IMG/VR virus record: IMGVR_UViG_3300012346_000220
Coordinates: 19,826-83,825 of that record
Reading direction: 5' to 3' (one strand)
Source of the DNA: a virus
Lineage: Duplodnaviria; Heunggongvirae; Uroviricota; Caudoviricetes
DNA: 64,000 nt
In this document: in pieces, positions 1-64,000 of the stretch
Layout: the number at the start of each line of letters is the position of its first letter
Position numbering within the stretch: the first letter of the stretch is position 1
The notes under the pieces: generated by a model
The model's input: only the letters and a program-made list of their open reading frames with translations
Told to the model about the DNA's origin: nothing
Database searches by the model: none
Position numbers and translations under genes: made by a program

Positions 1-762
1 GTCAAGAACGAAGGCTCCGCCATCGCTTACGACAACGCGCAGGAAGCCTTCACTGCACGCTACACCCACGAAACCATCGCTTTGGGCTTCTCCATCACGG
101 AAGAAGCTGTGGAAGACAACCTGTACGACAGTCTGTCTGCCCGCTACACCAAGGCTTTGGCTCGCGGTATGGCTTACACCAAGCAAGTTAAAGCTGCTTC
201 CGTGCTGAACACTGGCTTTGCCGGTACAGCTCTGGGCGGTGATGGCGTGTCTCTGTTCGGTAACAACTCCAGCGGTACTCGCGTTGGTCATCCTTTGGTT
301 GGCGGTGGTGTGAACTACAACAGCCCAACTACTGGCGTTGACTTGAACGAGACATCGTTGGAAAACGCTACCATCCAGATCGCTGCTTGGACGGATGAAC
401 GCGGTCTGTTGATCGCTGCCAAGCCAGTCAAGCTGATTATCCCTCCATCACTGATGTTCGTTGCCAAGCGTTTGCTGGACACCGAACTGCGTGTTGGTAC
501 TGCTGACAACGACATCAACGCGTTGAAGCAAATGGGCACGATCTCTGGCGGCTACACCGTCAACAACTTCTTGACCGACAACAACGCTTGGTTCCTGACC
601 ACAGACGTTCCAAACGGCCTGAAGCACTTCGAGCGTACTGCTCTGTCCACTTCGATGGACGGCGACTTTGATACCGGCAACGTCCGTTACAAAGCCCGCG
701 AGCGTTATTCGTTCGGCTGGTCTGACCCATTGGGTATGTGGGGCTCTTCGGGTTCGTCCTGA
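1..762 (+). CDS. Major capsid-like protein, C-terminal portion (5' partial, enters from upstream of window)
   Basis: Reading frame is open from nt 1 and is the same frame as ORF 82..762. A strong tandem hairpin/terminator follows. It sits at the head of the structural block. Identity is inferred from context and composition only. Confidence 0.45.
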   Translation, partial: VKNEGSAIAYDNAQEAFTARYTHETIALGFSITEEAVEDNLYDSLSARYTKALARGMAYTKQVKAASVLNTGFAGTALGGDGVSLFGNNSSGTRVGHPLVGGGVNYNSPTTGVDLNETSLENATIQIAAWTDERGLLIAAKPVKLIIPPSLMFVAKRLLDTELRVGTADNDINALKQMGTISGGYTVNNFLTDNNAWFLTTDVPNGLKHFERTALSTSMDGDFDTGNVRYKARERYSFGWSDPLGMWGSSGSS

Positions 763-812
763 TAGAATCCGCGTGGGCTTAGCCCACGAGGTCGTCTTTC
801 GGCGGCTGACTG

Positions 813-842
813 AAAAAGGGGCCTTGTGCCCCTTTTTCTTTT
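813..842 (+). terminator. Intrinsic terminator after capsid-like gene (preceded by a second hairpin at 772..788)
   Basis: GGGGC-CUUGU-GCCCC stem-loop at 818..832 followed by UUUUUCUUUU. The upstream hairpin is CGTGGGC-TTA-GCCCACG. Confidence 0.7.
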
Positions 843-941
843 GGTGTATATTGCACCAAATCCCGGACTTTCCGGTGTATCTGACGGCTCCGGGCCGACG
901 TCATGCAGACAGATACGCCTTAACTGCATGAAGGAAAAATC

Positions 942-1475
942 ATGGCTCAGACTACTTTTCAAGGCCCAGTACGTTCTTTGGCTGGCTTTATCTCCCAAGG
1001 CCCCGCCACTGTGGTGAATTTGGCCAACGGAACCAACACCGTGACTCTGGATGTCGCCTCGTACGCAGGCAAGACCATCCGCACCAACGATGCTACTTTG
1101 GTCATCACGCTGCCCACCATCAACACCACAGCCAACCCTGTGACTTCTGGCCCCGGCCAAGACCCCAACACTGTGAACAACGTGGGCACAACCTACACTT
1201 TCGTGGTTGAGACTACTGCGTCTGCCTTGTCGATCGTCACTGACGGCACTGACAAGTTTGTGGGCTCCATGCTGATGGTTGACACTGACAGCTCTGGCGC
1301 TGTAACAGCTTTTGCTCCAGCATCGTCCAACGACGTCATCACTTTCAACGGCACGACCACTGGCGGTATCGCTGGTTCGACCGTTACCGTTACTGTGTTG
1401 TCTGCCAACAAGTACATGGTGACTGGCGTGGCTCTGGCCTCTGGCTCTGTTGTCACCCCCTTTGCTGACGCTTAA
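942..1475 (+). CDS. Hypothetical virion protein (Thr/Val/Ser-rich, beta-rich; possible head decoration or fibre)
   Basis: ATG at 942 is preceded by AAGGAAAAATC. Thr/Val/Ser-rich 177-aa ORF immediately downstream of the capsid terminator. Confidence 0.4.
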   Translation: MAQTTFQGPVRSLAGFISQGPATVVNLANGTNTVTLDVASYAGKTIRTNDATLVITLPTINTTANPVTSGPGQDPNTVNNVGTTYTFVVETTASALSIVTDGTDKFVGSMLMVDTDSSGAVTAFAPASSNDVITFNGTTTGGIAGSTVTVTVLSANKYMVTGVALASGSVVTPFADA

Positions 1476-1518
1476 TTGATCTCGGGGGCTTCGGCCCCTG
1501 TTTTAAAGGAGATTAGTT

Positions 1519-2037
1519 ATGACGATGCAGACCGATGTCAAACAAGGACACCTAAACCAAAGTGGTTTTTTTGTTCTTGGCAGAAACCGCGTCAAGGGCA
1601 TTTCGTTCTTCGGCAGCGGCACGGACGCTACTTTGGTGTTGTTCGATACAACTTCCGCTCCGGTAACGGCCAGTGTGACGTACGCACGTTCCGGCACAAC
1701 AGTGACGGTGACAAAAGTGGCGCACGGTTTGGTTACAGGCGATGTTGTTGGCATTCACTTTGACCGCAACACAAGCGTTTCCGCAACAGACGGCAACTAC
1801 ACCATTACCAGAACTGGTGCAGACACCTTCACTCTGACTGACATCAACAGCGGCACGATCACGTCTACTGCGGCTGCGTACGTGAGTGGTGGCGGTCGTT
1901 GGTTGATGACCTACGAAATTGACAGCACGGACACTTTTAGTAACGCGCCGTTTATTCCGGGCGAGGGCGTGCTTGCCTACAGCGGTATTTATGCGTTGAT
2001 GACCAACATTGACTCGACGCAGATTTACTATGGCTAA
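1519..2037 (+). CDS. Hypothetical virion protein
   Basis: 172-aa ORF in the structural block. Composition resembles the preceding gene. Confidence 0.4.
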   Translation: MTMQTDVKQGHLNQSGFFVLGRNRVKGISFFGSGTDATLVLFDTTSAPVTASVTYARSGTTVTVTKVAHGLVTGDVVGIHFDRNTSVSATDGNYTITRTGADTFTLTDINSGTITSTAAAYVSGGGRWLMTYEIDSTDTFSNAPFIPGEGVLAYSGIYALMTNIDSTQIYYG

Positions 2038-2284
2038 GACCGCAGCATGGACACGCAAAGAAGGCAAGTCCGAGAAGGGCGGCTTGAACGCGAAAGGGCG
2101 GGCGTCTTACAACAAGGCGAACCCCGGCAAGCCCGGCCTGAAGGCTCCCCAGCCCGAGGGCGGCAAACGCCGCGACTCTTTCTGCGCCCGTATGGAAGGC
2201 ATGAAGAAGAAGCTGACCAGCGAGAAAACGGCCAAAGACCCGGACTCACGCATCAACAAAAGCCTGCGGGCTTGGAAGTGCTGA
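2030..2284 (+). CDS. Small Lys/Gly-rich basic protein (member 1 of a 5-gene family)
   Basis: Internal ATG chosen at 2030 (MAKTAAW...). K/G/P-rich. Shares a K..GG.T / KPG motif with four neighbouring small ORFs. Confidence 0.4.
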   Translation: MAKTAAWTRKEGKSEKGGLNAKGRASYNKANPGKPGLKAPQPEGGKRRDSFCARMEGMKKKLTSEKTAKDPDSRINKSLRAWKC

Positions 2285-2285
2285 C

Positions 2286-2531
2286 ATGGAAATGATGCTT
2301 TGGAACGCAGCCCTGAGCGCCATTGTGGCGATCATGGGCTTTTTGCTCAAAGGTAAGTTTGACGAGCTGGATCGGCTCAGCATTTTGCTGAACCGCACTC
2401 GTGAAGAAGTTGCTCGTGACCACATTACCCGTGCGGAGTTCCGTGCGGACATGCAGCAGTTGTTGGACAGATTTGATCGCCTTGAGCGCAAGATCGACAA
2501 CCTGCGAGGCAACAATGCCAAGCACGAGTAA
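2286..2531 (+). CDS. Small membrane-anchored coiled-coil protein
   Basis: N-terminal hydrophobic helix (LWNAALSAIVAIMGFLL) followed by a charged helical region. Confidence 0.4.
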   Translation: MEMMLWNAALSAIVAIMGFLLKGKFDELDRLSILLNRTREEVARDHITRAEFRADMQQLLDRFDRLERKIDNLRGNNAKHE

Positions 2532-2862
2532 AAAACAGCACAACTTCATGAACGCCGTGGCGCATAGCCCAGCGTTTGCGAAGAAGGTAGGCGTCCCACA
2601 ATCCGTGGGCAAAGATTTTTCAACTGCGGACAAAAACCGCAAATTCAAAGAAGGTGGTGACACTATGGCAACGAAAATGAACGCAGGCTTTGAAGCAATG
2701 ATGGCCAAGAAAAAAGGTGCCCCTGCCAAGAAAATGGCTCTGGGCGGCGCGACCAAGATGGGCTCTGTCAAGACAGGCGCTCCAAGCCGTGACGGTATTG
2801 CCACCAAAGGCAAGACCAAAGGCACTATGGTCACTATGAAGTCCGGCGGCAAGACCTGCTGA
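2515..2862 (+). CDS. Small Lys-rich basic protein (family member 2)
   Basis: Start taken at the internal ATG at 2515 (MPSTSKK...). Repeated KK.G/KTG motifs. Confidence 0.4.
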   Translation: MPSTSKKQHNFMNAVAHSPAFAKKVGVPQSVGKDFSTADKNRKFKEGGDTMATKMNAGFEAMMAKKKGAPAKKMALGGATKMGSVKTGAPSRDGIATKGKTKGTMVTMKSGGKTC

Positions 2863-2863
2863 C

Positions 2864-3097
2864 ATGATGGCCAGTCGCGGCATGGGGGACATCGCCCCCT
2901 CCAAAATGCCCAAAGGCGTGAAAAAAGCACGCCGGGATGACACCGACTTCACGCAGTACGCTGAAGGCGGCAAGGTGGGGCTCTATGCCAACATCAACGC
3001 CAAGCGTGCTCGTGGGGCCAAGATGCGCAAGCCGGGGCAAAAAGGTGCTCCCACTGCGCAGGCATTCATTGACTCGGCAAAAACCGCAAAGAAGTAA
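2864..3097 (+). CDS. Small Lys/Arg-rich basic protein (family member 3)
   Basis: 77 aa, with a KRARGAKMRKPGQKGAP motif. Confidence 0.4.
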   Translation: MMASRGMGDIAPSKMPKGVKKARRDDTDFTQYAEGGKVGLYANINAKRARGAKMRKPGQKGAPTAQAFIDSAKTAKK

Positions 3098-3100
3098 CCC

Positions 3101-3799
3101 ATGGCAACCTCCGGCACATCCACATTCAACCTCGACTTGACGGAGATCGTTGAGGAGGCGTTTGAGCGCGTGGGCTCCGAGATGCGCACGGGCTACGACC
3201 TGCGTACGGCCCGCCGGTCGTTGAACCTGATGTTTGCTGACTGGGCAAACCGCGGCATCAACATGTGGACGTTCGAGCAGGGCTCGATTGCGCTGGTGGC
3301 AGGCACGGCAACCTACGACCTTCCGGCCGACACGGTGGACCTGCTTGAGCAAGTCATTCGCACCGGTGCGGGCAGCGCGTCGACACAGGCCGACCTGACC
3401 ATCACGCGTATCAGCGTCTCGACCTACGCCACGATCCCCAACAAGCTGCAACAGGCCCGACCCATTCAGGTCTGGATTGAGCGCTTGAACACACCGCGTA
3501 TCACCGTTTGGCCCGTGCCGGACGACAGCCAGCCATACACCTTCGTGTACTGGCGCATGAAGCGCATTCAAGATGCAGGCAACGGCGTCAACACAATGGA
3601 CATGCCTTTCCGGTTTATCCCGTGCATGGTGGCAGGCTTGGCCTATTACTTGGCCCTGAAGGTGCCCGGCGGTGCCGAGCGTCTGCCCGTGTTGAAGCAG
3701 CAGTACGACGAAGCGTGGCAGTTGGCCAGCGATGAGGACCGCGAAAAAGCGTCTGTCCGATTTGTGCCACGTCAGATGTTCATTGGAAGCGGTACGTAA
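3101..3799 (+). CDS. Hypothetical virion protein (possible head-tail adaptor)
   Basis: 232-aa ORF tightly packed in the structural block. No diagnostic motif recognised. Confidence 0.35.
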   Translation: MATSGTSTFNLDLTEIVEEAFERVGSEMRTGYDLRTARRSLNLMFADWANRGINMWTFEQGSIALVAGTATYDLPADTVDLLEQVIRTGAGSASTQADLTITRISVSTYATIPNKLQQARPIQVWIERLNTPRITVWPVPDDSQPYTFVYWRMKRIQDAGNGVNTMDMPFRFIPCMVAGLAYYLALKVPGGAERLPVLKQQYDEAWQLASDEDREKASVRFVPRQMFIGSGT

Positions 3800-4192
3800 A
3801 TGGGAAACCGTTTTGCTTCCGGCAAGAACTCGATCGCCATGTGCGATCGTTGCGGCTTTCAGTTTAAGCTGACCGCGCTGCGCAAGGAAGTGATTAAGAC
3901 CAAGTTGTACAACATCATGGTGTGCGACTCGTGCTGGGACCCCGATCAGCCGCAGTTGCTGCTGGGTATGTATCCGGTGGATGACCCGCAGGCTGTACGC
4001 AACCCGCGTAGAGACACGACGTACATCACAGCAGGTGTCAACCCGGACGGGTACACTACGGGAGGTTCTCGGGATATTCAGTGGGGGTGGGCTCCCGTAG
4101 GGGGGTCTCGGTTCTTTGACAACGAGCTGACGCCAAATAACTTGGCGTTGAACGTGGAAATTGGTACAGTAACAGTACAAATAGGAGTCTGA
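3800..4192 (+). CDS. Zinc-ribbon (CxxC...CxxC) virion-associated protein
   Basis: An N-terminal CDRCG...CDSC four-cysteine motif. Confidence 0.4.
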   Translation: MGNRFASGKNSIAMCDRCGFQFKLTALRKEVIKTKLYNIMVCDSCWDPDQPQLLLGMYPVDDPQAVRNPRRDTTYITAGVNPDGYTTGGSRDIQWGWAPVGGSRFFDNELTPNNLALNVEIGTVTVQIGV

Positions 4193-4193
4193 C

Positions 4194-4376
4194 ATGGACA
4201 AAAAAGATTTGAAGCAGGACAAGAAGATGGTCGCGGGCGCAGTGCACAAGCACGAGAAAGCCATGCACCCCGGCAAGCCGATGACCAAGCTTCGCGCTGG
4301 CGGCAAGACCAACAGCGATATGCTGAAGATGGGTCGCGGATTGGCCAAAGTTGCCAACCAAAAAGCAAAGGGTTAA
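4194..4376 (+). CDS. Small Lys-rich basic protein (family member 4)
   Basis: 60 aa. Motif KLRAGGKTNSDMLKMG resembles members 2 and 3. Confidence 0.4.
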   Translation: MDKKDLKQDKKMVAGAVHKHEKAMHPGKPMTKLRAGGKTNSDMLKMGRGLAKVANQKAKG

Positions 4377-4378
4377 TC

Positions 4379-4582
4379 ATGGCCACGTACCGCTCCCCCA
4401 AACCCGCTGCTACGCAAGCGGTGTTGCCCGACACGGACAACAAGAAGTACATGCGCGACATGAACGTCTCTGTGGGCACAAACCACAGCAACGACTACAA
4501 GCCAACCAAGACTTCGGGTATCAAAATCCGAGGTACTGGCTGTGCCACCAAAGGCGTGATGGCTAGAGGGCCGCTTGCCTGA
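4379..4582 (+). CDS. Small basic protein (family member 5)
   Basis: 67 aa, with a KPTKTSGIKIRGTGCATKG motif. Confidence 0.35.
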   Translation: MATYRSPKPAATQAVLPDTDNKKYMRDMNVSVGTNHSNDYKPTKTSGIKIRGTGCATKGVMARGPLA

Positions 4583-4584
4583 TT

Positions 4585-5274
4585 ATGAGCACGCCTGTTG
4601 CTATCTACAAAATTCAAAATGCCGTTGATGGCAGGATGTACATCGGGCAATCGGTGAATCCTGCACAACGCGCAAAAAGACATTTTTGGAAAAACAACAA
4701 GTGCGTCAAACTAGGTAATGCCCTCCAGCGTCACGGGCACAACGCATTTTCGTTCTCCGTTTTGTACTGGTGTAAAGACAAGGCTGATGCAAACGAAGTT
4801 GAGGCGTTGCTGATAGATTTAGGCGACACACGCGAAAACGGTTACAACATAACTCCCGGCGGTTATGGAACAGGCGCAGGACAAGACAACCCGTTCTTTG
4901 GTAGGCAGCACACCGCAGAAACGAAAGCACAGCTTTCGGAGGGTAAGCGCGGTGTACCGATGCCAGAAAGCGTGCGCCAAAAGATTGCAGCCGCCAACAG
5001 AAACCGTACAATGGCGGAGGCTACCAAAGAAAAACTTCGGGCTCGCCCAAAGTCAGATTTGTGCAGCATGCAGACGGCGAAAGCAAACCGCGCACGGGTT
5101 TGGACGGAGGAGTCCAAGGAAAAACTTGCAGCGCAAAACCGGGGAAAAAAGATGTCGGAAGAAGCGCGTTTGAAGATAGCCGCCGCAAACAAGCGTCGTG
5201 TTTGGTCGGCGGAGTCCCGCGCTAAGCTGTCCGCTTCCAAGAGTAAGGTAGAGCATGAACTACACCCAGCTTAA
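4585..5274 (+). CDS. GIY-YIG homing endonuclease with C-terminal NUMOD3-like repeats
   Basis: IYKI...YIGQS...R..H...NGYN GIY-YIG core. About four repeats of a K..LS/A..R.G helix motif. Inserted between structural genes. Confidence 0.8.
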   Translation: MSTPVAIYKIQNAVDGRMYIGQSVNPAQRAKRHFWKNNKCVKLGNALQRHGHNAFSFSVLYWCKDKADANEVEALLIDLGDTRENGYNITPGGYGTGAGQDNPFFGRQHTAETKAQLSEGKRGVPMPESVRQKIAAANRNRTMAEATKEKLRARPKSDLCSMQTAKANRARVWTEESKEKLAAQNRGKKMSEEARLKIAAANKRRVWSAESRAKLSASKSKVEHELHPA

Positions 5275-5911
5275 AGCGGCGATCATCGCCTACACGGAGA
5301 ATCAGGACACGTCGTTTGAGACGGAGATACCTGTCTTCGTGCAGCAGGCTGAGCAGCGCATTTACAACTCGGTGCAGTTCCCCTCCCTGCGTAAGAACGT
5401 CACAGGCACGACCACGGCAAGTAACAAATACTTGGAGTGCCCACTGGACTTCTTGGCCCCGTATTCTTTGGCGGTGATTGATGCCACGGGCGCGTACGAG
5501 TACTTGCTCAACAAGGACGTGAACTTCATCCGTCAGGCGTACCCCATCCCGACATCGACCGGGTTGCCCAAGTACTACGCGCTGTTTGGCCCACGATCGG
5601 ATAACGAAAATGAACTCACGTTCATCCTTGGCCCAACGCCTGCGGCAGCGTACGGCGTTGAGCTGCACTACTTCTATTACCCTGAGTCAATTGTTGACGC
5701 AGGTACTTCGTGGCTTGGTGACAATTTCGACTCTGTGCTTCTTTATGGTTCGCTGATCGAGGCGTACACGTACATGAAGGGTGAGCAGGACATGCTGACC
5801 TTGTACAACCAGAAGTTCATGGAAGCGCTTGCGTTGGCCAAACGTCTGGGGGATGGTATGGATCGTCAGGATGCCTACCGCTCTGGCCAATTCCGCCAGA
5901 AAGTGACCTGA
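5255..5911 (+). CDS. Hypothetical virion structural protein
   Basis: 218-aa ORF within the structural block. Confidence 0.35.
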   Translation: MNYTQLKAAIIAYTENQDTSFETEIPVFVQQAEQRIYNSVQFPSLRKNVTGTTTASNKYLECPLDFLAPYSLAVIDATGAYEYLLNKDVNFIRQAYPIPTSTGLPKYYALFGPRSDNENELTFILGPTPAAAYGVELHYFYYPESIVDAGTSWLGDNFDSVLLYGSLIEAYTYMKGEQDMLTLYNQKFMEALALAKRLGDGMDRQDAYRSGQFRQKVT

Positions 5912-5912
5912 T

Positions 5913-6359
5913 ATGACCATCGCACAAACCGCAACAACCAGCTTCAAAGTGGAGTTGCCGCAAGGCATTCACAACTTTGGCCCCACATCGCCGGACACGT
6001 TTAAGATTGCGCTGTACACAGCCGCTGCCACGCTGGATGCGTCCACTACGGTGTACACAACCACGGGCGAAACTGCCGGAACGGGCTATACGGCCGGAGG
6101 CAACACGCTGACCATCAGTGTGACCCCTGTTGCAGCAAACAACAGCGCCGGGATGCCTACGTCTTATTGGTCTTTTGCCAACACGTCGTGGACCGGGGCA
6201 TCCTTTACGGCCCGTGGGGCGTTGATTTACAACGCAACCGAAGGCAACAAGTCTGTTGCAGTGTTGGACTTCGGGTCTGACAAAACGGTCAGCGACACCA
6301 CGTTTCAAATTGTTTTCCCAACTCCCGATGCCAACAGCGCAATCGTGCGCATTTCGTAA
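5913..6359 (+). CDS. Hypothetical virion structural protein (beta-rich)
   Basis: 148 aa, Thr/Ala/Ser-rich. Confidence 0.35.
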   Translation: MTIAQTATTSFKVELPQGIHNFGPTSPDTFKIALYTAAATLDASTTVYTTTGETAGTGYTAGGNTLTISVTPVAANNSAGMPTSYWSFANTSWTGASFTARGALIYNATEGNKSVAVLDFGSDKTVSDTTFQIVFPTPDANSAIVRIS

Positions 6360-6368
6360 GGACCCATC

Positions 6369-6932
6369 ATGACTACAGACCGCATCAATGCCGCCGACAA
6401 GGTGGAAGCTGCTTGCAGCTACAACACACAACCTGCTGACCAGATGAGCATTCAAGGCTCGTACCATGCCGTCTGCTACGACGCGCAGGGCAACGTCAAG
6501 TGGGAAGACGACATCAAGAACTTGGTCACAACCGTGGGCAAGAACCTGACGCTGGACACCATTCTTGGCAACTCCGCTGCTGGCGCTGTTGTGATGGGCC
6601 TCAAAGGCACTGGCACAGCCGTGGTAGCCGACACACAGTCTTCTCACGCAAGCTGGTTGGAAGTGGGTTTGGCCAACGCCCCCACATACTCTGGTAACCG
6701 CAAGACCCCAACATTCGGCGCGGCTGCGGCAGGCGTTAAGGCCACATCTTCGGCTTCCACCTTCTCGATCACATCGACGGGCACGGTCGCTGGCTGCTTC
6801 ATCAACATCGGCGGCAGCGCAACAATCGACAACACCACAGGCACACTGTTCTCGGCTGGCGACTTCTCCAGCTCCAAAGCGGTTGTAAACGGTGATTCGA
6901 TTGCTGTCAGCTACTCTGCAACATTGACCTAA
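6369..6932 (+). CDS. Hypothetical virion structural protein
   Basis: 187 aa. Confidence 0.35.
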   Translation: MTTDRINAADKVEAACSYNTQPADQMSIQGSYHAVCYDAQGNVKWEDDIKNLVTTVGKNLTLDTILGNSAAGAVVMGLKGTGTAVVADTQSSHASWLEVGLANAPTYSGNRKTPTFGAAAAGVKATSSASTFSITSTGTVAGCFINIGGSATIDNTTGTLFSAGDFSSSKAVVNGDSIAVSYSATLT

Positions 6933-6934
6933 TC

Positions 6935-7756
6935 ATGGCCGGACGTGCTTGGGGCGTAGGAGCTTGGGGCGCTGGTGGCTGGGGCGGCATTACCGCTTTC
7001 AGCGACAGCGTGGACGAGTCCGTCTCAATCACGGAAGAGCAAACGAGCGCTACAACTTTTGCGCTGTCTGTTACAGAGAACCTTGTAGCCCAAACCGGTT
7101 GGGGCGTTGGCGCGTGGGGCAGCAGTGCTTGGGGCGGATACAACACCATTTCGGACGCGCAGACGGTTGCGCTGACAATGAATGTCGCGGTGTCGGAGAC
7201 GGCCGAGCTTGCAGAAGCGCAGACGGCCTTGACGACGTACACTGCGGCTGTTTCGGATACGGCGGCGCTGACCGAAACACAGGCGATAGAGGCGACGTTT
7301 GCTTTTGTTGTGTCGGAAAGTGCGGCGATCACGGAAGATCAGACGCTTGCTGCTACGTTTGCGTTCAGCGTTAACGAGTCCGTAGCTACCAGCACAGAAG
7401 AGATTGTTGGCACGGCGTTCAACGAAACAGTTGACGACAGCGTAGCGATTAGTGCGGATGAGGCTGCGGCCACGACGTACAACAGTCTGTCGGTGTCTGA
7501 GTCTGCGGAGCTTGCAGCGACACAAGAAGCGGCGGTGGCGTTTGTTGCCTCGATCAACGAGTTGGCAGAGCTGACGGCACAGGAGTTTGCGGGTACGTCG
7601 TACAACGTGAGCAGGCAGGAGACGGCCATAATCACGGAAACACAGACGGGCCGCTTCTTTTGGGAGCCAGTGGATGACACGCAAGACGCTAACTGGCAAA
7701 ATATCACAAATCCGCAATCCGCTGCTTGGACGGCGGTTGCTACTCAGGAGTCATAA
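6935..7756 (+). CDS. Tandem-repeat fibrous virion protein (about 8 x 20-aa S-E-T/S-A...Q-T repeats, N-terminal GWGVGAWG motifs)
   Basis: Repeat units such as VSETAELAEAQTALTTYTAA / VSDTAALTETQAIEATFAFV can be read directly. A WG-rich motif occurs twice at the N-terminus. Confidence 0.45.
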   Translation: MAGRAWGVGAWGAGGWGGITAFSDSVDESVSITEEQTSATTFALSVTENLVAQTGWGVGAWGSSAWGGYNTISDAQTVALTMNVAVSETAELAEAQTALTTYTAAVSDTAALTETQAIEATFAFVVSESAAITEDQTLAATFAFSVNESVATSTEEIVGTAFNETVDDSVAISADEAAATTYNSLSVSESAELAATQEAAVAFVASINELAELTAQEFAGTSYNVSRQETAIITETQTGRFFWEPVDDTQDANWQNITNPQSAAWTAVATQES

Positions 7757-8794
7757 ATGACAACAGGAAATACCACACTGCTCGGACTGGCGCTGCCGGT
7801 TGAAGGCGAACTCGACGGCACATGGGGCGATGTTGTCAACGACTCGATCACCTCGCTGGTGGACTCCGCTGTGGCGGGGACGACAACACTGAGCACAGAC
7901 GCAGACGTCACGCTGACCACCACGGTCCTTGCGGCAAACCAAGCGCGTCAGGCGGTGCTTCTGTGGACGGCCAGTAACGGAGCAACCACACGCAACATCA
8001 CCGCCCCCGCTCAAAGCAAGCCGTACATCGTCATCAACGCGGGCACAGGCTCCGTTGTTCTGCGCGGCGCAGGCCCTACGACGGGCGTGACAGTCGTGTC
8101 TGGCGAGAAATGCTTGGCCGCATGGAACGGCTCGGACTTTGTGAAGATCGCTACCAGCGCCACTGCCACGGGCACAGTTACCGCTGTCTCTGTTGCTTCC
8201 GCCAACGGTTTTGCAGGCTCCAGTTCCGGCGGCGCAACTCCTGCGCTGACGTTGTCTACGTCGATTACCGGCGTTTTGAAGGGTAACGGCACTGCTTTGT
8301 CTGCTGCCACTGCCGGTACAGACTACTTGGCTCCCCCAAGCGGAACGGCGCTGCTCAAAGCAAACTCCGGCGGAGCACTGGCAAACGCCACGGCGGGCAC
8401 AGACTACGTGACGCCAACCGGCGCAGAGACCATGACCAACAAGACCGTTGAGGCGGGCACGTTCACCAACGGGTACACCGAAGAAGTCGCTACTGCCAAC
8501 ACCAGCACGGCCTACACCATTGATTTGGCCAACGGCTCTGTGCAGTACCTAACGCTGACGGGCAACTGCACCTACACCTTCCCAACCCCTGTGGCTGGCA
8601 AGTCGTTCACGCTGATTCAAAAGCAAGACGGCACAGGTGGCCGCACGGTGACTTGGCCTGCGTCTGTTGACTGGCCCGGAGCAACTGCACCAACATTGAC
8701 CAGCACAGCATCAAAAGCGGACAAGTTTGTTTTTACAGCCATCGACGGCTCCAACTGGCTTGGAAGTGTTGCTGGTCAGAATTACACAGTTTGA
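7757..8794 (+). CDS. Tail fibre protein
   Basis: Fibre-like N-terminus MTTGNTTLLGLALP..GELDGTWGD. An internal repeated ATAGTDY(L/V) motif. Thr/Ala/Gly-rich. Confidence 0.6.
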   Translation: MTTGNTTLLGLALPVEGELDGTWGDVVNDSITSLVDSAVAGTTTLSTDADVTLTTTVLAANQARQAVLLWTASNGATTRNITAPAQSKPYIVINAGTGSVVLRGAGPTTGVTVVSGEKCLAAWNGSDFVKIATSATATGTVTAVSVASANGFAGSSSGGATPALTLSTSITGVLKGNGTALSAATAGTDYLAPPSGTALLKANSGGALANATAGTDYVTPTGAETMTNKTVEAGTFTNGYTEEVATANTSTAYTIDLANGSVQYLTLTGNCTYTFPTPVAGKSFTLIQKQDGTGGRTVTWPASVDWPGATAPTLTSTASKADKFVFTAIDGSNWLGSVAGQNYTV

Positions 8795-8802
8795 GGTGAG
8801 CA

Positions 8803-9705
8803 ATGTTTTCATCAAATACAACAGGAGATACTGAAGTGCCAAGAGGTGAATCAACTTATGCAATTCCGGGAACCTTTACATGGGTTTGTCCGGCTGGTGT
8901 GACTTCTGTCAGCGTTGTTTGCGTTGGAGGCGGCGGAGGAAGTGCAAGCGATACATCGAACGTAGCTCCGGGTGGCGGTGGCGGTGGCGGCGCACTTGCT
9001 TACGTAAACAATATTTCGGTTACCCCCGGAACCTCATACAACGTTGTTGTTGGGAAAGGCGGGATTATTGGTCGAGCTAATAGTGTTGGCCAAGCAGGGG
9101 GAGACTCTTATTTTGCGGGCGGAACTGTCTACGCTGGCGGCGGACAGGGCGGAGCGGACTATACCTACCTAGGTGGAGCTGGCGGGGCTGGCGGCACTGT
9201 CTCGGCAGGCTCCGGTGGGGCTGGTGGTCGCGGAGGAAACTCGGACTCGCTGTATGCAGGTGGCGGCGGGGGCGCTGGAGGCTATGCTGGCGCTGGCGGT
9301 CGTGGTGGTGACACTAACGCCAGCTCTGTCGCAGGCTCGGGAGGTGGTGCAAGTGGTGGAGGTGGAGCCACTTCAAGCGGCACGTACAACTACAGCTCTG
9401 GAGGTGGTGGTGGCGTTGGTTTGTTGGGGCAAGGCTCTAGCGGCGCTTCTGCATCCGCAGGTGTCGGCGGAAACGGCGGCTCAGGCGGTGCTAGTGGCAC
9501 TAACGGTGGAGCGTCCACTGGCGGCGCTGGCACTGTGCGGGTTGGCGGCAATCCGGGGTTGTTTGGCGGAGGCGGTGCAACTTCTCTTGCGTCGTCGTCC
9601 GGCACCGTTATTCCTACTTCAACCCCCGGCGCATCCGGCGCAGTTCGTATTGTTTGGCCCGGTGCAACTCGCACATTCCCATCCACTGACGTTGGCACAC
9701 CATAA
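8803..9705 (+). CDS. Glycine-rich tail fibre/appendage protein
   Basis: Long GG.GG low-complexity beta-helix-like tracts. Lies downstream of the tail fibre gene. Confidence 0.5.
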   Translation: MFSSNTTGDTEVPRGESTYAIPGTFTWVCPAGVTSVSVVCVGGGGGSASDTSNVAPGGGGGGGALAYVNNISVTPGTSYNVVVGKGGIIGRANSVGQAGGDSYFAGGTVYAGGGQGGADYTYLGGAGGAGGTVSAGSGGAGGRGGNSDSLYAGGGGGAGGYAGAGGRGGDTNASSVAGSGGGASGGGGATSSGTYNYSSGGGGGVGLLGQGSSGASASAGVGGNGGSGGASGTNGGASTGGAGTVRVGGNPGLFGGGGATSLASSSGTVIPTSTPGASGAVRIVWPGATRTFPSTDVGTP

Positions 9706-9714
9706 GGAAAAATC

Positions 9715-10194
9715 ATGCTTGCAAAAATTGAAAATGGTGTGGTGACACAGTGGCCCTTGGGCGAACACTTCATCCAGACCGCAAACCCAAACACCTCGTT
9801 CTCTTTCCCGCTAAGCGATGAAACCATTGCAGCTTTTGGGTTTGCGAGGTTTGACTACTCCGATCCGGCACCGTATGACGCGGAGTTTCAAGAGCCCCGC
9901 GAGATAACGCCCGTGCTGAACGGTGTTGTGGCAACTCAGGCTTGGGAGATCGTTGAAAAATACAGCGCCGAAGAAAAAGCTGCCTATATTGCTCAACGTG
10001 ACGCTGACCGCTTAACTTCTGAAACTGCTTCTGTCAGGGCGCAGCGTAATGCCAAGCTTTCGGAATCCGACTGGACTCAGGTTGCTGACGCCCCTGTGGA
10101 TCAAGCTGCTTGGGCTACGTACCGCCAAGCGCTGCGCGATGTAACGGGCCAAGCAGGATTCCCTTGGACGATTGACTGGCCGGTGGCTCCCTGA
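9715..10194 (+). CDS. Tail fibre assembly chaperone-like protein
   Basis: 159 aa directly after the fibre genes. Starts MLAKIENGVV... Preceded by AAGGAAAAATC. Confidence 0.4.
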   Translation: MLAKIENGVVTQWPLGEHFIQTANPNTSFSFPLSDETIAAFGFARFDYSDPAPYDAEFQEPREITPVLNGVVATQAWEIVEKYSAEEKAAYIAQRDADRLTSETASVRAQRNAKLSESDWTQVADAPVDQAAWATYRQALRDVTGQAGFPWTIDWPVAP

Positions 10195-10293
10195 CCATGA
10201 GAGATTGGGCCGTTAGCTTTATCGCTGCGGCCCTGCTTATTGGGCTTGTGCTTTGGTGCGTCCGTGTTTTAATCCCGTTGTTCAGGGCGTTGT

Positions 10294-10740
10294 ATGTTGG
10301 TTGAGTTGGCGGCTTGCAACGCCGCATTTTCTGTAATCAAGCAGGCTCTGGCCAACGGCAAGGAGCTATCCGCGCTCGGCTCCAAGGTCTTCGATTACTT
10401 TGACAACAAGTCGAGAATCCAAGAGAAGGCCACCCAAAAAGGTGGCGGCTCAGACCTTGAAGAGTTCATGGCGCTGGAACAACTCCGGCAGCAAGAGGAG
10501 CACCTGCGCGAGTCCATGGTCTACGCGGGCCGCGCAGGCATGTGGGATGACTGGCAAAAGTTCCAAGCTGCCGCTGCGCGTAAGCGCAGAGAGGCCAAAG
10601 AAGCAGCCGCCCGCGCCATCATTAACCGCAAGAAAAGAGCCGAACAGCTTGTTGAGTATTTTGCTATCGGCCTCGCTGGGTTGATTTTGACCGCCCTGAT
10701 TATTTACGGCATCGTGCTGTACGTCAGGTATCTGCGATGA
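10294..10740 (+). CDS. Coiled-coil protein with C-terminal transmembrane helix (lysis-cassette associated)
   Basis: C-terminal hydrophobic helix IGLAGLILTALIIYGIVLYV. Lies upstream of the lysozyme. Confidence 0.35.
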   Translation: MLVELAACNAAFSVIKQALANGKELSALGSKVFDYFDNKSRIQEKATQKGGGSDLEEFMALEQLRQQEEHLRESMVYAGRAGMWDDWQKFQAAAARKRREAKEAAARAIINRKKRAEQLVEYFAIGLAGLILTALIIYGIVLYVRYLR

Positions 10741-11345
10741 GTGAGAAGCCCGCGTCCACAATTGACAAGGTGCTGGCCTATGTGGACAGCCCTTTCAAGC
10801 TGTTTGCCCTCCTTGTGATGGGCATTGTGGCGTTCGTGGGGTATTTCCTGTGGCAGAACCAAGAGTTCATGCGCGACGCCTACCGCGAATCAAAGAAGCT
10901 GCCTGAGATCAACACCAGTCGGGTCGATGAGACTTCGGCCATGCTGTTCAAGAAGACGGGCGCGGCAACGGTGGCGGTGTTCAAAGTCAACCCGCTGTTC
11001 AACAGTCGCGTGCTCTACAAGGCGTACACCAAGGATGGCCGGGATAAGAGCATTGAGGACATCGACGTCGGGCTGTTCAGCCAGAACTCTGGCAACAACA
11101 ACGACGTGATTGCCTTGATGACCAATCAAATCCCATGCAGCGAGTACCGCTACGCCCAGTCCGAGGTTGGCTTGTGGTACATCGAGAAGGGCGTGGGGTA
11201 CACCTGCCGCGTCAGCGTACCGCCGGACAGTCACCGCTTCGTTGGCCAGATCACGGTGGGCTGGCCGCAGCAGCCCGAAAGTCTCGAACAAGTAAAATTC
11301 ATGCTGGAAATTGCCAGCGCCATGCTAACCAAAAGGGGAAATTGA
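10737..11345 (+). CDS. N-terminally membrane-anchored protein (lysis-cassette associated)
   Basis: TM helix LFALLVMGIVAFVGYFLW near the N-terminus. ATGA overlap with the next gene. Confidence 0.35.
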   Translation: MSEKPASTIDKVLAYVDSPFKLFALLVMGIVAFVGYFLWQNQEFMRDAYRESKKLPEINTSRVDETSAMLFKKTGAATVAVFKVNPLFNSRVLYKAYTKDGRDKSIEDIDVGLFSQNSGNNNDVIALMTNQIPCSEYRYAQSEVGLWYIEKGVGYTCRVSVPPDSHRFVGQITVGWPQQPESLEQVKFMLEIASAMLTKRGN

Positions 11346-11848
11346 TGCTCTCACTGTTTTCAACTCTTGGAGGTCTGCTGATCTCCGGTCTGCCGAAGCT
11401 GCTGGAATACTTTCAGAACAAGGCCGACCAGAAACACGAACTGGCGTTGGCTCAAGTTCAGACCGAGCGTGAACTTGCACTGGCTGCTGCTGGTTTTGCA
11501 GCTCAGGCCAAGATCGAGGAAATCCGCACGGAGCAGGTCTCGATGCAGACGGATGCTCAGATGACTGAGGCAGCACTGGCCCATGACGCCAAGGTTCTGG
11601 AGAAAGCTGCCTCTTGGGTGTCCAGCTACGTGGGCACCGTTCGCCCGACAGTGACCTACATCTTCGTGACTGAGCTGGTTGCCATCAATGCCTTCATGGC
11701 GTTTTACCTGTGGCAGCGCCCCGAACTGATCCAGAGTATCGACGATGTGATCCGCTACTCAGACGTCATCTTCAGCTCTGACGAGATGGCCATGCTCGGC
11801 GGTATTATCGGATTCTGGTTTGGCTCTCGCGGCTGGAACAAGAAATGA
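11345..11848 (+). CDS. Putative holin (multi-TM membrane protein)
   Basis: Start at the internal ATG at 11345 (MLSLFSTLGGLLISGL). Further hydrophobic helices near the C-terminus. Immediately precedes the lysozyme. Confidence 0.4.
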   Translation: MLSLFSTLGGLLISGLPKLLEYFQNKADQKHELALAQVQTERELALAAAGFAAQAKIEEIRTEQVSMQTDAQMTEAALAHDAKVLEKAASWVSSYVGTVRPTVTYIFVTELVAINAFMAFYLWQRPELIQSIDDVIRYSDVIFSSDEMAMLGGIIGFWFGSRGWNKK

Positions 11849-12351
11849 AACTGAGCAAAGCTGGCGCAGACCTGATGCACCGCTTTGAGGGGTGCAGGAA
11901 CAAGCCGTACCTGTGCCCGGCTCACATCTGGACGATTGGCTACGGCCACGTCCTGTACCAAGATCAGATTCGCCTGCCAATGGTGCGCGTGGACGGAAAG
12001 CCAGCGCCCATGATTCGCAAAGAAATGCCACTGAAACCGGAGGATGCCCGTGTCTGGAGCAAGTCAGAAATTGAGGAACTATTCGCGGCTGACATCGCAA
12101 ATTTTGAACGTGGTGTTCTTCGACTTGTTCCCGGCTGTGTTGGCCGTCAAGGCAGCTTTGACGCTCTGGTCAGCATATCCTTCAATTTTGGGCTAGGGAA
12201 CCTCCAGCGCAGCACCATCCGCATGAAGGCCAACCGTGGCGACTGGGAAGGCGCAGCAGAGGCATTCAGGGCTTGGACAAAAGGTGGCGGTAAAGTCCTT
12301 CCGGGACTCGTCAAGCGTCGGGAAGCCGAGATTGCGCTGTTCCTGAGTTAA
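11845..12351 (+). CDS. Endolysin, phage lysozyme (GH24/T4-lysozyme-like)
   Basis: N-terminal LMHRFEGCRNKPYLCPAHIWTIGYGHV matches the catalytic E...D...T region of the GH24 family. Confidence 0.75.
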   Translation: MKLSKAGADLMHRFEGCRNKPYLCPAHIWTIGYGHVLYQDQIRLPMVRVDGKPAPMIRKEMPLKPEDARVWSKSEIEELFAADIANFERGVLRLVPGCVGRQGSFDALVSISFNFGLGNLQRSTIRMKANRGDWEGAAEAFRAWTKGGGKVLPGLVKRREAEIALFLS

Positions 12352-12366
12352 TAGGACAATACCCCC

Positions 12367-14463
12367 ATGCCACTACAAAAAATTCTGTTCAAGCCCGGAG
12401 TGAATCGGGAAAATACCCGCTACACCACCGAAGGCGGGTGGTACGACGGCGACAAAATCCGTTTCCGCCAAGGCACGCCCGAAGTTATTGGTGGCTGGCA
12501 GCGCATTTCGGCCAGCACGTTCATTGGTGTGTGCCGCTCTTTATGGAACTGGGTAACGCTGGGGGGCCTCAATCTGGTGGGCGTCGGCACAAACCTGAAG
12601 TTCTACATTGAAAAGGGCGGGGCATACAACGACATCACGCCAATTCGGGCCAGCAGCACAATCAACAACAACCCTTTTACGGCCACCCTCGGCTCCGCTG
12701 TTATTACCGTAACAGACACGGCGCACGGATGTGTGACAGGGGACTTTGTGACTTTTAGCGGGGCGGTCGGTTTGGGTGGCAACATTACTGCCACCGTGCT
12801 CAACCAAGAGTACCAAGTCACCGTTGTCAACAACGACATCTACACCGTAACTGTTGGCGCTACGGCCAACGCCACGGATGTCTCCGGTTCTCCCGGCGGC
12901 GGAGCTTCGGTTGTTGCCGCGTACCAGCTTAACGTCGGCCCGGCCACGTCCATCCCACTTACTGGCTGGGGCGCAGGTGTTTGGGGTGCAGGTGTTTGGG
13001 GTACAGGCGGCACTTCCAACTCGGTGATCCGGTTGTGGAACCAAGTCAACTACGGCGAAGACTTGCTCTTCGGCCCTCGCGGCGGCGGACTCTACTACTG
13101 GGACGCTACCAGTGGCGTGGCGTCTCGGGGCGTACTTCTGCGCGATCTTGGCGGAACTGCCACCATCACCATCGCTTCCCCCGCCGTTGTCACATCCACG
13201 ATTTTGTACAACGAAGGCGCAGGCATTTCGTTCTCGACCACCGGGGCGTTGCCAACGGGCATCACTGCGGGTACTACGTATTTTGTGTACAACACCGTCG
13301 GGTTGACTTTCAATCTTCTCGATGCCGCGGGCAATATCGTTAATACGTCGGGCACACAATCGGGCGCGCAGACGATTACTCCGACCGATATTCCGCTGAT
13401 GCAAAACTTCTTTACTGTGTCGGGTACGTCGCGGTTCATCATCGCCTACGGCGTAAACGACTACGGCAGCGCCGTGCAGGACCCGATGTTGATCCGCTGG
13501 TCGGCACAAGACGACCCCTACAACTGGACGCCTGACGCAACCAACCAAGCGGGGAGCATCCGCCTGTCGCACGGCTCTGAGATCATCACGGCCATCCAGA
13601 CGCGGCAGGAAATCGTGACCTTCACGGACTCAGCGGTGTTCTCGTTGCAGTACCTCGGACCCCCCTCCGTATGGCAGACGCAATTGCTTGGCGACAACAT
13701 CTCCATCATGAGCCCCAACGCAGTTGCACTGGCTTCTGGCGTGGTGTACTGGATGGGCGTGGACAAGTTCTACACGTACGACGGCCGGGTCCAAACACTC
13801 AACTGCGACGTACGCCGCTACGTGTTCAGCAACTTCAACCAGAGCCAGTCGGCGCAGGTGTTCGCGGGGACCAATGAGGGCTTCAACGAGGTTTGGTGGT
13901 TCTACTGTTCCGCAAACAGCACCGTGGTTGACAAGTATGTGATCTACAACTACCTTGAAAAAATCTGGTATTACGGCACGCTGGGCCGCACCGCATGGCT
14001 GGACTCCGGCTTGCGCGACTACCCGCTGGCGGCTACATACACCTACAACTTGGTGAACCATGAGCAGGGAGTTAACGACAACGAGACGGGCACGACCGCA
14101 GCGATTGCCGCTAACATTTCGTCGTCCGAGTTCGACATTCAAGACGGGCACCAGTTCGGGTTTGTTTGGCGTGTGCTGCCAGACTTGACCTTTGAGACCT
14201 CGTCCAACTCACCAACGGCGCAGCTGCCCACAGTCACTATGACGTTGTACGGCTTGTCCAACTCAGGTTCTGGGGTAACCAGCTCCGCTGGGGCACCAGT
14301 GGCCAAGAGTTCTACATACGTCATCACTGAAGAGTTCACGGGGCAGATTTACACCCGCATGCGCGGCCGACAGATGATCTTCAAGATCGAGTCCGACCAG
14401 ATCAACACAACGTGGCAGATCGGCGCTCCGCGAATTGACATCCGCCCGGATGGGAGACGCTGA
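12367..14463 (+). CDS. Large virion protein (W-rich, possible beta-propeller; GWGAGVWGAGVWG motif)
   Basis: 698 aa. Shares a WG-repeat motif with the 6935..7756 protein. Function not resolved (portal or tail component). Confidence 0.4.
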   Translation: MPLQKILFKPGVNRENTRYTTEGGWYDGDKIRFRQGTPEVIGGWQRISASTFIGVCRSLWNWVTLGGLNLVGVGTNLKFYIEKGGAYNDITPIRASSTINNNPFTATLGSAVITVTDTAHGCVTGDFVTFSGAVGLGGNITATVLNQEYQVTVVNNDIYTVTVGATANATDVSGSPGGGASVVAAYQLNVGPATSIPLTGWGAGVWGAGVWGTGGTSNSVIRLWNQVNYGEDLLFGPRGGGLYYWDATSGVASRGVLLRDLGGTATITIASPAVVTSTILYNEGAGISFSTTGALPTGITAGTTYFVYNTVGLTFNLLDAAGNIVNTSGTQSGAQTITPTDIPLMQNFFTVSGTSRFIIAYGVNDYGSAVQDPMLIRWSAQDDPYNWTPDATNQAGSIRLSHGSEIITAIQTRQEIVTFTDSAVFSLQYLGPPSVWQTQLLGDNISIMSPNAVALASGVVYWMGVDKFYTYDGRVQTLNCDVRRYVFSNFNQSQSAQVFAGTNEGFNEVWWFYCSANSTVVDKYVIYNYLEKIWYYGTLGRTAWLDSGLRDYPLAATYTYNLVNHEQGVNDNETGTTAAIAANISSSEFDIQDGHQFGFVWRVLPDLTFETSSNSPTAQLPTVTMTLYGLSNSGSGVTSSAGAPVAKSSTYVITEEFTGQIYTRMRGRQMIFKIESDQINTTWQIGAPRIDIRPDGRR

Positions 14464-14735
14464 TGGCTGAACTTAATGCAACACCCCCCAACCTCCCGCT
14501 GGCTCCGGACCAGTACGAGCGCCGGTATCAGGATCAACTGAACAACATTCTGCGGCTGTTTTTTAACCAGCTCAACAACCCCGGAGATGTGGGCGCAGCT
14601 ACGTTGAACTTGAACCTGAACACGTTGCCGACAGACGCGGACGAAGCTACCCTGAGACTTGGCGACGTTTTTCGAGACACCACCACGGGCGCTACTGCTA
14701 CAAGCCAAGCGCTTCGCATAAAGACTGCCCCGTGA
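14463..14735 (+). CDS. Hypothetical small virion protein
   Basis: 90 aa. ATGA-coupled to the upstream gene. Confidence 0.3.
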   Translation: MAELNATPPNLPLAPDQYERRYQDQLNNILRLFFNQLNNPGDVGAATLNLNLNTLPTDADEATLRLGDVFRDTTTGATATSQALRIKTAP

Positions 14736-14769
14736 TAACATCCACCAACCCTATTTTTAAGAGGCAAAT

Positions 14770-17613
14770 ATGAGCCTTCACGCACTCGCGGGCCACATGT
14801 CCGCCAAAGGCCGTGGTCCCGACTCGATGTTGGTCCACATGTCGCCCCGAGAAGTCGCAAGCCTTCAAGCGCTTGCGGTGAAAAACGGCACGTCGCTGAC
14901 AATCAACCCCGATACCGGGTTGCCTGAAGCACTGAAGCTCAAAGACATTCTGCCTGCTATTGCAGGCGTTGCGCTTGGCCCCGCCGGGTTTGGTTTGATG
15001 TCCGCCGGTATGGCCGGTTTGACCGTTGGCGGTATCACCACGCTGGCTACCGGCAGCTTGTCTCGCGGGCTCATGGCCGGTATGGGTGCGTACGGTGCTT
15101 CCGGTTTGGCCGAAGGCTTGATGGGGGCAGGGGCGGGGGCGGCGCAGGGAGCGGCAATGTCCGAACTCACGCAAGAACAGATTGCCCAACAAATGGCTGA
15201 AAAAGGCTTGAGTCAACAAGGTGTTTTAAACCAAGCCGCTGCGGACGCCACAAGTAAGTATGCCTCCAGCGGTTTTGGCGATCGCCTGACGCAAGGCGCG
15301 TCGGCTGCGATGAATAACCCAAAGGGTTTTGTGGAAGGCATGGGCGGCTACGGCAAACTTGCACAGTCAGGACTTGCAGCAATCTCCCCCATCATGGCGG
15401 ATCAAGGCGTTCAAACAGCAACGCAGCGTCCTAGCACTCCGGCCAACATCCGCCGGTACAGTTTCGATCCGTACGGTGGAAAATACACTTCCCAAGGCCT
15501 GTACCCCGCAGAAAAAGACCAAGGCATGGCCCAAGGCGGCATCGTGGCGTTGGCTGGCGGAGGTTTTACAGACGCCCAAGTTGCCTCGTATATTCAAAAC
15601 AACAATCTCAGCGGGCAAGCACTCAAAGACGCGGGGGATGTATTTGGTTTAAACGCAGATCAGCTGGGCCGCGCCCAAGCATTGCTTACCACTAAAGACC
15701 CGAGCATTCAGGCTGCAACCGACGCGTACAACGCTTCTGTGGCAGGGCGTCCTGATTTGGTAGCACAAAATCTTGGGTACTACAACCCTGCTGCACAAAG
15801 CGGCTCGGGCTGGGAAGACGTGGTTACCAACCGCTACATACAAGATCAGCCAAACGCAGGCTACGCACAGATTAACGCCGCTAGGCAAGGCTCCGGAATA
15901 ACCAACGAAGATTTAGATCGTAGTTTTGACCGGTACGGCTACTCCGATGCGCTTTACAACGTGACCACTTCGCCGGACTGGAAAAATGAGCAGGGGTTGA
16001 CCGGGTTTGCCGGGTTGTCGTCTAACATTAACGCTTATGTAAATAAGGCGAATGAGGTAAACATGACCCCCGCTGAAAAGCGGGCTCGGGCTTACGATGA
16101 CATGCTAAATTCCGGCATGAACATGAAAGATGTTGTTCGCGCTACTGGCAAAACCATTGACGAACTGTTTCCGGACCGTAAGCCCGTTGTGCCAATCGCT
16201 ACTGCAACAGACCTGCCCGGCGGCGTCAGTGGCGGCGGCAATACCTACGTCAACCCTAACGGTACGGTTACAACAGCGCCCGACATTCCCGGCCGACCAG
16301 AAGGCGGCTTCACAGGAATGGGGCAAGTGCGCGATGCGTACACACAGGGCGGCGGTAGTTTGGGGTACGTCAACGCCGCACCTAAAACAATTGACGAGTT
16401 CAACCAACGCTTTAACAAGCAGTCGGGCAGCTCACTGGCGGCGTACGAATACCTCATGGGCAAAGGCGCGTACCCAACCAACTCCAGCACGACTGAGATC
16501 ATGAAGCCGTACAGTGAGTCAGCGCTGGGTATTGCGCCAGCAGAAGGTCGTCCAACACAAAAATACATCTACGACAACAACTCAAAGACATACAGGACAA
16601 ACCCGGCTTTCATTCCTGTCACATACGACAGCGAAGGCAAACGCGTTGTGGGCGTGTCTGACAACCAAGTACTGGATGCGCTTACCAAAAAGGCAAGCGG
16701 AGGGGTGGTAGGGTACGCATTTGGCGGCACTGCGCAAGAATCCGTGGACGAAGCGCAGCAAAAGCTCAATGACTTTTTGATAAAAAACAACGTGTCGCAT
16801 GAGAGGATTGCGGCAGTGTTGGGCATTTCAGTACCCGAGGCCAAAAAGCGCTACCCGCTAACTAGCCCAACTAAAGCGGCTACGTTTGACACAAACCAAA
16901 TCTACGGCGTCGATGGCGGAGGCGGTGGTGCTGGCGGGTTTGGTGCTCCCGGAGGTGTAACCAGCGGTGTAGCCGATTCCAACTCCATGACCGGCGGTGC
17001 ATTTGCGGCAGCTATGGATGCGCTTGGCTTGTCGCAAGACCCTAGTAGTGTGGGCGTAGTTTCCATGGGCGAGACTGGGTTTGCCGCTGATGCTGCCGCT
17101 GCCGCTGCTGCCGCCGATAACGGTCAAGCCGCAGAAGGGGGGAACACTGCCGCCGGTGTCGCCGCTGGTGCTGCTGATGCTGCTGGTTCCGGTGCTGGTA
17201 CAGGTGATAGCGGTGGCGGTATTGGTGCCGGAGACGGTGGGGGCGGTATTGGTGCTGGTGAAGGCTTGGCCAGAGGTGGTCTCGGCGGTCTCGGCGCTTT
17301 GGCACGCGGCGGTGCAACCTCCCAGTACAACCTTGGCGGCTACTCTGATGGCGGTCGTTTGCTACGCGGTCCCGGTGATGGCGTGTCTGATAGCATCCCT
17401 GCGACAATCGGTAACCGTCAGCCTGCACGCCTTGCTGATGGCGAGTTTGTAGTCCCCGCCCGCATCGTGTCTGAGCTGGGTAACGGCTCGACTGAAGCAG
17501 GCGCACGCAAGCTATACGCCATGATGGACCGTGTCCAAAAAGCCCGTGGTAAAACCACTGGCAAAGGCCGCGTTGCTGCCAACACACGTTCTGACAAACA
17601 CCTTCCCGCATAA
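14770..17613 (+). CDS. Large internal virion protein with Gly/Ala low-complexity C-terminal half
   Basis: 947 aa. Poly-Gly/Ala tracts (GGGGAGGFGAPGG..., AAADAAAAAAAAD). No enzymatic motif recognised. Confidence 0.45.
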   Translation: MSLHALAGHMSAKGRGPDSMLVHMSPREVASLQALAVKNGTSLTINPDTGLPEALKLKDILPAIAGVALGPAGFGLMSAGMAGLTVGGITTLATGSLSRGLMAGMGAYGASGLAEGLMGAGAGAAQGAAMSELTQEQIAQQMAEKGLSQQGVLNQAAADATSKYASSGFGDRLTQGASAAMNNPKGFVEGMGGYGKLAQSGLAAISPIMADQGVQTATQRPSTPANIRRYSFDPYGGKYTSQGLYPAEKDQGMAQGGIVALAGGGFTDAQVASYIQNNNLSGQALKDAGDVFGLNADQLGRAQALLTTKDPSIQAATDAYNASVAGRPDLVAQNLGYYNPAAQSGSGWEDVVTNRYIQDQPNAGYAQINAARQGSGITNEDLDRSFDRYGYSDALYNVTTSPDWKNEQGLTGFAGLSSNINAYVNKANEVNMTPAEKRARAYDDMLNSGMNMKDVVRATGKTIDELFPDRKPVVPIATATDLPGGVSGGGNTYVNPNGTVTTAPDIPGRPEGGFTGMGQVRDAYTQGGGSLGYVNAAPKTIDEFNQRFNKQSGSSLAAYEYLMGKGAYPTNSSTTEIMKPYSESALGIAPAEGRPTQKYIYDNNSKTYRTNPAFIPVTYDSEGKRVVGVSDNQVLDALTKKASGGVVGYAFGGTAQESVDEAQQKLNDFLIKNNVSHERIAAVLGISVPEAKKRYPLTSPTKAATFDTNQIYGVDGGGGGAGGFGAPGGVTSGVADSNSMTGGAFAAAMDALGLSQDPSSVGVVSMGETGFAADAAAAAAAADNGQAAEGGNTAAGVAAGAADAAGSGAGTGDSGGGIGAGDGGGGIGAGEGLARGGLGGLGALARGGATSQYNLGGYSDGGRLLRGPGDGVSDSIPATIGNRQPARLADGEFVVPARIVSELGNGSTEAGARKLYAMMDRVQKARGKTTGKGRVAANTRSDKHLPA

Positions 17614-17624
17614 GGAGCCACGAC

Positions 17625-18650
17625 ATGGCTGATCCAATCCAACAAAATGTATCGCAAACGTCGATCCCAGACTACGCTAAACCGTACGTCGAAACCCTGT
17701 TGGGGCAAACGCAGGCGTTGACAGACCTTGAGTACAACCCCTACATGCAGTACATGGGGGAGCGGCAAGCGCAGTTCACCCCGTTGCAGCAGCAGTCGTA
17801 CGAAAACGCTGCGTTGATGCAGACGGCGCCTCAGTTGGCGGACGCCACTGCACTGGCCGGGCAGGCGGGCTTGGGCGCACTGAATGCCAGCTTTACGTAC
17901 AACCCATACCAAGCGCAGTCGTTTACCGACAGCGGCAAAGCCGCCAGCTACATGTCGCCGTACATGCAGAACGTCGTGGATGTTCAGTCGCAGCAGGCGC
18001 GTCGTCAAGCTGACATCGCTGCGCAGACGCAGCAAGCCCAAGCCGCCCGTTCGGGTGCGTTTGGTGGCGCACGTGACTACATCTCCCGCTCTCAGGGAAA
18101 CGCAGAACTCCAGCGCAATCTGGCCAATATCCAAGCCACGGGTTCGCAGAACGCGTACCAGCAAGGCATGCAGCAGTTCAACGCCGAACAAGGCGCAAAC
18201 CAAGCAGCGGCCAACCTCAACGCACAGCAAGGCCAGTTTGGTGCAGGTCTGGGTCTGCAAGGTTTGCAAACAGCGCTCACCAGCGCCAACACCTTGGGCA
18301 ACTTAGGTAACCAGCAGTACACCCAGAACATGGGCGCTACCACTCTGCAAAACCAGTTCGGTGCTCAGCAGCAACAGCAGACGCAGAACATCTTGAACAA
18401 TCAGTACCAAGACTATCTGAACGCACAGAACTACCCATACAAGCAGTTGGGCTTTATGTCCGACATGCTGCGCGGCTTGCCGCTGACTCAACAGTCTTCG
18501 ACAATCTATCAGGCGGCACCCTCAACGGGTGCGCAGCTCATCGGCGCAGGCACTGCACTGGCCGGTGCGTCCAAACTGTTTGCAAAAGGCGGCGCTGTGA
18601 ACTCTCGACCAGCAGGTCTGGCCGACTTGGCTCTTTCTCGGATGGCGTAA
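17625..18650 (+). CDS. Gln/Asn/Ala-rich virion protein
   Basis: 341 aa, strongly Q/N/A/G-biased. Confidence 0.4.
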   Translation: MADPIQQNVSQTSIPDYAKPYVETLLGQTQALTDLEYNPYMQYMGERQAQFTPLQQQSYENAALMQTAPQLADATALAGQAGLGALNASFTYNPYQAQSFTDSGKAASYMSPYMQNVVDVQSQQARRQADIAAQTQQAQAARSGAFGGARDYISRSQGNAELQRNLANIQATGSQNAYQQGMQQFNAEQGANQAAANLNAQQGQFGAGLGLQGLQTALTSANTLGNLGNQQYTQNMGATTLQNQFGAQQQQQTQNILNNQYQDYLNAQNYPYKQLGFMSDMLRGLPLTQQSSTIYQAAPSTGAQLIGAGTALAGASKLFAKGGAVNSRPAGLADLALSRMA

Positions 18651-18659
18651 GGATAAATC

Positions 18660-20237
18660 ATGGCAATCGACCAACGCGACGTCAGCTCTACCCTGCGGTT
18701 CATGGATGACCGCGCATTGCAGCAGTACGCTGCAATGCACAAGAACGACCCCTACATCTTCCCACTGGCTTTCCAAGAAAGCCAGAACCGTCAGAAGCTG
18801 CGCATGCAACAACAAGCGCAAGCAGGTGCGCAGCCCCAGCCAAAAGTAGCCGACCAAGCGTTGGCCCAGATGGCTCCCCCACAGCCGCAACCAGTGCCAG
18901 AAGCACAAGGTATTGGCGCTTTGGCCGCTCCCAATATGCAGCAGATGGCTGATGGCGGTATTGCCGGGTATGACGACGATGCCAATTTTGCTGCACGCAG
19001 CGAGCCCGTTGTGATGATGGCTGACGGCGGTGTTGCCCGCTACAACGGAGCGCAGGGGTCTGCTGTTAACCCAGAACTGGCCAGTTTGATGGATGCCCGT
19101 CAACGCTACATTCTTGCAGGCTCAGACACGTCAGGCATCGACCAAGCAATCTCTACGTTGCAAGCACAGATGGCTGCGCCCCAGTCACAAGCCAGCTATT
19201 CCAACGAAGGCCGAAACGCTCCGACGCCTGCCCCGCAAGCCAGTTACTCTAATGAAGGCCGTCGCGTTGCCGCGCCTGCTGTATCAAGTGTAAAAACGGA
19301 CGGAGCCGCGCCCAGTGCCGATACTGGTCGCCGCCCTCCTACAGATGTGAGCGCTTCCGCAAAGCTACCAAGCATGTCGGACCTGACTGCACTGCGTCAG
19401 CAAATCTCGGACAAGCAAGACTACAAAGACCCCGCAGCTTCTGGCCTGTTGGAGCTGGAAGCACGCGAGCGTGCAAACGCTGCCGCTGAAAAACAAGCCA
19501 TCGTAAGCGATGCCGAGAAGTTCAAAGACGCCTACAAGGGGCGTGAAGGACGACTGGCCGAGCGTGAGGCAGACATCGGCAAACAGAAAGACCAGAACAC
19601 AGGGCTTGCTCTTCTCAACGCAGGTCTGGCCATCATGTCCACTCCGGGCGGTTTGGCTACGGCCATCGGTAAGGGTGCACAGGTAGGCACGGCGCAGTTT
19701 GCCGCTGGTCTGGACAAGATTCGTTCCGCTCAAGAGCGTTTGGGTGAAGCCCGCGATAAGCTGGACGACATGAAGCTCAACCGCGAAGAGAACACTGCCA
19801 AGGAAATCCGTGCAGCCGAGCGTAACTACCGCGACGTGGCGGTCAATGCGCAGAAGCGCACGATTGACGGCATCCGTATGGCGGCTGACGTCAACGAGAA
19901 ACGTGCTTCGGACATCTACAGCAAGACTGTGGACATGACCAAAACGATGTACGAGCAGGGCGAAGCAAACAAGCGTTCTGCGGCCGGAAACCGGAACAAC
20001 CAACTGGAAATGCTGCAAGCCTTGCAAGCGGACCCTAAGTTGATGGCAACCTACCGCACAATGCAGGGCAAGAACGAAGACGTGATGGGTCAGTACAACG
20101 ACTACTTGAAAGCCAACCCTGCGCTGGCCCTTGACCCCAAGCAAGCCTTCACGCAGTTCTTGATGACCAAGTCGGCATTCCAACAACTGGGCACCCCCAC
20201 GGTAACGGATACGCCGACAGGAAAAGTGCGTAACTAA
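18660..20237 (+). CDS. Hypothetical virion protein (Q/A/P-rich N-terminal half, repeated MADGG motif)
   Basis: 525 aa. Confidence 0.4.
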   Translation: MAIDQRDVSSTLRFMDDRALQQYAAMHKNDPYIFPLAFQESQNRQKLRMQQQAQAGAQPQPKVADQALAQMAPPQPQPVPEAQGIGALAAPNMQQMADGGIAGYDDDANFAARSEPVVMMADGGVARYNGAQGSAVNPELASLMDARQRYILAGSDTSGIDQAISTLQAQMAAPQSQASYSNEGRNAPTPAPQASYSNEGRRVAAPAVSSVKTDGAAPSADTGRRPPTDVSASAKLPSMSDLTALRQQISDKQDYKDPAASGLLELEARERANAAAEKQAIVSDAEKFKDAYKGREGRLAEREADIGKQKDQNTGLALLNAGLAIMSTPGGLATAIGKGAQVGTAQFAAGLDKIRSAQERLGEARDKLDDMKLNREENTAKEIRAAERNYRDVAVNAQKRTIDGIRMAADVNEKRASDIYSKTVDMTKTMYEQGEANKRSAAGNRNNQLEMLQALQADPKLMATYRTMQGKNEDVMGQYNDYLKANPALALDPKQAFTQFLMTKSAFQQLGTPTVTDTPTGKVRN

Positions 20238-20310
20238 AACGCCCGCCTTGTCGTAAAATCTACGGTACGCGCCCACCGTTAAGGGCGCACCACAATTCGG
20301 AATACTTGCC

Positions 20311-23300
20311 ATGGCCAAATACCTGACCCTACCTGACGGTTCTTCGTTTCAGATGAAGGAGGGGCAGACTCCCGCCGCAGCCATGCAAGAAGCGGTACAG
20401 CGCTTCCCCGAAGCGTTTGGTTTTGGCGAAGACAAACCAACGCAAGACACCACTGGTTTCAAAGCTGCCGCAGCCGCAGGCTTTGAGCGCCTCAAAGGCG
20501 AGACGGCGCTGACTGCCGGTAAGTTGGGCCTGATGGACACCGCAAAAGCGGAGCAGTACCAGAAGGAAAAAGAAGCCGCAGCGCAAGCCCGCTTCACGCC
20601 CACAGAAGACGGCTGGACCGAATCTCCTCTCCAGAAACTGAAAGAAACTGCTGGCGGCTCTTTGCCGTACATGCTGGCTCCTGTTGCAGCAGGCGCTGCT
20701 GCTTTGGCCGCTCCAGTATCCGCCCCGGTTGCTGCGGGCTTGGGTTTGGTAGGCGCAGGACTGGCGTCCACCGGGCAGTTCACGGGCTCCAACTTGGCCC
20801 GTCAGATGGACACCGGCAAGTCTCTTGAACAGACAAGTCTGGGCTCTGCCGTAGGCGCAGCCGTTCCTCAAGCGCTGATCGACACCGCTGCCATGGCCCT
20901 GCTGCCCGGCGTGGGCAAACTGTTCGGTTCTGTGGGCTCCAAGCTGACAACCGAGCAAGCCAAAGCGATTGCTTCCCAGACTCTGGGCAGAACAGTTGCC
21001 GACTACGCAGCCAAGACAGGTACGGCCATGGGCCGTGAGGGCGTTACCGAAGCCGCGCAACAACTGCTGGAGCGCGTACAGGCAGGTCTTGCCATCGCAG
21101 ACCCTGAAGCCCGCAAAGAGTACATCGACAGCTTCATCGGCGGAGCCGCCCTTGCAGGCGTAGGCGCACCAGTTGGCCGCGCCATTGAACGCAGCGGCGC
21201 AAAGTCTCAAGCAGCGGAAGCGGATCGTGCCGATCAAGCCAAAGCAGCAGCCGAGGCCGAAGCTGCCAAGAATCAGCCAGACGCCCTGCGCCAGCTAAGC
21301 AGCGATTTCAGCGCAGCGGATCAACAGCTTCAAGCCATCAACGCCAAGCTGGCAGAGATCAAACCCGGTAAGGGCGCGACAGCCGAGCAAAAGCAAGCGT
21401 ATGAAGCGCTTAAAGCGGAGCGTGCTGAGCTGCTGACCACCTACAAACCACTGCGCCAAGAGTACGCGAAGCGCAAGAGCGCTATCGACCAGTTGGACGC
21501 AGACCGCCAGACAGCTTTGGAAGTCGAAACTGCGGCCGGGCAAGAAGCTGCCAAGGAAGCTGTGCCTGCCGAAGAGCCCCAGCTCGACGTGCAAAAGCTC
21601 ATGTTGGAGCAAGACACACTGCGCAACCAGATTGCAGGCATTGAGGAACAGTTGGCCCAAGCTGCGCCAGAACAGTTTGACGCATTGAATGCCCAGCGCC
21701 AAGACTTGCAGCGCCGCATTGATGCCCGAGCTACGCTGATTGAAGAGCGTGGCGGTTCTCCGTTGGCGCGAGCGGAGTTTGAGCAAGCCACATCCGCCAA
21801 GATGCAGGCGATCGACACTCGTCTGGACAAGCTCAACGCCACCTACACCGCCGCACTTAGCAATAAAGACTACGACGCTGCGGCAAAAGCCAAGGACGAG
21901 TTGCTGACCCTGCGCCAAGAGCGTAACGACCTGACTACCAAAACAGCGCAGCAGATGCAGGCGCTGCAAGAGAAGCAGGCAGGGCTGGCGCAGCGCGGCC
22001 AGACACGTGACTTGTTTACGGAAGCTCCGGCTGCACCCACCGCCGCTGCGGACGAGCAGCTCAAGCAGCAGACACTGGAAGAAGAAAAACAACGTGCGTT
22101 GTACGGCCCGGAGTCAAAGAAGGCGTCGGCCGAGCAAGCGTTTGGCGAAACCGAAATCGGTCCTCGCGGTCAGTTGGAGCCCCTCACCCAGATGACGGAG
22201 CCGACTGCGCAGACCGGTATCAAGCCAAAGCAGTTGGCGCTGGTGGAGGAGACAACCGAGAAAGTATCCGCTGCACAAACAGCACTGGAAGACGCCGCCA
22301 AGACCAAAGACACGCAAGCAATTTACGCTGCCGCCGATGCACTCAACCAAGCCAAGAGCGAAGGCTCCCGTGCGCAAGATGAAGTGGGTCGTGGAATGTT
22401 CCGCCCCGTTGTGTTGGATTTGTTCAGCCCCGCCAACATCATCAACACGGCGATTCAAAGCGGCGACACCAAGCTCATCAACGACATCGCAACCCATGCC
22501 GATACTACGGCGCTGCGCACATCGTTGGATGAGAAGCTGAGCGAACGGGAAAGACTCGCCCGGTTGCTGGACACTCGCTTGGACTTGGGCGGTGAAGAGA
22601 AGGCCGCAACAGGCGAGAAGCTGAAGAGCGTCAAGCGCGAACGCGCTGATCTGTTCTCACAACTCTACGACGCCCGGCAGCAGGCGCTGTTTAAGAACGG
22701 CACGTACCCCGACCGTGAATTGCAGGCACTGTACGACCAAGGCGGTCCTGCCGCAGTTGAGTACGAGCGCGTCATGCAGGACGTTGAGGAACTATCCAAA
22801 AAGGTCACGACCAAGCAAGGCAACGCCAAGAAGTCTTTGTATGAACAGCTCGTTGACTTAGCTGCGCAGCACAGCGCACTTGTGGCGCAGATGGAGTCCG
22901 GTGTTGCTACACCAAACCTGCGCGAGAAGACGGCCGCACTGCAAGCCAAGACCGGCAAGGGTAAAACCCCGGCCGAGCGTCAGATGGACGCCGCCGAGAA
23001 GTACCAGCTTCAGCGCAAGATGGATGCGCTGGTCAACAAGTACAAAATGGTTGAGGGTCAGGTTGCCCCCATTCGTGACCAGATCACGAAGTTGTACAGC
23101 AGCTTGTACAAGACTACTCCGCTTGAGAAAGCCAGCACGATTGCTGAACGAAAAGAAAACGAGTCCGATGCGCAAGCCCGTGGCCCAAAGGCAGTCTCGC
23201 GCACAGCCAAGACTGCCGCACGTATTGCCAAGGGTGACGTGCGCAAAGAAGCCGAGACCTCCCAGAAGCTGCGCGATCTGGCGCGTGACTTGGGCATGGA

Positions 23301-26300
23301 AGAAGCCGAGTACAAAAAACTCAACGACAACTTGACGAAGCGGTTTGCTGCGTTGAAAGAGAAGTATGGCAAGTTTGACCCTGCGGTGACTTCTTTTCAG
23401 ATCAACATGGTCGACCAGTTGAACGAGAAGGCAATTGCGCTGGGCAAGGCCACGCCGGAGTACAAGGCAACGCTGAAAGAGCAGGTCGAGTACTTCAAAG
23501 AAGTGCTGCCAACCGCAGGCAAACAAACGCTTTCTACCAAGCGCACCGGCCAAGTCACGCGCAAGCAGAATGCTGCGCCAAGCCGTCTGGTGTCCTCCTC
23601 GCCTGAGAGCCGCGCACAGACTGACATTGAAGACCGGGCCGTGCGCATCAAGCGCGGCTCACTCAAGGACTTCCAAGAAGCGCTGGACTCCGAGAAGTAC
23701 GGCACTGCCTACCGTTTTAAAGAAGGCGAAGCCGACACCGTGGTTGATGCTGCGGAAGCCCAGAAGATGGTGGACGGCCTTGACCTGCCAGCCAACGTCA
23801 AGTTTGTGTACGCCCCCACATCGCGGCAAGTACCCGTGCGCTTGCTCAAATTGATGGCCAACGACGGCGTCGATGTTGTGGATGGCATGGTGCGCGGCGC
23901 AGTGTTCCCTGACGGCACGGTGTTGGTTATCGGTGACCAGCACGCCAACGTCAAAGACTTGGAAGAGACGATTGCCCACGAGCTGATCGGCCACTACGGT
24001 GTGGACACCATCATCGGGCTTGAGCGCCTGAATGCTTTTGCCAAGAAGACCGACGTGATTGAACTGGCTGAGCAGCTTGGCGGTAAAGCCTTGGTTGCGG
24101 ACGTCATGAACACCGTGCGGGCCAATGCCGACATGGGCCGCAGTGAAGAAGTGCAAAAGCTGCAAGCTCTGCGCGAGATCATTGCGCACACTGAAGAGGC
24201 CCGCATCACGGAAGCCTTCAAACAGAAAGCCGGTCGTTGGCTCAAGGAGCTGGTCGGTATGGTTCGCGCAGGTCTGCGCAGCATGGGGTTCAAGAGCTTG
24301 CCCGAGCTGTCTACGTCTGACGTGTTCTACATGCTCAAGCAGTCGCGCAAAGCGTTTGCCAACAAGACTATCGGGCCTTACAAAGCAGTCGATGGCGGCG
24401 TTGCTTTCCGTGTGCGCAACCAGCCACAGCCCTACAAAACTGTCGGCGGTCAGCCCAGCGCAGTCAACAACTTCTTGGGCAACGTGATGGGCCTTGCAGG
24501 CCGCGTGCAGTTCATCGACCAGTACGCAGCTTTGGATGCCGCTACTAAGAAGGGTTTGAGCGCCGGAGTCATCAGCAGCTTAGAAGCCACAAACGTCAAC
24601 TACCTGCTGCGCTTTGGCCAGCAGCGCAGCCAGTTTGCTGGCCAGTTCCTGACCAACGGCCCCGTCAAGGCGGAGATTACGCGCAAGGACGGCGGCACTG
24701 AGACGCTGTACCGCAGCACCAAAGGCACGTCCATGCTGGATGTGGCAGCTGCTTTGAACAAGGCCAAGATCGGAAATGACACCGAGCAAGAAGCCATGTT
24801 CACGCTGTACATGGCGGGCAAACGTGCCGCGCAAGTGGGCTGGGACAAACTGAACGTCACGAACGCCGCTGAGTCCAAGGCCGAATACAACGACGTGATG
24901 GCGCGTCTGGATGCCAACCCGCAGGCCAAGCAAGCGTTTGAGGACGCAGCCAAGCTGTACAAAGAGTACAACGCAGGCTTGATGGACTTCCTCGTCGATA
25001 CGGGCGCACTGCCCGCCAAGAAAGCTGCTGAACTGAAGGCCATCGACTACGTGCCGTTCTACCGCATCAACGCCAACGGCGAAGTGCAACTGATGGTGGA
25101 CAAAGAGCGCCCTGTGCGCATCGCCAACATCAAGGATCAGCCGCAGCTCAAGGAGCTGGTCGGCGGCAATGACGCCATCATGCCGATCTTCACCAGTTCG
25201 GCGCAGAACACGTTCATGATTGCTGGCATGGGCTTGCGCAACCAAGCGGTGAAGGAGACCTCCTTCATGCTGCAAAAGCTCGGCATCGCCAGCCGCGTAG
25301 CGTCCGGCAAAGGCCCACAAGGCGACAACGTCGTGCGCTTCTTCAAGAACGGTGAGCCGTACTACGCACTGATCGACACTGACGCTTACGGCGTGCCAGC
25401 AGAACTCATCGTGCGCGGCATGGATGGTATCAAGACCACGCTGCCTGCGGTCATCAAACTGCTCGGCATTCCGGCCAACATCTTGCGCTCATTCGTTGTG
25501 CGCAACCCCACCTACGCCGTGCGTCAGATCATCCGCGATCCGCTGAACGCTTGGATGACAACCGGCACTGACGCCGTGCCTGTGCTCTCGTCCATGAAAG
25601 AGCTGGCCAGCATGGTCGCTGGGCGCAGTGACGCTGAGAAGAAGCTCATGGAGACAGGCGCGATCAGCAGCAACGTCTACAGCGGCGATGAGCAAGACAT
25701 GGCCAAGTTCTTGAAGGACTTGTCGGCCGGTAAGACGGGCTGGGACAAAGCGCTGTCTGCGCTGGACACATTCGCCCTCCAAGGCGATGCGGCTACCCGC
25801 GCCGTGATCTACAAGGACTCGCTGGCCAAGGGCATGACGGAGCAGGAAGCTCTGCTGCGCACACTGGAGTCGATGAACTTCAGCCGCCGCGGTGTGTCCC
25901 CCAGCATGCAGGCGCTGTCCACCCTCATCCCGTTCTTCAACGCACAGGTACAGGGTCTGGACGTGATCTATCGCGCCATGAAAGGCGACATGCCTTTCAG
26001 CCAGCAACTCGACATCCGGGGCAAGATGGTGCGCCGTGGTTTGATGCTGGCCGCAGGCACGATTGCCTACGCCGCCATGATGGAGGACGATGAGGCATAC
26101 CAACGCGCCAAACCTGAAGAGCGCCTTGCCAACTGGTTCGTGTACTTGCCCGGTGTTGACGAGCCTGTGCGTGTACCAATCCCGTTTGAAATGGGCTTCT
26201 TGTTCAAGGCGCTGCCTGAAGCGGTGTACGCCATGGCCATGCAAGACGGCAAAGCTGACGCTGCACTGAGTGGATTGTCCAAGCTGGCTATGCAGACTGT

Positions 26301-26964
26301 GCCTTTGACCCTGCCGCAAGCGGTCAAGCCGATCACTGAGGCGATACTGGGCAAGTCGTTCTACAGCGGCGACATCGAATCTACACGCGAGAAAGACGTG
26401 TTGGCCACTGAGCGCTACCGAGACTCCACCACGGAGTTGGCCAAGACGATTGGCGCAGTAACTGGAAAAGCGGGCGTCAGCCCGATCATGCTGGACTACT
26501 TGATGCGCGGGTATACCGGCGGTCTGGGGATTGCGCTTGTGCAGCTCGCCAACCCGTTGCTGGCTTCCAGCGATAAGGCAGAAGTCGCACAGCCAACAAC
26601 CAAGATCAGCAAGCAACCTTTCATCGGCGGGCTGTTCCAACCTGTTGAGGGCCGGGGTACGTTGGACGAAGCCTACGACCGCATGAAAGAAATTCAGCAG
26701 GTCAAGGGCACGTTCAACGACATGGTTGCCAAAGGCCAGAGAGCAGAAGCTATGGCGTTTGCACAGGAGTACTCTGACAAACTGTCGGCGGCTTCGATCT
26801 CCGGCAGCGTGCAAAAGCAGTTGGGCGAGTTGGCCAAGCTGGAGCGCCAGATCAAGAGCAGCCCAAGCCTGACCACTGAGCAGAAAGATGCGCGTCTGGC
26901 GCAGCTCGACAAGCTCAAGACAGCGACAGCCCGGCAGTTCCTTGGCGTGACCGCTCAGCGATAA
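20311..26964 (+). CDS. Giant virion-module protein (2217 aa): coiled-coil-rich N-terminal ~1000 aa, central zincin-like HExxH (IAHELIGHYG) region, large C-terminal domain of unknown function
   Basis: Single uninterrupted ORF. The HELIGH motif at about aa 1215 is read directly. The N-terminal half is a long, charged, heptad-like low-complexity region. Last gene of the structural block. Confidence 0.6.
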   Translation: MAKYLTLPDGSSFQMKEGQTPAAAMQEAVQRFPEAFGFGEDKPTQDTTGFKAAAAAGFERLKGETALTAGKLGLMDTAKAEQYQKEKEAAAQARFTPTEDGWTESPLQKLKETAGGSLPYMLAPVAAGAAALAAPVSAPVAAGLGLVGAGLASTGQFTGSNLARQMDTGKSLEQTSLGSAVGAAVPQALIDTAAMALLPGVGKLFGSVGSKLTTEQAKAIASQTLGRTVADYAAKTGTAMGREGVTEAAQQLLERVQAGLAIADPEARKEYIDSFIGGAALAGVGAPVGRAIERSGAKSQAAEADRADQAKAAAEAEAAKNQPDALRQLSSDFSAADQQLQAINAKLAEIKPGKGATAEQKQAYEALKAERAELLTTYKPLRQEYAKRKSAIDQLDADRQTALEVETAAGQEAAKEAVPAEEPQLDVQKLMLEQDTLRNQIAGIEEQLAQAAPEQFDALNAQRQDLQRRIDARATLIEERGGSPLARAEFEQATSAKMQAIDTRLDKLNATYTAALSNKDYDAAAKAKDELLTLRQERNDLTTKTAQQMQALQEKQAGLAQRGQTRDLFTEAPAAPTAAADEQLKQQTLEEEKQRALYGPESKKASAEQAFGETEIGPRGQLEPLTQMTEPTAQTGIKPKQLALVEETTEKVSAAQTALEDAAKTKDTQAIYAAADALNQAKSEGSRAQDEVGRGMFRPVVLDLFSPANIINTAIQSGDTKLINDIATHADTTALRTSLDEKLSERERLARLLDTRLDLGGEEKAATGEKLKSVKRERADLFSQLYDARQQALFKNGTYPDRELQALYDQGGPAAVEYERVMQDVEELSKKVTTKQGNAKKSLYEQLVDLAAQHSALVAQMESGVATPNLREKTAALQAKTGKGKTPAERQMDAAEKYQLQRKMDALVNKYKMVEGQVAPIRDQITKLYSSLYKTTPLEKASTIAERKENESDAQARGPKAVSRTAKTAARIAKGDVRKEAETSQKLRDLARDLGMEEAEYKKLNDNLTKRFAALKEKYGKFDPAVTSFQINMVDQLNEKAIALGKATPEYKATLKEQVEYFKEVLPTAGKQTLSTKRTGQVTRKQNAAPSRLVSSSPESRAQTDIEDRAVRIKRGSLKDFQEALDSEKYGTAYRFKEGEADTVVDAAEAQKMVDGLDLPANVKFVYAPTSRQVPVRLLKLMANDGVDVVDGMVRGAVFPDGTVLVIGDQHANVKDLEETIAHELIGHYGVDTIIGLERLNAFAKKTDVIELAEQLGGKALVADVMNTVRANADMGRSEEVQKLQALREIIAHTEEARITEAFKQKAGRWLKELVGMVRAGLRSMGFKSLPELSTSDVFYMLKQSRKAFANKTIGPYKAVDGGVAFRVRNQPQPYKTVGGQPSAVNNFLGNVMGLAGRVQFIDQYAALDAATKKGLSAGVISSLEATNVNYLLRFGQQRSQFAGQFLTNGPVKAEITRKDGGTETLYRSTKGTSMLDVAAALNKAKIGNDTEQEAMFTLYMAGKRAAQVGWDKLNVTNAAESKAEYNDVMARLDANPQAKQAFEDAAKLYKEYNAGLMDFLVDTGALPAKKAAELKAIDYVPFYRINANGEVQLMVDKERPVRIANIKDQPQLKELVGGNDAIMPIFTSSAQNTFMIAGMGLRNQAVKETSFMLQKLGIASRVASGKGPQGDNVVRFFKNGEPYYALIDTDAYGVPAELIVRGMDGIKTTLPAVIKLLGIPANILRSFVVRNPTYAVRQIIRDPLNAWMTTGTDAVPVLSSMKELASMVAGRSDAEKKLMETGAISSNVYSGDEQDMAKFLKDLSAGKTGWDKALSALDTFALQGDAATRAVIYKDSLAKGMTEQEALLRTLESMNFSRRGVSPSMQALSTLIPFFNAQVQGLDVIYRAMKGDMPFSQQLDIRGKMVRRGLMLAAGTIAYAAMMEDDEAYQRAKPEERLANWFVYLPGVDEPVRVPIPFEMGFLFKALPEAVYAMAMQDGKADAALSGLSKLAMQTVPLTLPQAVKPITEAILGKSFYSGDIESTREKDVLATERYRDSTTELAKTIGAVTGKAGVSPIMLDYLMRGYTGGLGIALVQLANPLLASSDKAEVAQPTTKISKQPFIGGLFQPVEGRGTLDEAYDRMKEIQQVKGTFNDMVAKGQRAEAMAFAQEYSDKLSAASISGSVQKQLGELAKLERQIKSSPSLTTEQKDARLAQLDKLKTATARQFLGVTAQR

Positions 26965-27074
26965 AACCACACCCCGCTCAGTCCCTTGTGGACGGCGGGG
27001 TAGGCTTTAGCGTCAAAGATGCGGCATCGTAGCGCTTCACTGAGACCTAGCTTGCGCACTTTCTCGGAGTTGAG

Positions 27075-27096
27075 GCAGGGGACGAAAAACCCCTGC
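27075..27096. terminator. Convergent-operon boundary hairpin (GCAGGGG-N8-CCCCTGC); a second hairpin lies at about 26973..27001
   Basis: GC-rich inverted repeats between the stop of the giant gene (26964) and the stop of the primase-helicase (27103). No strong U-run on either strand. Confidence 0.4.
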
Positions 27097-27102
27097 CCCC
27101 GC

Positions 27103-30090
27103 TCAACCCGCACCCAAGGGAATGCTCTGGAGTACTGAGTCATCGAGTGTGCTCATGTTCGCGCTCAGGCGCAGTGTTGCCACACGCATCGGAGGTCCGT
27201 CCGTCTTGGCCAGCATGTCCTTCTTGGGGACTTGCTGCACGATGAACGACTGCGCAATGTCCTGTTTGAACGTGGCGTAGCTGAAGCTCATGTTGGAGCA
27301 GTACGCACGCAGCAGGCGCTCCTCGATGTAGAAGTCGATGTAACCCGGATTGACGCCATGCTCGACCCGGCCCATGATCTCTTGCCGTGTGGTGGTCTTG
27401 CCCACACTCGTGCCGTCACCGAACATCGCAGCAGGGCCAGCCTTCTCGCCGTACTTGACGATGACGAACTTGCCTTGGAACTCTTGCGTGAACGCGTTGA
27501 GCACATCTTCTGCTGTGCGCTTGCCGCCCTTGATAGCTTGACGCTGGTGGTCGATCTGGCGACGGTAGGATTCGATGATCTCCTGCAAGGGGATGTTGAC
27601 GATACCTGCGTGCTTGTCGCTCAAAAGCAAACCTGCCGCAACGATTGCGCCCACACCCGCCATCCAGTACCGCTCGTCGTTGGGGGCCTTGTACTCGGTG
27701 TACATGCGGCGCACACACTCAGGCACCAGTTCACGCAACATGCTGGCGTTGTCCACCAGATACTGCGCCAAGATTTCGCCTGCTACAGCGAAGTTGAACG
27801 GCAGCGTCTTGATGATCTCGATCTCCTCTTGGGACCACTCCAACTTCACGTCCATGTTGAACTCGATCATGCGGCGCAGCTCACCCTCGGAGGAGTGCTT
27901 GCGCTCACCTGTCATGTAGTCAACGGCAGGGCGGTTGGAGGACATCAGCGCCAGCGTGGCCCATGTTGACAGGTTCAGCCGTTCTTTGTTGGTGCCCGAC
28001 TCCATACGCTCTTTGCCGCGACCTTCGCTCATACTGAACAAGAAAGCAGGGAACCACTCGAAGTCCTTGCGGTTGTTGGTTGTGATCTCGTCCGTGATGA
28101 GCGGCAAGCTGCGCAGGTGGCCAAGGCGTTGCTGCATGGCAACAGGCGATGTGCCCGAGCCTGTGCGGTAGTGGATGGGATGGCCCCAGATGGATGCTGC
28201 TGCGTCCAGTGACAACGACTTACCAGTGCCTGACTCAGTGGACGCTACGTGGACTGTCATGCCCAGCAGGCCCGTGAACTTCATCAAGGGGGCGGCAGCA
28301 CCGGCCAGCACAACGGCCAACTGATCCCACATCTTGCGCCGCACCATCATGTTGATGACGTTTCTCCACGCATCGAGTGTGCCCGTGGGCTTGGTGCTGT
28401 TCACAATGTTTTGCAGCTCCGTCATCGGAACCATGACGGGCTGGCGATTGGCGCTGTACACGCGGCTTGCAAACACAAACGTACCGTCGTCTTGCCAGCC
28501 GTAGCTTGGCGGCATGTTGATCGGGGACCGTTCCACGCTGATCTTCTCAACGCTGGCGCGGACGTAGTCGTAGAAGTTCTTGTCGTTGCCGGAGCCAAAT
28601 GCTGCCATGACGTTCTGGTTGGCCAAGTGCTTGATCGTCTCGTCCTTGCTGGCCAGACATTTCTGCGGCACCAGTACGTTGTGAAGTTGCTTGTTCTTGA
28701 TGACGCAGAAGTGCACTTCGTGACTACCGTTGTTGTTCAGCACGTCCACCGGGAAAATAGTGTTGGAGCAAAGCAACAGTTGCTTCGTCACCTTGTGACC
28801 GTCCGTGTCTTCCTCGATGCGCTCCAAGAACACGCCGCCCCTTGCGCCAAAGGCATAACCCCGTGGTGGCTCAGGCTGGGCAATCAGTACCGTGTCGGCC
28901 TCAGTATCGGCATCGGGCGCTGCACTGCTTTCAACCTCGACCATAGTCTCGTCAGTGGTCACGGCCATCTCTCGGCCCCACAGCAGTGGGTTGGTGATCT
29001 TGCCCCAGTGGGAGCAGCCACGGCACACGCCGGGATTCATGTCGTCCATCGCTGCGCATGAGTACGGGCCTTTGATCTCGGCCAGCTTCTGGTGCATGCG
29101 CTCGTGCGGGTATGGGTGCAGGTCGCTCAGCCATTCCGAAGCCTTCGTACCGTCTGCGCAGACCTTGGCCCAACTGAGTACCCCTCGCCAGATCGGCTCC
29201 ATGCCGTCATCGCTTGCGTTCTCCACGTAGTTCTGGAGCTGGGCGCAGCCTGAGCCTTGCTTTGTTTTGACCAGAATTTTTTTGAACAACGTCACGCTGT
29301 TTTGCGCAAGCGCAGTCAACATGGTCGGAGGGTTGACACCCGTCGGCCTCTGCCCCGGCAGGGCCAGCGTGGAGCTGGAGGGCATCTTCACAAACTCTGG
29401 ACCGAACCCCTCGGCCGTCATGATGGCCTCGATGTCGTCCACAGCAAAGCGGTCGCCCTCGGAGAGACTGCGCACACGCGTAGCTGCGCGTACAGCCTTG
29501 CCGTTCTTGATCCCGGTGTTGATGGTGTCAGGCACACGCAAGACGCGGGAAGCATCGCCTGTGACAGCGGTGTCGATGGCCAGCCCGTGCTTTAAGCACA
29601 GCTCTTTGAAGCGCTTGGCAAAGGCGTACCACTCGTCCTTGAACAGCATAGTGTCCAGCGGCCAGTAGGCGTGAATGCCCCCGCCGGAGTGAACCATCCA
29701 AGGATCGCCCAGCGCAGCCAGCCCTGTGTCTTCGCAGAACTTCTGCAACGCCTGCGCCGCAGCTTTGGCGCTGGGGTATGACTTGTCCTTGATGACCAGC
29801 TCACCCTCTTTGTCTGGCACAGGGATGTCTTTGGGGTGGTTGCAGTCAAGGTCCACGGCCAGCACTTGGCTGGCGTGCATGTTGTCCTTGGTGCGGTCTT
29901 TGTCCGTGCCGAACGTGCCGAGTGCGAAGTACGTGTCGTACCCAGCTTGCGCCCACTTCTCAATGGTGGGCATGAGTTCCTCAAGTGTTTGTCCGAAGAC
30001 GTGTTGTTTCTTCTTCGAGAGTTCTACCGCGCAGTAATAGCCATTACCCGGAGACGGCAAAACCGCCGCCATCAAATCGAGCGGAGTCAT
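27103..30090 (-). CDS. Bifunctional primase-polymerase (AEP/prim-pol) / SF3 (D5-like) helicase
   Basis: N-terminal prim-pol-like region (DLD...HSGGGIHAYW). Downstream Walker A GTGKSLSLDAAASIWG, typical of SF3 helicases. Confidence 0.75.
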   Translation of the reverse strand: MTPLDLMAAVLPSPGNGYYCAVELSKKKQHVFGQTLEELMPTIEKWAQAGYDTYFALGTFGTDKDRTKDNMHASQVLAVDLDCNHPKDIPVPDKEGELVIKDKSYPSAKAAAQALQKFCEDTGLAALGDPWMVHSGGGIHAYWPLDTMLFKDEWYAFAKRFKELCLKHGLAIDTAVTGDASRVLRVPDTINTGIKNGKAVRAATRVRSLSEGDRFAVDDIEAIMTAEGFGPEFVKMPSSSTLALPGQRPTGVNPPTMLTALAQNSVTLFKKILVKTKQGSGCAQLQNYVENASDDGMEPIWRGVLSWAKVCADGTKASEWLSDLHPYPHERMHQKLAEIKGPYSCAAMDDMNPGVCRGCSHWGKITNPLLWGREMAVTTDETMVEVESSAAPDADTEADTVLIAQPEPPRGYAFGARGGVFLERIEEDTDGHKVTKQLLLCSNTIFPVDVLNNNGSHEVHFCVIKNKQLHNVLVPQKCLASKDETIKHLANQNVMAAFGSGNDKNFYDYVRASVEKISVERSPINMPPSYGWQDDGTFVFASRVYSANRQPVMVPMTELQNIVNSTKPTGTLDAWRNVINMMVRRKMWDQLAVVLAGAAAPLMKFTGLLGMTVHVASTESGTGKSLSLDAAASIWGHPIHYRTGSGTSPVAMQQRLGHLRSLPLITDEITTNNRKDFEWFPAFLFSMSEGRGKERMESGTNKERLNLSTWATLALMSSNRPAVDYMTGERKHSSEGELRRMIEFNMDVKLEWSQEEIEIIKTLPFNFAVAGEILAQYLVDNASMLRELVPECVRRMYTEYKAPNDERYWMAGVGAIVAAGLLLSDKHAGIVNIPLQEIIESYRRQIDHQRQAIKGGKRTAEDVLNAFTQEFQGKFVIVKYGEKAGPAAMFGDGTSVGKTTTRQEIMGRVEHGVNPGYIDFYIEERLLRAYCSNMSFSYATFKQDIAQSFIVQQVPKKDMLAKTDGPPMRVATLRLSANMSTLDDSVLQSIPLGAG

Positions 30091-30232
30091 GGGGGTCCTT
30101 CGGGAACGGTTTACTTGAGGTCGTCTTCGGTGGTGTCCAGCAGCTTAGTGAAGCGCTCGTACAGCTCTTTCACGAAGTCAACGGACACGTTGTAGTTCTG
30201 CATGTAGATGTGGTGCAGCAACTCTTCGTCGG

Positions 30233-30511
30233 TCAGGGCTTGAGGTTGTACTCGTGACATATTCTTCTCCATGCCTCGTCAGCGTTCTGCGAGGATTGCA
30301 TAATTGTTAAAAGGGTTTCCACGCGATGACGGTACGCGACAAAGACTTCTGATCCGTTGAACCAGTTGTAGACGGTCTGTCGTGTGACGCCGAGGGCGTA
30401 GGCTATTTTCGTGACGGGGAAATCCAGATGGATAGCCCAACGCCCAAGCTGGTTGCCCAGAGACTTGGGAGTCTTCATCACGTCATCAATGATTTTTTGT
30501 GAGTAGGCCAT
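30233..30511 (-). CDS. XRE-family HTH transcriptional regulator
   Basis: Start chosen at the internal ATG at 30511 (MAYSQKII...). An HTH is recognisable (TKIAYALGVTRQTVYNWFNG). A GC hairpin with a TTCG loop lies immediately 5' of the start. Confidence 0.5.
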   Translation of the reverse strand: MAYSQKIIDDVMKTPKSLGNQLGRWAIHLDFPVTKIAYALGVTRQTVYNWFNGSEVFVAYRHRVETLLTIMQSSQNADEAWRRICHEYNLKP

Positions 30512-30537
30512 GGTAGTAGGGGCCGAAGCCCCTTTGG

Positions 30538-31341
30538 TTATTTGATGTGCACGAACGGTGTGACCTGTCCGGGCATCGTGGTCGGCAGCTTGCCGTCCCA
30601 CTTCTCGATGGCCTTCAGCTCCACATACTCTTTGCCGCCTTGCGATGTGATGGCAGCAGCACGCATACGGATTGCGTCAGCGTCACCCTGCGCTTCGACG
30701 CGCTTGCGATCCGCTTCCGCTTTGGCCAGCTCAACTTCCTTTTGCTTTGCGGCGATCTGGAAGTTGCGGTTTGCGGACTCCTTGATGGATGCCTCCAGTG
30801 CAGGGTCAGTCACCAAGTTGCGCACGTTGGCGCTGCGCACGAAGAACCAGCCCTTACCAGCGCTCTCGTCCAAGTCCTTTTGCAGGGCTTCAACGACCTT
30901 GGCGGCGATGGCTACGCGCTCGGTGTGCACTGTCTCGGAGCTGTAAACAGACACTGCGTTGTAGATGGCCTCGCGGGCTTGGCGGCTGACGTAGCTGTTA
31001 CCGACACGCACACCCTCTTCGCCTTTGAGTTCCACCATGTCACCGGGCCAGCGGGTCATGATGTCCGCAGCTTTGCTCGGGTCGATCTGGTAGTAGATGT
31101 CCACGTCCAAGTCGGTCAAGGTAATCTTGTCCTTGGTCTGCGGCTTCATGTCGTTCATCTGAAGCAGCAGCTCTTTGGCCGACACTTCTGTGACGCGCTT
31201 GAACAGCGTGAAGTAGACGCCTGGCGCCATGGTTTCTTTTTTGACTTGGCCCATGGTGGACTCGACGCCGATGTTGCCGGTGTCGATCTGAGTGCAAGCA
31301 GACAGTGCTGCGGCTGCGATGATGGTGATAATTTTTTTCAT
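30538..31341 (-). CDS. SPFH/band-7 (HflC/prohibitin-like) domain lipoprotein
   Basis: Start at the internal ATG at 31341. Signal peptide with lipobox (MKKIITIIAAAALSAC). The core, a coiled coil and a C-terminal region match SPFH-family architecture. Confidence 0.7.
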   Translation of the reverse strand: MKKIITIIAAAALSACTQIDTGNIGVESTMGQVKKETMAPGVYFTLFKRVTEVSAKELLLQMNDMKPQTKDKITLTDLDVDIYYQIDPSKAADIMTRWPGDMVELKGEEGVRVGNSYVSRQAREAIYNAVSVYSSETVHTERVAIAAKVVEALQKDLDESAGKGWFFVRSANVRNLVTDPALEASIKESANRNFQIAAKQKEVELAKAEADRKRVEAQGDADAIRMRAAAITSQGGKEYVELKAIEKWDGKLPTTMPGQVTPFVHIK

Positions 31342-31348
31342 GTGTCTC

Positions 31349-31540
31349 TCAAAGAATGTTGATTGATCCGTTATGCGCGGCGAAGAACAAACCAGCCCAT
31401 AGGCCGAGCCAGATTGCAATGATTGTTGCCGCGTGGCGAAGTACAAAGTCTTTTATGAAGAACTTTGCCCGTGGTGGTGTGTAGTGCCAGCCGAAGTAAC
31501 CAGCGACCAGCAGTACCAACAAAAGGATTACGTGCTTCAC
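31349..31540 (-). CDS. Small two-helix membrane protein upstream of the SPFH gene
   Basis: 63 aa with two hydrophobic helices (ILLLVLLVAGYFGW, IIAIWLGLWAGLFFAA). Confidence 0.5.
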   Translation of the reverse strand: MKHVILLLVLLVAGYFGWHYTPPRAKFFIKDFVLRHAATIIAIWLGLWAGLFFAAHNGSINIL

Positions 31541-31827
31541 TTCTCAACCTTTGTTGGGAACAGTTGCGACAGCACGCTCTCGTACTGCGTCTTGCGGCGC
31601 TCAAGCAGCGCTACCTTGTCCAGCTTGTCCAGCAGGTTGGGGAAGTTGATGTCTTCTTTGGAGCACTGCTCTTGGATGTCAGCTTCCAAGCGGACCAGCT
31701 CGTCGTCCAGCTTGGCCATCTCCAGCTCGGCTTGGCTCTTCATCTTCCGAGCACGGATGGGGGCCAGCGACTCGGCCAGTTTTTCTTTGGACAATCCAAT
31801 AATTTCTGCGAATGGTTTCAATGTCAT
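31537..31827 (-). CDS. Coiled-coil protein
   Basis: 96 aa, highly charged and helical. ATGA-coupled. Confidence 0.4.
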   Translation of the reverse strand: MTLKPFAEIIGLSKEKLAESLAPIRARKMKSQAELEMAKLDDELVRLEADIQEQCSKEDINFPNLLDKLDKVALLERRKTQYESVLSQLFPTKVEK

Positions 31828-32105
31828 GCTACTTCTCCAGTTAATAAAAGTTTGGTGTCTGCATTGCTGAGAAAGCTCAGCGGGGTTACTTCTTTCTTGA
31901 CGGTCTTTGGCGCTTCGTTGAAGCCAAGAAATGCAGGGTCGGATACCCTGTAGTTCATTTGCTCAACGTGCATCAGCTCACGCTCCACGCGCCACAACTT
32001 TTCTTCGTAGTAACGCGCTTCGTCGCTGCTGCGAGAGGAGCGTATTGCTTGCCTCAAGTAGTCTCGCTCGTGGTGTATGGAGCTCATTGAGTTCATGATT
32101 GCCAT
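31824..32105 (-). CDS. Hypothetical protein
   Basis: 93 aa. Confidence 0.35.
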   Translation of the reverse strand: MAIMNSMSSIHHERDYLRQAIRSSRSSDEARYYEEKLWRVERELMHVEQMNYRVSDPAFLGFNEAPKTVKKEVTPLSFLSNADTKLLLTGEVA

Positions 32106-32217
32106 GTGCTTCTCCTTGTAGGTGGGGGTACTCGCTGCGTCTGCTGGGGCTGCACCGCATGAACTGAATCACTTGGCTGAGCGTTATCCAGCAGCATCCG
32201 CTTTCCCCCCGGTTCAA

Positions 32218-33198
32218 TTACTCGTCGTCCCAATCGGACACGATGTCAGCCAGCTTGGACTTCTTGGCAGGCACGGCACCACCTTTGGCGGTCTCCTTGC
32301 GCACTTCGGGTTCGTCCGTCTCGGCTTCTTCCACTGGCTTGGCTTTGGCCTTGGCAGCTTTCGGTGCCGGTGCTGGAGCCTCGTCTTCTTCCTCTTCAGC
32401 CGCAGGCGCTGGTGCTGCCTTAGCAACGGCCTTGGGCGCAGCGCCGCCGATGTTCATCGGTGCAGCTTTCACGCCGTCAGCTTGCGCCACGGTCAGGGTC
32501 ACAGCCTTCTTGGCATCGTCAGACTCGCCTTGCGACACAGCGATCGGGTACTCGTCGTCTGTCAACCAGCGCGTAGGCGCGAAGAACAGCTTGGGAGACT
32601 CGGCCTTGGTGTCGAACTTCATGCGCGTGACGATCTGCTCGGGGTTAACCGGAGGTGTCTGCGCTGCCAAGAAGCGGGCGTAGGCTTGCAGGGGACGCTT
32701 GTCGCCTTCTTCCTTACCGAAGATGCTGGTAGCTGGGAGTGTCAGTTGCAACACATCGCCTTCTGGATTGTCGGCCAGCACAACAGCAAGGCGCTGTTGG
32801 AAGCGGCAGGCACGGCTATTACCGTTACCGGAACCGGCTTCGTTCTGTGGGCAACCCATGCAGGTGGCGTGTTGAGGGGCCGTCAGGCTTGCGTCGGGCT
32901 TCTCGCCGTCGTTGCTCCAGCACTCAGGACGCACAATCGCCTCGGCGTTGTAAGCGCCAGCGTAGAAGATGCGGCTGACTTTGGGGGCAGCGCGAACAAT
33001 GATGACGTCAAGGTGACGGTCGTCGATGCTGGTGATCTCCTTGCCGCCTGCCACCAGACGGAACACGCCGCCCTTGATGGAGATGCGCTTGGTAGATACG
33101 CCAGAACCGCCGGTCAGGGCCTTGGCTGTGTCAGACAACTCGTTGTTACGAGCAAATGCGGGGACGTTGGACGAATTGAAAAGCGTAATGTTGCTCAT
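32218..33198 (-). CDS. Putative ssDNA-binding protein (DUF2815-like) with long Ala/Pro/Lys-rich linker and acidic C-terminal tail (..SDWDDE)
   Basis: Domain resemblance is from memory. The acidic C-terminal tail and the Cys cluster (C..C...CMGCP) can be read directly. Position between the helicases is typical of phage replication modules. Confidence 0.5.
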   Translation of the reverse strand: MSNITLFNSSNVPAFARNNELSDTAKALTGGSGVSTKRISIKGGVFRLVAGGKEITSIDDRHLDVIIVRAAPKVSRIFYAGAYNAEAIVRPECWSNDGEKPDASLTAPQHATCMGCPQNEAGSGNGNSRACRFQQRLAVVLADNPEGDVLQLTLPATSIFGKEEGDKRPLQAYARFLAAQTPPVNPEQIVTRMKFDTKAESPKLFFAPTRWLTDDEYPIAVSQGESDDAKKAVTLTVAQADGVKAAPMNIGGAAPKAVAKAAPAPAAEEEEDEAPAPAPKAAKAKAKPVEEAETDEPEVRKETAKGGAVPAKKSKLADIVSDWDDE

Positions 33199-33205
33199 GA
33201 TTGCG

Positions 33206-33622
33206 TTACTTTCTTGCTTTGGTTACACGAATGTCGAACTCAGTGACTGAGTTCAGCCCCGGCGGCAGAACACCGGGGTTCTCTTCCAGAAACTGCGCCA
33301 TGTTGGTTTGGGCGATGCGCTTCTCCAACAGGTCTACGACTTGATGCTCAAGCACGAATGCTTTGAACGAGTCCCAGTCCTGTGTGTTGTAGCGCGTCTT
33401 CTTCATCAACGACACGGTTCCCGTGGAGGTCTGGACCGATGTCAGGCCGAGGGCCTTCATCTGGTCTTTAATGGCGAGGCGCACCTGCGTGCGGGTCTCG
33501 TCCAGCTCAGCGAGCTGGCGATCAAGGACTTCCATCTTGGCCTTGATCTTTGTGTGAATGGCGACCAGCTTGTCGAGCGGAATTGCTTCGACTTCCGGTG
33601 CTTCTTCGATGTCTTCGGTCAT
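33206..33622 (-). CDS. Hypothetical protein
   Basis: 138 aa. Acidic N-terminus. Confidence 0.35.
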   Translation of the reverse strand: MTEDIEEAPEVEAIPLDKLVAIHTKIKAKMEVLDRQLAELDETRTQVRLAIKDQMKALGLTSVQTSTGTVSLMKKTRYNTQDWDSFKAFVLEHQVVDLLEKRIAQTNMAQFLEENPGVLPPGLNSVTEFDIRVTKARK

Positions 33623-33690
33623 TGCTTTCTCCTATATTTTTGTCAAGCGTTGGACAGTTTACATGGATTTTTTCTGGGTGCAACCCCCTT

Positions 33691-35250
33691 TCAAGAATTT
33701 ATTTCGAGGGTGAACATCTCGGTCAGAAGTGAGCTATCGCTCACTTTCGCTGCGAGGGCCTTGAACATCTTGGCCTCCACGGGGGAGCTTTGGATGTGGA
33801 AGACTGTCACCTTGTCGGCGTTCTGGCCCTTGCGGTCGGCACGGGCAATACACTGGATGTACTGCTCAACGCTCATCAAGGGGCCGTAGAACACCACGGT
33901 GTCAGCGGCAGTCAACGTAATGCCGTGCGCTGTAGCAGCAGGCTGCATGACCAGCACCCTTGGGTCGGGGTCGGTCTGGAAGCGGTGGATGATGTCGCCT
34001 CGTTTGTTGGCTGATACACCGCCGTGGATGCACTCGTTGGTGATGCCCTTGGATGTCAGGTGGCGCTGGATGGTCTCGATGCTGGCGCGGAACAACGCGA
34101 AGACGATGACCTTGCGGTTTGTCTCCTCCAGAATCTCCTCCAACACGCCAAGCCTTGGGCCAGCGTCGAACTCCACCACCTCTTTGGTGTCGGTCAGCGC
34201 AGCACCCGCAGATACCTGAAGCAGCTTGCTCAGCATAGCAGCGGCATTGACCGCAGTGATGACCTCTCCAGCAGCTTGGACCAGCATCTGATCCTTGAGC
34301 ATGTTGTAGTACTTGGCCTGCTGCGGAGTCAGCGGAACCTCGCGGGTCAGCGTCATCACTGGCGGCAAGTCAAGGCACTGGTCTTTGGAGAACCGGATCG
34401 CTGGTTGCAGCGCATTGAACACACGGTCACGCGCATCGGGTTTGGGTGCCCACTTGTACAGCGTGATCTTGTTCATCACCGAGTCGCGCCATCCTGTGTA
34501 GAACAGCGGCACGTTGTCAGGGTTGACCAGCTTGGCCAGCCCGTACGCATCAGCAGGCGACTGCGATGCTGGTGTGCCCGTCATCATCCACAGGTGTGTC
34601 TTCGGTCCGATGATGGACTTGAGCGTCTTCCATCGCTTGGTGGTCACTGTCTTGTAGGCGTTGGCCTCGTCAACAATCACCAGATCAAAGCGCCCGTCAT
34701 TGACGATCTCCTCGGCAATCAGGTTCAGTCCATCGTAGTTGCAGATCACGAACTCGTAGTCCTGCTGAATCATCTCGATGCGGCGTGACGACTTGCTGTG
34801 ATGCGCCACGATGGCCGAGCGGTGGATGATGCTGTTGTTCAGATCACTGAGCCATGCTGAGTGCATGATCGACAGTGGGCACAGTATCAACACACGCCGC
34901 ACAAAGCCTAGCTTCATCAAGTAGTCAGCGGCCCATAGCGATGCAAGCGTCTTGCCTGTGCCGGGATCGTTGAAACAAAACGCCCGCTTGTGCATCGTGA
35001 GAAATGCCGCAGTGTCCACTTGGTGAGCCATCGGTTTGTAGCGCCCCGGCCAGTCATAGCGCCGTGTGATCGGTGACTGGATGTCCTTCACGCCGAGGTT
35101 CTTCAGAACACGCGCTTCGTCCAAGCCCCAGTACACCGCAACATCGAAGCCGCCATCATCACGCTCGATGACTTTGTGCTTGGGGATGATCTTGTACTTC
35201 TCTGGGTTGCGTGTTCTGAAGACGATGGCCTTGTCGTCAATGATGTCCAA
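33691..35250 (-). CDS. SNF2-family (DEAD/DEAH-box) helicase
   Basis: Motif I NDPGTGKT, motif II VIVDEANAYK, and a C-terminal helicase domain (ALFRASIETIQRHL...VLVMQPAATAHGITL). Confidence 0.75.
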   Translation of the reverse strand: MDIIDDKAIVFRTRNPEKYKIIPKHKVIERDDGGFDVAVYWGLDEARVLKNLGVKDIQSPITRRYDWPGRYKPMAHQVDTAAFLTMHKRAFCFNDPGTGKTLASLWAADYLMKLGFVRRVLILCPLSIMHSAWLSDLNNSIIHRSAIVAHHSKSSRRIEMIQQDYEFVICNYDGLNLIAEEIVNDGRFDLVIVDEANAYKTVTTKRWKTLKSIIGPKTHLWMMTGTPASQSPADAYGLAKLVNPDNVPLFYTGWRDSVMNKITLYKWAPKPDARDRVFNALQPAIRFSKDQCLDLPPVMTLTREVPLTPQQAKYYNMLKDQMLVQAAGEVITAVNAAAMLSKLLQVSAGAALTDTKEVVEFDAGPRLGVLEEILEETNRKVIVFALFRASIETIQRHLTSKGITNECIHGGVSANKRGDIIHRFQTDPDPRVLVMQPAATAHGITLTAADTVVFYGPLMSVEQYIQCIARADRKGQNADKVTVFHIQSSPVEAKMFKALAAKVSDSSLLTEMFTLEINS

Positions 35251-35704
35251 AATACACCTCCTTCGCCATTAGGTACACCAGATGCGCCTCTTCAGGGCTG
35301 TTGAATATTCCAAGGTGTTGCTTGGCTTTGTGGGGAGGTGCTATTTGCGCAACCCAGCGGCCGCCTCGAAAGCTGTGTACTCCGGCCCAACCGCTCTTGT
35401 TGTTTCGGTTTGCCCCCGCTCTGTTGTGGGCATTGATGCGGCGCGTTACAACCCGCAAGTTGATCCACCTGTTATCCGCACGGTTGCAGTTCATATGGTC
35501 AACGTCTCGCGTGGGCAGGCTACCGGTTACATACAGCATAGCCAGTCGGTGTGCTTGGTACTGTTTACCTTGCACGACTATTTTTATGTAGCCGGTACTT
35601 GACAGCGTACCCGCACGCCGGTGTTTGTGCGTGCCGGTATTCCAACGGAACTCCCCTGTCAGCGGGTCGTACCGCAGCAGCCGTTTTAGTGTTTGCTGGT
35701 CCAT
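35237..35704 (-). CDS. HNH homing endonuclease
   Basis: YDPLTGEFRW...AHRLA...VDHMNCNRADNRWINLRVVT, a classic HNH architecture. Confidence 0.7.
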   Translation of the reverse strand: MDQQTLKRLLRYDPLTGEFRWNTGTHKHRRAGTLSSTGYIKIVVQGKQYQAHRLAMLYVTGSLPTRDVDHMNCNRADNRWINLRVVTRRINAHNRAGANRNNKSGWAGVHSFRGGRWVAQIAPPHKAKQHLGIFNSPEEAHLVYLMAKEVYFGHH

Positions 35705-35719
35705 TACTTCTCCGTGTGG

Positions 35720-35953
35720 TTATTTGTTGTCGCCTTGATTGGCTTTCTTGGAGCGCAATCTAAGGTTGCCCGGCGTTGACTTACCGCCAGCCCGCAAGGG
35801 CTTGACGTGGTCGATGTCTTTTCCTGCACGGTCGATACCTTTCTTGTCGTATGCACGCCGCGCACGTTGGCGCTCATGCTGGTCTGAGTCTGGGCCGGAC
35901 TTGCCGGTCTCCAGATCGCGCTTGTATTCCTTCTTGTAGTCTCTCGTTGCCAT
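35720..35953 (-). CDS. Small HNH endonuclease
   Basis: Start taken at the internal ATG at 35953. DIDHVKPLRAGG...NLRLRSKKANQ HNH motif. Abuts the stop of the Cas4-like gene. Confidence 0.6.
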   Translation of the reverse strand: MATRDYKKEYKRDLETGKSGPDSDQHERQRARRAYDKKGIDRAGKDIDHVKPLRAGGKSTPGNLRLRSKKANQGDNK

Positions 35954-35954
35954 A

Positions 35955-36650
35955 TCAATCTCTCTTTCGGTTGTGTTCACACGTCTTGACGACGCACCAT
36001 CCACACAGAGGTGTGGGCTTGGGGTTCCATACCCCGGTCTCATGCGCCTTTTCAATGCGGGCGACGCGTGTCCGGTAATCCCACCAGTACTCCTCGGCTT
36101 CACCGCGCAAGAAGCTGGCCTTAACCAAGTCGTTCTTGACCACGAACAGCAGACCACCGCTGACTTTGCGGATGTGCGGGAAGTGCACGAACACCATCAG
36201 CGCCATCAGCCGAAGCTGCTCCCGATCCGGGTACTTGTTGTTGCCCGTTTTATAGTCCACCACGCGAGCTGTCAAGTTCTCATCGTCGATGATGAGCAAG
36301 TCGGCAATGCCGCGCACCCACACATCTTTGTCCATGAACCCGCAAGGGCGCAGATCGGCTGTCACGCCCATCTCGTGCTCACACAGCTTGCGGCCGGGCT
36401 TGGCCTTGAGCGCATCGAGCATGTCCTTGACGAACTCAAACTGAGGCGGCAGGGGCTTGTCGTCCTTGATGTAGAACTCCGCTGCTGAGTGCAGCTCCTT
36501 GCCGTACCGGATGGCTTCTGTTTCTGGGAAGGGGTACTGCTTCAGAACCTTCACCTCGTGATAGCGCCGGGGACAGCCCTCGTAGTCCTTGAGCGCTGAG
36601 TGTGACCATTTAACTGTCATTGTGCTGCCTTTGTGTTTTGTTGAATCCAT
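35955..36650 (-). CDS. Cas4-like PD-(D/E)XK nuclease with C-terminal Cys cluster
   Basis: D..EhK-type core (IADLLIIDDENLTARVVDYKTG) and C-terminal CGWCVVKTCEH, the Fe-S-type cysteines of the Cas4/DUF2800 family. Confidence 0.65.
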   Translation of the reverse strand: MDSTKHKGSTMTVKWSHSALKDYEGCPRRYHEVKVLKQYPFPETEAIRYGKELHSAAEFYIKDDKPLPPQFEFVKDMLDALKAKPGRKLCEHEMGVTADLRPCGFMDKDVWVRGIADLLIIDDENLTARVVDYKTGNNKYPDREQLRLMALMVFVHFPHIRKVSGGLLFVVKNDLVKASFLRGEAEEYWWDYRTRVARIEKAHETGVWNPKPTPLCGWCVVKTCEHNRKRD

Positions 36651-36799
36651 TGAAGATGCTCGCCCAGTTCGGTGTACTCCTCGATGGGTATTACCCGTGT
36701 TGAGAACTGCATCTTCTCATCCATCTGCATGACCAGCACGCCAGTGCCGTAGAGCAAGGCGTGTTGCATCATCTTGTCGAAGTCGTCTTCTGGCTCCAT
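36617..36799 (-). CDS. Hypothetical small protein
   Basis: 60 aa. Confidence 0.3.
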   Translation of the reverse strand: MEPEDDFDKMMQHALLYGTGVLVMQMDEKMQFSTRVIPIEEYTELGEHLQWIQQNTKAAQ

Positions 36800-37107
36800 C
36801 AGAACCTCGCTGATTGAATTGCTTTGTTGAGTTTGCTGCTGAACTCTTCGACGAAGTTCTCGTCGTTGTTCAGGTCAGGGCGGTCCATGCTTTCAAGTAT
36901 GGCGTGAGTCAGCTCATGCCAGAACGTCTCTTGCAGTGCGGATAGTTTGAGCGGTATGCCGTGGTACGACTTACGCGCCAAGGTGATGGTGCGCTTGGCG
37001 TAGTGCACCTCCCCCATGTACAGACGCTCACGCATCGACTCAGCGATGTCCACGCTGTACCAGTTCTCACCCACCTTGATCTTCTTGGGTAGTGTCAGTT
37101 GCTTCAC
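36799..37107 (-). CDS. Small zincin-like HExxH protein (ImmA/IrrE- or SprT-like motif WHELTHAILE)
   Basis: GTG start at 37107 with a strong SD (AGGAG, 7-nt spacer). The HExxH motif is read directly. Confidence 0.45.
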   Translation of the reverse strand: MKQLTLPKKIKVGENWYSVDIAESMRERLYMGEVHYAKRTITLARKSYHGIPLKLSALQETFWHELTHAILESMDRPDLNNDENFVEEFSSKLNKAIQSARF

Positions 37108-37232
37108 TTGCTTTCTCCTTAGTTAAAACTTGACGCAGTGTCCACCGTGCGTCAACACGGTCCGCAAACCATCGAAACAGTTTGCGGCAGTCATCTTGCA
37201 GCAGGTATGGTGGCCACCCCGTCTTTTTCATA

Positions 37233-39224
37233 TCACCCCTTTGCCAATCCATAACGGCGGTGTGCACCGACCTCTGAGTTCAGCGGTATGCCGGGCATGT
37301 ACTTGGGCGGCGCAATCATCTGCTCCAGCACCCAATCCTTGGCGTACTCGACCTCATCGTCAGGCACAACACAGAGCAATTCATCATGCACTGTGCCTAC
37401 CACGGGGTACTTCTTGTCCACCCGTAGCATGCCGTCTGTCATCACCACACGCGCAGTTCCCTGCACAATGTTGTTCGTTATCTTCCCAGCGTACAGCTTG
37501 GTCGGCTTAACGCCTGCTTCCCCGTACACCCAATTGCGTTGCTTTGTTTCTTTATCGACTTCGTTACGTAAGTTCGGATACTTGAGGGTCATGCCCGAGG
37601 GCAAGACGATCTCTTCTTTTCTGAACGTGACGCATTTATACACCACCTCTTCGCCGCCGTAAAGCGACTTCTCCATCAGCTTGCTGCACATATCCCAGAA
37701 GCTGACCACGGGGTGCGCTGTGCTGCGGTAGATGTCGATGATCTTCTTGGCCGCTACGCAGTGGATCAGCAGCTCACGCTCTGTGCAGGTGTGGGGAATC
37801 TCCCGGAGCTTCTTAACATTCTCTTCCCACCCAACGAAGCGGTCGATGTAGGCGGCATCCACACCGAGCTTCTTTGCAAACGCTTTGTCGTAGCGTACGG
37901 GAGGAGCGCCAAGGAATCCAACGAGAAGCTGGGCAGCGAAAGACGCCCAGCCAAGCCCGTACCCGCAGCCGAGTAGCGCAGACTTTGCAGACTGGCGCAG
38001 GTCTGGATGGCTTTCTTTTGAAAGGCCGGGTATGTTGAACATCTGAGCGCCGAAAGCTGCGTAAGCGTCACTGCCAGACCGGAAGATGTCGAGCATATCT
38101 TCGTAATCCGCAAACCACGCAAGTACTCGCGGTTCAATTTGCGAAAGGTCCCCGACAACAAGCTGGTTCCCCAGCGGTGCCATGATTGCTTTGCGTAGGA
38201 ACGAACCTCGCTTGAGGTTTTGCATGTTGATGGCGCTTCCCTTGGCAGCAGTCCAACGACCCGTCGCCGCGCCGTAGTAGCTAAGCGGGACCGGGAGCGG
38301 ACCCCTGCCCGATATATCAAGGAAGCGCTGTGCCCGTGTACGCTCGGTCGTTGACTTAACGCGAAGGCGAGCTTCACAAAGAAGGGCAACGTCTTCACGT
38401 TCACCGTTGAGCAGCGCTTGAAAAAGCGCGTCATTCTTTGCAAAAGCAAACGCCTCCTTCCCTGTGGTCTTGCTGACTTTCGTAGGGGGAGTGACGCCCA
38501 TGAGACTGAGGACTTCCGCAAACTTTGGGTTCGACGCAAGTGCAGTCTCCTCGATGCCGAGTTTCTTAAGTAAGCCTTCACGCTTTTCTCCTTCTTCTGA
38601 TAGCGCCTTGATGAGCATCTCCCTGTCCAGCTCAAGGCAGGCGTTTGTGTACATGCGCAGAGTCATGTCAACGAGGCGCAGCTCTTTGGCTGGATACCCT
38701 TTGATTAGCCGCAAGAAAATCTGCTCACACAGCCATGTGTCGTGGCAGCAGTAGTCGGCAAGGATGGCCTCAACATCCGCAGGCAGCTCGTCCAGAATGT
38801 TCTCGGACGGAGACAGCCCATCGCCCTTGGGCGGCAGGTTAAACAGCGCAGCCAGCTTGGCCAGACTATTGCCCACCTCAACACCGCGCAGTGCACGGCC
38901 CATCGACAGTGTGTCGAAGATGAACGCAGGCCGAGCGTTGTAGTGCCAGCTCATGATGGACACATCGAACAGTGCGTTCTGTGCAACCACCGCAGTGCGG
39001 CTCCAGTCAATGTTGGCGAAGAACTTCGGCAGGTCCTTGCGTGTTACCCATACTGCGGGTTCAGCGCTGTCCAGATACTTCCACGATAGGCCCCATGCTT
39101 TGAAGCGCGGGTCGCGTACGTACTCCTCGTTGGTCTGTGTTGAGAACCCGAGCCGGACGTGCGGGGCACGGCCCCATGCTGTCTCGAAGTCCAGCACGAT
39201 GATGCTGTCGTATGGTGCGCTCAT
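37233..39224 (-). CDS. Family A DNA polymerase with N-terminal 3'-5' exonuclease domain
   Basis: Exo I (LDFETAW). Pol motifs incl. (R..K....YG) and VHDELLCVVPDDE (motif C). Confidence 0.85.
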   Translation of the reverse strand: MSAPYDSIIVLDFETAWGRAPHVRLGFSTQTNEEYVRDPRFKAWGLSWKYLDSAEPAVWVTRKDLPKFFANIDWSRTAVVAQNALFDVSIMSWHYNARPAFIFDTLSMGRALRGVEVGNSLAKLAALFNLPPKGDGLSPSENILDELPADVEAILADYCCHDTWLCEQIFLRLIKGYPAKELRLVDMTLRMYTNACLELDREMLIKALSEEGEKREGLLKKLGIEETALASNPKFAEVLSLMGVTPPTKVSKTTGKEAFAFAKNDALFQALLNGEREDVALLCEARLRVKSTTERTRAQRFLDISGRGPLPVPLSYYGAATGRWTAAKGSAINMQNLKRGSFLRKAIMAPLGNQLVVGDLSQIEPRVLAWFADYEDMLDIFRSGSDAYAAFGAQMFNIPGLSKESHPDLRQSAKSALLGCGYGLGWASFAAQLLVGFLGAPPVRYDKAFAKKLGVDAAYIDRFVGWEENVKKLREIPHTCTERELLIHCVAAKKIIDIYRSTAHPVVSFWDMCSKLMEKSLYGGEEVVYKCVTFRKEEIVLPSGMTLKYPNLRNEVDKETKQRNWVYGEAGVKPTKLYAGKITNNIVQGTARVVMTDGMLRVDKKYPVVGTVHDELLCVVPDDEVEYAKDWVLEQMIAPPKYMPGIPLNSEVGAHRRYGLAKG

Positions 39225-39382
39225 TCTTCGTCCTCCTCATCCATGTGGTCTTGAATCAATTGCATCTTGGCCAACTCAAAGCAGCCAATCACTGTGGTGA
39301 GCATCAGCGTTTCGTCGTACTTGTGCACGACTTCAAGTAGCTCGTCTACCAACGCTTGCGTCAGGTTTCCTGAATAGCTCAA
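39221..39382 (-). CDS. Small acidic helical protein (paralog of 42275..42442), translationally coupled to DNA polymerase
   Basis: TTG start overlaps the upstream stop (TTGA). Its own stop overlaps the polymerase ATG (ATGA). 53 aa, ending in an acidic tail (DHMDEEDEE). Confidence 0.4.
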   Translation of the reverse strand: MSYSGNLTQALVDELLEVVHKYDETLMLTTVIGCFELAKMQLIQDHMDEEDEE

Positions 39383-39663
39383 TTGAATAACTCCTTGGGT
39401 GGTGCATCGCGCAGCACCATTGCTTGCGCCAGCTCGTTTGCTTTACCGACCATGTCAGCCAGCTCCATGTCATCAGCGCCAACGCAGAACGTCAGCAATG
39501 ACTCTCCAGTATCGACCAGCACAACTGCCTTGTTGGGCAAGTCGGGGTCGTAGCACTTGGCCAGCATCAGTATCAGCTTGCCGAAGTGATCGCGCAGGCC
39601 CGTGTCGCTGTTGCTCAGGTTCTCTATCGTGGCGTCCCACGTCTCTTGTGTCAGCTTATCCAT
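39379..39663 (-). CDS. Hypothetical protein
   Basis: 94 aa. Confidence 0.35.
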   Translation of the reverse strand: MDKLTQETWDATIENLSNSDTGLRDHFGKLILMLAKCYDPDLPNKAVVLVDTGESLLTFCVGADDMELADMVGKANELAQAMVLRDAPPKELFN

Positions 39664-39947
39664 GCTTGCAACTCCTGTTCTAGTTCTTCCAAATTATCCT
39701 CACGGACCACAACCGCGAACCCGTATGCGGCTTTGATTGCCTGAAGCTCGCGCTCCTGTAGCGCCGTGGTCTTGCCCTTACCGGCCTTGCACTCGATAGC
39801 GATGAAGCGGCCTTGGTAGCAGCCGATGATGTCGGGGATACCCGAGCGCCCAAGCCCCATGCCCGGAGGCATGAAGTGGTAGATGTCCAAGCGGTCCAGT
39901 ACCTTGCGCACCGCGTTCTTAACTTTCTTCTCTGGTGTATCAGCCAT
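39651..39947 (-). CDS. VRR-NUC domain nuclease
   Basis: Start at ATG 39947 with an AGGAG SD. GIPDIIG...IAIECKAGKGK...Q, a VRR-NUC PD-(D/E)XK motif. Confidence 0.6.
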   Translation of the reverse strand: MADTPEKKVKNAVRKVLDRLDIYHFMPPGMGLGRSGIPDIIGCYQGRFIAIECKAGKGKTTALQERELQAIKAAYGFAVVVREDNLEELEQELQAWIS

Positions 39948-40191
39948 TGCTGTCTCCTGCGGGTTCGTACGTTGCTTCAAAGATGTCAGGCTTGCAGGGG
40001 TAGTGCTCGCCCTTCACGCCAGTGATGATCCAGTCGCCGGGTGTGACAATGTGACCGCCTTCCAGCGTGTGAACCCACCCGTATGCAACGCTTTCACTAC
40101 CCCTTGGCATGATTGTTACCTTTGGGTGATCGCCGTGCTTGAACCACTGGGTCGCCTCAATGACCACGGGCTTCTTTTTAAACTTTGCCAT
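39940..40191 (-). CDS. Hypothetical protein
   Basis: 83 aa. Confidence 0.35.
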   Translation of the reverse strand: MAKFKKKPVVIEATQWFKHGDHPKVTIMPRGSESVAYGWVHTLEGGHIVTPGDWIITGVKGEHYPCKPDIFEATYEPAGDSNG

Positions 40192-40441
40192 TTTGAATCT
40201 CCGCGAGTTTTACTGCGTAGTGCCGCGCCTTGTTGGCGTCGTCACTGTCCTTCTTGCCTTGGCGCATGGCGTACTTGATGACGTTGCCTTTGAGGAAGCC
40301 CACGAACTCGTCGTGCGTGAGCACCGCCTCCATCACAGCCCAAGGCTGGATGCCCATGTCTTTGTAGTGCTGGCCTCCAACTTGCAGGTCGTCTGCTGTG
40401 GTTCCGTTGAATCTCCGTGTGTCGTCGTCTCGAATGGTCAT
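40178..40441 (-). CDS. Hypothetical protein (DUF3310-like)
   Basis: 87 aa. The QVGGQHYK...IQPW motif resembles that family (from memory). Confidence 0.35.
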   Translation of the reverse strand: MTIRDDDTRRFNGTTADDLQVGGQHYKDMGIQPWAVMEAVLTHDEFVGFLKGNVIKYAMRQGKKDSDDANKARHYAVKLAEIQNGKV

Positions 40442-40692
40442 GATTTCCTCTTTCGTTTAGCGTCTGGTCTTGGGCAATTTGCTGGGGGTACAACCACGCA
40501 CCATACGGCGCTTGGCATTCCGGTTCCACCGTAGTGTGTCCACCTGTCGATGTATGCGTCAGGCATTGTGAGCAGTATCTTGCGGATGTTGTTTGGCTCT
40601 CGGTCTAAGGTGTTGGCAATCGTGCCGACATCCATCCCGTCAGGGTTGCCCCTGAGCAGTGTACGAACTGACTGCGTTGTAAAGGTTCTCAT
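40438..40692 (-). CDS. Small HTH DNA-binding protein (paralog A)
   Basis: 84 aa. Similar to 41458..41760 (PDxYVDRW, C-terminal CP.P.). Confidence 0.45.
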   Translation of the reverse strand: MRTFTTQSVRTLLRGNPDGMDVGTIANTLDREPNNIRKILLTMPDAYIDRWTHYGGTGMPSAVWCVVVPPANCPRPDAKRKRKS

Positions 40693-41168
40693 GGGGCTAC
40701 CCCCACAATCGCTCGGGCCTTGCGCAAGCGGATTTCTTCCTCAACGATAAACAAGGCTTTCTCCAGCTCTCCCACGGTGCAGGCATCCAGTTGCGTGTCG
40801 TGCAAGTCCATCACCAGTTTCACCGCGGACATCTCTGGCCCCGTGAACAGGAACGAACCCTTCTCAACACCGCGCCTACCCATTGTGTAGATAGCGTCCT
40901 GCGCAGCCCTGATCTCCTCGGCCCAATCCCGCCCAAGAGCATCACGCACGCGGATCAGTGCCTCACTCATGTTGACTGCTGAGATAAGCACATCCAGCTC
41001 GGCCTTGGTGCTTTGCCCCTTGAGTACTGCGTCGAGTGCCTCACGGTTCTTGAGCTTCAGCCCCACGCCCGCACCGGGCAGCGTGCCTACCTTCTTTATG
41101 GTTGACTGCACCCACGCCATGTTGTCAAGGCGTATGCCTTTTGGTTTGTAATTGCTTCGCTTTCTCAT
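40689..41168 (-). CDS. Hypothetical protein
   Basis: 159 aa. Basic N-terminus. Confidence 0.35.
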   Translation of the reverse strand: MRKRSNYKPKGIRLDNMAWVQSTIKKVGTLPGAGVGLKLKNREALDAVLKGQSTKAELDVLISAVNMSEALIRVRDALGRDWAEEIRAAQDAIYTMGRRGVEKGSFLFTGPEMSAVKLVMDLHDTQLDACTVGELEKALFIVEEEIRLRKARAIVGVAP

Positions 41169-41461
41169 AGTTCGTGCTTGTTTGGGGATGGTTTCACGTT
41201 GGGCTTGGCGCGGCTGAATATGCCGAACTGCTTGTATGCGATCAGTGCCAATTCTTTTTCCTTGGTTGCTCGGCCGAGGTTTGCAATCGAGCCAGTCATC
41301 TTACCTTCCTTGCGTTGGTCTTCCACAACGGCGGATGCCAGCTGTGATGTCGTCAGCCCTGACTCTCCCTTGGCACGGAACGCAATGTCCTGCAAGAAGA
41401 TACTAGGCCGGGGGTTGCTTGCCCAATGGAAGGGCGAGTCAGGGTGGCATTTACAGTTCAT
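41165..41461 (-). CDS. Hypothetical protein
   Basis: Start taken at the internal ATG at 41461, which forms an ATGA overlap with the upstream gene. Confidence 0.35.
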   Translation of the reverse strand: MNCKCHPDSPFHWASNPRPSIFLQDIAFRAKGESGLTTSQLASAVVEDQRKEGKMTGSIANLGRATKEKELALIAYKQFGIFSRAKPNVKPSPNKHEL

Positions 41462-41760
41462 GCTGTTACTCCTTCTGTGATGACCCACTGGGTCTTTGGT
41501 TTCTTGTTGTGCACGCCCCACTTGACGCGGTCTTTGGGATGCGGGCAGTCGTCTGGGACATAGGCGGCAACCCACACCTTCTCGAACTGACCACGCTTAC
41601 CCATGCGCCAGCGATCAACGTAGGTATCAGGCATGACGCGCAGTGAAGCGCGGATGTTGGCGACGTGAATACCCGTGGCCTCTGCAATCTCCTTGGGCGT
41701 CATGCCGCCGGGTTTTGTGCGCAGCACTGTGCGGATTTTCTTTTGCCGTACGGGGGTCAT
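41458..41760 (-). CDS. Small HTH DNA-binding protein (paralog B)
   Basis: Start at ATG 41760 (MTPVRQKK...). HTH MTPKEIAEATGIHVANIRASL. Confidence 0.45.
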   Translation of the reverse strand: MTPVRQKKIRTVLRTKPGGMTPKEIAEATGIHVANIRASLRVMPDTYVDRWRMGKRGQFEKVWVAAYVPDDCPHPKDRVKWGVHNKKPKTQWVITEGVTA

Positions 41761-41873
41761 AAGACGCTCCAAATATATTCAAGAATACTAATCACGCCCA
41801 CCACAGTGGCAACGCTCATAACGACTGAGGCCAGCAGTGCGGCGATCAGGATTTTTCTCTCGTTGGGTGTCAT
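41757..41873 (-). CDS. 38-aa single-TM peptide (not in ORF track)
   Basis: ATG..TGA ORF MTPNERKILIAALLASVVMSVATVVGVISILEYIWSVL, ATGA-coupled on both sides. Confidence 0.3.
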   Translation of the reverse strand: MTPNERKILIAALLASVVMSVATVVGVISILEYIWSVL

Positions 41874-42079
41874 GTGTCCTCCCACTTCTGCGTGATGCTG
41901 CACCAGTACACGCCCTTTGTCTCGGCAAGGACGTGGCCGCGAACAATGTCATCCACCTGTCCACCAAGGCGGTAGTAGCCGCTCTCTCGGACGTTGAACA
42001 GCGTCTCGCCCGGTGCAAGCTCGACAGTGATGCGCCGACCACGCTTCAGGGTCGCTATTTCGTCTTTGATGATTTTCAT
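41870..42079 (-). CDS. Hypothetical protein
   Basis: 69 aa. Confidence 0.35.
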   Translation of the reverse strand: MKIIKDEIATLKRGRRITVELAPGETLFNVRESGYYRLGGQVDDIVRGHVLAETKGVYWCSITQKWEDT

Positions 42080-42285
42080 GCTTGCTTCTCCTTTTGTTTG
42101 GCTTCGTATCTGTCGGCCCAGTCGTTTAACTCAGGTATCGTGTACCAAGCCCTCGGCTCTTGCATAATGTCTTGAACCCGCTGCTCGTAGGGCTTCGGTC
42201 CAGTCTCTATGCCACAGCGCGTGCACTTCAGTGCCCCCGTGCTGCCGTCGGTGAATTCCCATTTGTGTTTGCATTCAGTCGTCAT
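42076..42285 (-). CDS. Small zinc-ribbon protein
   Basis: CKHKW...CTRCG, a four-Cys ribbon. Confidence 0.4.
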   Translation of the reverse strand: MTTECKHKWEFTDGSTGALKCTRCGIETGPKPYEQRVQDIMQEPRAWYTIPELNDWADRYEAKQKEKQA

Positions 42286-42442
42286 CTTCAGCAGCCTCCA
42301 GCGATTCGTTAATCAGTTGTTGCTTTACAAGCTCCAGCACACCAACCACGGTTGACATATACAAGGCAGTGTCGTAGTGGTGGATGACCTCAAGCAGCTC
42401 GTCCACCAACCCTTGAGCCAGTGCTCCTTGGTTTAAGTTCAT
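42275..42442 (-). CDS. Small acidic helical protein (paralog of 39221..39382)
   Basis: Start at the internal ATG at 42442 with an AAGGAG SD. Shares LVDELLEV(I/V)H.YD and an acidic C-terminus with the other copy. Confidence 0.4.
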   Translation of the reverse strand: MNLNQGALAQGLVDELLEVIHHYDTALYMSTVVGVLELVKQQLINESLEAAEDDD

Positions 42443-42699
42443 CGTCCTCTCCTTGCAACCCATCCGGTAGGTTCATCGTCGCCGGTCTGAAGCTTGGCGT
42501 ACTCCTCCACAGCTCGGTCCTTGTCTTCAAAGCAGAAGCGCTTGCCCCAGCCATTCAGATCAAGGTCGATGTAGATGGCGCGTGTGAACATCAAGTCACC
42601 AATGCCGATGATGGTTCCGTCTCGCAGGTACGCCACAACTTGGTAGCTGCCTCCACCAAGCTCTTTGATGCGCCTGAGCAGCTCTTCGTCAAGCGCCAT
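42439..42699 (-). CDS. Hypothetical protein (86 aa)
   Basis: ATG 42699 to TGA 42439. ATGA overlap with the downstream gene. The ORF-track entry 42439..43221 is an over-extended version. Confidence 0.4.
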   Translation of the reverse strand: MALDEELLRRIKELGGGSYQVVAYLRDGTIIGIGDLMFTRAIYIDLDLNGWGKRFCFEDKDRAVEEYAKLQTGDDEPTGWVARRGR

Positions 42700-42713
42700 G
42701 TCATTCACACTTC

Positions 42714-42950
42714 TCATAGCCCCAGCCCCGTCAATGCTGCTTGCAGACCAGCCAGGCCGCCGACACGTTGGCCGTCGATGAATATCTGGGGCATCTGACG
42801 GGCTTCGGGGTGCATCTTCAGCATCAGGTTGAATTCGATGTCGTCGACTTCTTGATGGAGCTCGGAGTAGGCGAGGCGCTTGCTGGCCAGCAGGTTCTTG
42901 GCTGCCACGCAGTTGGGGCAGTTGGCCTTGGTGTAGATTGTGATATTCAT
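42714..42950 (-). CDS. Glutaredoxin-like (NrdH/Grx) protein
   Basis: Start ATG 42950 with an AAGGAG SD. CPNC active-site motif in MNITIYTKANCPNCVAAK. Confidence 0.7.
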   Translation of the reverse strand: MNITIYTKANCPNCVAAKNLLASKRLAYSELHQEVDDIEFNLMLKMHPEARQMPQIFIDGQRVGGLAGLQAALTGLGL

Positions 42951-43392
42951 GTGTTCTTCTCCTTCTGTGTGAACAAGTCGTTGGTTGTCCGGGCCATGTT
43001 CCATCCTGCCTTGAAGGCGTCATTGACTTCAAAGCCCACTTCTTTTTCGTAGTCGGCAACGGTGGGCCAAGCGTAGTCAATCCCCACCCATTGCCGCTGT
43101 GCTGCGGGTGGGGTGGTGTAGACAGGCACTGTGTGTTTTGCGGCGTACCCCTGCTCAAGCCGTGTTGGCCCGGCTTGCATCTTTCGCTTCCACGACTCGG
43201 TGATGACGTTGCAATAGTCATCTCCTTCTGGGTCTAGCCACGCCACAGGCTCCTGCACAGGTGCTGCAAGGGCTTTAAGTCCTGCCTCTACAAGTTCAGT
43301 GCGCTCGGCTTGCAGTGCTGGCGTGTGGAAAGTTGCCACAGCCAACAGCATCAACATGCGCTCCAACCTCTCGCGTTCAATTTCTATGCTCA
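42947..43392 (-). CDS. Hypothetical protein, paralog 1 (contains YTTPPAAQRQ encoded by the 31-bp repeat)
   Basis: Start ATG 43392 with an AAGGAG SD. High-GC copy. Confidence 0.45.
43091..43121. repeat. 31-bp exact direct repeat, copy 1 (TTGCCGCTGTGCTGCGGGTGGGGTGGTGTAG); copy 2 at 43739..43769
   Basis: Identical 31-mers read directly. They are embedded in otherwise diverged paralogous genes that flank the local GC drop. Confidence 0.9.
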
Positions 43393-43402
43393 TGGTGTTC
43401 TC

Positions 43403-43574
43403 CTTATTCATCATAAAGTGCAAAAACAACTCCGGAGGCCAAAAAGATACCCGAGAACGCAACAAACGCACGCCCAGCCACTCCCCATGTAGCCGTATTG
43501 AAATCAGCATTTACAAACGCACCTGCTAAATACATAAGCACAAGAGTGCCTAAAAATCCAATGATGCTTTTCAT
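43403..43574 (-). CDS. 56-aa two-TM membrane protein (not in ORF track)
   Basis: ATG 43574 with an AAGGAG SD. Reads MKSIIGFLGTLVLMYLAGAFVNADFNTATWGVAGRAFVAFSGIFLASGVVFALYDE. Confidence 0.35.
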
Positions 43575-43996
43575 GTGTTTTTCTCCTTGAGTTTGGCTTC
43601 GATGGCATAAGCAAACGCTTGCAGGTCTGCGTTTGTGATTTCGTGTTGAGGTAATCCGCTTGTTTCATCGCAAGCGTAAATTTCTTCGGTTGTCAGCCCA
43701 ACCCACGCACTCCTTCGATCCTTCGGATCTGGTGCTGCTTGCCGCTGTGCTGCGGGTGGGGTGGTGTAGTAAGCGGTTGGCAACTCGTTGTTGGGGCCTC
43801 CGGGTGCCCAAGGCGTGTAGCAAATGTTTACGCAACACTGTTCTTTATCCATGAAGCCGTGAAACGCTGGCTCCTGCATAGGTGCTGCAAGTGCTTGCTC
43901 CAGCTTGTCAATTGTGATCTGTTGCGCTCGTACAAGTGCAATTATTCGCTGAACTTCTGTTTTTAAGTATTCAGCTTCATTGGTGTGGATGTTCAT
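43571..43996 (-). CDS. Hypothetical protein, paralog 2 (contains YTTPPAAQRQ; low-GC copy)
   Basis: ATG 43996 with an AAGGAG SD. Shares the 31-bp identical core with 42947..43392. Confidence 0.45.
   Translation of the reverse strand: MNIHTNEAEYLKTEVQRIIALVRAQQITIDKLEQALAAPMQEPAFHGFMDKEQCCVNICYTPWAPGGPNNELPTAYYTTPPAAQRQAAPDPKDRRSAWVGLTTEEIYACDETSGLPQHEITNADLQAFAYAIEAKLKEKNT
43739..43769. repeat. 31-bp exact direct repeat, copy 2
   Basis: Same 31-mer as 43091..43121. Confidence 0.9.
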
Positions 43997-44043
43997 GTTT
44001 TCTCCTTAAAACTTTATTTTGCTTGCCTAACCTTACTTTTTGC

Positions 44044-44715
44044 TTACGCCTCTCGCTTTAATCGCCTTGTTTCTGCGTTGTAGTGCTTGGCAATTTCAAT
44101 CAAGCCTTCATGGGTGTACGGCACTTCGCCTTTGTGCGTTGTTTTTGGTGTCAAAAGTGCCTCCTCTACCGTCATTCCGCTTGCAATCCTACGAACAATT
44201 GTGGTGTTAGACAAATAGCCACCAGTCACGCGACTCCATTCGTTTGCAGTCAAAGTCAGGCCATCAAACTCAATTGCATAATTCCCCTTTATTGTGTGCA
44301 ATTCTGGGTAGTTCCTTCGTGTATTACACACTCGGCATAACGGGCGCAAATTGTCGGGGATGTTGTTTTGAGGGTTGTTGTCTTTGTGGTCAATGTGTAC
44401 CGTTTCCCATGTCTCTGGTTTTCCGCATAACTCGCACGAATGAAGCGAGTAGCCAATTCGGTCAAACACTACTTTGCGATGCTCTGAAACATACCCTTGT
44501 GTGTCAGCAAGTGGATGGCTTGGCAAATACAGGCGCTGATAACCACGCCCAGGCATGGTGACTCGTTCTTGTCTACTGTAACCAAGCTCCTGTTTTTTTA
44601 TGGTCAACTTTGTGTCAGTTGTACCGTTTCTCATAACCCTAAAATAGTGCTTTTGGCAAAGGCAAGCGGCTTTGTACCTTACCTGCCCATCACAGTTTTC
44701 AACTTTGCATTGCAT
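44044..44715 (-). CDS. HNH endonuclease with N-terminal Cys-rich region
   Basis: HIDHKDNNPQNNIPDNLRPLCRVCN HNH motif. Start taken at ATG 44715. Confidence 0.7.
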   Translation of the reverse strand: MQCKVENCDGQVRYKAACLCQKHYFRVMRNGTTDTKLTIKKQELGYSRQERVTMPGRGYQRLYLPSHPLADTQGYVSEHRKVVFDRIGYSLHSCELCGKPETWETVHIDHKDNNPQNNIPDNLRPLCRVCNTRRNYPELHTIKGNYAIEFDGLTLTANEWSRVTGGYLSNTTIVRRIASGMTVEEALLTPKTTHKGEVPYTHEGLIEIAKHYNAETRRLKREA

Positions 44716-44847
44716 TTCAATTCCCCAAAAGAAAACCCCCCGTGACACAGAGGATCAAGCTCCATGTGACAGGGGGTAGGCCGGGGAAGGCTTTTGTGTA
44801 TCTGCGCCTTGATCTCGCAACACAAAAACCCTCTTGCCGCAATTATA

Positions 44848-45405
44848 TCATTCTCTTGCTTTGTTTAAGCGTTTAGCTTCTGAGTTGTAATAACGTGCGA
44901 TTTCGACTAAGCCTTCTTTTGTGTATTTCCTTACCGTTTGGTCTGATTCAACGCGCTCTAATGCGTTTAGCCCTATACGCTCAATAAGTCCTTTACGGTA
45001 TTCAACGTGATTTCCAGCCAAAAATTGGTTGCAATGTTTACAACTTGCGTGACAATTTTCTTCAACAAACCTCATGTGAGGCGCACTTCCAACGCTTCGA
45101 TAATGTGACGCATCCGTCTGGTTTGACTCTGTGCTTGGTGGCTTTCCACAGCTTATGCAAGGCTTATCAGCATCCCTTGCCCTTACAAACGCATTAAACG
45201 CCGTTTGAGCGACTTTTACCAACTGAGGCTTAGTCCTCATGGCATCTAGCTTTTCTCGGGTCTTCTTGCGTTCTTCTTGGGCTTCCTTGGCTTTCTTTTT
45301 TTCTGTTGCTTGCCGTGATACTTCAAGGGCGCATAGGGGGGAGCAAACTTTCTGGAGTGGTCTGACAGGGGCGAACTCTGCCTTGCAAAATTTGCACTTT
45401 TTCAT
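44848..45405 (-). CDS. NinG/Rap-like recombination-associated protein (Cys-rich zinc-binding)
   Basis: CKFCKAEF...CSPLC and CISCG...CHASCKHCN clusters typical of the lambda NinG family. ATGA-coupled to the methyltransferase. Confidence 0.5.
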   Translation of the reverse strand: MKKCKFCKAEFAPVRPLQKVCSPLCALEVSRQATEKKKAKEAQEERKKTREKLDAMRTKPQLVKVAQTAFNAFVRARDADKPCISCGKPPSTESNQTDASHYRSVGSAPHMRFVEENCHASCKHCNQFLAGNHVEYRKGLIERIGLNALERVESDQTVRKYTKEGLVEIARYYNSEAKRLNKARE

Positions 45406-46151
45406 GCTGTCAACACTTTCCATGCTGTTGCTGCCACTGAAGGAATTTGTCCATTTCCAATGGCTCCAAGCGCGTCCATCCTCTGGGCCATATCATCAAT
45501 TCCTCTGAAAGTTCTGGAAAGTACTTCATCGGAATATCGCTCTCGAAATAGACGTAAGTTATCTTCTCGGTTGGCGCTGACTTTCCAAGGGAAATTCGTT
45601 TTAACCTTGAATTCTTGATCCACTTTTCTTTTCCGTGTTGCACTCCGTCCGATTTTGTTGGAGTCGGCCAGAATCCATACTCTGTCGCGTTTCGTGTTAA
45701 TTCCAATGGAGTCACCTCCCAACACTCCCCATCGCGCATCAAACCCCATTTCGGCCAGGTCTCCAAGCACTCGTCCAAGTCCTCTAGAAATGAGCATTGG
45801 TGAGTTTTCCACAAGGACGTGTTTGGGTTGTACTTCACGAATGATCCTTGCCATGTGGCCCCACATTCCTGATCGTTCCCCGTCAATTCCGGCTCCTTTT
45901 CCGGCAACTGAGATGTCCTGGCATGGAAACCCGCCCGAAACAACGTCAACAATTCCTCTCCACGGTCTTCCGTCAAAGGTTTGAACGTCATCCCAAATCG
46001 GGAAAGGCGGGAGAAGTCCGTCATTTTGTCGGGCGCACAATACGCTTGCTGGATAGGGTTCCCATTCAACGGCGCAGACTGTTCGCCATCCGAGAAGTTT
46101 TCCCCCAAGTATTCCTCCACCAGCGCCTGCGAATAAAGCCAACTCATTCAT
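45402..46151 (-). CDS. Compact DNA cytosine-5 methyltransferase
   Basis: Motif I LFAGAGGG, motif IV GGFPCQDIS, motif VI ENSP, motif VIII TKRDRVWILA, motif X-like GNGQIP. Strong SD. Confidence 0.8.
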   Translation of the reverse strand: MNELALFAGAGGGILGGKLLGWRTVCAVEWEPYPASVLCARQNDGLLPPFPIWDDVQTFDGRPWRGIVDVVSGGFPCQDISVAGKGAGIDGERSGMWGHMARIIREVQPKHVLVENSPMLISRGLGRVLGDLAEMGFDARWGVLGGDSIGINTKRDRVWILADSNKIGRSATRKRKVDQEFKVKTNFPWKVSANREDNLRLFRERYSDEVLSRTFRGIDDMAQRMDALGAIGNGQIPSVAATAWKVLTA

Positions 46152-46199
46152 ATCTCTCCTTAGAAAACTTCATTTTGCGGTTGTTTTCTGACTTGATTC

Positions 46200-46529
46200 T
46201 TACCGCATCGTCCGATCTTGGTTTCTGTTGTTCGCCTGTTCCGAGCGCCAAACCTCGACTCTCGCTTGTGCCATTGTCATCTCCCACTTTAGCTTTTCCT
46301 CTACCTCTATCGCGGCTTTTAAACCGTCTAGAAGCGCCAAATACTCGTCATGGCTATATGCGTATTGCTCACGGGCGTTTACCGTCTTCTCGGTGCTTTG
46401 GTTCATCAACAAAGCCTTTTTGGATTTTCTGAATTCTTCCAAATAGATCCGGTTAGCCTTGGCTTGGGCAAACTTACCCGCATTGGCAATTACGTAATCT
46501 ATCGCCTTGTTTGGGTCGTTCACGCCCAT
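46200..46529 (-). CDS. Hypothetical protein
   Basis: 109 aa. Confidence 0.35.
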   Translation of the reverse strand: MGVNDPNKAIDYVIANAGKFAQAKANRIYLEEFRKSKKALLMNQSTEKTVNAREQYAYSHDEYLALLDGLKAAIEVEEKLKWEMTMAQARVEVWRSEQANNRNQDRTMR

Positions 46530-46924
46530 AGTCTTCCACCGACAAACTTAGTCTTAGGCTCAAAAACAGGTTCGTTCTTTGCCTTCAATCTTTTTTGATA
46601 GGCCGCACTTCTCTCTGCCATTGTTTTTCTTTTGGGCTTCTCAGCATCAACACCCCCGCCAAGGCTGTAAATCGGGCGTTGGCTGCGTCCTAATTCATCT
46701 TTGTCCCAATCGCATATGTGCACCACGTTAGCATCTTTAAGGGTCTTCATTAGTCCCTGTAAGGTGTCGTAGTGCATGCCAGTTGCTTCTACCAGTTGGT
46801 ATTTGGTCATTGGGGCAGTCAACAGTGCCTTCAGAAACAAAGTGATGTTGGAGTGCTTACGGATTGAGTTGATCTTTCGGCCTTTTTTGCTTCCAGGGGT
46901 GAAGTTAGTCATTTGATTTGCCAC
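46520..46924 (-). CDS. Winged-helix DNA-binding protein
   Basis: Core MTKYQLVEATGMHYDTLQGLMKTLKDANVV. Confidence 0.45.
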   Translation of the reverse strand: MANQMTNFTPGSKKGRKINSIRKHSNITLFLKALLTAPMTKYQLVEATGMHYDTLQGLMKTLKDANVVHICDWDKDELGRSQRPIYSLGGGVDAEKPKRKTMAERSAAYQKRLKAKNEPVFEPKTKFVGGRLWA

Positions 46925-47102
46925 CTTTCTCTTGTTCTTTCAATAACTTGATGCGCTCTGCCACAGCTACACCAAGTCCTTTGTAGTACCCGGATTCGTG
47001 CTGTTCCAACTCGCGAGTCCATCTCCGCATCTCGTCTATCCATGCTGGCATCATGGCAAATCTTGCTATGTGGCTCACCATGTGTTCTAAGTGATTGTTC
47101 AT
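46905..47102 (-). CDS. Hypothetical protein
   Basis: 65 aa. Confidence 0.3.
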   Translation of the reverse strand: MNNHLEHMVSHIARFAMMPAWIDEMRRWTRELEQHESGYYKGLGVAVAERIKLLKEQEKGGKSND

Positions 47103-47126
47103 TCATGTTATTTTGTTGGTTGTTGC

Positions 47127-47495
47127 TTACGATTGGCTGACACCTTTGAAATAAAGGCGACTTGTTGATTTGACTTTGTTGTATGGGTCATCTTTTGGGC
47201 TTGGATAGCTACTGGCCGCCACAATTGAAGCACCTGAAGAAATGCACTTCTCATACAAATGATCGGCCCTGTCTTGGTTGTAGCTTTCAATCATCACCGT
47301 CATGCCAACAACAAAACGCAAATCAATATCTGAAATCTTGTCTTTGTGTACCGTGATTCGTGGCAACTCTCCCCATTTCAGCCAATCTGTATCAAATTCA
47401 AAGTCGTACAGACAAACGCTTGCAGGTTTAATTCCCTGCCTTCTAAGGTCTATCAATTCTTTTGCGCCTTTCATTGATACACCCCATGCGGCCAT
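47127..47495 (-). CDS. Hypothetical protein
   Basis: 122 aa. Confidence 0.35.
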   Translation of the reverse strand: MAAWGVSMKGAKELIDLRRQGIKPASVCLYDFEFDTDWLKWGELPRITVHKDKISDIDLRFVVGMTVMIESYNQDRADHLYEKCISSGASIVAASSYPSPKDDPYNKVKSTSRLYFKGVSQS

Positions 47496-48466
47496 GCTTT
47501 GTAATACTCCATCAATTCGGCTGACTTATGGCCCTTCAACTGTGTCGATGCTTTGTCAAAGTAAAGACCAATTGTTTGCTCTCCGCTCTTTGACCCGCTG
47601 TAATGGCGTTGTTTAATGCACCGGATAAAGCTGTCTGGTTCATCTCGCTTTTCAGCCATATCACCTTTGACTTCGACTTCCATCTCTTTCAGTTTGTTTC
47701 GCCAAACAACAAAAGCAGAATCAGCAATGTCTGTGATTGACGATGATCCCTTGATGTCGCTTTTGTCTGGTGTCGCGCCTGACTTTTCCAACTTCTTTGT
47801 GTGGTGGACAAGGTGAACATGGCAACCCGTGTCTTTAGCAATGTCAAAAATGCTTGAAACAAAGTCCTTTTCGCCGTTGTAGTTGTCCGTGCCACTCACC
47901 ACCTTTTGCAGGTTGTCAATGATGAAATGCTGCACTCCAAAAGTGTCAATGCTGTATCTCATAGCACCCAAAACAGAGTTTGCAGTCACATCGCCCAATT
48001 TGTGAAACAACCACATATTTTTTGAAAAACCAATCATCTCCTCTGCTGTTTCGTCCAACAAATCAATTTCGGCATTGGTCAGCTGAATATCCTCGTCTCC
48101 AAAGCAAACATGGCTGTAAAGTCTCAGCATCCTAGAAAACGTCTCTCCGGCGGTCATTTCCAACGATGCAAGGCACAGTTTTTGTTGTTGTCCAAGAAGG
48201 GAAAGAATAACTTGCATCAACACCAAAGTCTTTCCGCTACTGTTCTCACCAGCCCAGATCGTCAACTCACCAGGCCGAAAGTTGAACAAAGACCGAGTTT
48301 TCTCCCAAGGCAAGTAAATTCTGTTTGATGTGTCCTTGTTTCGGTATGAGTCTTTAAGTGTTTGCAAAAACTCAGAGGAATGAACAATCGTTTGTTTGTG
48401 TTCCGTCTCTTTAAGGTAGGCAGCAAAGTCAATGTCGTCAGGTAGATAGTTCATTTTCAAATCCAA
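47471..48466 (-). CDS. DnaB-like replicative helicase (RecA-fold C-terminal domain)
   Basis: Walker A GENSSGKT, Walker B-like HFIIDNLQ, and a HVHLVHHTKK segment. Confidence 0.6.
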   Translation of the reverse strand: MDLKMNYLPDDIDFAAYLKETEHKQTIVHSSEFLQTLKDSYRNKDTSNRIYLPWEKTRSLFNFRPGELTIWAGENSSGKTLVLMQVILSLLGQQQKLCLASLEMTAGETFSRMLRLYSHVCFGDEDIQLTNAEIDLLDETAEEMIGFSKNMWLFHKLGDVTANSVLGAMRYSIDTFGVQHFIIDNLQKVVSGTDNYNGEKDFVSSIFDIAKDTGCHVHLVHHTKKLEKSGATPDKSDIKGSSSITDIADSAFVVWRNKLKEMEVEVKGDMAEKRDEPDSFIRCIKQRHYSGSKSGEQTIGLYFDKASTQLKGHKSAELMEYYKAWPHGVYQ

Positions 48467-49092
48467 GTTTGTTGTGTTTGTTTTTCAGGAATTGCCAATT
48501 GGTCTTTCCATCTTTCACCGTTAAGCCAAGTTGCAGGGTTTGGGATGTATTGACCATCATCCTTAAGCCAAGAAGACTGTTTGCTTTGTTTTTCAATTGC
48601 ATCAAGCATTACCTGCAAAAGATCAGAATCAACTTTTCTTTTTTGAAATGCACGCATTGCAGCGTCTTTGCCAACCTTTTTTGGATATGCCTTCCAGAAA
48701 ATCTCAAAAAAATACATCTTTTGTTTTTCTGTCTCTTCCTCTTCTCTCCTCTTCTCTGGGATAGCATCTGTGTGCATGTTGCTAGCATCTGCTGGCGTGT
48801 TGCTAGCATGAATAAAAAAGCCCTTATCAATCAAAGACTTACGCCCAATCTGAATGTCCTTCAAAGAAAATCGAAGCCTAAACGTTAATTCCTCATCGCT
48901 CGCATCAAACTCCCCGCCATTGCCCTTACTTTCGCTTGCTAGCAACCAAAGTAAAGGAGCTAGCGCCTTGCTAGCAATTGGCAATGCAGCAAAAGCTCGG
49001 TCATTTAGCATGTCGCGGTGCAGCTTAATCCATGGTGGGCAACGATCTTTGTAATGTTGAAAAGCGCCCCAGTTTTTTGGTTTTAAGATCAT
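48457..49092 (-). CDS. Replication initiator / replisome organiser (N-terminal phage replisome-organiser-like domain)
   Basis: N-terminus WGAFQHYKDRCPPWIKLHRDMLNDRAFAALPIASKALAPLLWLLASE. Sits next to the helicase. Confidence 0.55.
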   Translation of the reverse strand: MILKPKNWGAFQHYKDRCPPWIKLHRDMLNDRAFAALPIASKALAPLLWLLASESKGNGGEFDASDEELTFRLRFSLKDIQIGRKSLIDKGFFIHASNTPADASNMHTDAIPEKRREEEETEKQKMYFFEIFWKAYPKKVGKDAAMRAFQKRKVDSDLLQVMLDAIEKQSKQSSWLKDDGQYIPNPATWLNGERWKDQLAIPEKQTQQTWI

Positions 49093-49274
49093 TGGAATCT
49101 TGCCTTTTCAATAGCCATGTAAGCATTAAACTCAACAGAGTCAAATCCGTATTTCATGGCAACTTCGCATGAACCACAAATAGAAATACTTGATTCAACG
49201 TCTCCTTCTTTAAGACGTTTTTTGATTTCTTTAATTGCCGCATACAGCAAAGAAATTTTTTCGTGTGATTGCAT
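49089..49274 (-). CDS. Hypothetical small protein
   Basis: Start at ATG 49274. A possible 39-aa micro-ORF lies upstream at 49276..49395. Confidence 0.3.
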   Translation of the reverse strand: MQSHEKISLLYAAIKEIKKRLKEGDVESSISICGSCEVAMKYGFDSVEFNAYMAIEKARFQ

Positions 49275-49404
49275 CTCATACCCCCAATCGTTTAGCAATA
49301 GCCTTCAATGCGGCCTCAATCTGTTCTGGTGTTGCATCAGGGTGCAAGTGCAACCAAGTTGACTTTTCGCTCTCGTAGCGTTGTTGCTTATCCATATCAA
49401 AACT

Positions 49405-49455
49405 CCAAAAGAAAAACCCCTGAAGGCCGGTAGTACAAGTACCAACTTTCAGGGG
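49405..49455 (-). terminator. Intrinsic terminator on minus strand
   Basis: Minus-strand RNA forms CCCCUGAA...UUCAGGGG followed by UUUUUCUUUU. Lies about 75 nt after the stop of 49529..49726. Confidence 0.6.
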
Positions 49456-49528
49456 TTCGCCGTGGGTAACGGCTTAGATGTATCAGCGTCTTGTACACGC
49501 CACATCTAAACCGTCAGCCCGTATTTTA

Positions 49529-49726
49529 TCAAACTTTTGGAGGTTGTCCAAAATATATTTTTTGACCATCAGGCCGTGTGCGCTTTGTAACCGTCCATCC
49601 GTGTGTGTATTGCATCCTTGAAATACTCGAATGGGGACTTGTAGTTGGTAAAGCACGGGCAACTTCAGCAGCCGTTACGCCATGTTTGCGCTTGAGTAGG
49701 ATAGCTAGTTTGTCAGAGTTGGTCAT
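49529..49726 (-). CDS. Small basic putative DNA-binding protein
   Basis: 65 aa. LAILLKRKHGVTAAEVARAL, an HTH-like segment. Confidence 0.4.
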   Translation of the reverse strand: MTNSDKLAILLKRKHGVTAAEVARALPTTSPHSSISRMQYTHGWTVTKRTRPDGQKIYFGQPPKV

Positions 49727-49980
49727 TTTGCGCTCCTTGCTTGGATCATTGCATCTGCCATCTTGTAAGCATCTTCGGCAGTCCGTTGTTCATATCTGTT
49801 TACCCCAATAAGGCCAACGTATTTATCGGAGCTAAGAATTGCTTGCATCGCCTTGGCTGCAAAGTAGTCTCGCAGGGTCATGCCGTGAAAATGAATTTTG
49901 TCTAAATCGCCAACTACAGGCATGGCTGCCCCACCTGTTTTTACATCACTCATCTCTATCTCCTTGGTTAAAAGTTTCAT
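49723..49980 (-). CDS. Hypothetical protein (first gene of the minus-strand early operon)
   Basis: 85 aa. ATGA overlap with the next gene. Confidence 0.4.
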   Translation of the reverse strand: MKLLTKEIEMSDVKTGGAAMPVVGDLDKIHFHGMTLRDYFAAKAMQAILSSDKYVGLIGVNRYEQRTAEDAYKMADAMIQARSAK

Positions 49981-50296
49981 TGTGAGGATGTTTCCTTACT
50001 TTACGCTGACAGCGTTTATATGCAAGTTAGGAAAGTTAGCGCAATTCGATAACTTTGTGTATTAGGGTTTGTCTGGATAAAAAATATCTTGTCTGTCAGT
50101 TTCGCGTAAGTTTCAGCCCTCAGAATTGAGGCCATACACAGCGATAAGCAGTTGCTGTTAAGCGAGTCAAAGGAACCTAGGCCGGAGACTAATTAACCTG
50201 CTTATCGGTGTGTATACACCCCGCTAGTCTGACTCCTTGACAAGCGGTTTCCCCAGGTCATGTGATCTGGGGTTTTTTAAGGACAAAGGAAAAATC
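49981..50296. promoter_or_regulatory. Divergent early control region: direct repeats AAGTTAG x2 and TTGTCTG x2, 10-bp inverted repeat (50142..50151 / 50198..50207), perfect palindrome GTGTATACAC (50210..50219), TTGACA at 50236
   Basis: 316-bp AT-richer ORF-free gap between divergently oriented gene blocks. Elements read directly. Confidence 0.55.
50251..50278 (+). terminator. Intrinsic terminator/attenuator hairpin 19 nt upstream of first + strand start codon
   Basis: CCCCAGGUCA-UG-UGAUCUGGGG (9-10 bp stem incl. one G.U) followed by UUUUUU, then AAGGA SD and ATG 50297. Confidence 0.6.
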
Positions 50297-50551
50297 ATGT
50301 ACTCAGATCAAAACAAAGCTGCTGACAAATACGACTTCTATTTGTTGGTCAACATGGGTGGCGAAGTGGACTGTGACTGCCATTTCAACATTGAGTCAGA
50401 CGGTGAAGGCTCTTGGAATGTCTCAGAATTTGAGCTGTTCTTTCTTGGCGAAAACGTGACTCGCATGGTTTGCTCTGAAGCAGTTGAAGAACAAATCTAC
50501 GATCAGGCAAACGAAGTTGAAGCAGCAATCCGTGAACAATTGGAGCGATGA
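50297..50551 (+). CDS. Hypothetical acidic protein (Cys-containing)
   Basis: ATG 50297 preceded by AAGGAAAAATC. The ORF-track start at 50237 is a TTG. Confidence 0.45.
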   Translation: MYSDQNKAADKYDFYLLVNMGGEVDCDCHFNIESDGEGSWNVSEFELFFLGENVTRMVCSEAVEEQIYDQANEVEAAIREQLER

Positions 50552-50646
50552 AATGAGTAACGATTGGAAAAACAGAATTTTGGACTGCTTGTTGGCTACG
50601 GCCATCGGCATTGGTTTGGCTGCTGTTATTGTTTACGGGTGGTGAT

Positions 50647-50856
50647 ATGAAAACAACGATTGAAATGGCCCGTGAGGCTGGCTTAGAGGGAATGACAGGA
50701 CATCCCGCACTTCAACGCCTTGTTGCCATTGTCCGTGCTGACGAACGTGCAAAACGACACCTTCCAGACGTACTAACCCAAGAATACGGTGACAGTGCTG
50801 ACTATGTAGAAGGCTGGAATGAATGCCGTGAAGTTATGGCGGGGATGATGAAATGA
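50647..50856 (+). CDS. Hypothetical protein (VRADER paralog 1)
   Basis: ATG 50647. A 30-aa TM micro-ORF lies at 50553..50645 just upstream. Confidence 0.4.
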   Translation: MKTTIEMAREAGLEGMTGHPALQRLVAIVRADERAKRHLPDVLTQEYGDSADYVEGWNECREVMAGMMK

Positions 50857-51080
50857 GAGACACGATAGATATGGCCTGTGAGTCAGATTTGCTGACCCAC
50901 ATCCCGTTCCGTAGCGACACCGAGGTTTCGGTTGCTCTCAAAGCCTTTGAAGCCCTTGTTCGTGCTGATGAGCGAAGCGTAGAGCGTGAGGCGTTGCTTG
51001 AGATTGTTTACAGCTACTGCAACAATCTTTCATGGAACGATGACTTTCAAGAAGACATCCGAGCAAGGGGGAACACATGA
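50853..51080 (+). CDS. Hypothetical protein (VRADER paralog 2)
   Basis: Shares AL..(L/F)VA(I/L)VRADER with the previous gene. Confidence 0.4.
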   Translation: MRDTIDMACESDLLTHIPFRSDTEVSVALKAFEALVRADERSVEREALLEIVYSYCNNLSWNDDFQEDIRARGNT

Positions 51081-51225
51081 TAGTTGTCTACCGCCTCTAC
51101 CGTTTCAAGCGCCGCTGTGGTTTGCCTCGCATCCATGCGCTAAAACAAGCAATTCAAGCAGCTTTGCGCCCGTAAGCGCCTAGTAAGCTTCAAAGAACAA
51201 AATACAGCTTTCAACAGGAGAAATC

Positions 51226-51801
51226 ATGCAAGTTTACAAAGCAATCAACGCTGTCCAGGCTGAGTTATCAGTCCAAGGCATTGCCAAAAATCAACGTAAC
51301 GGCCAAGGCGCTGGCTACAACTTTCGAGGAATTGATGACGTTTTGAACGCTCTTTCTCCTTTGCTGTCTAAGCACGGTCTTTGCATTTTGCCCCGTGTCT
51401 TGGCCCGTGAGTGCGTTGAGCGTCAATCTAAGAACGGTGGTGCATTGTTCTACATCACAGTAGAAGTCGAGTTTGATTTTGTATCGTCCGAGGATGGCAC
51501 AAAACACACCGTCAAGACGTTTGGCGAGGCAATGGATAGCGGCGATAAGGCAACCAACAAAGCCATGTCAGCGGCTTATAAATATGCTTGCTTTCAGGCG
51601 TTCAGCATTCCAACCGAAGCCAAAGAAGACGCTGATTATCAGACACACGAAGTCAAGCCAACACTGACAAACGCCCGTTTTGCCCAAGCTGTCGAACGTA
51701 TCAAAGAGGGAAAGTACACCACGGACAAGCTGCGCGAAACTTTCTCTTTGACTCAAGAACAAGAAGACGCATTGGTTGGAGCAATTGCAAATGCTGAATA
51801 A
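51226..51801 (+). CDS. ERF-family single-strand annealing protein
   Basis: AKNQRNGQGAGYNFRGIDDVLNALSPLLSKHGL and KAMSAAYKYACFQAFSIP resemble the ERF superfamily core. Confidence 0.55.
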   Translation: MQVYKAINAVQAELSVQGIAKNQRNGQGAGYNFRGIDDVLNALSPLLSKHGLCILPRVLARECVERQSKNGGALFYITVEVEFDFVSSEDGTKHTVKTFGEAMDSGDKATNKAMSAAYKYACFQAFSIPTEAKEDADYQTHEVKPTLTNARFAQAVERIKEGKYTTDKLRETFSLTQEQEDALVGAIANAE

Positions 51802-52432
51802 ACCACTGCTTTTCCGTGCGTCCAGCTTGGGCGACATCATGACCGACCCAAAAGGCAAAGACGAGGTTTTGTCTGTCGGTGCTAAGACCGCCATTACAAA
51901 GATGGCTAAAGAGGCTGTTTACGGCTTTGACGAGCGCGTTTCATCCAAGTACATGACCAAAGGCATTGAGGTTGAAGATCAGTCAATTTCCTTGCTCAAC
52001 TCTGTTTTGTTCACCGACTATTCCAAAAACACAGAGCGCAAAACAAATGATTGGGTAACAGGCGAGTGCGACATTTTTACAGGGTCAAAGATCATCGACA
52101 TTAAATCGTCTTGGTCGTTGTCCACGTTTCCCGTGTTGTCAGAACAGGGCGAGGATAAGGGCTATATGTGGCAACTCGCCGCCTATATGATGCTTTGGGA
52201 TGTTGACCATTCCCAGATCGCTTATTGCCTTGTTTCCACGCCTGAAAATCTGATTGGCTATGAAGATCCACAGCTTCATAATGTTGACCACATTAACCCA
52301 GAATTACGGGTTACGCTGGTGAGTTACGAACGCGACAAGGCCAAAGAATCCAAGATCAAAGAAAAGACTGAAGCCGCTCGTGACTACTACAAACAAGTAA
52401 TTGAACGAATTGCAAACGAACACACTTTCTAG
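51791..52432 (+). CDS. PD-(D/E)XK recombination exonuclease
   Basis: GECDIF...IIDIKSS...YMWQLAAYM has a D...(D/E)xK arrangement. Overlaps the end of the ERF gene. Confidence 0.5.
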   Translation: MLNKPLLFRASSLGDIMTDPKGKDEVLSVGAKTAITKMAKEAVYGFDERVSSKYMTKGIEVEDQSISLLNSVLFTDYSKNTERKTNDWVTGECDIFTGSKIIDIKSSWSLSTFPVLSEQGEDKGYMWQLAAYMMLWDVDHSQIAYCLVSTPENLIGYEDPQLHNVDHINPELRVTLVSYERDKAKESKIKEKTEAARDYYKQVIERIANEHTF

Positions 52433-52486
52433 TAAGAACCGTGTAAGCAAACACCAATAAACTCAAGTTTTAACCAAGGAACCAAA

Positions 52487-52780
52487 ATGGCCCACAAAAC
52501 CCACGATCTCGCTGTCAAAGTTGGCAGCTACACAAACCAACAAGGCGAAACCAAAGGACGTTATCAGAATGTCGGTGCGTTGATGCAAGGCGACAACGGC
52601 CAGTTCATCATGCTTGCCAAATGGTTCAATCCAGCAGGTGTGACAGATGACCGAGGCGGCGAATCAATCCTGATTTCAGTGTTTGAGCCGAAAGAAAAGG
52701 GCGAAGCACCACGCCAAGCAAGGCCACAGCGCCAAGCCTCAGCATCCAGCGGATTCGATGACATGGAAGCGCCCTTCTAA
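52487..52780 (+). CDS. Small SSB-like protein with acidic C-terminal tail (..GFDDMEAPF)
   Basis: The C-terminal tail resembles the SSB-Ct interaction motif. The body is short (97 aa). Confidence 0.35.
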   Translation: MAHKTHDLAVKVGSYTNQQGETKGRYQNVGALMQGDNGQFIMLAKWFNPAGVTDDRGGESILISVFEPKEKGEAPRQARPQRQASASSGFDDMEAPF

Positions 52781-52782
52781 CC

Positions 52783-53133
52783 ATGAAACTCACAACACCA
52801 ACTAGCGGCCCAGGTTCACAAATGGGCACTAAATCCCGCGCAATTCTTGAATGCTTGCGAAAAAACGGTAAGTTAAACCGCCTTGACCTTGAAATGAAAC
52901 TCAATATCGGGCCTTTGAATACCACAATCAACCGAATGTATCAATTGGGCTATGTCAAGAATCCAATTGGTATTGCAGGGATGTACGAAATCACTCAGGC
53001 AGGACGTGTTGCACTAGGTGAAGCACTTGAGATTAAATCGGCAGGTGTGGAACGTATTTGCAACGGTTCTAGCCGTGAGATCTACATTCCTGGCATCCAT
53101 TCTGTCGCCCGAGTAGGAATTGCACGGGTATGA
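52783..53133 (+). CDS. Winged-helix transcriptional regulator
   Basis: AILECLRKNGKLNRLDLEMKLNIGPLNTTINRMYQLGYV. Confidence 0.45.
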   Translation: MKLTTPTSGPGSQMGTKSRAILECLRKNGKLNRLDLEMKLNIGPLNTTINRMYQLGYVKNPIGIAGMYEITQAGRVALGEALEIKSAGVERICNGSSREIYIPGIHSVARVGIARV

Positions 53134-53227
53134 ACGCACTTAAAGTCATTGCATACGGCTTGTTGACTTCATTTTTAGGATTGTTGTTGATTTGCTTTAT
53201 CTCTTACACAGTACACTGGATTGCATC

Positions 53228-53413
53228 ATGACTACAGACGAAAAAGAAGCAATCGCCGCTGAAAAGGTCATTCACTCTGCCTACCATCATGTGATGAGTT
53301 ATGCAAAGAATGAAGACATTGAAGCCGCTACCATTGCGCTATTATGGGCAGCATTCGAAACTGAAGCTAAACGATTCGGTTTATCGGATTGGCGCGGATT
53401 AAAATTGAATTGA
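53228..53413 (+). CDS. Hypothetical small protein
   Basis: ATG 53228. ATGA overlap with the next gene. Confidence 0.3.
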   Translation: MTTDEKEAIAAEKVIHSAYHHVMSYAKNEDIEAATIALLWAAFETEAKRFGLSDWRGLKLN

Positions 53414-53664
53414 TGGTTAAGCAAGGTGACGCATGGCCCATAGCCATGAAAGTCGTGCAGGACTGGGGATTCTCGGTTGCCATCAACGGGTCTAAACGGC
53501 TGCTTGTCGGCCTAGTCGGACTCATAGGCGATGTAAAGCGTTTGGAGCCTATGCCAAAGCTGGATTTCGTAACCAGCACTATCACGCATGAGCCTTTTTG
53601 CGGAGCAACCAAGCATTGCAGGGGTGCAATGATGCAAACGGGTTCAGCCGTGATGGTCGCTTAG
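53413..53664 (+). CDS. Hypothetical small protein
   Basis: 83 aa. Confidence 0.3.
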   Translation: MVKQGDAWPIAMKVVQDWGFSVAINGSKRLLVGLVGLIGDVKRLEPMPKLDFVTSTITHEPFCGATKHCRGAMMQTGSAVMVA

Positions 53665-53760
53665 GTCTTAGCCGCCTAGGTATTCTTTAACTTCCCTGTG
53701 TAGTCACGGGGCAGGCGTGAAACTTTGCAAACAACAAGCCCTGCTGTATGGGCAAGGCCA

Positions 53761-54132
53761 TCAACCTAATTCGTAATGCGGGCCATCGTAAAAGCTCTTG
53801 AAGTCACCACCCCAACGGATGTCGATTTCCAGCTCTTTTGCGGCCTGTTTAACGAACGGAGCAAGGTGATCGTATGCAGCCTTGTCCCATGTCACTTTCC
53901 CGTCTTTAAGCGCCCATAGATCAACTGCATGGCCCGTTAGGTGCTTAGAGTTGAGAGTCTTGCTCTTACCCTCTGCAAACAGCTTGGCCTGGCGCTCTTT
54001 GGTGCGTAGACCCTCGCCCACAGTAAAGTCTGTGTCGGTCAATTCAATTGCACGTTTGACCACTTTAACGAGGTCTTCATGTACGCCTTCAAGGGTTTTA
54101 AGCGACTTTGCGCCAAGAACAAATTTAGTCAT
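53761..54132 (-). CDS. Endolysin, peptidase M15 (L-Ala-D-Glu / D-Ala-D-Ala carboxypeptidase-like)
   Basis: SKHLTGHAVDL (the S.H..G.A.D zinc-binding motif) plus a downstream W.GD... motif. Confidence 0.75.
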   Translation of the reverse strand: MTKFVLGAKSLKTLEGVHEDLVKVVKRAIELTDTDFTVGEGLRTKERQAKLFAEGKSKTLNSKHLTGHAVDLWALKDGKVTWDKAAYDHLAPFVKQAAKELEIDIRWGGDFKSFYDGPHYELG

Positions 54133-54605
54133 TTCAAACCCTTAATCATGGCGTCTGTCTTGTCTTTACTCGATTTGCTAGAACCGAAAAAGAACTGCAA
54201 GATCGTGGCAACAATCGTCCCCAAAAGAAAACCCAAAATCGTATCGGCAAAGCGAACCGAAGTTTCAGGAATGGTCAGGAACGTGATTGCACAAATGTAG
54301 ACCACGGCAAAGATCGACCAAAACGCCGCCAAGTAATAGATAAACCGTTTGCTGAAAACGTCATCCTGCGCCAATGCAATCTCTTGCATGTGCCGTGCAC
54401 CATCACGGTCTTTTTGCTCTAACTCAGCCCATTTGAATTCATGCTCACGAAGGGCAGACAAGTCCTCTACAGGCATTTCAGGTTTTAGCTCAATGCCCGT
54501 TTTCTCGCTCACATAGTCAACACCTTTATCCACCACCACCTGGGCAAGTTTGGGTAGATTATTTGTCACCAGTGTGCTGATTATTCCCGCTAGAAGTGGA
54601 GCCAT
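54129..54605 (-). CDS. Membrane lysis protein (holin/spanin-class) with two C-terminal TM helices
   Basis: GAGG SD. Helices YYLAAFWSIFAVVYICAITFL and ILGFLLGTIVATILQFFFG. Confidence 0.45.
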   Translation of the reverse strand: MAPLLAGIISTLVTNNLPKLAQVVVDKGVDYVSEKTGIELKPEMPVEDLSALREHEFKWAELEQKDRDGARHMQEIALAQDDVFSKRFIYYLAAFWSIFAVVYICAITFLTIPETSVRFADTILGFLLGTIVATILQFFFGSSKSSKDKTDAMIKGLK

Positions 54606-54792
54606 GATTGACCTCTATCTTGATGTTAAACACGCCGATTGTGGTTAGGATCAGTTGACCAACCCACTTTACAAACTCAACTTTCGCAGTCGCTCCACCT
54701 ATACCATCCGCATCTTTTACCTCATCGGGTAAATCTACCGGAGTGGCACAGGCAGTAACCAAACAACAAATGATAATTAGACGCTTGACCAA
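54559..54792 (-). CDS. Small lipoprotein (o-spanin-like), overlapping start of downstream lysis gene
   Basis: TTG start. Lipobox LVTAC after a hydrophobic signal. Its 3' end overlaps the 54129..54605 gene in another frame. Confidence 0.4.
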   Translation of the reverse strand: MVKRLIIICCLVTACATPVDLPDEVKDADGIGGATAKVEFVKWVGQLILTTIGVFNIKIEVNHGSTSSGNNQHTGDK

Positions 54793-55085
54793 GGTGTGCC
54801 AGAAGCCTTTTTAGGGGCTTTCTGTTCAGCAATGTTTGTAGCCAATGAAGCATCTACAGCAGCAACACCTTCAGTGCCCAATGAAGCCTTGACCCACTCA
54901 ATAACCTTTGCTTCGGTCAATGAGTCGTAGGGGATGAGGTTCATACCATCGGTCTTTGTAAAACTGACAGTTGAATAAGTAGAGGCTGAATGTTCACCGT
55001 CTACTTGACTCGCGGTAAAATGCACAAAGAAAATAAATTTATCGGCTGTGTTGTAGTCGGTTTGAGTGATTTTCCAATTAGCCAT
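54777..55085 (-). CDS. Hypothetical protein in lysis cassette
   Basis: Start ATG 55085 with an AAGGA SD. Confidence 0.35.
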   Translation of the reverse strand: MANWKITQTDYNTADKFIFFVHFTASQVDGEHSASTYSTVSFTKTDGMNLIPYDSLTEAKVIEWVKASLGTEGVAAVDASLATNIAEQKAPKKASGTPWSSV

Positions 55086-55093
55086 GTTCATCC

Positions 55094-55348
55094 TTAAAAG
55101 TGAGAGCAATAAAACCCGAGAGCGCCACCAGCCGAAGTGACCAGAGCATCCCATACGTCAGGAGTGTGATTTTCTTTGTTCAAAGCGTCATAGAGTTCTT
55201 TCAAGAACCCTGCAATTACCGATAAAGCAAAGGCGTACTGAGGGCCAGTGAACGGCAAGAACACAGCGAACAGAATGGCCCCGGCAATAAAGTGTGCAAC
55301 TTTATCCGCTGAAATGTTGTTTAACCTTTTTAAGGTTTGCTCAATCAT
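55094..55348 (-). CDS. Holin-like small membrane protein
   Basis: 84 aa with 2-3 hydrophobic helices (HFIAGAILFAVFLPF, AFALSVIAGFL). Confidence 0.45.
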   Translation of the reverse strand: MIEQTLKRLNNISADKVAHFIAGAILFAVFLPFTGPQYAFALSVIAGFLKELYDALNKENHTPDVWDALVTSAGGALGFYCSHF

Positions 55349-55416
55349 AAATACGGCCCTCGTCGCGGTTCAGTTGTTTTGTGAGTTCAGCAATCATGGT
55401 GTGGCTTTCGCATCGG

Positions 55417-57582
55417 TTATGTCACAACAGCCGCATCCCAGCCGACACCCGTAAGTGAAAGCCAGTTTGTGCAGTTGGCCGTGCCGCCAGAAACCTCATT
55501 GACCTTCACATCTCCGTCAGTGCCAATCGTCACTGGAATTGCAATCTGCCCAGAACCTCCACGCCCTTGAGCAAGGCATCGTTTTACCTCTGAAGGCCAT
55601 GCCCACTGTGGCAACGTGCAAAGAATGTTGCTGGTGCCAGGTAAAACTAAGCCCTTCAAGTTGACCCGCCCCCCGGATAGGTCAACGCCAAAAATGTCGT
55701 TGCCACTAATCTGCGTCCAGCCGTTCTTTAATGCAGGGGCCAATCCGCCGTTTGTGGATGTGTAAGTTGGCTTGGAACTCCCAGCCTGGTCGCGCCAAAG
55801 CGATCCAAGTAGCAGCTTTGGAGTTCCAGTAATTCTGAACACACCATTGGTTACGTTTTGCGCTTTGAGGCAGGCGATATTTAAGTAAGCCTGACTTCCT
55901 ACCTCAATGGCAACGTCGCTCATGTTCACAGCTTCAACATTGCCCAACATCGTCTGACTAACGCCGTAAACCGAATTAACAACACCCTTAGCGTGATTGC
56001 GAAGCACGACGTTGGCACATTGAAATCGATCAACACGCAGCGTCCCACCAAGATTCAAGTTAATGCCTATGTTGGTGCCGCCAGTTACGCCATAACCATC
56101 CGTTTTGATAGAGCCAATCTGCACGTCAGAAAGGCTGAAACTACCAGCAACACCGACGCCAATCTGATAGCCGTATGCCTCAACAGAACCGATTTGAATT
56201 CGGTCAATAACATTGCCATCTGGGTTAAACTGCAAGCCATGCCCAGTAGTGGCAATAGCATGAGGTGACCAGCCAGATGGCCCAGATGCGTCAACAAAGA
56301 TTTTGCCTATTTGAATATCCACAGCCTGTGCTGTTGCTTGTGCGTCAGACTTGATGATTACGCCTTCACCGGCATTGCAAAAAGAAGTGAACTGTTCTGC
56401 TCGAACATTCTTGCATTTAATGACGATGCCGTGAGTACCATAGCAACCTAACATTTCGCCGGTGCAGACCACCCCCGAATATCCCTCACCAACGATCATT
56501 GCGTGCGTCAATGCGGACGGCGACATACAAAGACCAGCAATGTTGTGCAGCCGCACACCGTAGCGAATCTGCGCCGCCGCCTTGGCCACGTTGTCAGGAT
56601 AAGTACAAAGCAGGCCCTCCCCGGACAATCCGGGTGATGCGGCGCCACCGAAATAGGTGTTCATCACCGTGTGGCCGCTATCAACACCCAAGTCGCGGAA
56701 CTCGATGTTGTTGGCGTAGGCAATGATCTGCCCTTGGACGACAGTGCCGCCTTCCAGCTTTTTACAGTCGTTGGAAAGCTGGGGCATCTTCTCGCCAACA
56801 TATGACACATTGGCTTTTGAAAAATACACGGCATTCGCCGGGACACCAAATCCATATACGTGGTTGTTTGGCTTGTAGGTTCGGTTTGCCAACTTCACAA
56901 TGCCTCCTGTTGAAGGCAGCGCATTTGTCGCGTAGTTCAGACTGTTCTGAACGTCACCCCACCAATCTGGGCGAACCGGCAAACCGTTGGCAATCGTGAC
57001 TTGGCTCGTTGCCGAGAACATCTGGTTCAGCGTGTCAACAATAGGCGCGGTAATTGTTGTTGGCGTACCGATGTGCATCACCCCCGGAATCAACAAAGAA
57101 ACCTTTGCGGCCACGGCGGCTGCATTGGCGTTAAAAAGAGCAGTTGCATCGTTGGTGACACCATCAAGCGTTGCCCCAAAATCTTGGACGCTTACGCTCT
57201 CACGCATCTTATCCTGCGCCGTGCGATCAACCGCGCCAGTGCCTGCTTGCTGAAAGCCAACAAGTGCAGCGCCTTTTCCATTTATCGTGCTTGCAAGATC
57301 TGCTCTCAAATCCAAAGCATCAACACTTGCCCACTTTCCCGCTGCAAGGTCTGTCGCAAATGTTCCGGCTGTGTGACCAATCACACATACATAAGCCTCA
57401 CCGCTTTCAAGAATGTAATCACGGGGTTCGTATTGAGTGCCTGTTGTCCAATTGCCTCGGTTTTGCATCAATGAGGCAATGTCTTGGAATCGCTCATTGA
57501 TCTTAATGAAAGCGTCTCGCAGCTTGTCGCCTTGCCCATCATCGGGGGCAGTGGATACGTAAACTGGTGTTTGAATTGTCAT
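55417..57582 (-). CDS. Tail fibre / tailspike protein (beta-helix-like)
   Basis: 721 aa, Gly/Asn/Thr-rich with repeated G..G..N segments. Lies downstream of the host-specificity gene. Confidence 0.55.
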   Translation of the reverse strand: MTIQTPVYVSTAPDDGQGDKLRDAFIKINERFQDIASLMQNRGNWTTGTQYEPRDYILESGEAYVCVIGHTAGTFATDLAAGKWASVDALDLRADLASTINGKGAALVGFQQAGTGAVDRTAQDKMRESVSVQDFGATLDGVTNDATALFNANAAAVAAKVSLLIPGVMHIGTPTTITAPIVDTLNQMFSATSQVTIANGLPVRPDWWGDVQNSLNYATNALPSTGGIVKLANRTYKPNNHVYGFGVPANAVYFSKANVSYVGEKMPQLSNDCKKLEGGTVVQGQIIAYANNIEFRDLGVDSGHTVMNTYFGGAASPGLSGEGLLCTYPDNVAKAAAQIRYGVRLHNIAGLCMSPSALTHAMIVGEGYSGVVCTGEMLGCYGTHGIVIKCKNVRAEQFTSFCNAGEGVIIKSDAQATAQAVDIQIGKIFVDASGPSGWSPHAIATTGHGLQFNPDGNVIDRIQIGSVEAYGYQIGVGVAGSFSLSDVQIGSIKTDGYGVTGGTNIGINLNLGGTLRVDRFQCANVVLRNHAKGVVNSVYGVSQTMLGNVEAVNMSDVAIEVGSQAYLNIACLKAQNVTNGVFRITGTPKLLLGSLWRDQAGSSKPTYTSTNGGLAPALKNGWTQISGNDIFGVDLSGGRVNLKGLVLPGTSNILCTLPQWAWPSEVKRCLAQGRGGSGQIAIPVTIGTDGDVKVNEVSGGTANCTNWLSLTGVGWDAAVVT

Positions 57583-59618
57583 GATGCTGTACCTGCGTAT
57601 GTTTTTGCCGAAGTGTTGCCTGATCTATCGAGAGACTGCACCCAATAGTGTCGAGTGCCTGTGACCGTGTTTGTTGTTTGGTATTGAGTTGCCGGAATAC
57701 CAAAGACAGTGGTTAGCTGTGTGGATGTTGTCGAATCGTTCACAGTATTAACCCAAACAATAGACCTGAGAATATCAAGATCGGTCGGAGTTGTCCATGT
57801 AATTGTATGGGTTCCTGTTCCCGTTACCGATAGGTTTGTTGGTGGGCCTGGGGGTGTTGTATCGCCTGAAACTGTGGTGTTCAAAAATTCAGCCCACTCA
57901 CCAGCAGAATCATCCTCTGCAATAACCCTGACTATTACGTCATATGCAACGTTGATTGGGATGTTTGCTTGTTGCCATTTTGGAGTCGTAGTAATTGCAC
58001 TTTGATAATCAGTAAGTGATGATTCTTTCCACTGGACTTCGTAATGCTTAATTTGTGCAAAAACTGTAGCATCCCATGTCGCTGATAAAGCAGGAACAAA
58101 ATCAGGAAACTCAGCATCCCCAATATTTATTGGAAATCCAGAAACAACCAAATCATCCACGGCTTGAGGGAAGCGGTTAAAGTTTGGCCGTATTACTTCA
58201 GTCGGGATTGTTTCGTCCGCTGTTGACCATGCAAAATCACTTGCCAAATGAGGAACAAGCGACATATCAATGCCGCCCTCATCGGAAAAGTTGTATTGCG
58301 TAATCAAATAAGTGCCAGTCGCACCGACTTCAGGCAGGTCAATGGTTACGGTGTCGTACAGTCTCCACTGGAATACCGAGTAATTACATTGCAAAACCAG
58401 AGGAACCGATGAACGTGATTGGTTCATTGCCAGCCGTGCAAGCCTCTGAGCCTGAGCGCCAATGGTCACGCCGGGGAAGTCTAGGGATTGGACAATCTCA
58501 CCCGCTTCATCAATGACCGCCTGAGCCAATTGGATTTGTGGAATCTCGCTAGTCTGCCAATCTTGTTTGGGTTCGCGGTAGGTAGCACGAACCGTGTTTA
58601 TCAGTTGCTGTCTGCCAGGGTGCGTCCTGAATGTTGGATCACCTCGCAGATGTTCTTTGTTGATCGTTCCTGTTGGCGCTCTCCATGCACCAGCGTAAAA
58701 ACGATACTTGCCACCGCTGAAAATCAACTTACCTCCGCAAGCCTTTTCGACTTGTTCAACCAAGTTGGCAGGGTTTGCGCTTGTCTCCAAAGCCCCGTTG
58801 AAGGTGTAACGGCGAACCTTGTTTGGCACTCCGTTGACTTCGTTAAGAGGGTCAAGGCTGTCTAAGATTTCATCACAGATTGAAGCCGCTGCCGAAAAGG
58901 TGTCAAAGTCAATCCACTCATCAGGCGCTGCATAACCGTACTCTGAACGAATCAGGTCAAGCATGATAAGGGCAGGGTTTGCGCTGTACTGAGTCGTGTT
59001 GGTGCGTGGGTCAAATAGCTTTCGACCCTTGACTTTAAAGACAGGAAAAACCAAACCTCGGGGGAAGGCGTTTCGATCCCATTTGAATTTTGTGATGGCA
59101 TAAGCAACACCAGTGCCTATCTCATTTTCAGTCCACTCGCCATTTGATGCGTCAATCAAATCAGTGTCAGCGGTTTGGCCTGGGCCTCCTAGCTTGGCAG
59201 TCAGTGTCAACAAACCGTCAAATTTTGCATCAGTGCTGAGTTCATCGGCCAACCAAAAGACAGGATCAACAGATTCAATCGGGCCTTCACCCAGATAAAC
59301 AGCAAGCCAAACATATTCCCCGTCTTCGGATTGTGCTGGATACACCAACACGCCGCCTAATTTGGACTCGCCATAAATCAAACGCCGTGCAGCGGCTGAC
59401 TGTCTAACCGTTGTATTAAGCCGCCTTGTCTCAATTGCACCACCAGCACCGCCTGCCCCGTCTGACAATGCTTTTGTACCAACAGCGGTAACAACCCCTG
59501 CAACGACCGCACCAATTACAGCCGAACCCACCGCACCCGCAAACAAAGTAAATGCGGCATATTCAGCAGCAGCAGCGCCAGCGTATGCGGCTGCACCAGC
59601 AATAGCGAGTTGAGGCAT
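57579..59618 (-). CDS. Host-specificity / central tail protein (J-like, short form) with FN3-like C-terminal region
   Basis: N-terminal hydrophobic A/G-rich segment and a conserved tail-protein core. C-terminal PPGPPTNLSVTGTGTHTITWT, an FN3-like repeat. Confidence 0.55.
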   Translation of the reverse strand: MPQLAIAGAAAYAGAAAAEYAAFTLFAGAVGSAVIGAVVAGVVTAVGTKALSDGAGGAGGAIETRRLNTTVRQSAAARRLIYGESKLGGVLVYPAQSEDGEYVWLAVYLGEGPIESVDPVFWLADELSTDAKFDGLLTLTAKLGGPGQTADTDLIDASNGEWTENEIGTGVAYAITKFKWDRNAFPRGLVFPVFKVKGRKLFDPRTNTTQYSANPALIMLDLIRSEYGYAAPDEWIDFDTFSAAASICDEILDSLDPLNEVNGVPNKVRRYTFNGALETSANPANLVEQVEKACGGKLIFSGGKYRFYAGAWRAPTGTINKEHLRGDPTFRTHPGRQQLINTVRATYREPKQDWQTSEIPQIQLAQAVIDEAGEIVQSLDFPGVTIGAQAQRLARLAMNQSRSSVPLVLQCNYSVFQWRLYDTVTIDLPEVGATGTYLITQYNFSDEGGIDMSLVPHLASDFAWSTADETIPTEVIRPNFNRFPQAVDDLVVSGFPINIGDAEFPDFVPALSATWDATVFAQIKHYEVQWKESSLTDYQSAITTTPKWQQANIPINVAYDVIVRVIAEDDSAGEWAEFLNTTVSGDTTPPGPPTNLSVTGTGTHTITWTTPTDLDILRSIVWVNTVNDSTTSTQLTTVFGIPATQYQTTNTVTGTRHYWVQSLDRSGNTSAKTYAGTAS

Positions 59619-60007
59619 TACCTAACCCCCCAAACTGAAATCCAGTCTTCTTTCGGGACTACCCAAAGACCTAAATTTGTGGGCATATGTGCGCCTAGCC
59701 CCGTAAAAATTGCGAGAGCGTTTTGGAATACACCGGGATGTTTGACCAAGATCACATCTCCGCGCATTGGATACGGTTGCTCAGATAATCCAGCATTGCC
59801 AAGCGCATCAATCAACCCTCCCATGTCTCGCAAAACCCGGATGGCTTCGCGCTCTGTTTTGTAAGGCGTGATTTTAACCTCTAGGCCGTGCAAAGACCTA
59901 ACCGCATCAGCAGCAAATTGGCAACAGTCAAAAGACCCATATTCAAAGGGTTTATCTTTCCATTTGCTCAAAAGGGCTTCGATCTTTTCATCCATCACTT
60001 GCCCCAT
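59618..60007 (-). CDS. Tail-associated NlpC/P60 cell-wall peptidase
   Basis: Catalytic Cys context FEYGSFDCCQFAADAV. Confidence 0.65.
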   Translation of the reverse strand: MGQVMDEKIEALLSKWKDKPFEYGSFDCCQFAADAVRSLHGLEVKITPYKTEREAIRVLRDMGGLIDALGNAGLSEQPYPMRGDVILVKHPGVFQNALAIFTGLGAHMPTNLGLWVVPKEDWISVWGVR

Positions 60008-60543
60008 GTCAGCGTCTGGTTTTCCATTGCGCTCACGTATTTGAAAAACCCGTCTGTCGGGTGTCTCGCTCTGTGGTCAGCATCGGTGCATCGCCTAATT
60101 CGTGGGCGCTCCCAATCCACTTGAATGCCTTCGCAGGTAACGCGAACAAACGTATTTGAACCCGCGCTAACGTCTTGAGTGTCCATGCGTCCGACAGTGA
60201 TTATTTCCGTACCAATCACTCGGTATTGGTTATCGCAAAACCCCAAACGAACCGTGACCATTCGGCCTTGGACGGGTTGACCTCTAAGGTATTCAGCCCA
60301 ATTGCCTGGGATGCCGGAAAGGTCAACCGTGAAACCGTAAGAGCGATTTTCAGAGCCTTCTTCCAATCCTGAAATCGTGCCCATTGCCCCGGCTGCGTAA
60401 TAGGTTTCCCCGTCTATCGTTACGTTACGGTCAAGCGAACAAAGCCGAACAGGGCCATCAAGGTAGTCCATCTCCACCGCCATGAATGGTCGGACAACAG
60501 CATCAGCCGAAGCTGCAATAAGGGCAGCACTCGCTGGCCTCAT
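59995..60543 (-). CDS. Distal tail protein (DUF2163 / BR0599-like, GTA g13-like)
   Basis: Gene order TMP - 250 aa - 182 aa - NlpC/P60 - host specificity matches the GTA-type tail module. Family assignment is from memory. Confidence 0.45.
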   Translation of the reverse strand: MRPASAALIAASADAVVRPFMAVEMDYLDGPVRLCSLDRNVTIDGETYYAAGAMGTISGLEEGSENRSYGFTVDLSGIPGNWAEYLRGQPVQGRMVTVRLGFCDNQYRVIGTEIITVGRMDTQDVSAGSNTFVRVTCEGIQVDWERPRIRRCTDADHRARHPTDGFFKYVSAMENQTLTWGK

Positions 60544-61292
60544 ACCGTCACCTCAAGCGGGAATGTTTGCATCGCGGCAATGGTGAACGAACCCTTGTTC
60601 ATAGCTTTCCTGACCGCGCCTTGTCCATCATCAACAAGTTTAAAAATGCCCGATGGCGAATGAACGTGCATGGCCGTGCTCGATATTGGCAAGTAGCGCA
60701 TTGGGGGTTCTACGGTCAAAGTAGTGGCCCCCGATGTGTTGGTCATTTCGGTGACGATGTGAAGGTGTCTCCATCCTGTTGGATCGTCCCATGAAATGTA
60801 AGAGCCAATCTCTAACGGGTATCTCCGGCTGTTCAGGAAAAGGAACCCATTGATCGTCACGTTGTCAGGGCTTGATGTGACTGTGAAAACCGTTTCCATT
60901 TGGATCTCGGTTGTATCGGCTGTGATCTCGGTGGTGTCCGCTGAAAACTTTGTCGTGTCAACCGTAAAAGGCAGGATGGTCACACGCTCAGGCTGCAAGA
61001 CATCAGGGGGCGCATAACGGCAGCAATAAGCCGGGAAAATGAACCGACCAGCCTGGCCCCTTAGCTTTGCAACAAACGCTCTGAATTCGCCTAGTTTCTT
61101 TCCGTCAATTGGCGGGTAGCTTGCTTGGACATCAAACAAAGCACCAGCCATATCAACAGTCTGGGTATTGCGCGTAAAGGGACTAGAGAAAGTCGATGTA
61201 TTTGCCAATAGGTGAAACGTCTGATCTACCGACTTTAAACCAGTAGGCCATTTTTCAATCGGCAAACCTCTTGCGGTAAAAGTAGTCATCAA
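60540..61292 (-). CDS. Distal tail protein (DUF2460-like, GTA g12-like)
   Basis: Position immediately after the tape measure. ATGA-coupled. Confidence 0.4.
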   Translation of the reverse strand: MMTTFTARGLPIEKWPTGLKSVDQTFHLLANTSTFSSPFTRNTQTVDMAGALFDVQASYPPIDGKKLGEFRAFVAKLRGQAGRFIFPAYCCRYAPPDVLQPERVTILPFTVDTTKFSADTTEITADTTEIQMETVFTVTSSPDNVTINGFLFLNSRRYPLEIGSYISWDDPTGWRHLHIVTEMTNTSGATTLTVEPPMRYLPISSTAMHVHSPSGIFKLVDDGQGAVRKAMNKGSFTIAAMQTFPLEVTV

Positions 61293-63247
61293 GCCCTCCC
61301 CACCGCACGGGCGAACGAACCGCCCCGGTTTGCTTTTGCCTGCACTTCGGCAAGCGTTTCGGCTTTAGTTTGTCGCATGGCTTGCATGATCCTTTGTTCA
61401 ACCCCTGCATCAGCGCCTCGGGCATCGATGCTGATCGTTTGATTGATTGTCGCACCGCCTGAGTTTGGTGTGATGCTTCCATTGCTCATAGGTGTAAAGA
61501 GTTCAGGGCCGCGCTCGCCTACCATGTAAGACCTACCCCCCATCACATCGCCGCCGATAGCTTTGCCACCGCTAAAAATGTTTGAGAAACCAGAGCCGAT
61601 AGCATTTGCCAAAGGCTCAGTAACAGCACGGCGCACAATGATTCGCAAAATGTCTTGCTCCAAACCTTTCAGGACTTCGCTAAAACCTTTTCCTCCAACA
61701 ATGGCATCCTCAAAGGCAGAGCTAAAAGACAAGCCCAATTCATCAGCAAAGTTCTTGCCTTTTTCAACTTCCTCTTTAACCTCTTTGAGTGCCTCGCCTG
61801 TCAATCCAAGGGCTTTGGATGATGCTTGTTCGTATTCATCCCAAGACAAACGGCCAGCCTCAACAGCTTCAAACAGTTTATTGATTTCAGCCGTTTGAGC
61901 CGCCGCCTTGCCTTCAAGTGTTGATTCTTTGACAGTCTTAATCCAACGGTCGTATTCTTCACGTGCCTTTTGTATGGCTTCGTTTTCTGCCTCGACTGCC
62001 AAGCCACCTTGGATAGATGCTTCGCGCTTGAGTTGCAAAAGTTCTTCTTGTAGTTTCTTTTCTGCCCTAAGTTCTTCGTCACGCTCTTTTTGCAAAATCC
62101 TTGCACGATCTTTGGCCGCTTTCTCAGCCGCTGCTATGTCTTTGGCGTTTTGAGTGCTTGCAAGTCTTGGCCCTAATGTTGGAGCAATTGCATTTGATCC
62201 ACTTGCATCGTTAGCGGCCCCTTTAAGGGCAGCACTTGTTTTTGCGGCATCTGCTTGAAGCCTTGAGTATTGATCTCGTAAAGTTTTAACACGATCAGAA
62301 GCACCAGCCACCCCGCGATCAGCAAGGTTTTGGAATGTTTCTATTTGCTTTACTGTTAATGCAATGGCGTTGGCATTTGCTTTTGCTTGTTTTTCAAGCT
62401 CGCCAATTTCATCAACACCCAGCGTCCTTGCTATGGCTGCGCCAAAAGTAATTAGTGCCGCCTCAGCAAATCCAACATCAGCCGCAACTTTTAAAAAATA
62501 AGTCGATGTGTTTGCAAGGGATTCAATAAGAGGGCCACCAAGCTCTCTTGCTATGGCAGATGATGCCAATCCAAGTCTATCCAAATTTACCGATAACTCT
62601 TTGGCCTTGGCAATAGCTTCTTTATCCATGACAAAACCAAGGCGCTCGGCCTCGTCTGCCATCTTTGCAAAACCTTCGCCATTTTTGTTGAGCAAAGGAA
62701 GCAAGGCCGTTGCATCGCTTGCAATAGCCTCCATGAAAAAGACCATCTCGTTTTGTGAGACGTTTGCTTTTTCAAGGCTTGACACGTAAAGCTGCAAAGC
62801 ATCTTTGCCGCTTAGGTTCCTGAACTGCTCAGCCGTCACCCCAACTTTTGCGGCAATATTTTCAAAGAAATCAGCTAAAGGGCCACCGCCAGTTTGAAGG
62901 AAGTCGCCTACCTTATCTTGCACATCCTTGAAAATGTCCGCAAGCTTTTCGGTTGATATTCCTAGGCTTGTTGCTGCATATCCATAAGCCTGCAACTCCT
63001 CAGCACCAACCCCGGCAATTTTGCTTAGATTGTCAATCTCTTTTGCATAATCGGCTGTAGCTTTAATGCTGCTTACAAACAAAGCACCAATACCAATTGA
63101 ACCAATCGCCGTTGCTGCTTGCTGGAATTGCTTGGTTAGTCTGTCAGCGGTTTTCTTTGCTTCATACTCAGACTTTGTGAGTCCGCGCATATATTCAGCG
63201 GCATCCAAGCCAAGCGATACGGTTAAAGCTCCTAAGTTATTCGCCAT
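61289..63247 (-). CDS. Tail tape measure protein
   Basis: 652 aa, long alpha-helical A/K/E-rich with a Gly-rich C-terminal segment. Flanked by the chaperone pair and the distal tail genes. Confidence 0.75.
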   Translation of the reverse strand: MANNLGALTVSLGLDAAEYMRGLTKSEYEAKKTADRLTKQFQQAATAIGSIGIGALFVSSIKATADYAKEIDNLSKIAGVGAEELQAYGYAATSLGISTEKLADIFKDVQDKVGDFLQTGGGPLADFFENIAAKVGVTAEQFRNLSGKDALQLYVSSLEKANVSQNEMVFFMEAIASDATALLPLLNKNGEGFAKMADEAERLGFVMDKEAIAKAKELSVNLDRLGLASSAIARELGGPLIESLANTSTYFLKVAADVGFAEAALITFGAAIARTLGVDEIGELEKQAKANANAIALTVKQIETFQNLADRGVAGASDRVKTLRDQYSRLQADAAKTSAALKGAANDASGSNAIAPTLGPRLASTQNAKDIAAAEKAAKDRARILQKERDEELRAEKKLQEELLQLKREASIQGGLAVEAENEAIQKAREEYDRWIKTVKESTLEGKAAAQTAEINKLFEAVEAGRLSWDEYEQASSKALGLTGEALKEVKEEVEKGKNFADELGLSFSSAFEDAIVGGKGFSEVLKGLEQDILRIIVRRAVTEPLANAIGSGFSNIFSGGKAIGGDVMGGRSYMVGERGPELFTPMSNGSITPNSGGATINQTISIDARGADAGVEQRIMQAMRQTKAETLAEVQAKANRGGSFARAVGRA

Positions 63248-63536
63248 CGCCGCCTCGCTTGTTTATCGGGTTGAAACCAAAATACTCTGCCACTTCTTCA
63301 CCACTAATTTCTTCCTCCTCGACATAATCTAATAGGTAGTCTGCCAGCTTTGCATTTTTTGCACCGCCCATGTATGCGTCCATGTACATACACAAACGGG
63401 CAAGCATAATCTCAAGCCTTCGCTGAGGTAGCAAACGGCGCTGCGAGTAGAGGTGCATCATGTGCAAATCTGCCTCGGGCATTTCCGCCGCTAACTCATT
63501 TGGTAATTTCCCAAATTCAAAAGACAGGTCGATCAA
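63237..63536 (-). CDS. Tail assembly chaperone frameshift extension (T-like ORF; expressed by -1 frameshift from 63554..63871)
   Basis: The -1 frame read from the slippery site is continuous into this ORF (KKRLTGRQEFLIDLSFEFGKL...). The ORF-track 'M' is a TTG. Confidence 0.55.
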   Translation of the reverse strand: MIDLSFEFGKLPNELAAEMPEADLHMMHLYSQRRLLPQRRLEIMLARLCMYMDAYMGGAKNAKLADYLLDYVEEEEISGEEVAEYFGFNPINKRGGDGE

Positions 63537-63553
63537 GAATTCTTGCCGACCTG

Positions 63554-63871
63554 TCAGTCGTTTTTTGGATCACCTGCTTTTTCAATAGCTGCACGAATGG
63601 CGGTCAATTGCGCCCACGGTTGGGATGCAATCAATTCCACATCAGCCGTGCTGCCAGGGTCAAGCAAACGAACGCCATCAGCATCACACAAAGCACGGGC
63701 AATGCCTCGGGCAATGCTTCGCTTGTCGTCTGTGTTTTTGCCAATCTGTTCTTCAATCTCGGCAACTGTTGGGGGTCGGACATAGACCTTGCCCCATACA
63801 GGGACATCAACTGCGGTTGGCTTAATGGCCGCTGTTTGGGCCATCAGTTTGAGTAGTTTTGACTTGTCCAT
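63554..63871 (-). CDS. Tail assembly chaperone (G-like)
   Basis: Start ATG 63871 overlaps the stop of an upstream gene (TGATG). Ends with CCA AAA AAC GAC TGA. Confidence 0.5.
   Translation of the reverse strand: MDKSKLLKLMAQTAAIKPTAVDVPVWGKVYVRPPTVAEIEEQIGKNTDDKRSIARGIARALCDADGVRLLDPGSTADVELIASQPWAQLTAIRAAIEKAGDPKND
63560..63566 (-). other. Programmed -1 ribosomal frameshift slippery heptamer A_AAA_AAC
   Basis: In-frame CC[A AAA AAC] three codons before the stop. Shifting -1 gives a continuous frame into 63237..63536. Confidence 0.6.
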
Positions 63872-64000
63872 CAGACCGCCAAATCTACGCGCTCGACTGT
63901 ACGGCGGATCGTTGCAGAGCCAGTCCACACACCGCCCGCTGTCGATGCGTTGCCGATCTGAGTGACCACACCAACATCATGGATCACGCCGCCGCTATTT
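63871..64000 (-). CDS. 3' end of an upstream tail gene (partial; likely major tail protein or similar) entering from beyond the window
   Basis: Open frame from the window edge ending at TGA 63873..63871. Confidence 0.3.
   Translation of the reverse strand, partial: NSGGVIHDVGVVTQIGNASTAGGVWTGSATIRRTVERVDLAV

Follow-up and report, generated by a model that had tools for sequence, protein, structure and literature searches.

The window analysed here, a 64,000-nt stretch of viral DNA, contains two endolysin cassettes, one with a GH24 and one with an M15 enzyme, and two replication/recombination kits. If these belonged to a single real genome, one phage with two full lysis and replication systems would represent either a striking redundancy or a very recent genome fusion. 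The locus raises the question of whether it belongs to one phage or to two. Here, we find that the window covers much of two phage genomes that are complete and unrelated to each other, and we suggest, with a probability of about 0.65, that two ordinary phages were co-assembled on one contig, most likely by the assembler. A preliminary description made from the sequence had proposed the doubling of lysis and replication functions, and both cassettes and both kits were recovered by Pfam and PHROG matches. It had left the choice between a hybrid or mosaic phage and two elements fused end to end; the second option comes close in that two genomes are joined, but the join lies inside a shared early-gene block and not at the genome ends.

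Two genomes of different composition and kind

The base and oligonucleotide composition of the window is not homogeneous, as would be expected of one hybrid genome; it differs between two halves. The GC content is 0.57 from position 1 to ∼43.4 kb and 0.47 from ∼43.6 to 64 kb, with the drop near 43.4 kb, and tetranucleotide correlations are 0.90 to 0.96 inside either half and against that half's relatives as opposed to 0.62 to 0.76 when the early region of one half is compared with that of the other. The window also has two virion modules, one with podovirus-type adaptor and ejection proteins and the other with a siphovirus-type tape measure and gpJ. The window is a section of a metagenome contig of 99,355 bp, and proteins of both halves are carried by a 99,355 bp JGI contig. 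This length approximates 63 + 36 kb and amounts to about 1.6 genome lengths for relatives of the podovirus-type part and 2.7 for relatives of the siphovirus-type part.

Phage 1 (lineage 1, GC 0.57) is a podovirus-type phage of about 62 to 63 kb that occupies the window from position 1 to about 43.1–43.6 kb. Its late arm runs from the capsid through SU10-type adaptors, fibres, and a holin-like protein with a GH24 endolysin to the ejection proteins, and converges with the early arm:

82..9705, + strand: head, neck and fibre genes (Pfam Phage_capsid_4, SU10_adaptor twice, GIY-YIG and Gly_rich_2; PHROG tail fibre), including the next five lines
82-762, +: capsid, C-terminal part (Phage_capsid_4; 96% identical to IMG/VR contigs)
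3101-3799 and 5255-5911, +: SU10-type adaptor paralogs (Pfam SU10_adaptor)
4585-5274, +: GIY-YIG endonuclease between the two adaptor paralogs (Pfam GIY-YIG)
7757-8794, +: fibre-like protein (PHROG tail fibre)
8803-9705, +: Gly-rich protein (Pfam Gly_rich_2)
9715..10194, +: tail (fibre) assembly chaperone (PF16778, E=7e-22), with a 14-mer copy (9704) at its start
10294..12351, +: lysis cassette 1, four ORFs (Pfam, PHROG and TM prediction), as follows
10294-10740, +: TM protein of 148 aa with a C-terminal TM segment
10737-11345, +: TM protein of 202 aa with an N-terminal TM segment
11345-11848, +: holin-like protein of 167 aa (phrog_6637)
11845-12351, +: GH24 lysozyme/endolysin (PF00959, E=9e-36)
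12367..26964, +: virion/ejection proteins of 698, 90, 947, 341, 525 and 2217 aa (PHROG virion structural and DNA ejection protein)
27103..42950, - strand: early/replication operon with kit 1 (Pfam), including the next seven lines
27103-30090, -: DUF927 primase-helicase of 995 aa (Pfam)
30538-31446, -: SPFH protein (Pfam)
33691-35250, -: SNF2 (Pfam)
35237-35704, -: HNH_3 (Pfam)
35955-36650, -: PD-(D/E)XK nuclease (Pfam)
37233-39224, -: PolA (Pfam)
42714-42950, -: glutaredoxin (Pfam)

Cassette 1 had been described as a complete unit of membrane proteins followed by a GH24 lysozyme. This gene order holds, while no convincing spanin or lipoprotein was recognised among its ORFs; the third ORF probably starts at 11345 rather than at 11135. 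Of 80 related loci, 34 have the pair of holin-like protein and lysozyme just upstream of the gene for the 698-aa protein, 61- to 65-kb contigs included, and the gene order of the virion/ejection proteins, the largest of which (2217 aa) has an LPD38 domain (Pfam), is conserved in relatives. PolA, the PD-(D/E)XK nuclease, the SNF2 helicase, and the primase-helicase all lie within one operon. Kit 1 had been listed as a prim-pol/SF3 helicase, PolA, a Cas4-like nuclease, DUF2815, and SNF2; PolA, the nuclease, SNF2, and a primase-helicase were borne out, with DUF927 as the only domain detected in the 995-aa protein that had been called a prim-pol, whereas DUF2815 had no Pfam match in any kit-1 ORF tested, a set that comprised all but a few small ORFs of the operon. 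The best cultured PolA matches are the 61- to 64-kb podoviruses Pseudomonas phage KPP25 and Rhizobium phage RHph_TM3_14A (coverage 97 to 99%, genomes 60.9 to 64.1 kb), with a PolA identity of only 29 to 31%, and no cultured phage gave a match at the DNA level.

Phage 2 (lineage 2, GC 0.47), a lambda-like siphovirus with a genome of about 36 kb, extends from about 43.9 kb to the end of the window at 64 kb and beyond:

44044..49980, -: rightward early operon, replication part of kit 2 (Pfam, PHROG; collinear with the lineage 2 relative L081), including the next six lines
44044-44748, -: HNH (Pfam/PHROG)
44848-45423, -: NinG (Pfam/PHROG)
45402-46151, -: C5 methyltransferase (Pfam/PHROG)
47471-48466, -: DnaB-like helicase (Pfam/PHROG)
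48457-49092, -: replication initiator/organiser (PHROG replication families, E=1e-30)
49723-49980, -: first gene of the rightward operon, 85 aa
50237..53664, +: leftward early operon, recombination part of kit 2 and small ORFs (Pfam/PHROG), including the next two lines
51226-51801, +: ERF (83% identical to L332)
51776-52432, +: exonuclease (phrog_5715, E=8e-70; 91% identical to L332)
53761..55348, -: lysis cassette 2 (same gene order on the Logan siphovirus contig described below), as follows
53761-54132, -: Peptidase_M15_4 (PF13539, E=2e-11)
54129-54605, -: holin-like protein of 158 aa with two TM segments
54559-54792, -: lipoprotein with lipobox VTAC
54777-55154, -: DUF7936, soluble
55094-55348, -: TM protein of 84 aa
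55417..63928, -: siphovirus tail module (Pfam/PHROG), as follows
55417-57582, -: tailspike-like protein
57579-59618, -: gpJ-like protein
59618-60007, -: DUF6950
59995-60543, -: tail protein
60540-61292, -: distal tail protein
61289-63247, -: tape measure
63237-63928, -: chaperones

The members of a lambdoid module are all present, i.e., initiator, DnaB-type helicase, nin-type genes, and ERF with exonuclease, in agreement with the replisome organiser, DnaB-like helicase, ERF, and exonuclease assigned to kit 2 beforehand, each of which was recovered by Pfam/PHROG matches. An HNH ORF carries a foreign NinG 3' end, a local scar of an earlier exchange. The early region resembles those of the lambda/P22 type in its divergent operons, with initiator, DnaB-type helicase, NinG, and, in relatives, terminase on one arm and ERF with exonuclease on the other. 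By contrast, the lysis genes are not placed behind a Q-like gene; they come after the tail genes, in convergent orientation to the ERF operon. In the window part of phage 2 and the 29 kb of the Logan contig examined, no integrase or recognisable repressor was found. Cassette 2 contains the holin-like gene, lipoprotein, membrane protein, and M15 peptidase described previously and, in addition, the DUF7936 ORF. Each endolysin gene is immediately preceded by a TM ORF; no named holin family was matched by either ORF, and their mutual similarity is nonsignificant (E=0.011).

Separate relatives and a join in a shared early-gene block

Each half has its own relatives. PolA relatives were found at 283 IMG/VR loci, among them several circularly permuted contigs of 61.4 to 62.9 kb that are collinear with window 26953-41467; for one contig of 62,536 bp (L001), the nt identity over this span is about 91 to 92%. 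These lineage 1 relatives are ∼61- to 66-kb podovirus-type contigs with their own terminase; their upstream early region has RtcB and paralog arrays and then a divergent TerL, and no lambdoid or siphovirus genes are present in them. Lineage 2 relatives are 36- to 41-kb siphovirus-type contigs in which the NinG region runs into the terminase and never into the PolA kit, an order read from L081, L332 (36,883 bp), and L334, with L335 too short and L338 (40,846 bp) unconfirmed. TerL relatives lie on 60.7- to 66.4-kb contigs for lineage 1 and on 36- to 40-kb contigs for lineage 2. Close relatives with the whole double gene set, which would have marked a stable lineage, were not found; relatives carry one half each. 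Both lineages occur together in IMG sample 3300020044, which holds L002, L040, L074, and L081.

The join sits within genes of a multi-copy early family common to the two lineages, in a block of about 0.8 kb (∼43996-42947):

42947..43393, -: paralog A, of the 'PVQEPVAW..YTTPPAAQRQW..KEKNT' early-gene family, with a 31-mer copy at 43091-43121
43404..43574, -: two-TM ORF of 56 aa, the start of which overlaps the stop of B (ATGA); 94% nt identical to the lineage 1 relative L082
43571..43996, -: paralog B, the junction gene, with a 31-mer copy at 43739-43769

The join is bracketed by matches to L081 at 44119-∼44005 and to L082 at 43600-43230. The spacer and ribosome-binding site upstream of paralog B match lineage 2 (L081), and the sequence from its last ∼30 nt onward matches lineage 1 (L082). 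The N-terminal part of paralog A is 94 to 100% identical at the nt level to L082 and about 80% identical to the A-like gene of L081, and both lineages have A-type genes at this position. On the 99,355 bp contig, P0001 matches paralog B with 100% identity. The 31-mer at 43091 and 43739 is the only one repeated in the window, in which the longest exact repeat is 31 nt. Across the join, the ORF array is continuous, with overlapping stop and start codons, intact ribosome-binding sites, and B as a full-length family member; gene ends in the array are conserved, the stop after KLKEKNT overlapping the next ATG. The 56-aa ORF is low in GC within a high-GC lineage, again a local scar of an earlier exchange. 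The seamless junction fits a real homologous recombinant; however, an in-register chimera formed at shared sequence would look alike.

An independent Logan assembly (k=31) of run ERR3489831 bears on the join. Contig ERR3489831_3168 (35,354 bp) contains the siphovirus on its own, from the portal to HNH plus 83 nt of B, with portal, head, and connector genes preceding the tail module. The last 10.8 kb of this contig are 100% identical to window 54715-43914, the entire replication operon at 44044..49980 included, and it ends at 43914. Contig ERR3489831_36380, a 2.8-kb podovirus piece, is 100% identical to 43115-40328; it starts inside A, and its end at 40328 coincides with no repeat of the window. 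Neither contig crosses the join. The window has no repeat that accounts for the break at 43914, so that run ERR3489831 holds a second context for that sequence. Assembly evidence for a chimeric join, which the preliminary description had named as a refutation, is obtained in part, in that the contigs stop short of the join and the siphovirus stands separately at 35 kb. At the same time, a k=31 assembly breaks at any shared 31-mer; the same break points would, therefore, be expected of a cointegrate that carries the shared block twice.

The 14-mer AAGGAAAAATCATG occurs at 931, 9704, and 50286, as originally noted, each time ending in the ATG of a gene, with a one-mismatch copy at 18649; these four matches compare with 0.04 expected from shuffles, and AAGGA-N6-ATG sites number only seven in the whole window. 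It had been taken to argue for co-evolution of the two halves. This argument does not stand: the copy at 50286, which belongs to the gene with its start at 50297, recurs at the orthologous site in L081, a relative of the low-GC half without genes of phage 1, and no similarity was found flanking the copies. Its presence in a siphovirus relative that lacks podovirus genes makes the 14-mer uninformative on co-evolution.

Assembly or recombination

What was observed comprises two lineages with separate relatives, the position of the join, a total of 99,355 bp, and an independent assembly that does not cross the join; that the join was made by the assembler rather than inside a cell is what we infer from this. 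We suggest that the shared block of B, the 56-aa ORF, and A serves as a repeat or branch point when the assembly graph is built. Two circular genome graphs would touch at this block to form a figure-8, and an assembler walking once round each circle would produce 63 + 36 = 99 kb. It speaks against this reading that the only exact repeat seen in the window, at 31 nt, is too short to mislead a large-k-mer assembler; the block shared by the two phages would have to be longer. Each part exists separately, as the 35,354 bp siphovirus contig and as circularly permuted ∼62-kb podovirus relatives. In this reading, each phage relies on a replication kit and a lysis cassette of its own, and nothing suggests cooperation between the two sets.

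The main rival, which we regard as possible but unlikely, is a real cointegrate, or heterodimer, in which a co-infecting podovirus and siphovirus recombined once through the ∼0.8-kb early-gene block that the two would share almost identically, giving a 99-kb molecule with two complete genomes and two hybrid junctions. Such an event would account for the in-frame, fully gene-like junction and equally predicts the size as the sum of two genomes; homologous A-type genes lie at the crossover in both lineages, which co-occur in sample 3300020044, and the ERF and exonuclease of phage 2 could promote the exchange. However, judging from the relatives' sizes, 99 kb should not fit a capsid for about 62 kb or about 36 kb, so that a cointegrate would occur only rarely, as an intermediate inside cells, and would probably not make up most of the reads. 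Moreover, the junction was seen in no relative and in no second sample, and the contrast in the Logan assembly between a clean 35-kb siphovirus contig and a 2.8-kb podovirus piece suggests a different population structure. A weaker version is compatible with an assembly chimera, namely that these unrelated, co-occurring phages may recently have exchanged the shared block.

Far less probable are two readings in which the whole contig is a natural unit. A stable ∼99-kb hybrid or mosaic lineage that keeps both cassettes, kits, and virion modules could draw on the gene packing and ribosome-binding-site style that continue across the boundary and on the 14-mer and several small early genes common to both halves. 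It is close to refuted by the 10-point GC difference, the two unrelated head/tail systems, and the nativeness of the 50286 14-mer to lineage 2 alone; no relative has both sets, while each half has many or several self-complete relatives. Adjacent prophages are common, and the early region of phage 2, with its divergent operons, is lambdoid; nevertheless, two prophages adjacent or nested in a bacterial chromosome or plasmid are similarly improbable here. No host gene, tRNA, att-like repeat, or integrase was found in the window or in the 29 kb of the Logan siphovirus contig examined. The two genomes meet within phage early genes and not at a genome end, 99,355 bp leave no room for host flanks, and relatives of phage 1 exist as free, circularly permuted genomes.

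An origin in assembly agrees with what is described for other multi-genome contigs. In simulations, chimeric viral-metagenome contigs were traced to functions or sequences that different genomes have in common through conservation (PMC3901335), and CheckV reports contigs in IMG/VR that far exceed the expected length and regards them as probable assembly artefacts (PMC8116208). The present contig is likewise over-length, with its join in sequence common to two co-occurring viruses; however, the CheckV cases are the same genome repeated, whereas here two unrelated genomes are joined once and the artefact is deduced. Lambdoid mosaic joints arise by exchange at short conserved sequences between modules. 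The join described here is similar in that small early genes with conserved ends, arrayed much as in a nin region, contain the crossover. By contrast, classical mosaicism swaps modules and retains one copy per function at a packageable size, while here all functions are duplicated and the size is the sum.

Duplicated core functions, a GC step, and a size equal to the sum of two relatives' genomes together provide a signature of multi-genome contigs, which, taken at face value, would inflate estimates of genome size, gene content, and novelty. The lead that follows concerns a promiscuous multi-copy early-gene family common to very different freshwater phages and located exactly where their genomes were exchanged or mis-joined. 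If the shared block was indeed exchanged recently, the widespread 'PVQEP..TTPPAAQRQWVGLT..KLKEKNT' family would be a portable recombination linker between phage lineages.

Two gene sets in one window

Both endolysins and both replication/recombination kits lie where the preliminary description had placed them, which upholds its claim of doubled lysis and replication functions. The layout comprises five strand blocks, as read from an ORF listing and Pfam/PHROG scans.

Layout of the window (coordinates, strand, content)
1-26964, +, podovirus-type virion genes (Pfam/PHROG), including fibre genes and a fibre chaperone and a series of large virion/ejection proteins, the last a 2217-aa protein with an LPD38 domain
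82-762, +, C-terminal part of the capsid protein
3101-3799 and 5255-5911, +, two SU10-type adaptor paralogs
4585-5274, +, GIY-YIG/NUMOD3 homing-type endonuclease, between the adaptor paralogs
10294-12351, +, cassette 1: three transmembrane (TM) ORFs, then GH24 lysozyme
27103-43393, -, DUF927 primase-helicase, SPFH, SNF2, HNH, PD-(D/E)XK nuclease, PolA, many small ORFs, glutaredoxin
43404-49980, -, small membrane ORF, paralog B, HNH, NinG, C5 methyltransferase, DnaB-like helicase, replication initiator
50237-53664, +, ERF and exonuclease
53761-63928, -, M15 peptidase cassette (cassette 2, 53761-55348) and, upstream of it, a siphovirus tail module (tape measure, distal tail protein, gpJ-like protein)

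TM proteins precede each endolysin, and cassette 2 additionally has a lipobox ORF; the similarity between the two holin-like proteins (E=0.011 over 31 aa) does not support homology. Two details given for the left-hand kit did not hold: DUF2815 had no match among the kit ORFs tested in the Pfam/PHROG scans, and these scans did not reveal a prim-pol domain. No tRNA, integrase or host-like gene was found in the window.

The compartments differ in composition. GC content is 0.54-0.60 up to ~43.4 kb and 0.43-0.51 beyond, and the tetranucleotide correlation is 0.90-0.96 inside a compartment, and likewise against that compartment's relatives, vs 0.62-0.76 between the early regions of the two. We refer to the high-GC, podovirus-type left block as phage 1 and to the low-GC, lambda-like siphovirus right block as phage 2.

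Three small ORFs also separate the adaptor paralogs (3101-5911). The 2217-aa LPD38 protein (20311-26964; large polyvalent protein family) closes the podovirus late operon, is probably ejected from the virion, and differs at the C-terminal end from its counterpart in L001, the closest relative of phage 1. In the podovirus replication operon, a 302-aa SPFH/Band 7 protein (30538-31446) adjoins the primase-helicase. An HNH_3 endonuclease gene (35237-35704) between SNF2 and the PD-(D/E)XK nuclease is missing from L001, the site measuring ~700 nt in the window vs ~260 nt in L001, and is probably a mobile insertion; two HNH_3 homologues occur elsewhere in L081, a relative of phage 2.

Relatives of the two halves

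PolA of phage 1 has 283 IMG/VR relatives with up to 97% aa identity, several of them on 61.4-62.9 kb contigs that start at differing points on one map and thus behave as complete, circularly permuted genomes would. The best relative, L001 with its extension L083, aligns collinearly to window 26953-41467 at ~92% nt identity and continues upstream on the same strand with glutaredoxin, arrayed small paralogs, an RtcB-like gene and further genes, and then a divergent large terminase; it contains no DnaB-like, NinG, ERF or siphovirus tail genes. Because a holin-like and lysozyme pair recurs directly 5' of the 698-aa protein in 34 of the 80 loci with such a virion module, including 61-65 kb contigs, cassette 1 is native to the phage 1 lineage. 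Among the matches listed, TerL relatives of the phage 1 type are on contigs of 60.7-66.4 kb, the genome size to be expected for this type. Also among the matches listed, such terminases occur on contigs of 73,561, 81,585, 82,088 and 91,438 bp, compared with the usual 61-66 kb; over-length, possibly multi-genome contigs may recur in this abundant group. The closest cultured phages are 61-64 kb podoviruses, which are distant (29-31% PolA identity).

For phage 2, the DnaB-like helicase has one IMG/VR relative, on L081 (99% aa identity; 31 kb contig; GC 0.41-0.52), which is collinear with window 54792-43239. Past NinG, L081 continues with an A-like paralog (A and B being the paralogs at the join), TerS, TerL and a large ORF that we take to be a putative portal, although it has no portal-family match. 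NinG also runs into a TerL-like gene in L332 (36,883 bp contig; ERF 83%, exonuclease 91%, NinG 80%) and in the metagenome NinG relative L334; L335 stops short of any TerL-like gene, and in L338 (40,846 bp) a large ORF past NinG that matches no reference protein is presumed to be TerL. TerL relatives of the phage 2 type are on contigs of 36-40 kb among the matches listed, which gives the genome size to be expected here. A search with the gpJ-like tail protein returned only L327, a distant high-GC relative. When both halves were compared by megablast with 50,697 cultured and GenBank phage records, no relatives were found except for a methyltransferase fragment, the window's only DNA-level match to GenBank phages: the C5 cytosine methyltransferase (45402-46151) has 87% nt identity over 435 nt with two 'Manatee Spring' phage records and also resembles Ralstonia phage Gerry. 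This match suggests that the methyltransferase gene is mobile and that the origin is freshwater.

The preliminary description had envisaged either a hybrid or mosaic genome or two elements fused end to end, and had named close relatives with the complete gene set as the mark of a stable lineage. None of the nearest relatives of either half has both gene sets, each carrying one half. Of the two readings, that of two elements is correct and that of one hybrid genome is not supported. Its argument for co-evolution was a 14-mer translation-initiation sequence at 931, 9704 and 50286. The three copies are present, each at a gene start, and there is a fourth with one mismatch (4 matches vs 0.04 expected). 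The 50286 copy, however, also occurs at the orthologous site of L081, which lacks phage 1 genes, and a copy native to L081 cannot show co-evolution in one genome. The 14-mer consists of a Shine-Dalgarno sequence, spacer and ATG, is used by phage 1 late genes and one phage 2 gene, and has flanks that share no similarity; its sharing reflects at most a common host translation optimum or a common gene pool. Between the two lineages, several small early ORFs are also distantly homologous (35-47% identity).

The shared block at the join

The GC step occurs without an intergenic gap, and the minus-strand order across it is NinG, HNH, B, 56-aa ORF, A, glutaredoxin.

Genes at the join and members of the A/B family
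43996-43571, -, paralog B
43574-43404, -, 56-aa two-TM ORF, ATGA overlap with B
43393-42947, -, paralog A
Family members: window 42947-43996; L001 5182-8657; L081 12856-13452 and 14051-14569; L082 197-1111

A and B are paralogous (E=2e-6), share the motifs LAAP(V/M)QEP and YTTPPAAQRQ and the ending KEKNT, and hold the two copies of the window's only repeated 31-mer, in A (43091) and B (43739). L081 matches window 44119-~44005, i.e., the NinG-type 3' end, spacer and RBS, and its A-like gene is ~80% identical to the 5' part of A. Searching with paralog A yielded one contig, L082 (2.6 kb), which is independent and comes from a different sample; it matches 43600-43230 at 94% and then continues with phage 1 early genes. 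Thus, an A-type gene is at this spot in both lineages. From L081 alone, the crossover had been placed inside or just past paralog A; this was revised, as L082 puts the 56-aa ORF and A in lineage 1 too. Based on these alignments, the lineage switch lies somewhere between 43993 and ~43115. No second occurrence of the junction was found: viral_contigs, genome_contigs and metagenome_contigs contain no exact copy of a 50-mer spanning the join.

The 56-aa ORF (43404-43574; L082 529-699) has a GC content of ~0.43-0.45, far below its high-GC context in L082, which suggests that it may itself have been acquired from a low-GC phage. The HNH ORF (44044-44748), missing in L081, ends in a ~25-aa NinG-type C-terminus (..EGLIEIAKHYNAETRRLKREA) that is closer to NinG of L081 and L332 than to the window NinG (44848-45423) just upstream; this looks like an HNH insertion with a retained duplicated or foreign NinG 3' end.

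The A/B family comprises small, multi-copy early proteins with a coiled N-terminus, the motifs 'PVQEPVAW' and 'YTTPPAAQRQWVGLTDEE' and the ending 'KLKEKNT', the stop codon overlapping the next ATG; there was no Pfam or PHROG match. At least six copies are present in L001, the family is also found in L081, and it extends to quite different phage types on siphovirus-type and T7-like-size contigs. One homologue, P0022, carries the Lar (restriction alleviation) domain PF14354.

Origin of the join

A protein with 100% identity to B is recorded on one JGI contig only, of 99,355 bp, and exact proteins of both halves are recorded on a contig of this length. None of the best 120 matches to the terminases of the closest relatives, of phage 1 or of phage 2, was on a contig of 99,355 or 35,354 bp. 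Several window proteins are also present in Logan, in which each public run is assembled separately and every 31-mer is distinct within one run's contigs (PMC12424806). There, ERR3489831_36380 (2,788 bp) is 100% identical to window 43115-40328, starting inside the A/B repeat, and ERR3489831_3168 (35,354 bp) carries portal, head, connector, tail, lysis, ERF/exonuclease, DnaB-like, NinG and HNH genes, its final 10,802 bp being 100% identical to window 54715-43914 and ending 83 nt into B. The 0.8 kb between these contigs is uncrossed. The break at 43914 has no matching repeat inside the window; therefore, ERR3489831 must contain a further sequence with this stretch and a different continuation. 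With 35.35 kb, a shared block of ~0.8 kb and ~63 kb summing to 99.4 kb, the length of the JGI contig corresponds to a single copy of each genome.

Two phages that each bring a kit of their own account for the doubled functions. Circular genomes, two in number, with a common block longer than the assembler can resolve would give a figure-8 graph, and one walk through both loops would yield a contig of exactly the observed length and junction. We consider it probable, at roughly two chances in three, that the join was made by assembly, because neither capsid should be able to package a 99 kb molecule, the junction was seen in no second sample or relative searched, and the halves differ in the independent assembly, with a clean 35 kb contig vs a 2.8 kb fragment, at the end of which the window has no repeat. 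The last two points, i.e., the single occurrence of the junction and the unlike assembly of the halves, are suggestive, not decisive. A chimeric join, for which the preliminary description had allowed, agrees with the independent assembly in that the join is left uncrossed; a real single-crossover cointegrate of the two phages would give the same figure-8 graph, so that the present data do not separate the two cases, and the packaging, recurrence and assembly arguments make it the less likely of the two. A tandem-prophage arrangement was rejected because neither the window nor the readable part of the Logan contig shows a tRNA, an integrase, an att repeat or a host gene.

Altogether, the co-residence of two phage gene sets is most likely not a biological feature, and the A/B early-gene family lies at the point where genomes exchange sequence or become mis-joined.

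What the first reader, a model, noticed from the sequence alone, without database searches (positions are those of the whole stretch)
20311..26964. 2217-aa giant ORF closing the virion block: coiled-coil N-half plus zincin-like HExxH core plus unknown C-terminal domain
A single 6.65-kb ORF ends the virion-gene block. The first ~1000 aa are a low-complexity, heptad-like, A/E/K/Q-rich region. An IAHELIGHYG (HExxH-type) motif sits near aa 1215. About 900 aa of no recognisable family follow.

I searched by eye for T7/N4-type RNAP motifs, as in the N4 virion RNAP, and found none. This is not the N4 virion RNAP. It could be an ejected multi-domain effector, a polyvalent or DarB-like anti-defence protein, or an internal core protein with peptidase activity.
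Basis: partly seen in the sequence, partly recalled or inferred. Interest (0 to 1): 0.75.

Follow-up and report, generated by a model that had tools for sequence, protein, structure and literature searches.

The report
Giant virion-packaged polyvalent-type phage protein
The 2,217-residue gene is a real, stripped-down member of the known "large polyvalent proteins" that short-tailed phages probably pack into the capsid and eject into the host; its metal-binding domain is related to one in the giant phage N4 virion RNA polymerase, so it is a new member of a known kind, not a new kind of system.

Summary
The ORF (20311-26964, +, 2217 aa) is real and conserved end to end in about 76 metagenomic relatives (49-100% identity).

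- The motif IAHELIGHYG (aa 1221-1230) is HExxxH. There is no HExxH anywhere in the protein.
- The C-terminus is not unknown. It carries Pfam LPD38 (E 6e-32), the hallmark of phage-type large polyvalent proteins (Iyer 2017).
- Only aa ~311-1124 are A/E/K/Q-rich spacer. Aa 1-310 are a separate conserved domain with Gly/Ala-rich hydrophobic segments.

Anatomy: N-domain, ~800-aa helical spacer, ~230-aa metallopeptidase-like domain, ~870-aa alpha-helical C-module containing LPD38. In the metallopeptidase-like domain H1223, E1224 and H1228 are 100% conserved and H1211 and E1289 98% conserved across 130 divergent relatives.

The metallopeptidase-like domain is homologous to the C1 domain of N4-like virion RNA polymerases (hhalign 80%, E 1.4e-5, clean decoy controls). 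Fold searches against solved zincins are weak.

Relatives swap cargo in the same slot, for example an ADP-ribosyltransferase. Cultured counterparts are virion-associated (JC1 gp69, phi24B gp47) or needed for efficient infection (PTXU04 gp25).

Best reading: a minimal, capsid-packaged, ejected protein. New member of a known kind; moderate interest.

The parts
20311..26964 (+). Complete ORF, 2217 aa plus stop codon: the giant polyvalent-type protein
   Evidence: ORF listing and translation. An identical 2217-aa protein and about 76 end-to-end homologues exist in metagenomes.
20311..21240 (+). N-domain, aa 1-310. Conserved; Gly/Ala-rich hydrophobic segments at aa 116-154 (nt 20656-20772) and aa 180-206 (nt 20848-20928). 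Inferred to interact with membrane.
   Evidence: 57-70% column identity in the family. Kyte-Doolittle maxima are 1.77 and 1.53. The domain is present at the N-terminus of 97 of 113 long distant representatives and in none of 6 cultured-phage proteins. Similarity to the vRNAP NTD is weak only (hhalign E 0.035).
21241..23682 (+). Spacer, aa 311-1124. A/E/K/Q-rich, Pro/Gly-poor, length-variable; probably an extended alpha-helical or partly coiled-coil linker.
   Evidence: Composition. This is the least conserved region and has the most gaps. The heptad signal is weak. There are no internal repeats. Compositional PDB profile hits go to TolA, myosin, eIF3a and tape-measure proteins.
23683..24375 (+). 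Metallopeptidase-like (C1-type, zincin-like) domain, aa 1125-1355
23941..23943 (+). H1211, conserved His at the end of a beta strand
   Evidence: 98% conserved in 130 divergent representatives. It lies at the end of strand E79-83 of the model, local residue 87. It matches the strand-end His that Iyer 2017 describe.
23977..23994 (+). H1223-E-L-I-G-H1228: the HExxxH motif on the long helix
   Evidence: H, E and H are each 100% conserved in 130 representatives. 140 of 149 relatives have HExxxH and 8 have HExxH at the homologous site. It lies in helix 90-105 of the model.
24175..24177 (+). E1289 in 'ALREIIAH', candidate third metal ligand
   Evidence: 98% conserved. It lies in helix 155-172 of the model. 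It aligns with the Glu of 'ALNEFMAW' in N4 gp50 C1.
24355..26961 (+). C-module, aa 1349-2217. Mostly alpha-helical; the most conserved part of the protein. Shared with giant proteins of Stx, Vibrio, Aeromonas, Bacillus, Burkholderia and cyanobacterial phages.
26089..26586 (+). LPD38 domain (Pfam PF18857), aa 1927-2092
   Evidence: E 6e-32, 111.7 bits against a cutoff of 27.
26971..27097 (.). Two GC-rich hairpins (about 26971-27001 and 27074-27097) in the convergent intergenic region. Inferred to be transcription stops for the giant gene and the opposing primase gene.
   Evidence: RNA fold of 26962-27105: -59 kcal/mol, z -2.94 against shuffles. No T-tract terminators were called there.
17625..18650 (+). 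Upstream 341-aa ORF with a weak match to a 'DNA ejection protein' PHROG. Possible partner; this is context only.
   Evidence: phrog_4287, E 8.3e-16. No BLAST similarity to the loci of cultured phages.

Best explanation
This is a capsid-packaged, ejected internal virion protein of a roughly 64-kb podophage. It is a minimal member of the phage-type 'large polyvalent protein' class.

Shown here: it has four parts.
- A conserved N-domain with hydrophobic Gly/Ala-rich segments.
- A spacer of about 800 aa that is A/E/K/Q-rich and variable in length.
- A domain of about 230 aa with an invariant H...HExxxH...E constellation. It is homologous to the C1 (HExxH, zincin-like) domain of N4-like virion RNA polymerases.
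- An alpha-helical C-module of about 870 aa containing LPD38, shared with virion-associated giant proteins of many phages.

Inferred mechanism: the C1-like domain plus C-module is the constant 'chassis' that gets the protein into the capsid and out through the tail. After ejection the N-domain engages the envelope or inner membrane. The spacer could reach about 120 nm if fully helical (1.5 A per residue), which is ample to bridge the envelope. The metal site acts as a Zn-dependent peptidase, either on the protein itself (processing or release) or on a host target.

Unlike its larger relatives, this protein carries no recognisable extra effector domain. Its role is therefore probably a core part of genome delivery rather than accessory anti-defence.
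For: Class membership:
- LPD38 at E 6e-32. [quoted passage not shown]
- The C-module matches giant proteins in 329 phage records.

Virion association and requirement for infection, by homology only:
- JC1 gp69 (LPD38 at 4196-4401) was detected in CsCl-purified virions and ends the virion module.
- phi24B gp47 is abundant in virions by MS and was proposed to be an ejection protein.
- PTXU04 gp25 (2197 aa, LPD38 only, HExxxH at aa 1161) is critical for efficient infection.

Synteny: the gene is the last virion-block gene, followed by a convergent replication module, here and in relatives. N4-like genomes have the same arrangement.

Modularity:
- Relatives of about 3 kaa keep aa 1-~1131 and 1349-2217 but replace the slot contents.
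- One relative carries ART-PolyVal at E 2.6e-26.
- Cultured counterparts carry helicase/MTase, ddrB-ParB, LPD5/LPD1/MuF_C or SLT/SNF2.

Metal site:
- H1223, E1224 and H1228 are 100% conserved, H1211 and E1289 98%, in 130 representatives.
- 8 of 149 homologues have canonical HExxH at the same site.
- The AF2 model places the motif on a helix after a beta-sheet.
- hhalign to vRNAP C1 gives 79.9%, E 1.4e-5. Decoy scores were 7.8-16.9 against 42.9 for the real alignment.
- The HExxH unit of the 3-kaa relatives matches C1 at 96.8%, E 2.5e-10.
- Iyer 2017 describe HEXXXH and strand-end-His variants of polyvalent-protein MPTases.

Link to N4:
- Mosaic proteins P0266, P0260 and P0270 combine a vRNAP-type NTD with this HExxxH domain and the LPD38 C-module.
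- The N4 NTD inserts into membranes and gp50 is ejected as 'beads on a string'.
Against: - There is no direct evidence that this particular protein is in virions or is ejected. All such evidence is by homology, at 22-26% identity and limited to the C-module.
- No peptidase activity has been shown for any member, including N4 C1.
- The hydrophobic N-segments are Gly/Ala-rich with modest hydrophobicity. Similarity to the N4 NTD is not significant (E 0.035).
- The spacer's heptad signal is weak.
- The C-module has no solved homologue and no detectable similarity to N4 C2, so its role as a 'chassis' is inferred from conservation and position only.
Confidence: 0.6

Rival explanations
1. It is a purely structural ejection or conduit protein. 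The protein would act like a tape measure or trans-envelope tube component, and the H...HExxxH...E site would be a structural or regulatory metal site with no proteolysis. The N4 CTD, which regulates the RNAP allosterically, would be the precedent.
For: - PTXU04 gp25, which has no recognisable effector domain, is needed for efficient infection.
- The spacer resembles TolA and tape-measure proteins in composition.
- The N4 CTD (C1 plus C2) has a non-proteolytic regulatory role, and N4 vRNAP is packaged unprocessed.
- Fold searches do not recover zincins convincingly.
Against: - The general-base Glu (E1224) is 100% conserved together with both His and the distal Glu in 130 divergent representatives. 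That is the pattern of an active hydrolase, not just a metal clamp.
- No tape-measure family aligns end to end.
Confidence: 0.2
2. It is an accessory anti-defence effector, DarB-like or otherwise. It would be injected to neutralise restriction, CRISPR or other defences and would be dispensable on defenceless hosts.
For: - Homologous C-modules terminate proteins annotated as DarB-like with MTase and SNF2 domains, such as JC1 gp69 and Vibrio D274.
- Iyer 2017 interpret polyvalent proteins as conflict effectors.
- A relative carries an ADP-ribosyltransferase.
Against: - This protein has no methyltransferase, helicase, ART, nuclease or other recognised effector domain.
- The closest architectural analogue is needed for efficient infection.
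- The whole 2.2-kaa architecture is conserved down to 49% identity, which fits a core function better than an arms-race accessory.
Confidence: 0.1
3. It is a cell-wall-degrading virion enzyme. The metallopeptidase-like domain would cut peptidoglycan cross-links during entry, as proposed for phi24B gp47.
For: - The phi24B preprint proposes that the metallopeptidase domain of gp47 helps degrade peptidoglycan.
- JC1 gp69 carries an SLT lytic transglycosylase at its N-terminus, so wall-degrading modules do occur on this scaffold.
Against: - The domain has no significant match to any Pfam model, including the peptidoglycan peptidase families such as M15, M23 and LAS.
- Its detectable homologue is the vRNAP C1 domain, which according to the N4 model refolds in the cytoplasm.
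Confidence: 0.08

Closest known systems
Phage-type large polyvalent proteins with C-terminal LPD38 (Iyer, Burroughs, Anand, de Souza, Aravind 2017, PMC5512222)
   Same: - LPD38 lies near the C-terminus.
- There is a zincin-like MPTase-type domain with the HEXXXH variant and a strand-end His that the paper describes.
- The gene is next to virion genes.
- Cargo is modular in relatives.
   Different: - There is no recognisable effector domain such as a methylase, helicase, ART, RNase or ParB. It is a near-minimal version.
- Pfam's polyvalent MPTase models do not detect its HExxxH domain.
Escherichia phage PTXU04 gp25 (PTXU04_00025, 2197-2198 aa)
   Same: - Almost the same length.
- LPD38 is the only Pfam hit.
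- HExxxHYG lies about 1000 aa from the C-terminus.
- It is the large last gene of the plus-strand virion block, separated from the convergent genes only by two small ORFs.
- It was shown to be critical for efficient infection.
   Different: - Only the C-module aligns, at about 23% identity.
- The N-domain is not shared.
- The host and phage lineage are different.
Stx phage phi24B gp47 / Burkholderia phage JC1 gp69 (Bcep22-type 'DarB-like')
   Same: - The C-module with LPD38 is homologous.
- Both were detected in purified virions.
- The gene closes the virion module.
   Different: They are larger (2.8 and 4.5 kaa) and carry LPD5/LPD1/MuF_C, or SLT, MTase, SNF2 helicase and LPD3. These domains are absent here.
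Coliphage N4 virion RNA polymerase gp50 (Schitoviridae vRNAP)
   Same: - The domain order is the same: a membrane-interacting N-domain, a low-complexity linker, a zincin-like domain of about 230-250 aa, then a large alpha-helical C-terminal domain with no solved homologue.
- The C1 domain is homologous (hhalign 79.9%, E 1.4e-5).
- Mosaic relatives carry a true vRNAP-type NTD.
- The synteny is the same, with a convergent replication module downstream.
   Different: - There is no RNA polymerase domain.
- The motif is HExxxH, not HExxH.
- C2 and the LPD38 C-module show no detectable similarity.
- N-domain similarity is not significant (E 0.035).
Podophage ejection proteins (T7 gp14/15/16, P22 gp7/16/20)
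   Same: Proposed role only: packaged inside the capsid, ejected before or with the DNA, and bridging the envelope. This rests on background knowledge and the reviews listed.
   Different: No sequence or fold relationship was found. Here a single giant chain replaces several smaller proteins.

Membership tests
Phage-type large polyvalent protein (Iyer et al. 2017) | Carries an LPD-type domain restricted to the class; LPD38 is reported only in phage-type members | tested here: met
   PF18857 LPD38 at aa 1927-2092, E 6e-32, 111.7 bits against a cutoff of 27. The restriction to phage-type members is stated in the paper.
Phage-type large polyvalent protein (Iyer et al. 2017) | Several unrelated domains in one giant polypeptide, with domain shuffling among relatives | tested here: met
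   There are four regions with separate conservation and homology. Relatives replace the slot contents, including with ART-PolyVal. Cultured counterparts carry other cargo.
Phage-type large polyvalent protein (Iyer et al. 2017) | Encoded among phage virion or packaging genes | tested here: met
   It follows SU10-type adaptor, tail fibre, endolysin, virion structural and ejection-like ORFs. Relatives lie in contigs of about 64 kb with the same order. Portal and terminase genes were not identified inside the window.
Phage-type large polyvalent protein (Iyer et al. 2017) | Packaged in the capsid and delivered into the host | not testable with these tools
   The only support is homology to JC1 gp69 and phi24B gp47, which are positive in virion MS.
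Zincin-like metallopeptidase (polyvalent-protein MPTase, HEXXXH variant) | HExxH or HExxxH on an alpha-helix, with His, Glu and His conserved | tested here: met
   HELIGH at aa 1223-1228. It lies in helix 90-105 of a model with pLDDT 85.6. Conservation is 100% in 130 representatives. 8 of 149 homologues have HExxH at the same site.
Zincin-like metallopeptidase (polyvalent-protein MPTase, HEXXXH variant) | Third ligand (Glu) on a later helix | tested here: inconclusive
   E1289 is 98% conserved and lies on helix 155-172.
Zincin-like metallopeptidase (polyvalent-protein MPTase, HEXXXH variant) | Core of an N-terminal helix plus a three-stranded sheet before the active-site helix | tested here: met
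   The secondary-structure order in the model is H23-31, E40-44, H52-60, E70-74, E79-83, H90-105. This tests topology only.
Zincin-like metallopeptidase (polyvalent-protein MPTase, HEXXXH variant) | Significant fold or profile match to recognised zincins | tested here: inconclusive
- Foldseek: none at E<=1e-3.
- Pfam: DUF2268, M76 and M48 only below threshold.
- PDB profile: 3e11 at E 1.6.
- Indirect support: hhalign to vRNAP C1 at E 1.4e-5. Iyer 2017 linked that domain to zincins by HHpred.
Zincin-like metallopeptidase (polyvalent-protein MPTase, HEXXXH variant) | Zn binding and peptidase activity | not testable with these tools
   This needs biochemistry.
N4-like virion RNA polymerase (Schitoviridae vRNAP) | T7-like single-subunit RNAP domain | tested here: not met
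   There is no Pfam RNAP hit. The N4 RNAP domain (aa 1007-2101) has no BLAST hit in the window protein or in any of 271 relatives.
N4-like virion RNA polymerase (Schitoviridae vRNAP) | C1 (HExxH) domain | tested here: met
   hhalign probability 79.9%, E 1.4e-5, 132 columns. 20 shuffled decoys scored 7.8-16.9 against 42.9 for the real alignment.
N4-like virion RNA polymerase (Schitoviridae vRNAP) | vRNAP-type NTD and C2 domains | tested here: not met
   - NTD: E 0.035 over 52 columns.
- C2: E 0.074, and the patches are not co-linear with the BLAST patches.
- Pfam LPD38 does not hit N4 C2.
DarB-like antirestriction protein | N6-adenine methyltransferase plus SF2/SNF2 helicase (with LPD36) | tested here: not met
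   No such Pfam or PHROG hits, even at E<=1.
Tape measure protein | End-to-end match to a tape-measure family; encoded in a long-tail module | tested here: not met
   - No tape-measure Pfam or PHROG hit.
- Only compositionally biased hits of the spacer to two solved tape-measure proteins (E 6e-4 and 8e-3).
- The context is podovirus-like, with SU10-type adaptors.

The most novel reading that the evidence does not exclude
This family and the N4-like vRNAPs would be versions of one modular protein-delivery chassis. The chassis would be a membrane-engaging N-domain, a linker, a C1 zincin-like domain and a large helical C-domain. Phages would insert arbitrary cargo into it, such as an RNAP, an ART or methylase-helicases.

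The window protein would be the essentially cargo-less minimal form. The conserved HExxxH peptidase would be the device that releases or activates the parts after ejection. That would define the minimal sequence needed to package a protein into a podophage capsid and inject it into a cell.
Probability: 0.2. Interest if true: 0.7.

Novelty: new member of a known kind. Interest (0 to 1): 0.4.

Why it matters
How giant virion proteins of 2-4.5 kaa are packaged, threaded through a short tail and put to work in the host is an open question. Both the phi24B and N4 papers raise it explicitly.

This family is abundant in metagenomes. The metallopeptidase-like domain alone has 512 clusters at 50% identity. 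The family offers a nearly cargo-free version of the scaffold.

That makes it a good place to ask three things:
- Which part is the packaging and ejection signal.
- Whether the invariant H...HExxxH...E site is a working peptidase.
- Whether the slot can carry foreign cargo.

The practical result for annotation is that the 'unknown' C-terminus is LPD38 and the motif is HExxxH. Neither Pfam nor PHROGs currently models the metallopeptidase-like domain.

Tried and rejected
- **Near-DNA search against phages:** no match.
- **Sequence searches of the metallopeptidase-like domain and the C-module against PDB:** nothing significant.
- **Word-indexed homologue search with the metallopeptidase-like domain alone:** only two fragments.
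- **Foldseek of that domain's model against PDB:** nothing.
- **Pfam on the ~1000-aa alternative cargo of the 3-kaa relatives:** no family.
- **hhalign of this domain against that relatives' HExxH unit directly:** weak (E 0.078), although both match vRNAP C1.
- **Homology of the C-module to N4 C2:** rejected for lack of support. Profile E is 0.07-0.4, the patches are not co-linear, and there is no LPD38 hit in N4.
- **Homology of the N-domain to the N4 NTD:** not established for this protein (E 0.035). It is established only for the mosaic relatives P0266, P0260, P0267 and P0270.
- **Upstream ORFs against cultured-phage loci:** no similarity.
- **Exact-sequence contig look-up of P0001:** not on record.
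- **Genome-collection scan:** one uninformative MAG contig.
- **H1293 as a ligand:** rejected, because it is only 55% conserved.

Full report
**1. The observation.**

The ORF at 20311..26964 (+) is real: ATG start, 2217 codons plus stop. An identical protein and about 120 listed close relatives exist in metagenomic assemblies, out of 1076 with E<=1e-5. About 76 of the listed relatives are collinear over the full length at 49-100% identity. The N-terminus is conserved even in distant relatives (consensus M..Y..LP.G), which supports the start codon.

The gene is the last plus-strand gene after several virion ORFs:
- two SU10-type adaptor ORFs;
- tail-fibre-like ORFs;
- an endolysin;
- a 698-aa virion structural protein;
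- a 341-aa ORF matching a 'DNA ejection protein' PHROG.

It converges on a minus-strand DUF927-type primase/helicase gene. A relative in a 63,994-bp contig shows the same order. There the giant gene is followed on the opposite strand by an SNF2 helicase, a PD-(D/E)XK nuclease and a family A DNA polymerase. Two GC-rich hairpins lie in the convergent intergenic space (z -2.94).

**2.

*The motif.* IAHELIGHYG sits at aa 1221-1230 and reads H-E-L-I-G-H, which is HExxxH. The protein contains no HExxH at all. The motif is nonetheless meaningful:
- The protein has only six His and no Cys.
- The chance expectation of such a motif is about 0.001.
- H1211, H1223, H1228 and H1293 are invariant in 31 full-length homologues, whereas the two N-terminal His are not.

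*The 'coiled-coil N-half'.* This is two things.
- Aa 1-310 are a well-conserved domain with Gly/Ala-rich hydrophobic stretches at aa 116-154 and 180-206.
- Aa ~311-1124 are an A/E/K/Q-rich, Pro/Gly-poor stretch. It is the least conserved and most indel-rich part, has no internal repeats and only a weak heptad signal.
- A profile of the family hits TolA, myosin, eIF3a and two tape-measure proteins in PDB across this stretch, with heavy compositional bias. I read that as 'extended helical spacer', not as homology.

*The C-terminus.* It is not unknown. Pfam LPD38 matches aa 1927-2092 at E 6e-32, and PHROGs 9854 and 18222 cover aa ~1545-2214.

**3. The C-module and its relatives.**

tblastn against 50,697 phage records finds 329 records. 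All matches are confined to aa ~1460-2211 at 22-26% identity. They fall in giant ORFs of these phages:
- Stx-converting phages;
- Vibrio, Aeromonas and Escherichia (PTXU04, Pondi) phages;
- Bacillus megaterium podophages;
- Burkholderia JC1;
- Pelagibacter phages;
- phages of cyanobacteria.

I fetched six of these. Each ends with LPD38 about 110-320 aa from its C-terminus, and the upstream cargo differs:

| Phage | Upstream cargo |
|---|---|
| Vibrio D274 | ResIII/Helicase_C plus methyltransferase |
| Aeromonas phiARM81mr | ddrB-ParB plus methyltransferase |
| Stx2 phage | LPD5, LPD1, MuF_C |
| Burkholderia JC1 | SLT, Eco57I-type methylase, SNF2, LPD3 |
| PTXU04 gp25, Bacillus Palmer gp20 | nothing recognisable |

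Published work on these counterparts:
- JC1 gp69 was found in CsCl-purified virions and closes the virion module.
- phi24B gp47 is abundant in virions by MS, invisible in cryo-EM, and proposed to be an ejection protein.
- PTXU04_00025 was shown by CRISPRi-ART to be critical for efficient infection.

**4. The HExxxH domain.**

*Distribution.* Relatives of about 3 kaa share aa 1-~1131 and aa 1349-2217 with the query but lack this domain. Their slot instead begins with a canonical HExxH unit (HEGTH or HELSH). That unit is followed by about 800 aa of unknown sequence or, in P0107, by an ART-PolyVal ADP-ribosyltransferase at E 2.6e-26.

An exhaustive HMMER search with a family profile of aa 1125-1355 found 512 representative clusters at E<=1e-3, and 213 at E<=1e-10. 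Nearly all lie in proteins of 1.2-3.9 kaa. In 118 of them the domain ends a median 884 aa (IQR 874-900) from the C-terminus, so it forms a fixed pair with the C-module.

*Conservation.*
- 140 of 149 relatives have HExxxH and 8 have HExxH at the homologous position.
- Across 130 divergent representatives H1223, E1224 and H1228 are 100% conserved.
- H1211, T1220 and E1289 are 98% conserved.
- H1293 is only 55% conserved.

*Model.* The AF2 model (pLDDT 85.6, pTM 0.82) runs helix, strand, helix, strand, strand, then a long helix bearing HExxxH, then a helical bundle whose helix 155-172 carries E1289. H1211 ends the last strand.

This is the arrangement Iyer et al. (2017) describe for polyvalent-protein zincin-like peptidases, including an HEXXXH variant and a variant with a conserved His at the end of strand 2.

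**5. How strong is 'zincin'?**

Direct tests are weak:
- Foldseek against PDB gives nothing at E<=1e-3.
- No Pfam zincin model passes threshold. Scanning 29 divergent members individually, the only recurrent families are DUF2268 'predicted Zn-dependent protease' (3 members, best E 0.007) and Peptidase_M76 (3 members). Peptidase_M48 matched one member.
- A PDB profile search aligns the TxxHExxxHxGxD stretch with the 3e11 zincin-like protease at E 1.6.

I therefore rate the fold as probable but not demonstrated.

**6. The link to the N4 virion RNA polymerase.**

The 2026 N4 structure paper describes gp50 as follows:
- an NTD with membrane-spanning helices that inserts into nanodiscs;
- a low-complexity linker;
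- the RNAP domain;
- a CTD made of C1 (aa 2124-2375, HExxH) and C2 (aa 2376-3500, alpha-helical, no structural homologue).

That is the same order of parts as here, minus the RNAP. I fetched N4 gp50 and eight diverse Schitoviridae vRNAPs and compared profiles.

| Comparison | Result |
|---|---|
| HExxxH domain vs vRNAP C1 | 79.9% probability, E 1.4e-5, 132 columns, score 42.9 |
| Same, 20 column-shuffled decoys | scores 7.8-16.9 |
| Same, reversed C1 | E 0.18 |
| HExxxH domain vs NTD / C2 | E 0.6 / 0.3 |
| HExxH unit of the 3-kaa relatives vs C1 | 96.8% probability, E 2.5e-10 |
| N-domain vs vRNAP NTD | E 0.035, 52 columns |
| C-module vs C2 | E 0.074; patches not co-linear with BLAST patches; no LPD38 hit in N4 |

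The C1 alignment pairs HExxxH with HELVH and 'ALREIIAH' with 'ALNEFMAW'.

Mosaic proteins exist. P0266, P0260 and P0270 combine a true vRNAP-type NTD (E 2.8e-8, 1.9e-8, 2.8e-6) with this HExxxH domain and an LPD38-type C-module (E 1e-16, 7e-15, 8e-46). None of the 271 proteins examined has an RNAP domain.

So the protein is not a vRNAP, but it shares the C1 domain with vRNAPs and belongs to a pool of giant proteins that exchange N-domains with them. N4-like genomes also place the vRNAP gene last in the virion block, converging on replication genes.

**7. Best explanation and its limits.**

*Shown:* the four-part anatomy; membership of the LPD38 polyvalent class; the conserved metal-ligand constellation; homology of that domain to vRNAP C1; cargo swapping among relatives; and virion-block synteny.

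*Inferred:*
- The protein is packaged in the capsid and ejected.
- The C1-like domain plus C-module is the constant chassis.
- The N-domain engages a membrane.
- The spacer (814 residues, about 120 nm if fully helical at 1.5 A per residue) bridges the envelope.
- The metal site is a working peptidase, acting on the protein itself or on a host target.

Because no extra effector domain is recognisable, and the closest analogue is needed for infection, I favour a core genome-delivery role over an accessory anti-defence role.

The main rivals are a non-catalytic structural or regulatory metal site, an anti-defence effector, and a peptidoglycan peptidase.

**8. Novelty.**

The class, the LPD38 domain, the HEXXXH variant and virion association of relatives are all published. 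This is a new and abundant member family, and a particularly minimal one.

Three points I did not find stated in the papers read: the fixed pairing of the C1-type domain with the ~880-aa C-module, the explicit profile link of this HExxxH domain to vRNAP C1, and the NTD-swapped mosaics. They are incremental. Interest is moderate.

Noticed in passing
window 3101-3799 (+), 4585-5274 (+), 5255-5911 (+): Two ORFs both match Pfam SU10_adaptor (E 1.5e-13 and 2.1e-24). Between them lies a GIY-YIG plus NUMOD3 ORF that looks like a homing endonuclease (E 2.2e-11). This could be paralogous adaptors, or an adaptor gene neighbourhood invaded by a homing endonuclease.
   Followed up: no
window ~44000-64000: GC content drops from about 0.57 (1-44 kb) to 0.43-0.51. 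The exact protein's contig is 99 kb, whereas many of the relatives' longest contigs cluster at 61-66 kb. The low-GC part may be a mosaic early region, a neighbouring element or an assembly join. No tRNA genes were found in the window.
   Followed up: no
window 26962-27105: The convergent intergenic region between the giant gene and the primase gene folds into two GC-rich hairpins (-59 kcal/mol, z -2.94). They lack T-tracts, so the simple terminator scan missed them.
   Followed up: partly
relatives P0030, P0058, P0116, P0082 and others (slot at roughly aa 1140-2180 of those proteins): The ~3-kaa relatives carry about 800 aa after their HExxH unit with no Pfam match at all. This stretch includes a conserved Cys-containing motif 'GCAGTPWCTGAS'. 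It is an uncharacterised cargo domain on the same scaffold.
   Followed up: partly
L001, L003-L006 giant ORFs; N4 gp50 aa 3206-3232 (L009): Each of five cultured-phage proteins examined (the Stx2 protein is the exception) has a strongly hydrophobic segment of about 20 aa immediately upstream of LPD38, roughly 270-325 aa from the C-terminus. N4 gp50 has one at the same distance from its C-terminus (KD 1.82). In the window protein the equivalent helix (aa 1910-1924) is only moderately hydrophobic.
   Followed up: partly
proteins P0266, P0260, P0270, P0267: These mosaic giant proteins join a Schitoviridae vRNAP-type NTD to the HExxxH domain without any RNAP domain. All except P0267 also carry the LPD38 C-module. 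P0267 has a third, unidentified C-terminal region of 1229 aa.
   Followed up: partly
window 20311-26964 (whole protein): The protein has no cysteine in 2217 residues and only 6 histidines, 4 of which lie in the metallopeptidase-like domain. Avoiding Cys may suit a protein that is threaded unfolded through the tail and the periplasm. This is speculative.
   Followed up: no

Follow-up and report, generated by a model that had tools for sequence, protein, structure and literature searches.

A predicted mobile cassette of an SPFH lipoprotein and a 63-residue membrane partner in the early operon of a phage

We found that a 1,021-bp segment on the minus strand (30535..31555) of a 64,000-nt stretch of phage DNA (the whole of which we call the window) is present or absent as one unit, made up of a gene for a 63-aa membrane protein (m63), the gene for an SPFH/Band-7 lipoprotein and about 15 nt of leader. 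Comparison across loci indicates that the two genes are a mobile accessory cassette and that the pair moves between backbones as one unit. The slot is a variable site of the early/replication operon, between a 326-aa gene and the hairpin that precedes an HTH-primase unit. A preliminary description had likewise placed the SPFH gene inside the replication operon, and this location holds, but the module that it drew was too wide: its HTH gene and its two upstream ORFs lie outside, and m63 and the SPFH gene form the separate insertion unit.

The larger protein (267 aa, gene at 30538..31341, minus strand) had been described as an SPFH/band-7 lipoprotein of HflC/prohibitin-like type with the lipobox LSAC. 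Profile and fold searches uphold the SPFH assignment, with matches to Pfam Band_7 (PF01145) over residues 18-210 (E=1.8e-13, 51.4 bits, cut-off 23.6) and to the PHROG 200 'lipoprotein' profile, in which residues 4-265 align with positions 88-358 of 379 (E=1.3e-49). As a single sequence searched against the PDB, the protein gave a best match of only E about 0.4, so that a profile search was needed. The family profile matched PHB2 at E=8.6e-46 and PHB1 at 6e-39 among PDB sequences, with weaker matches to erlin (5e-14), HflK (2.6e-13), stomatin (8e-10), QmcA (2.5e-7) and flotillin (8e-3). By this measure prohibitin is the nearest SPFH subfamily, so that the prohibitin half of the earlier label stands and HflC is less close. 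Relatives carry the name 'prohibitin family protein' or 'prohibitin 2' in their sources. Exact-sequence look-ups returned no match for the SPFH protein, nor for a 98%-identical homologue of its partner (P0121). The only close genome match was one Aquabacterium MAG contig (67%), and a host in Burkholderiales is suggested, not established.

The AF2 model of the lipoprotein is ordered from Cys16 onward when built with 121 diverse sequences (pLDDT 78.2; an alignment of 26 close relatives gave an unusable 56.9). It consists of strands at residues 16-86, helices at 88-160, a strand at 166-177 and a 55-residue helix at 180-234. The top Foldseek matches were prohibitin, erlin, stomatin and HflK/C cages (probability 1.0, 240-290 columns), and the alignments to cage-forming SPFH chains run over the whole length. 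Model and matches give the same domain order, that is, an alpha/beta SPFH region (SPFH1/2, about 16-177), the long helix (180-234) and a C-terminal cap, with a helix at 236-246 and the C-terminal motif KAIEKWDGKLP...PF. This motif is among the best-conserved stretches of the family: the protein is 57-99% identical across backbones, and the motif remains highly conserved down to homologues at 23%. The FtsH-linked structures 7wi3 and 9cz2 were among the Foldseek matches.

At the N-terminus, a signal peptide (residues 1-15) leads to the lipobox L13-S14-A15-C16 (MKKIITIIAAAALSAC), which fits the pattern [LVI][ASTVI][GAS]C and has its Cys16 codon at 31294-31296. Across 26 relatives L13 and C16 are invariant and A15 is at least 90% conserved. 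A cleavable lipoprotein signal is thus found in place of the N-terminal TM anchor of prohibitins, and distant homologues appear with one or two N-terminal TM helices followed by the SPFH domain. Collectively, these comparisons indicate that the large protein is a full-length prohibitin-type SPFH protein with a lipoprotein signal instead of an N-terminal TM helix.

In E. coli, Thr or Ser at position +2 after the lipidated Cys sorts a lipoprotein to the outer membrane. The +2 residue of the phage protein and its relatives is Thr or Ser, not Asp. Conversely, the AF2 model has no disordered tether after Cys16, an element that is present in about half of E. coli outer-membrane lipoproteins (bioRxiv 10.1101/2021.01.05.425367). 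The predicted sorting cues are therefore in conflict.

Directly upstream and co-oriented lies m63 (31349..31540, minus strand, GTG start), whose stop is 7 nt from the SPFH start. That a 63-aa two-helix membrane protein precedes the SPFH gene, as first described, agrees with independent gene calls in public assemblies, which list it as a 63-aa gene, and it is a genuine partner: among the close homologues with readable upstream DNA, a 62-63-aa partner is encoded directly 5′ of the SPFH gene at every one of the 42 loci (gap -4 to 67 nt). The family comprises 38 representatives in 1.84 billion proteins, of which 33 have exactly 63 aa, and the 38 distinct sequences align without internal gaps around conserved positions M1 K2 H3, Y15 F16 W18 Y20, H36, S59 and [IL]62. 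No match was found in Pfam, PHROG, NCBIfam or PADLOC, nor did we find an earlier description of a partnership of such a 63-aa protein with an SPFH lipoprotein. Judged from its sequences, m63 is an unannotated family of nearly fixed length with conserved motifs, and an obligate neighbour of the SPFH gene.

The two TM helices of m63 are joined by a basic loop (residues 19-38, mean net charge about +3) and followed by a short tail, NGSINIL (about +0.6 mean net charge), and the predicted topology is N-out / loop-in / C-out. Comparison of alleles showed that the partner evolves fast and that its alleles are shuffled relative to the SPFH gene: in locus L001 the SPFH protein is 99% and the partner 37% identical to ours, and in L039 the values are 99% and 76%. 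At the sequence level, this shuffling argues against tight co-evolution of a large interface.

Two identities for m63 were considered and rejected. It had been suggested as a possible NfeD-like partner, and its position next to and co-oriented with an SPFH gene, across all 42 loci, is that of an NfeD gene; however, there was no NfeD match in Pfam at E<=0.1 and none in NCBIfam, PHROG or PADLOC, and in our judgement a 63-aa protein with two TM helices has no space for the soluble domain at the C-terminus of NfeD proteins. Likewise, fused SPFH homologues of about 308 aa fill the same slot in two loci (L043/L045), and the lengths of m63 and the lipoprotein add up to the fused form. By hhalign, m63 has no sequence similarity to the N-terminal TM hairpin of these proteins (probability 0.2%), and the alignment puts the signal peptide, not the partner, at TM2, so the likeness may be read as a topological analogy only.

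In blastn against two sister loci that lack the insertion unit (L172, L175), homology ends at 31556 and restarts at 30534, and the flanks of sister phages without the unit are 84-98% identical. Only three of the 50 loci with the same p326-HTH-primase backbone carry the cassette, the other 47 having no SPFH gene at all, and the same cassette adjoins YqaJ, Sak and SSB genes in other backbones. On these counts we rejected the possibility, raised earlier, that the module belongs to the shared core of the replication region in related phages and has a known role in replication. No second SPFH gene was found elsewhere in the stretch examined, and so no paralogue pair of the HflK/HflC type. All genes of the locus are on the minus strand, and the early operon around the cassette is tightly packed, with neighbouring genes overlapping by 4 nt; the cassette lacks a strong promoter or terminator of its own and contains one weak promoter-like match. 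Some relatives carry an integrase, and Tad2-like and Acb2/Tad1-like conflict genes are found in the same regions of relatives. PADLOC gave no match, and assignment to a defence system was rejected.

Upstream of m63 are two small helical ORFs (31537..32105, minus strand) of 96 aa (31537-31827) and 93 aa (31824-32105), which overlap by 4 nt, as do the 96-aa ORF and m63 (ATGA, GTGA). These had been called coiled-coil ORFs. As genes they are borne out by homologues at 81-96% identity for the first and 38-41% for the second, while a coiled coil is weakly supported (p about 0.05-0.08 in a crude heptad test) and neither has a family match in Pfam or PHROG. They occur without the SPFH gene in L172, L175, L176, L180 and L181 and are missing from the SPFH-carrying L004/L201, a distribution that marks them as independent occupants of the same accessory slot. 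The module had also been placed between an SSB and a primase-helicase gene. Downstream, the primase-helicase is confirmed by DUF927 and a primase/helicase PHROG; the SSB is weak, as the gene at 32218-33198 matches only PHROG 27714, of unknown function, and its product has no PDB sequence match.

The gene that follows the cassette (30233..30511, minus strand) encodes a 92-aa protein that had been classed as an XRE-type HTH. We found sub-threshold Pfam matches to a generic HTH, the best being HTH_23 (20.5 bits, cut-off 24.6), and the XRE-type profile HTH_3 (PF01381) reaches 14.3 bits (cut-off 23); all of these matches span only the helix-turn-helix of about 20 residues. The gene occurs together with the primase gene in all 47 backbone loci in which the upstream region is present, with or without SPFH, and the HTH gene, a 53-aa ORF and the primase gene travel together as a backbone unit outside the cassette. 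A 92-aa DNA-binding protein is also encoded after the Kuttervirus SPFH gene, and homology between the two was rejected since no alignment was found.

Between the SPFH stop (30538-30540) and the HTH ATG (30511) is a 26-nt gap that contains a GC-rich tetraloop hairpin or palindrome (30518..30533, minus strand; AGGGGC-CGAA-GCCCCT, on the mRNA GGGGC-UUCG-GCCCC) with a dG of -12.2 kcal/mol on the mRNA. Bare 6-bp hairpins of this class number five in the window against 3.4 +/- 1.6 in simulations, a count that is not beyond chance. Nevertheless, the comparative data show this hairpin to be real: about 27 of 47 backbone loci have it ahead of the HTH gene, regardless of whether SPFH is present, and in 14 distinct sequences 100% of the cells pair, with A-U, G-U or G-C as the outer pair and UUCG, GCAA, GAAA, AUGC or UUAC as the loop. 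The hairpin is thus a genuine conserved backbone element that marks the 3′ edge of the accessory slot, outside the cassette. Of the earlier proposal that it masks the HTH start codon, the hairpin itself remains and the masking does not, because it ends 6 nt before the ATG. On the coding strand no U-tract follows (GCCCCU-ACUACC-AUG), as an intrinsic terminator would have; the opposite strand is terminator-like and fits the consensus. A role as terminator of the cassette was rejected, since the hairpin is not conserved 3′ of SPFH in other backbones, lacks the U-tract and belongs to the HTH leader.

A phage-borne SPFH gene had been considered unusual, which proved incorrect. Homologues were found in 508 phage records, including Kayvirus, Kuttervirus, Bruynoghevirus, Bacillus, Caulobacter and jumbo phages, and the literature has mentioned them since 2006 (PMC1524935). 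Replication genes are frequent neighbours, such as helicase in Kuttervirus, a DNA polymerase gene in Sextaecvirus and the pol I gene of Taffo16. Furthermore, in five cultured lineages (Kuttervirus, Bruynoghevirus, Kayvirus, Sextaecvirus and Caulobacter phage Karma) a small TM gene, unrelated in sequence, is directly upstream of a lipoprotein-type SPFH gene, and in the two TM-anchored SPFH versions examined (the L043-type fused form and that of an Erwinia jumbo phage) the gene immediately upstream does not encode a TM partner. The gene type is already common in phages, and the pairing with the 63-aa partner is the part for which we found no earlier description. The literature that we searched on phage SPFH holds annotations and speculation, and we found in it no functional test in infection. 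The roles put forward earlier (superinfection exclusion, lysis timing, counter-defence, modulation of FtsH) are candidate ones. Many carriers, including most of the cultured ones (Kayvirus, Kuttervirus), are strictly lytic, which means that a general role cannot follow the lambda CII/lysogeny logic.

We hypothesize that the mobile cassette builds a periplasmic SPFH scaffold together with its partner and that the favoured client is of FtsH type, an explanation that as a whole we put slightly below an even chance. The scaffold-plus-partner architecture on its own is somewhat better placed, and we regard it as probable. Under this hypothesis, the lipoprotein would be exported, acylated at Cys16 and kept on the periplasmic leaflet of the inner membrane. 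The extracytoplasmic side is proposed because a lipoprotein is exported by definition and the SPFH domain of distant homologues appears to follow an N-terminal TM anchor; the inner membrane is proposed because the folded domain starts at Cys16 without a tether. Sorting to the outer membrane, for which the +2 Thr/Ser and a vesicle precedent speak, would mean that an inner-membrane partner could not share the membrane of the lipoprotein. The long helix and the conserved WDGKLP...PF cap would drive oligomerisation into a ring or dome like those of PHB1/2 and HflK/C; members of the family assemble into large homo- or hetero-oligomeric rings or cages on the membrane (PMC12478178, PMC12624060), and SPFH cages confine a fraction of it (PMC12478178).

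In the same scheme m63 would be the TM element of the assembly, as anchor or as enclosed client, with its N-terminus out, its basic loop in the cytoplasm and its conserved C-terminal tail in the periplasm, and may be functionally comparable to the NfeD partners of cellular SPFH proteins. Early in infection, the dome would close off an area of the host inner membrane, and if the client were of FtsH type, phage or host membrane proteins may be shielded from degradation. An FtsH-type membrane protease or quality-control complex as the client is a tentative choice and, taken alone, rather unlikely. It is favoured because the two best-known extracytoplasmic SPFH cages act on such clients, and HflK/C modulates FtsH (PMC4850261); pointers specific to FtsH are absent from our data, and the step is drawn by analogy with HflK/C and PHB. 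A more far-reaching version, to which we give little probability, would be that lipoprotein-type phage prohibitins are split SPFH systems in which a tiny, fast-evolving inner-membrane hairpin replaces both TM anchor and NfeD. The periplasmic cage made by the phage would capture a machine of the host inner membrane, for example FtsH, and so disable the quality control of membrane proteins or a route of DNA entry during infection. Such a system may be a general and so far unstudied takeover device, given that the cassette hops from backbone to backbone and that Kayvirus, Kuttervirus and Bruynoghevirus have analogous pairs.

Alternatively, scaffold and partner may serve superinfection exclusion, by blocking the DNA entry of competing phages or by shielding entry factors of the inner membrane in cells that are infected or lysogenised. 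An accessory, patchy and horizontally moving cassette in an early-gene slot would suit this role, as would the conflict genes (Tad2-like, Acb2/Tad1-like) in the same regions of relatives; a fast-evolving partner with shuffled alleles is what is expected of a specificity component. The Kuttervirus SP1 pair is two genes from a gene annotated 'superinfection exclusion', and superinfection-exclusion lipoproteins form a family whose prototype is Ltp of S. thermophilus phage TP-J34 (PMC3952083). However, we judge the slow evolution of the SPFH protein itself (57-99% identity, motif kept to 23%) to be atypical of arms-race exclusion proteins, no PADLOC model matched, and the searched literature gave us no SPFH protein shown to exclude phages. 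We consider exclusion unlikely.

Still more doubtful is a role in lysis timing or membrane integrity, in which the scaffold would steady the energised inner membrane or restrain a holin-like protein and so avert early lysis. Class II holins are small two-TM proteins with a charged C-terminal tail that are encoded with the endolysin. In size and number of TM helices m63 falls into this class, but its NGSINIL tail lacks the expected charge, and the endolysin gene (11845-12351) is on the other strand in the late operon, 19 kb from a cassette that is in the early/replication operon. Support comes from other phages: the Kuttervirus pair comes after a spanin gene and a gene annotated endolysin, and the Kayvirus pair MbpV/MbpS, in which MbpV is called holin-like, is between the endolysin and the Tgl transglycosylase genes (PMC7150955). 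Nevertheless, sister phages that lack the cassette entirely mean that it cannot be an essential lysis system.

We consider it very unlikely that the protein is an outer-membrane lipoprotein with a part in lysogenic conversion or host fitness, in the envelope or in vesicles. In favour of this role, the residue after the lipidated Cys is Thr/Ser rather than Asp and some relatives have an integrase. On the other hand, Cys16 is followed by no disordered tether, the obligate partner is an integral membrane hairpin that should not leave the inner membrane, cultured carriers are mostly strictly lytic (Kayvirus, Kuttervirus), and the cassette is in a tightly packed early operon with 4-nt overlaps among neighbours and no strong promoter or terminator of its own. 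The precedents are Pasteurella multocida prophage PM0222, an HflK/C-like lipoprotein that is shed in outer-membrane vesicles and adds to virulence (PMC9872710), and CSP3 orf75, which has been described as a moron (PMC10269572). Finally, a replication accessory that tethers or organises the replisome at the membrane would explain the place among replication genes (primase here, helicase in Kuttervirus, DNA polymerases in Sextaecvirus/Taffo16, SSB/SSAP/exonuclease in relatives), but is highly improbable, as the predicted periplasmic SPFH domain cannot touch DNA, the partner exposes only its basic loop of 18-20 residues to the cytoplasm, 47 of 50 phages have the same replication backbone without the cassette, and shared early timing is the simpler explanation of the adjacency.

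Genes for prohibitin-like lipoproteins occur in hundreds of sequenced phages, among them therapeutic phages of Staphylococcus and Salmonella. This study adds usable facts, namely a dedicated mini membrane protein that always accompanies the gene, a self-contained 1-kb unit, and natural sisters with and without it whose flanks are 84-98% identical. Such sisters allow a near-isogenic comparison, and the two genes are a minimal construct for asking whether a phage builds an SPFH cage and which client it encloses. If the client were FtsH or an entry factor, the cassette would represent a new route of host-membrane takeover and a compact model of SPFH cage assembly.

Among known systems, the E. coli HflK/HflC-FtsH complex (PDB 7vhp, 7wi3, 9cz2) shares the SPFH fold and forms a periplasmic inner-membrane dome, the placement predicted here. 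The sequence relation is much weaker (E about 1e-13 to 1e-10), the phage protein has neither the paralogue pair nor the TM anchor, and the likeness to FtsH control is by analogy only. HflK/HflC has historically been linked to phage biology via the stability of lambda CII (PMC4936722, PMC10269572). With the SPFH-NfeD operons (QmcA-YbbJ, PDB 8z5g; PH1510/PH1511) the cassette shares its arrangement, a membrane-protein gene co-transcribed beside the SPFH gene, whereas m63 has no NfeD domain. QmcA faces the cytoplasm, in contrast to the predicted periplasmic phage lipoprotein, and its sequence relation is weak (E=2.5e-7). The conserved SPFH-NfeD pairing implies a physical or functional complex (PMC2636767), and the operon rule is attributed to the review of Yokoyama & Matsui 2020, as cited in PMC9872710.

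The PHROG 200 lipoproteins of other phages (Kuttervirus gp200/gp102, Kayvirus MbpS, the Bruynoghevirus 'HflK family' protein and Karma gp182) are 24-34% identical to ours, share the lipobox and have a small membrane-protein gene directly upstream, while hosts and genome contexts differ and the partners are unrelated to m63 in sequence and of other lengths and TM numbers (PHROGs 11742, 11680). The Bruynoghevirus and Karma proteins end in the C-terminal WDGKLP motif as ours does, unlike the Kuttervirus protein. PHB1/PHB2 (PDB 8rrh, 9o9z, 9unl) give the strongest profile match by a wide margin, rank first in the fold search and have the same domain order. The phage protein differs from these in its predicted lipid anchor in place of the N-terminal TM helix, in being a single gene rather than two paralogues, and in being phage-encoded and paired with a 63-aa membrane protein. 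The PHB cage is on the non-cytoplasmic face of an energy-transducing membrane, which is the same side as that predicted for the phage lipoprotein.

We show that a prohibitin-type SPFH lipoprotein and its obligate miniature membrane partner move as a unit and occupy an early-gene slot. The genes of this region all lie on the minus strand and encode, in transcription order, a 326-aa protein (32218-33198), a 93-aa ORF (31824-32105), a 96-aa ORF (31537-31827), the 63-aa membrane protein m63, with a GTG start (31349-31540), the 267-aa SPFH lipoprotein (30538-31341), a 92-aa HTH protein (30233-30511), a 53-aa ORF (30111-30272) and a 995-aa primase-helicase (27103-30090), with a hairpin (30518-30533) inside the 26-nt gap ahead of the HTH gene. 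Four-nt overlaps link the 93-aa ORF, the 96-aa ORF and m63, and 7 nt separate the m63 stop from the SPFH start. Because a scan of the gene run returned just one weak promoter-like match (9/12, 31827-31799 on the coding strand) and terminator-like matches at consensus level only, we interpret the run as a single, densely packed operon. At its 3′ end the HTH gene shares 40 nt with the beginning of the 53-aa ORF (30233-30272; 28 nt if that ORF starts at its second Met), and this ORF is conserved along with the HTH and primase genes.

The SPFH assignment made in the preliminary description holds in fold search (Foldseek) and in profile searches, with matches to Pfam Band_7 (E = 1.8e-13, 51.4 bits for a cut-off of 23.6) and to PHROG 200 “lipoprotein” (E = 1.3e-49). 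Its label of HflC/prohibitin-like stands for the second half only: when a family profile of 121 members was compared with PDB sequences, the best matches were prohibitin-2 (E = 8.6e-46) and prohibitin-1 (6e-39), and erlin, HflK, stomatin, QmcA and flotillin matched more weakly (5e-14 to 8e-3). With both prohibitins far ahead of HflK, the family is, on this profile evidence, prohibitin-type rather than HflC-type. The lipobox L-S-A-C is conserved, and the C-terminal LKAIEKWDGKLP...PF is among the best-conserved stretches of the family, even at 23% identity. A shallow alignment gave an unusable model (pLDDT 57); in the deep-alignment model (pLDDT 78), folding is predicted to begin at the lipobox Cys16 with no tether, and after the SPFH core come a 55-residue helix and a second, short one.

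A phage copy of SPFH had been considered unusual, a view that tblastn overturns: 508 phage records contain homologues, none as much as 60% identical (24-41% among the matches listed), and the gene is typical of this large phage family. DNA-level comparison returned no close cultured phage. Phage SPFH genes have been on record since 2006 (PMC1524935), and those of Kayvirus (PMC7150955), Kuttervirus (PMC10892097), Burkholderia phage CSP3 (PMC10269572) and a Pseudomonas satellite prophage (PMC4936722) have been discussed only at the level of annotation or speculation. What we did not find described is a partner family of nearly fixed 63-aa length, a general rule of small TM protein plus lipoprotein SPFH, or a clean presence/absence polymorphism of the two-gene cassette.

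The two-helix membrane ORF noted upstream of the SPFH gene proved to be a constant companion. Across related loci with readable upstream DNA (SPFH identity 57-99%; IMG/VR contigs and one Aquabacterium MAG), a two-TM ORF lies directly upstream in 42 of 42, with a gap of -4 to 67 nt, and is 63 aa long everywhere except at one locus (62 aa). No internal gap is needed to align the 38 distinct sequences, which conserve an N-terminal M-K-H, Y15-F16-x-W18-x-Y20, H36 and a C-terminal S-x-x-[IL]-[LFIV]. The inter-helix loop carries a mean net charge of about +3, from which an N-out, loop-in, C-out topology is predicted. The family matches nothing in Pfam, PHROG, NCBIfam or PADLOC; only 9 word-sharing relatives occur among 5.8 billion proteins, and when 1.84 billion representatives were searched exhaustively by HMM, 38 matched, 33 of them exactly 63 aa. 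m63 diverges far more rapidly than the lipoprotein (30-76% versus 57-99% identity) and its alleles are shuffled relative to SPFH, as in two loci where the lipoprotein is 99% identical and the partner 37% (L001) or 76% (L039).

Similar pairings occur in five cultured lineages, where a small membrane-protein gene abuts or overlaps the start of a lipoprotein-type SPFH gene: Kuttervirus SP1 (69 aa, 2 TM), Bruynoghevirus vB_Pae_U2 (84 aa, 2 TM), Kayvirus GH15 (102 aa, 1 TM; MbpV of PMC7150955), Sextaecvirus (91 aa, 1 TM) and Caulobacter phage Karma (116 aa, several TM). These partners share no sequence relation, and two of them belong to PHROGs 11742 and 11680, neither of which has an assigned function. 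No TM partner lies directly upstream of the ~308-aa fused two-TM SPFH form of loci L043 and L045, or of the TM-anchored SPFH protein of an Erwinia jumbo phage, consistent with the small protein providing the membrane-spanning part that lipoproteins are missing. In Bacillus phage Taffo16 the SPFH protein is TM-anchored and a 44-aa one-TM gene lies upstream. Homology between m63 and the fused N-terminus was not demonstrable (hhalign probability 0.2%). Another related locus (L077, 5869-6741) encodes a fused homologue of 290 aa whose N-terminus carries two TM helices, the second ending in a lipobox-like ALSAC; cleavage by signal peptidase II would release a free two-TM peptide and a lipoprotein, and this protein may be an evolutionary intermediate between fused and split forms.

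Next we considered the distribution of the cassette. An IMG/VR search with the primase gave 50 loci sharing a backbone of 326-aa gene, slot, HTH gene and primase, usually with the 53-aa ORF. The SPFH gene is present in only three (L002, L006 and L201, the last on the same contig as L004); in the other 47 the slot is empty, holds the 93/96-aa ORFs alone or has other short inserts. Relative to two sister loci (L172 and L175, flanks 84-98% identical), homology ends at 31556 and restarts at 30534, and therefore a 1,021-bp unit, whose genes are exactly m63 and SPFH, is present or absent. The cassette is thus accessory, not part of a core replication synteny. L043 and L045 carry in the same slot a different, TM-fused SPFH (32% identical). 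In other backbones the cassette adjoins YqaJ-type exonuclease, Sak SSAP and SSB genes, with Tad2-like, Nmad5 and integrase genes in those regions. In some relatives a Tad2-like gene (PF11195, E = 3e-25; cluster c18, e.g. L014, 3786-4232) is no more than a few genes from the cassette, and in contig u5EeiuvZ an Acb2/Tad1-hairpin-type gene lies two genes upstream of it; conflict genes may thus be concentrated in a hotspot in this part of the early region.

The hairpin had been proposed to mask the HTH start codon; it ends 6 nt short of the ATG and so leaves that codon uncovered. Its bare 6-bp stem is not beyond chance, and it is not conserved 3′ of the SPFH gene in other backbones. Of 47 backbone loci, about 27 have it immediately ahead of the HTH start, whatever gene precedes. 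Every stem position pairs in 14 distinct sequences, where the outer pair varies (A-U, G-U, G-C), four GGGG/CCCC pairs never change, the loop reads UUCG, GCAA, GAAA, AUGC or UUAC and the flanking sequences show no relation; the GGGGC-N4-GCCCC element is kept even with HTH proteins just 51-100% identical (L172-L219). This recurrence and pairing mark the hairpin, at sequence level, as a conserved part of the backbone that borders the variable slot on its 3′ side. Three of the five loop types fall into two stable classes, UNCG and GNRA, and hint that the element acts as RNA, in stability or processing. With its unchanging half-sites at a constant 4-bp spacing, it could just as well be a DNA operator for the HTH protein encoded next to it. 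The coding strand has no U-tract there, and the hairpin is terminator-like on the opposite strand. At locus L033, a tRNA-Gly(TCC) gene (6773-6848) directly follows the SPFH stop, in the SPFH-HTH gap.

Elsewhere in the window, the supposed SSB (32218-33198) has no SSB profile match, its sole match being PHROG 27714 (unknown function). This 326-aa protein is Cys-rich at its centre and has a linker rich in Ala, Pro, Lys and Glu and an acidic DWDDE tail; in 47 loci it is conserved beside the HTH-primase unit, and it may bind ssDNA or act in recombination without having been recognised as such. GC content falls from ~0.57 to ~0.47 near 44 kb, and 44000-64000 holds a second, unrelated phage gene set (helicase-like, ERF-like, exonuclease, SSB, lysis-like, tail spike and tape measure genes), whose 331-aa helicase-like protein (47471-48466) is 99% identical to one of IMGVR_UViG_3300020044_005901, not an SPFH-bearing contig; the window looks composite. 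A GIY-YIG-type homing endonuclease ORF (4585-5274, plus strand; PHROG 314, E = 1e-39) lies among the virion genes. A 155-aa ORF (35237-35704, minus strand), judged by eye only to be HNH/AP2-like, lies between SNF2 helicase and nuclease genes and is variably present in relatives. A giant 2,217-aa ORF (20311-26964, plus strand) closes the late operon and runs convergently towards the primase gene; its counterpart in a sister contig has an LPD38 domain. Long plus-strand ORFs opposite real genes, including 30547-31362 (271 aa) and 32122-33246 (374 aa), are read as artefacts of high GC content because they formed spurious clusters in the synteny comparison.

Several roles can be considered for the cassette. 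Superinfection exclusion is one alternative. Lysis timing or membrane stabilisation is another; the phage's endolysin gene belongs to the late operon, at a distance of 19 kb. For an outer-membrane conversion factor, the sorting signal is ambiguous (a +2 Thr, yet no tether), and a P. multocida prophage SPFH homologue was located in outer-membrane vesicles (PMC9872710). A replication tether, the remaining alternative, concerns a cassette found in few of the primase backbones.

Under the inner-membrane dome that we propose instead, the SPFH lipoprotein would be exported, acylated at Cys16 and retained on the periplasmic leaflet of the inner membrane, where it would assemble into a prohibitin/HflKC-like dome with m63 as the transmembrane component. 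Prohibitin pairs with an m-AAA protease; by analogy with this pairing and with HflK/C-FtsH, the client we favour is FtsH-type, a choice that is tentative and may well prove wrong. The dome would fence off a membrane patch, as SPFH cages confine part of the membrane (PMC12478178). In Foldseek comparisons the modelled SPFH protein resembles the cage-forming structures of human prohibitin, erlin, stomatin and HflK/C over the full length of those structures, with which it is predicted to share its fold.
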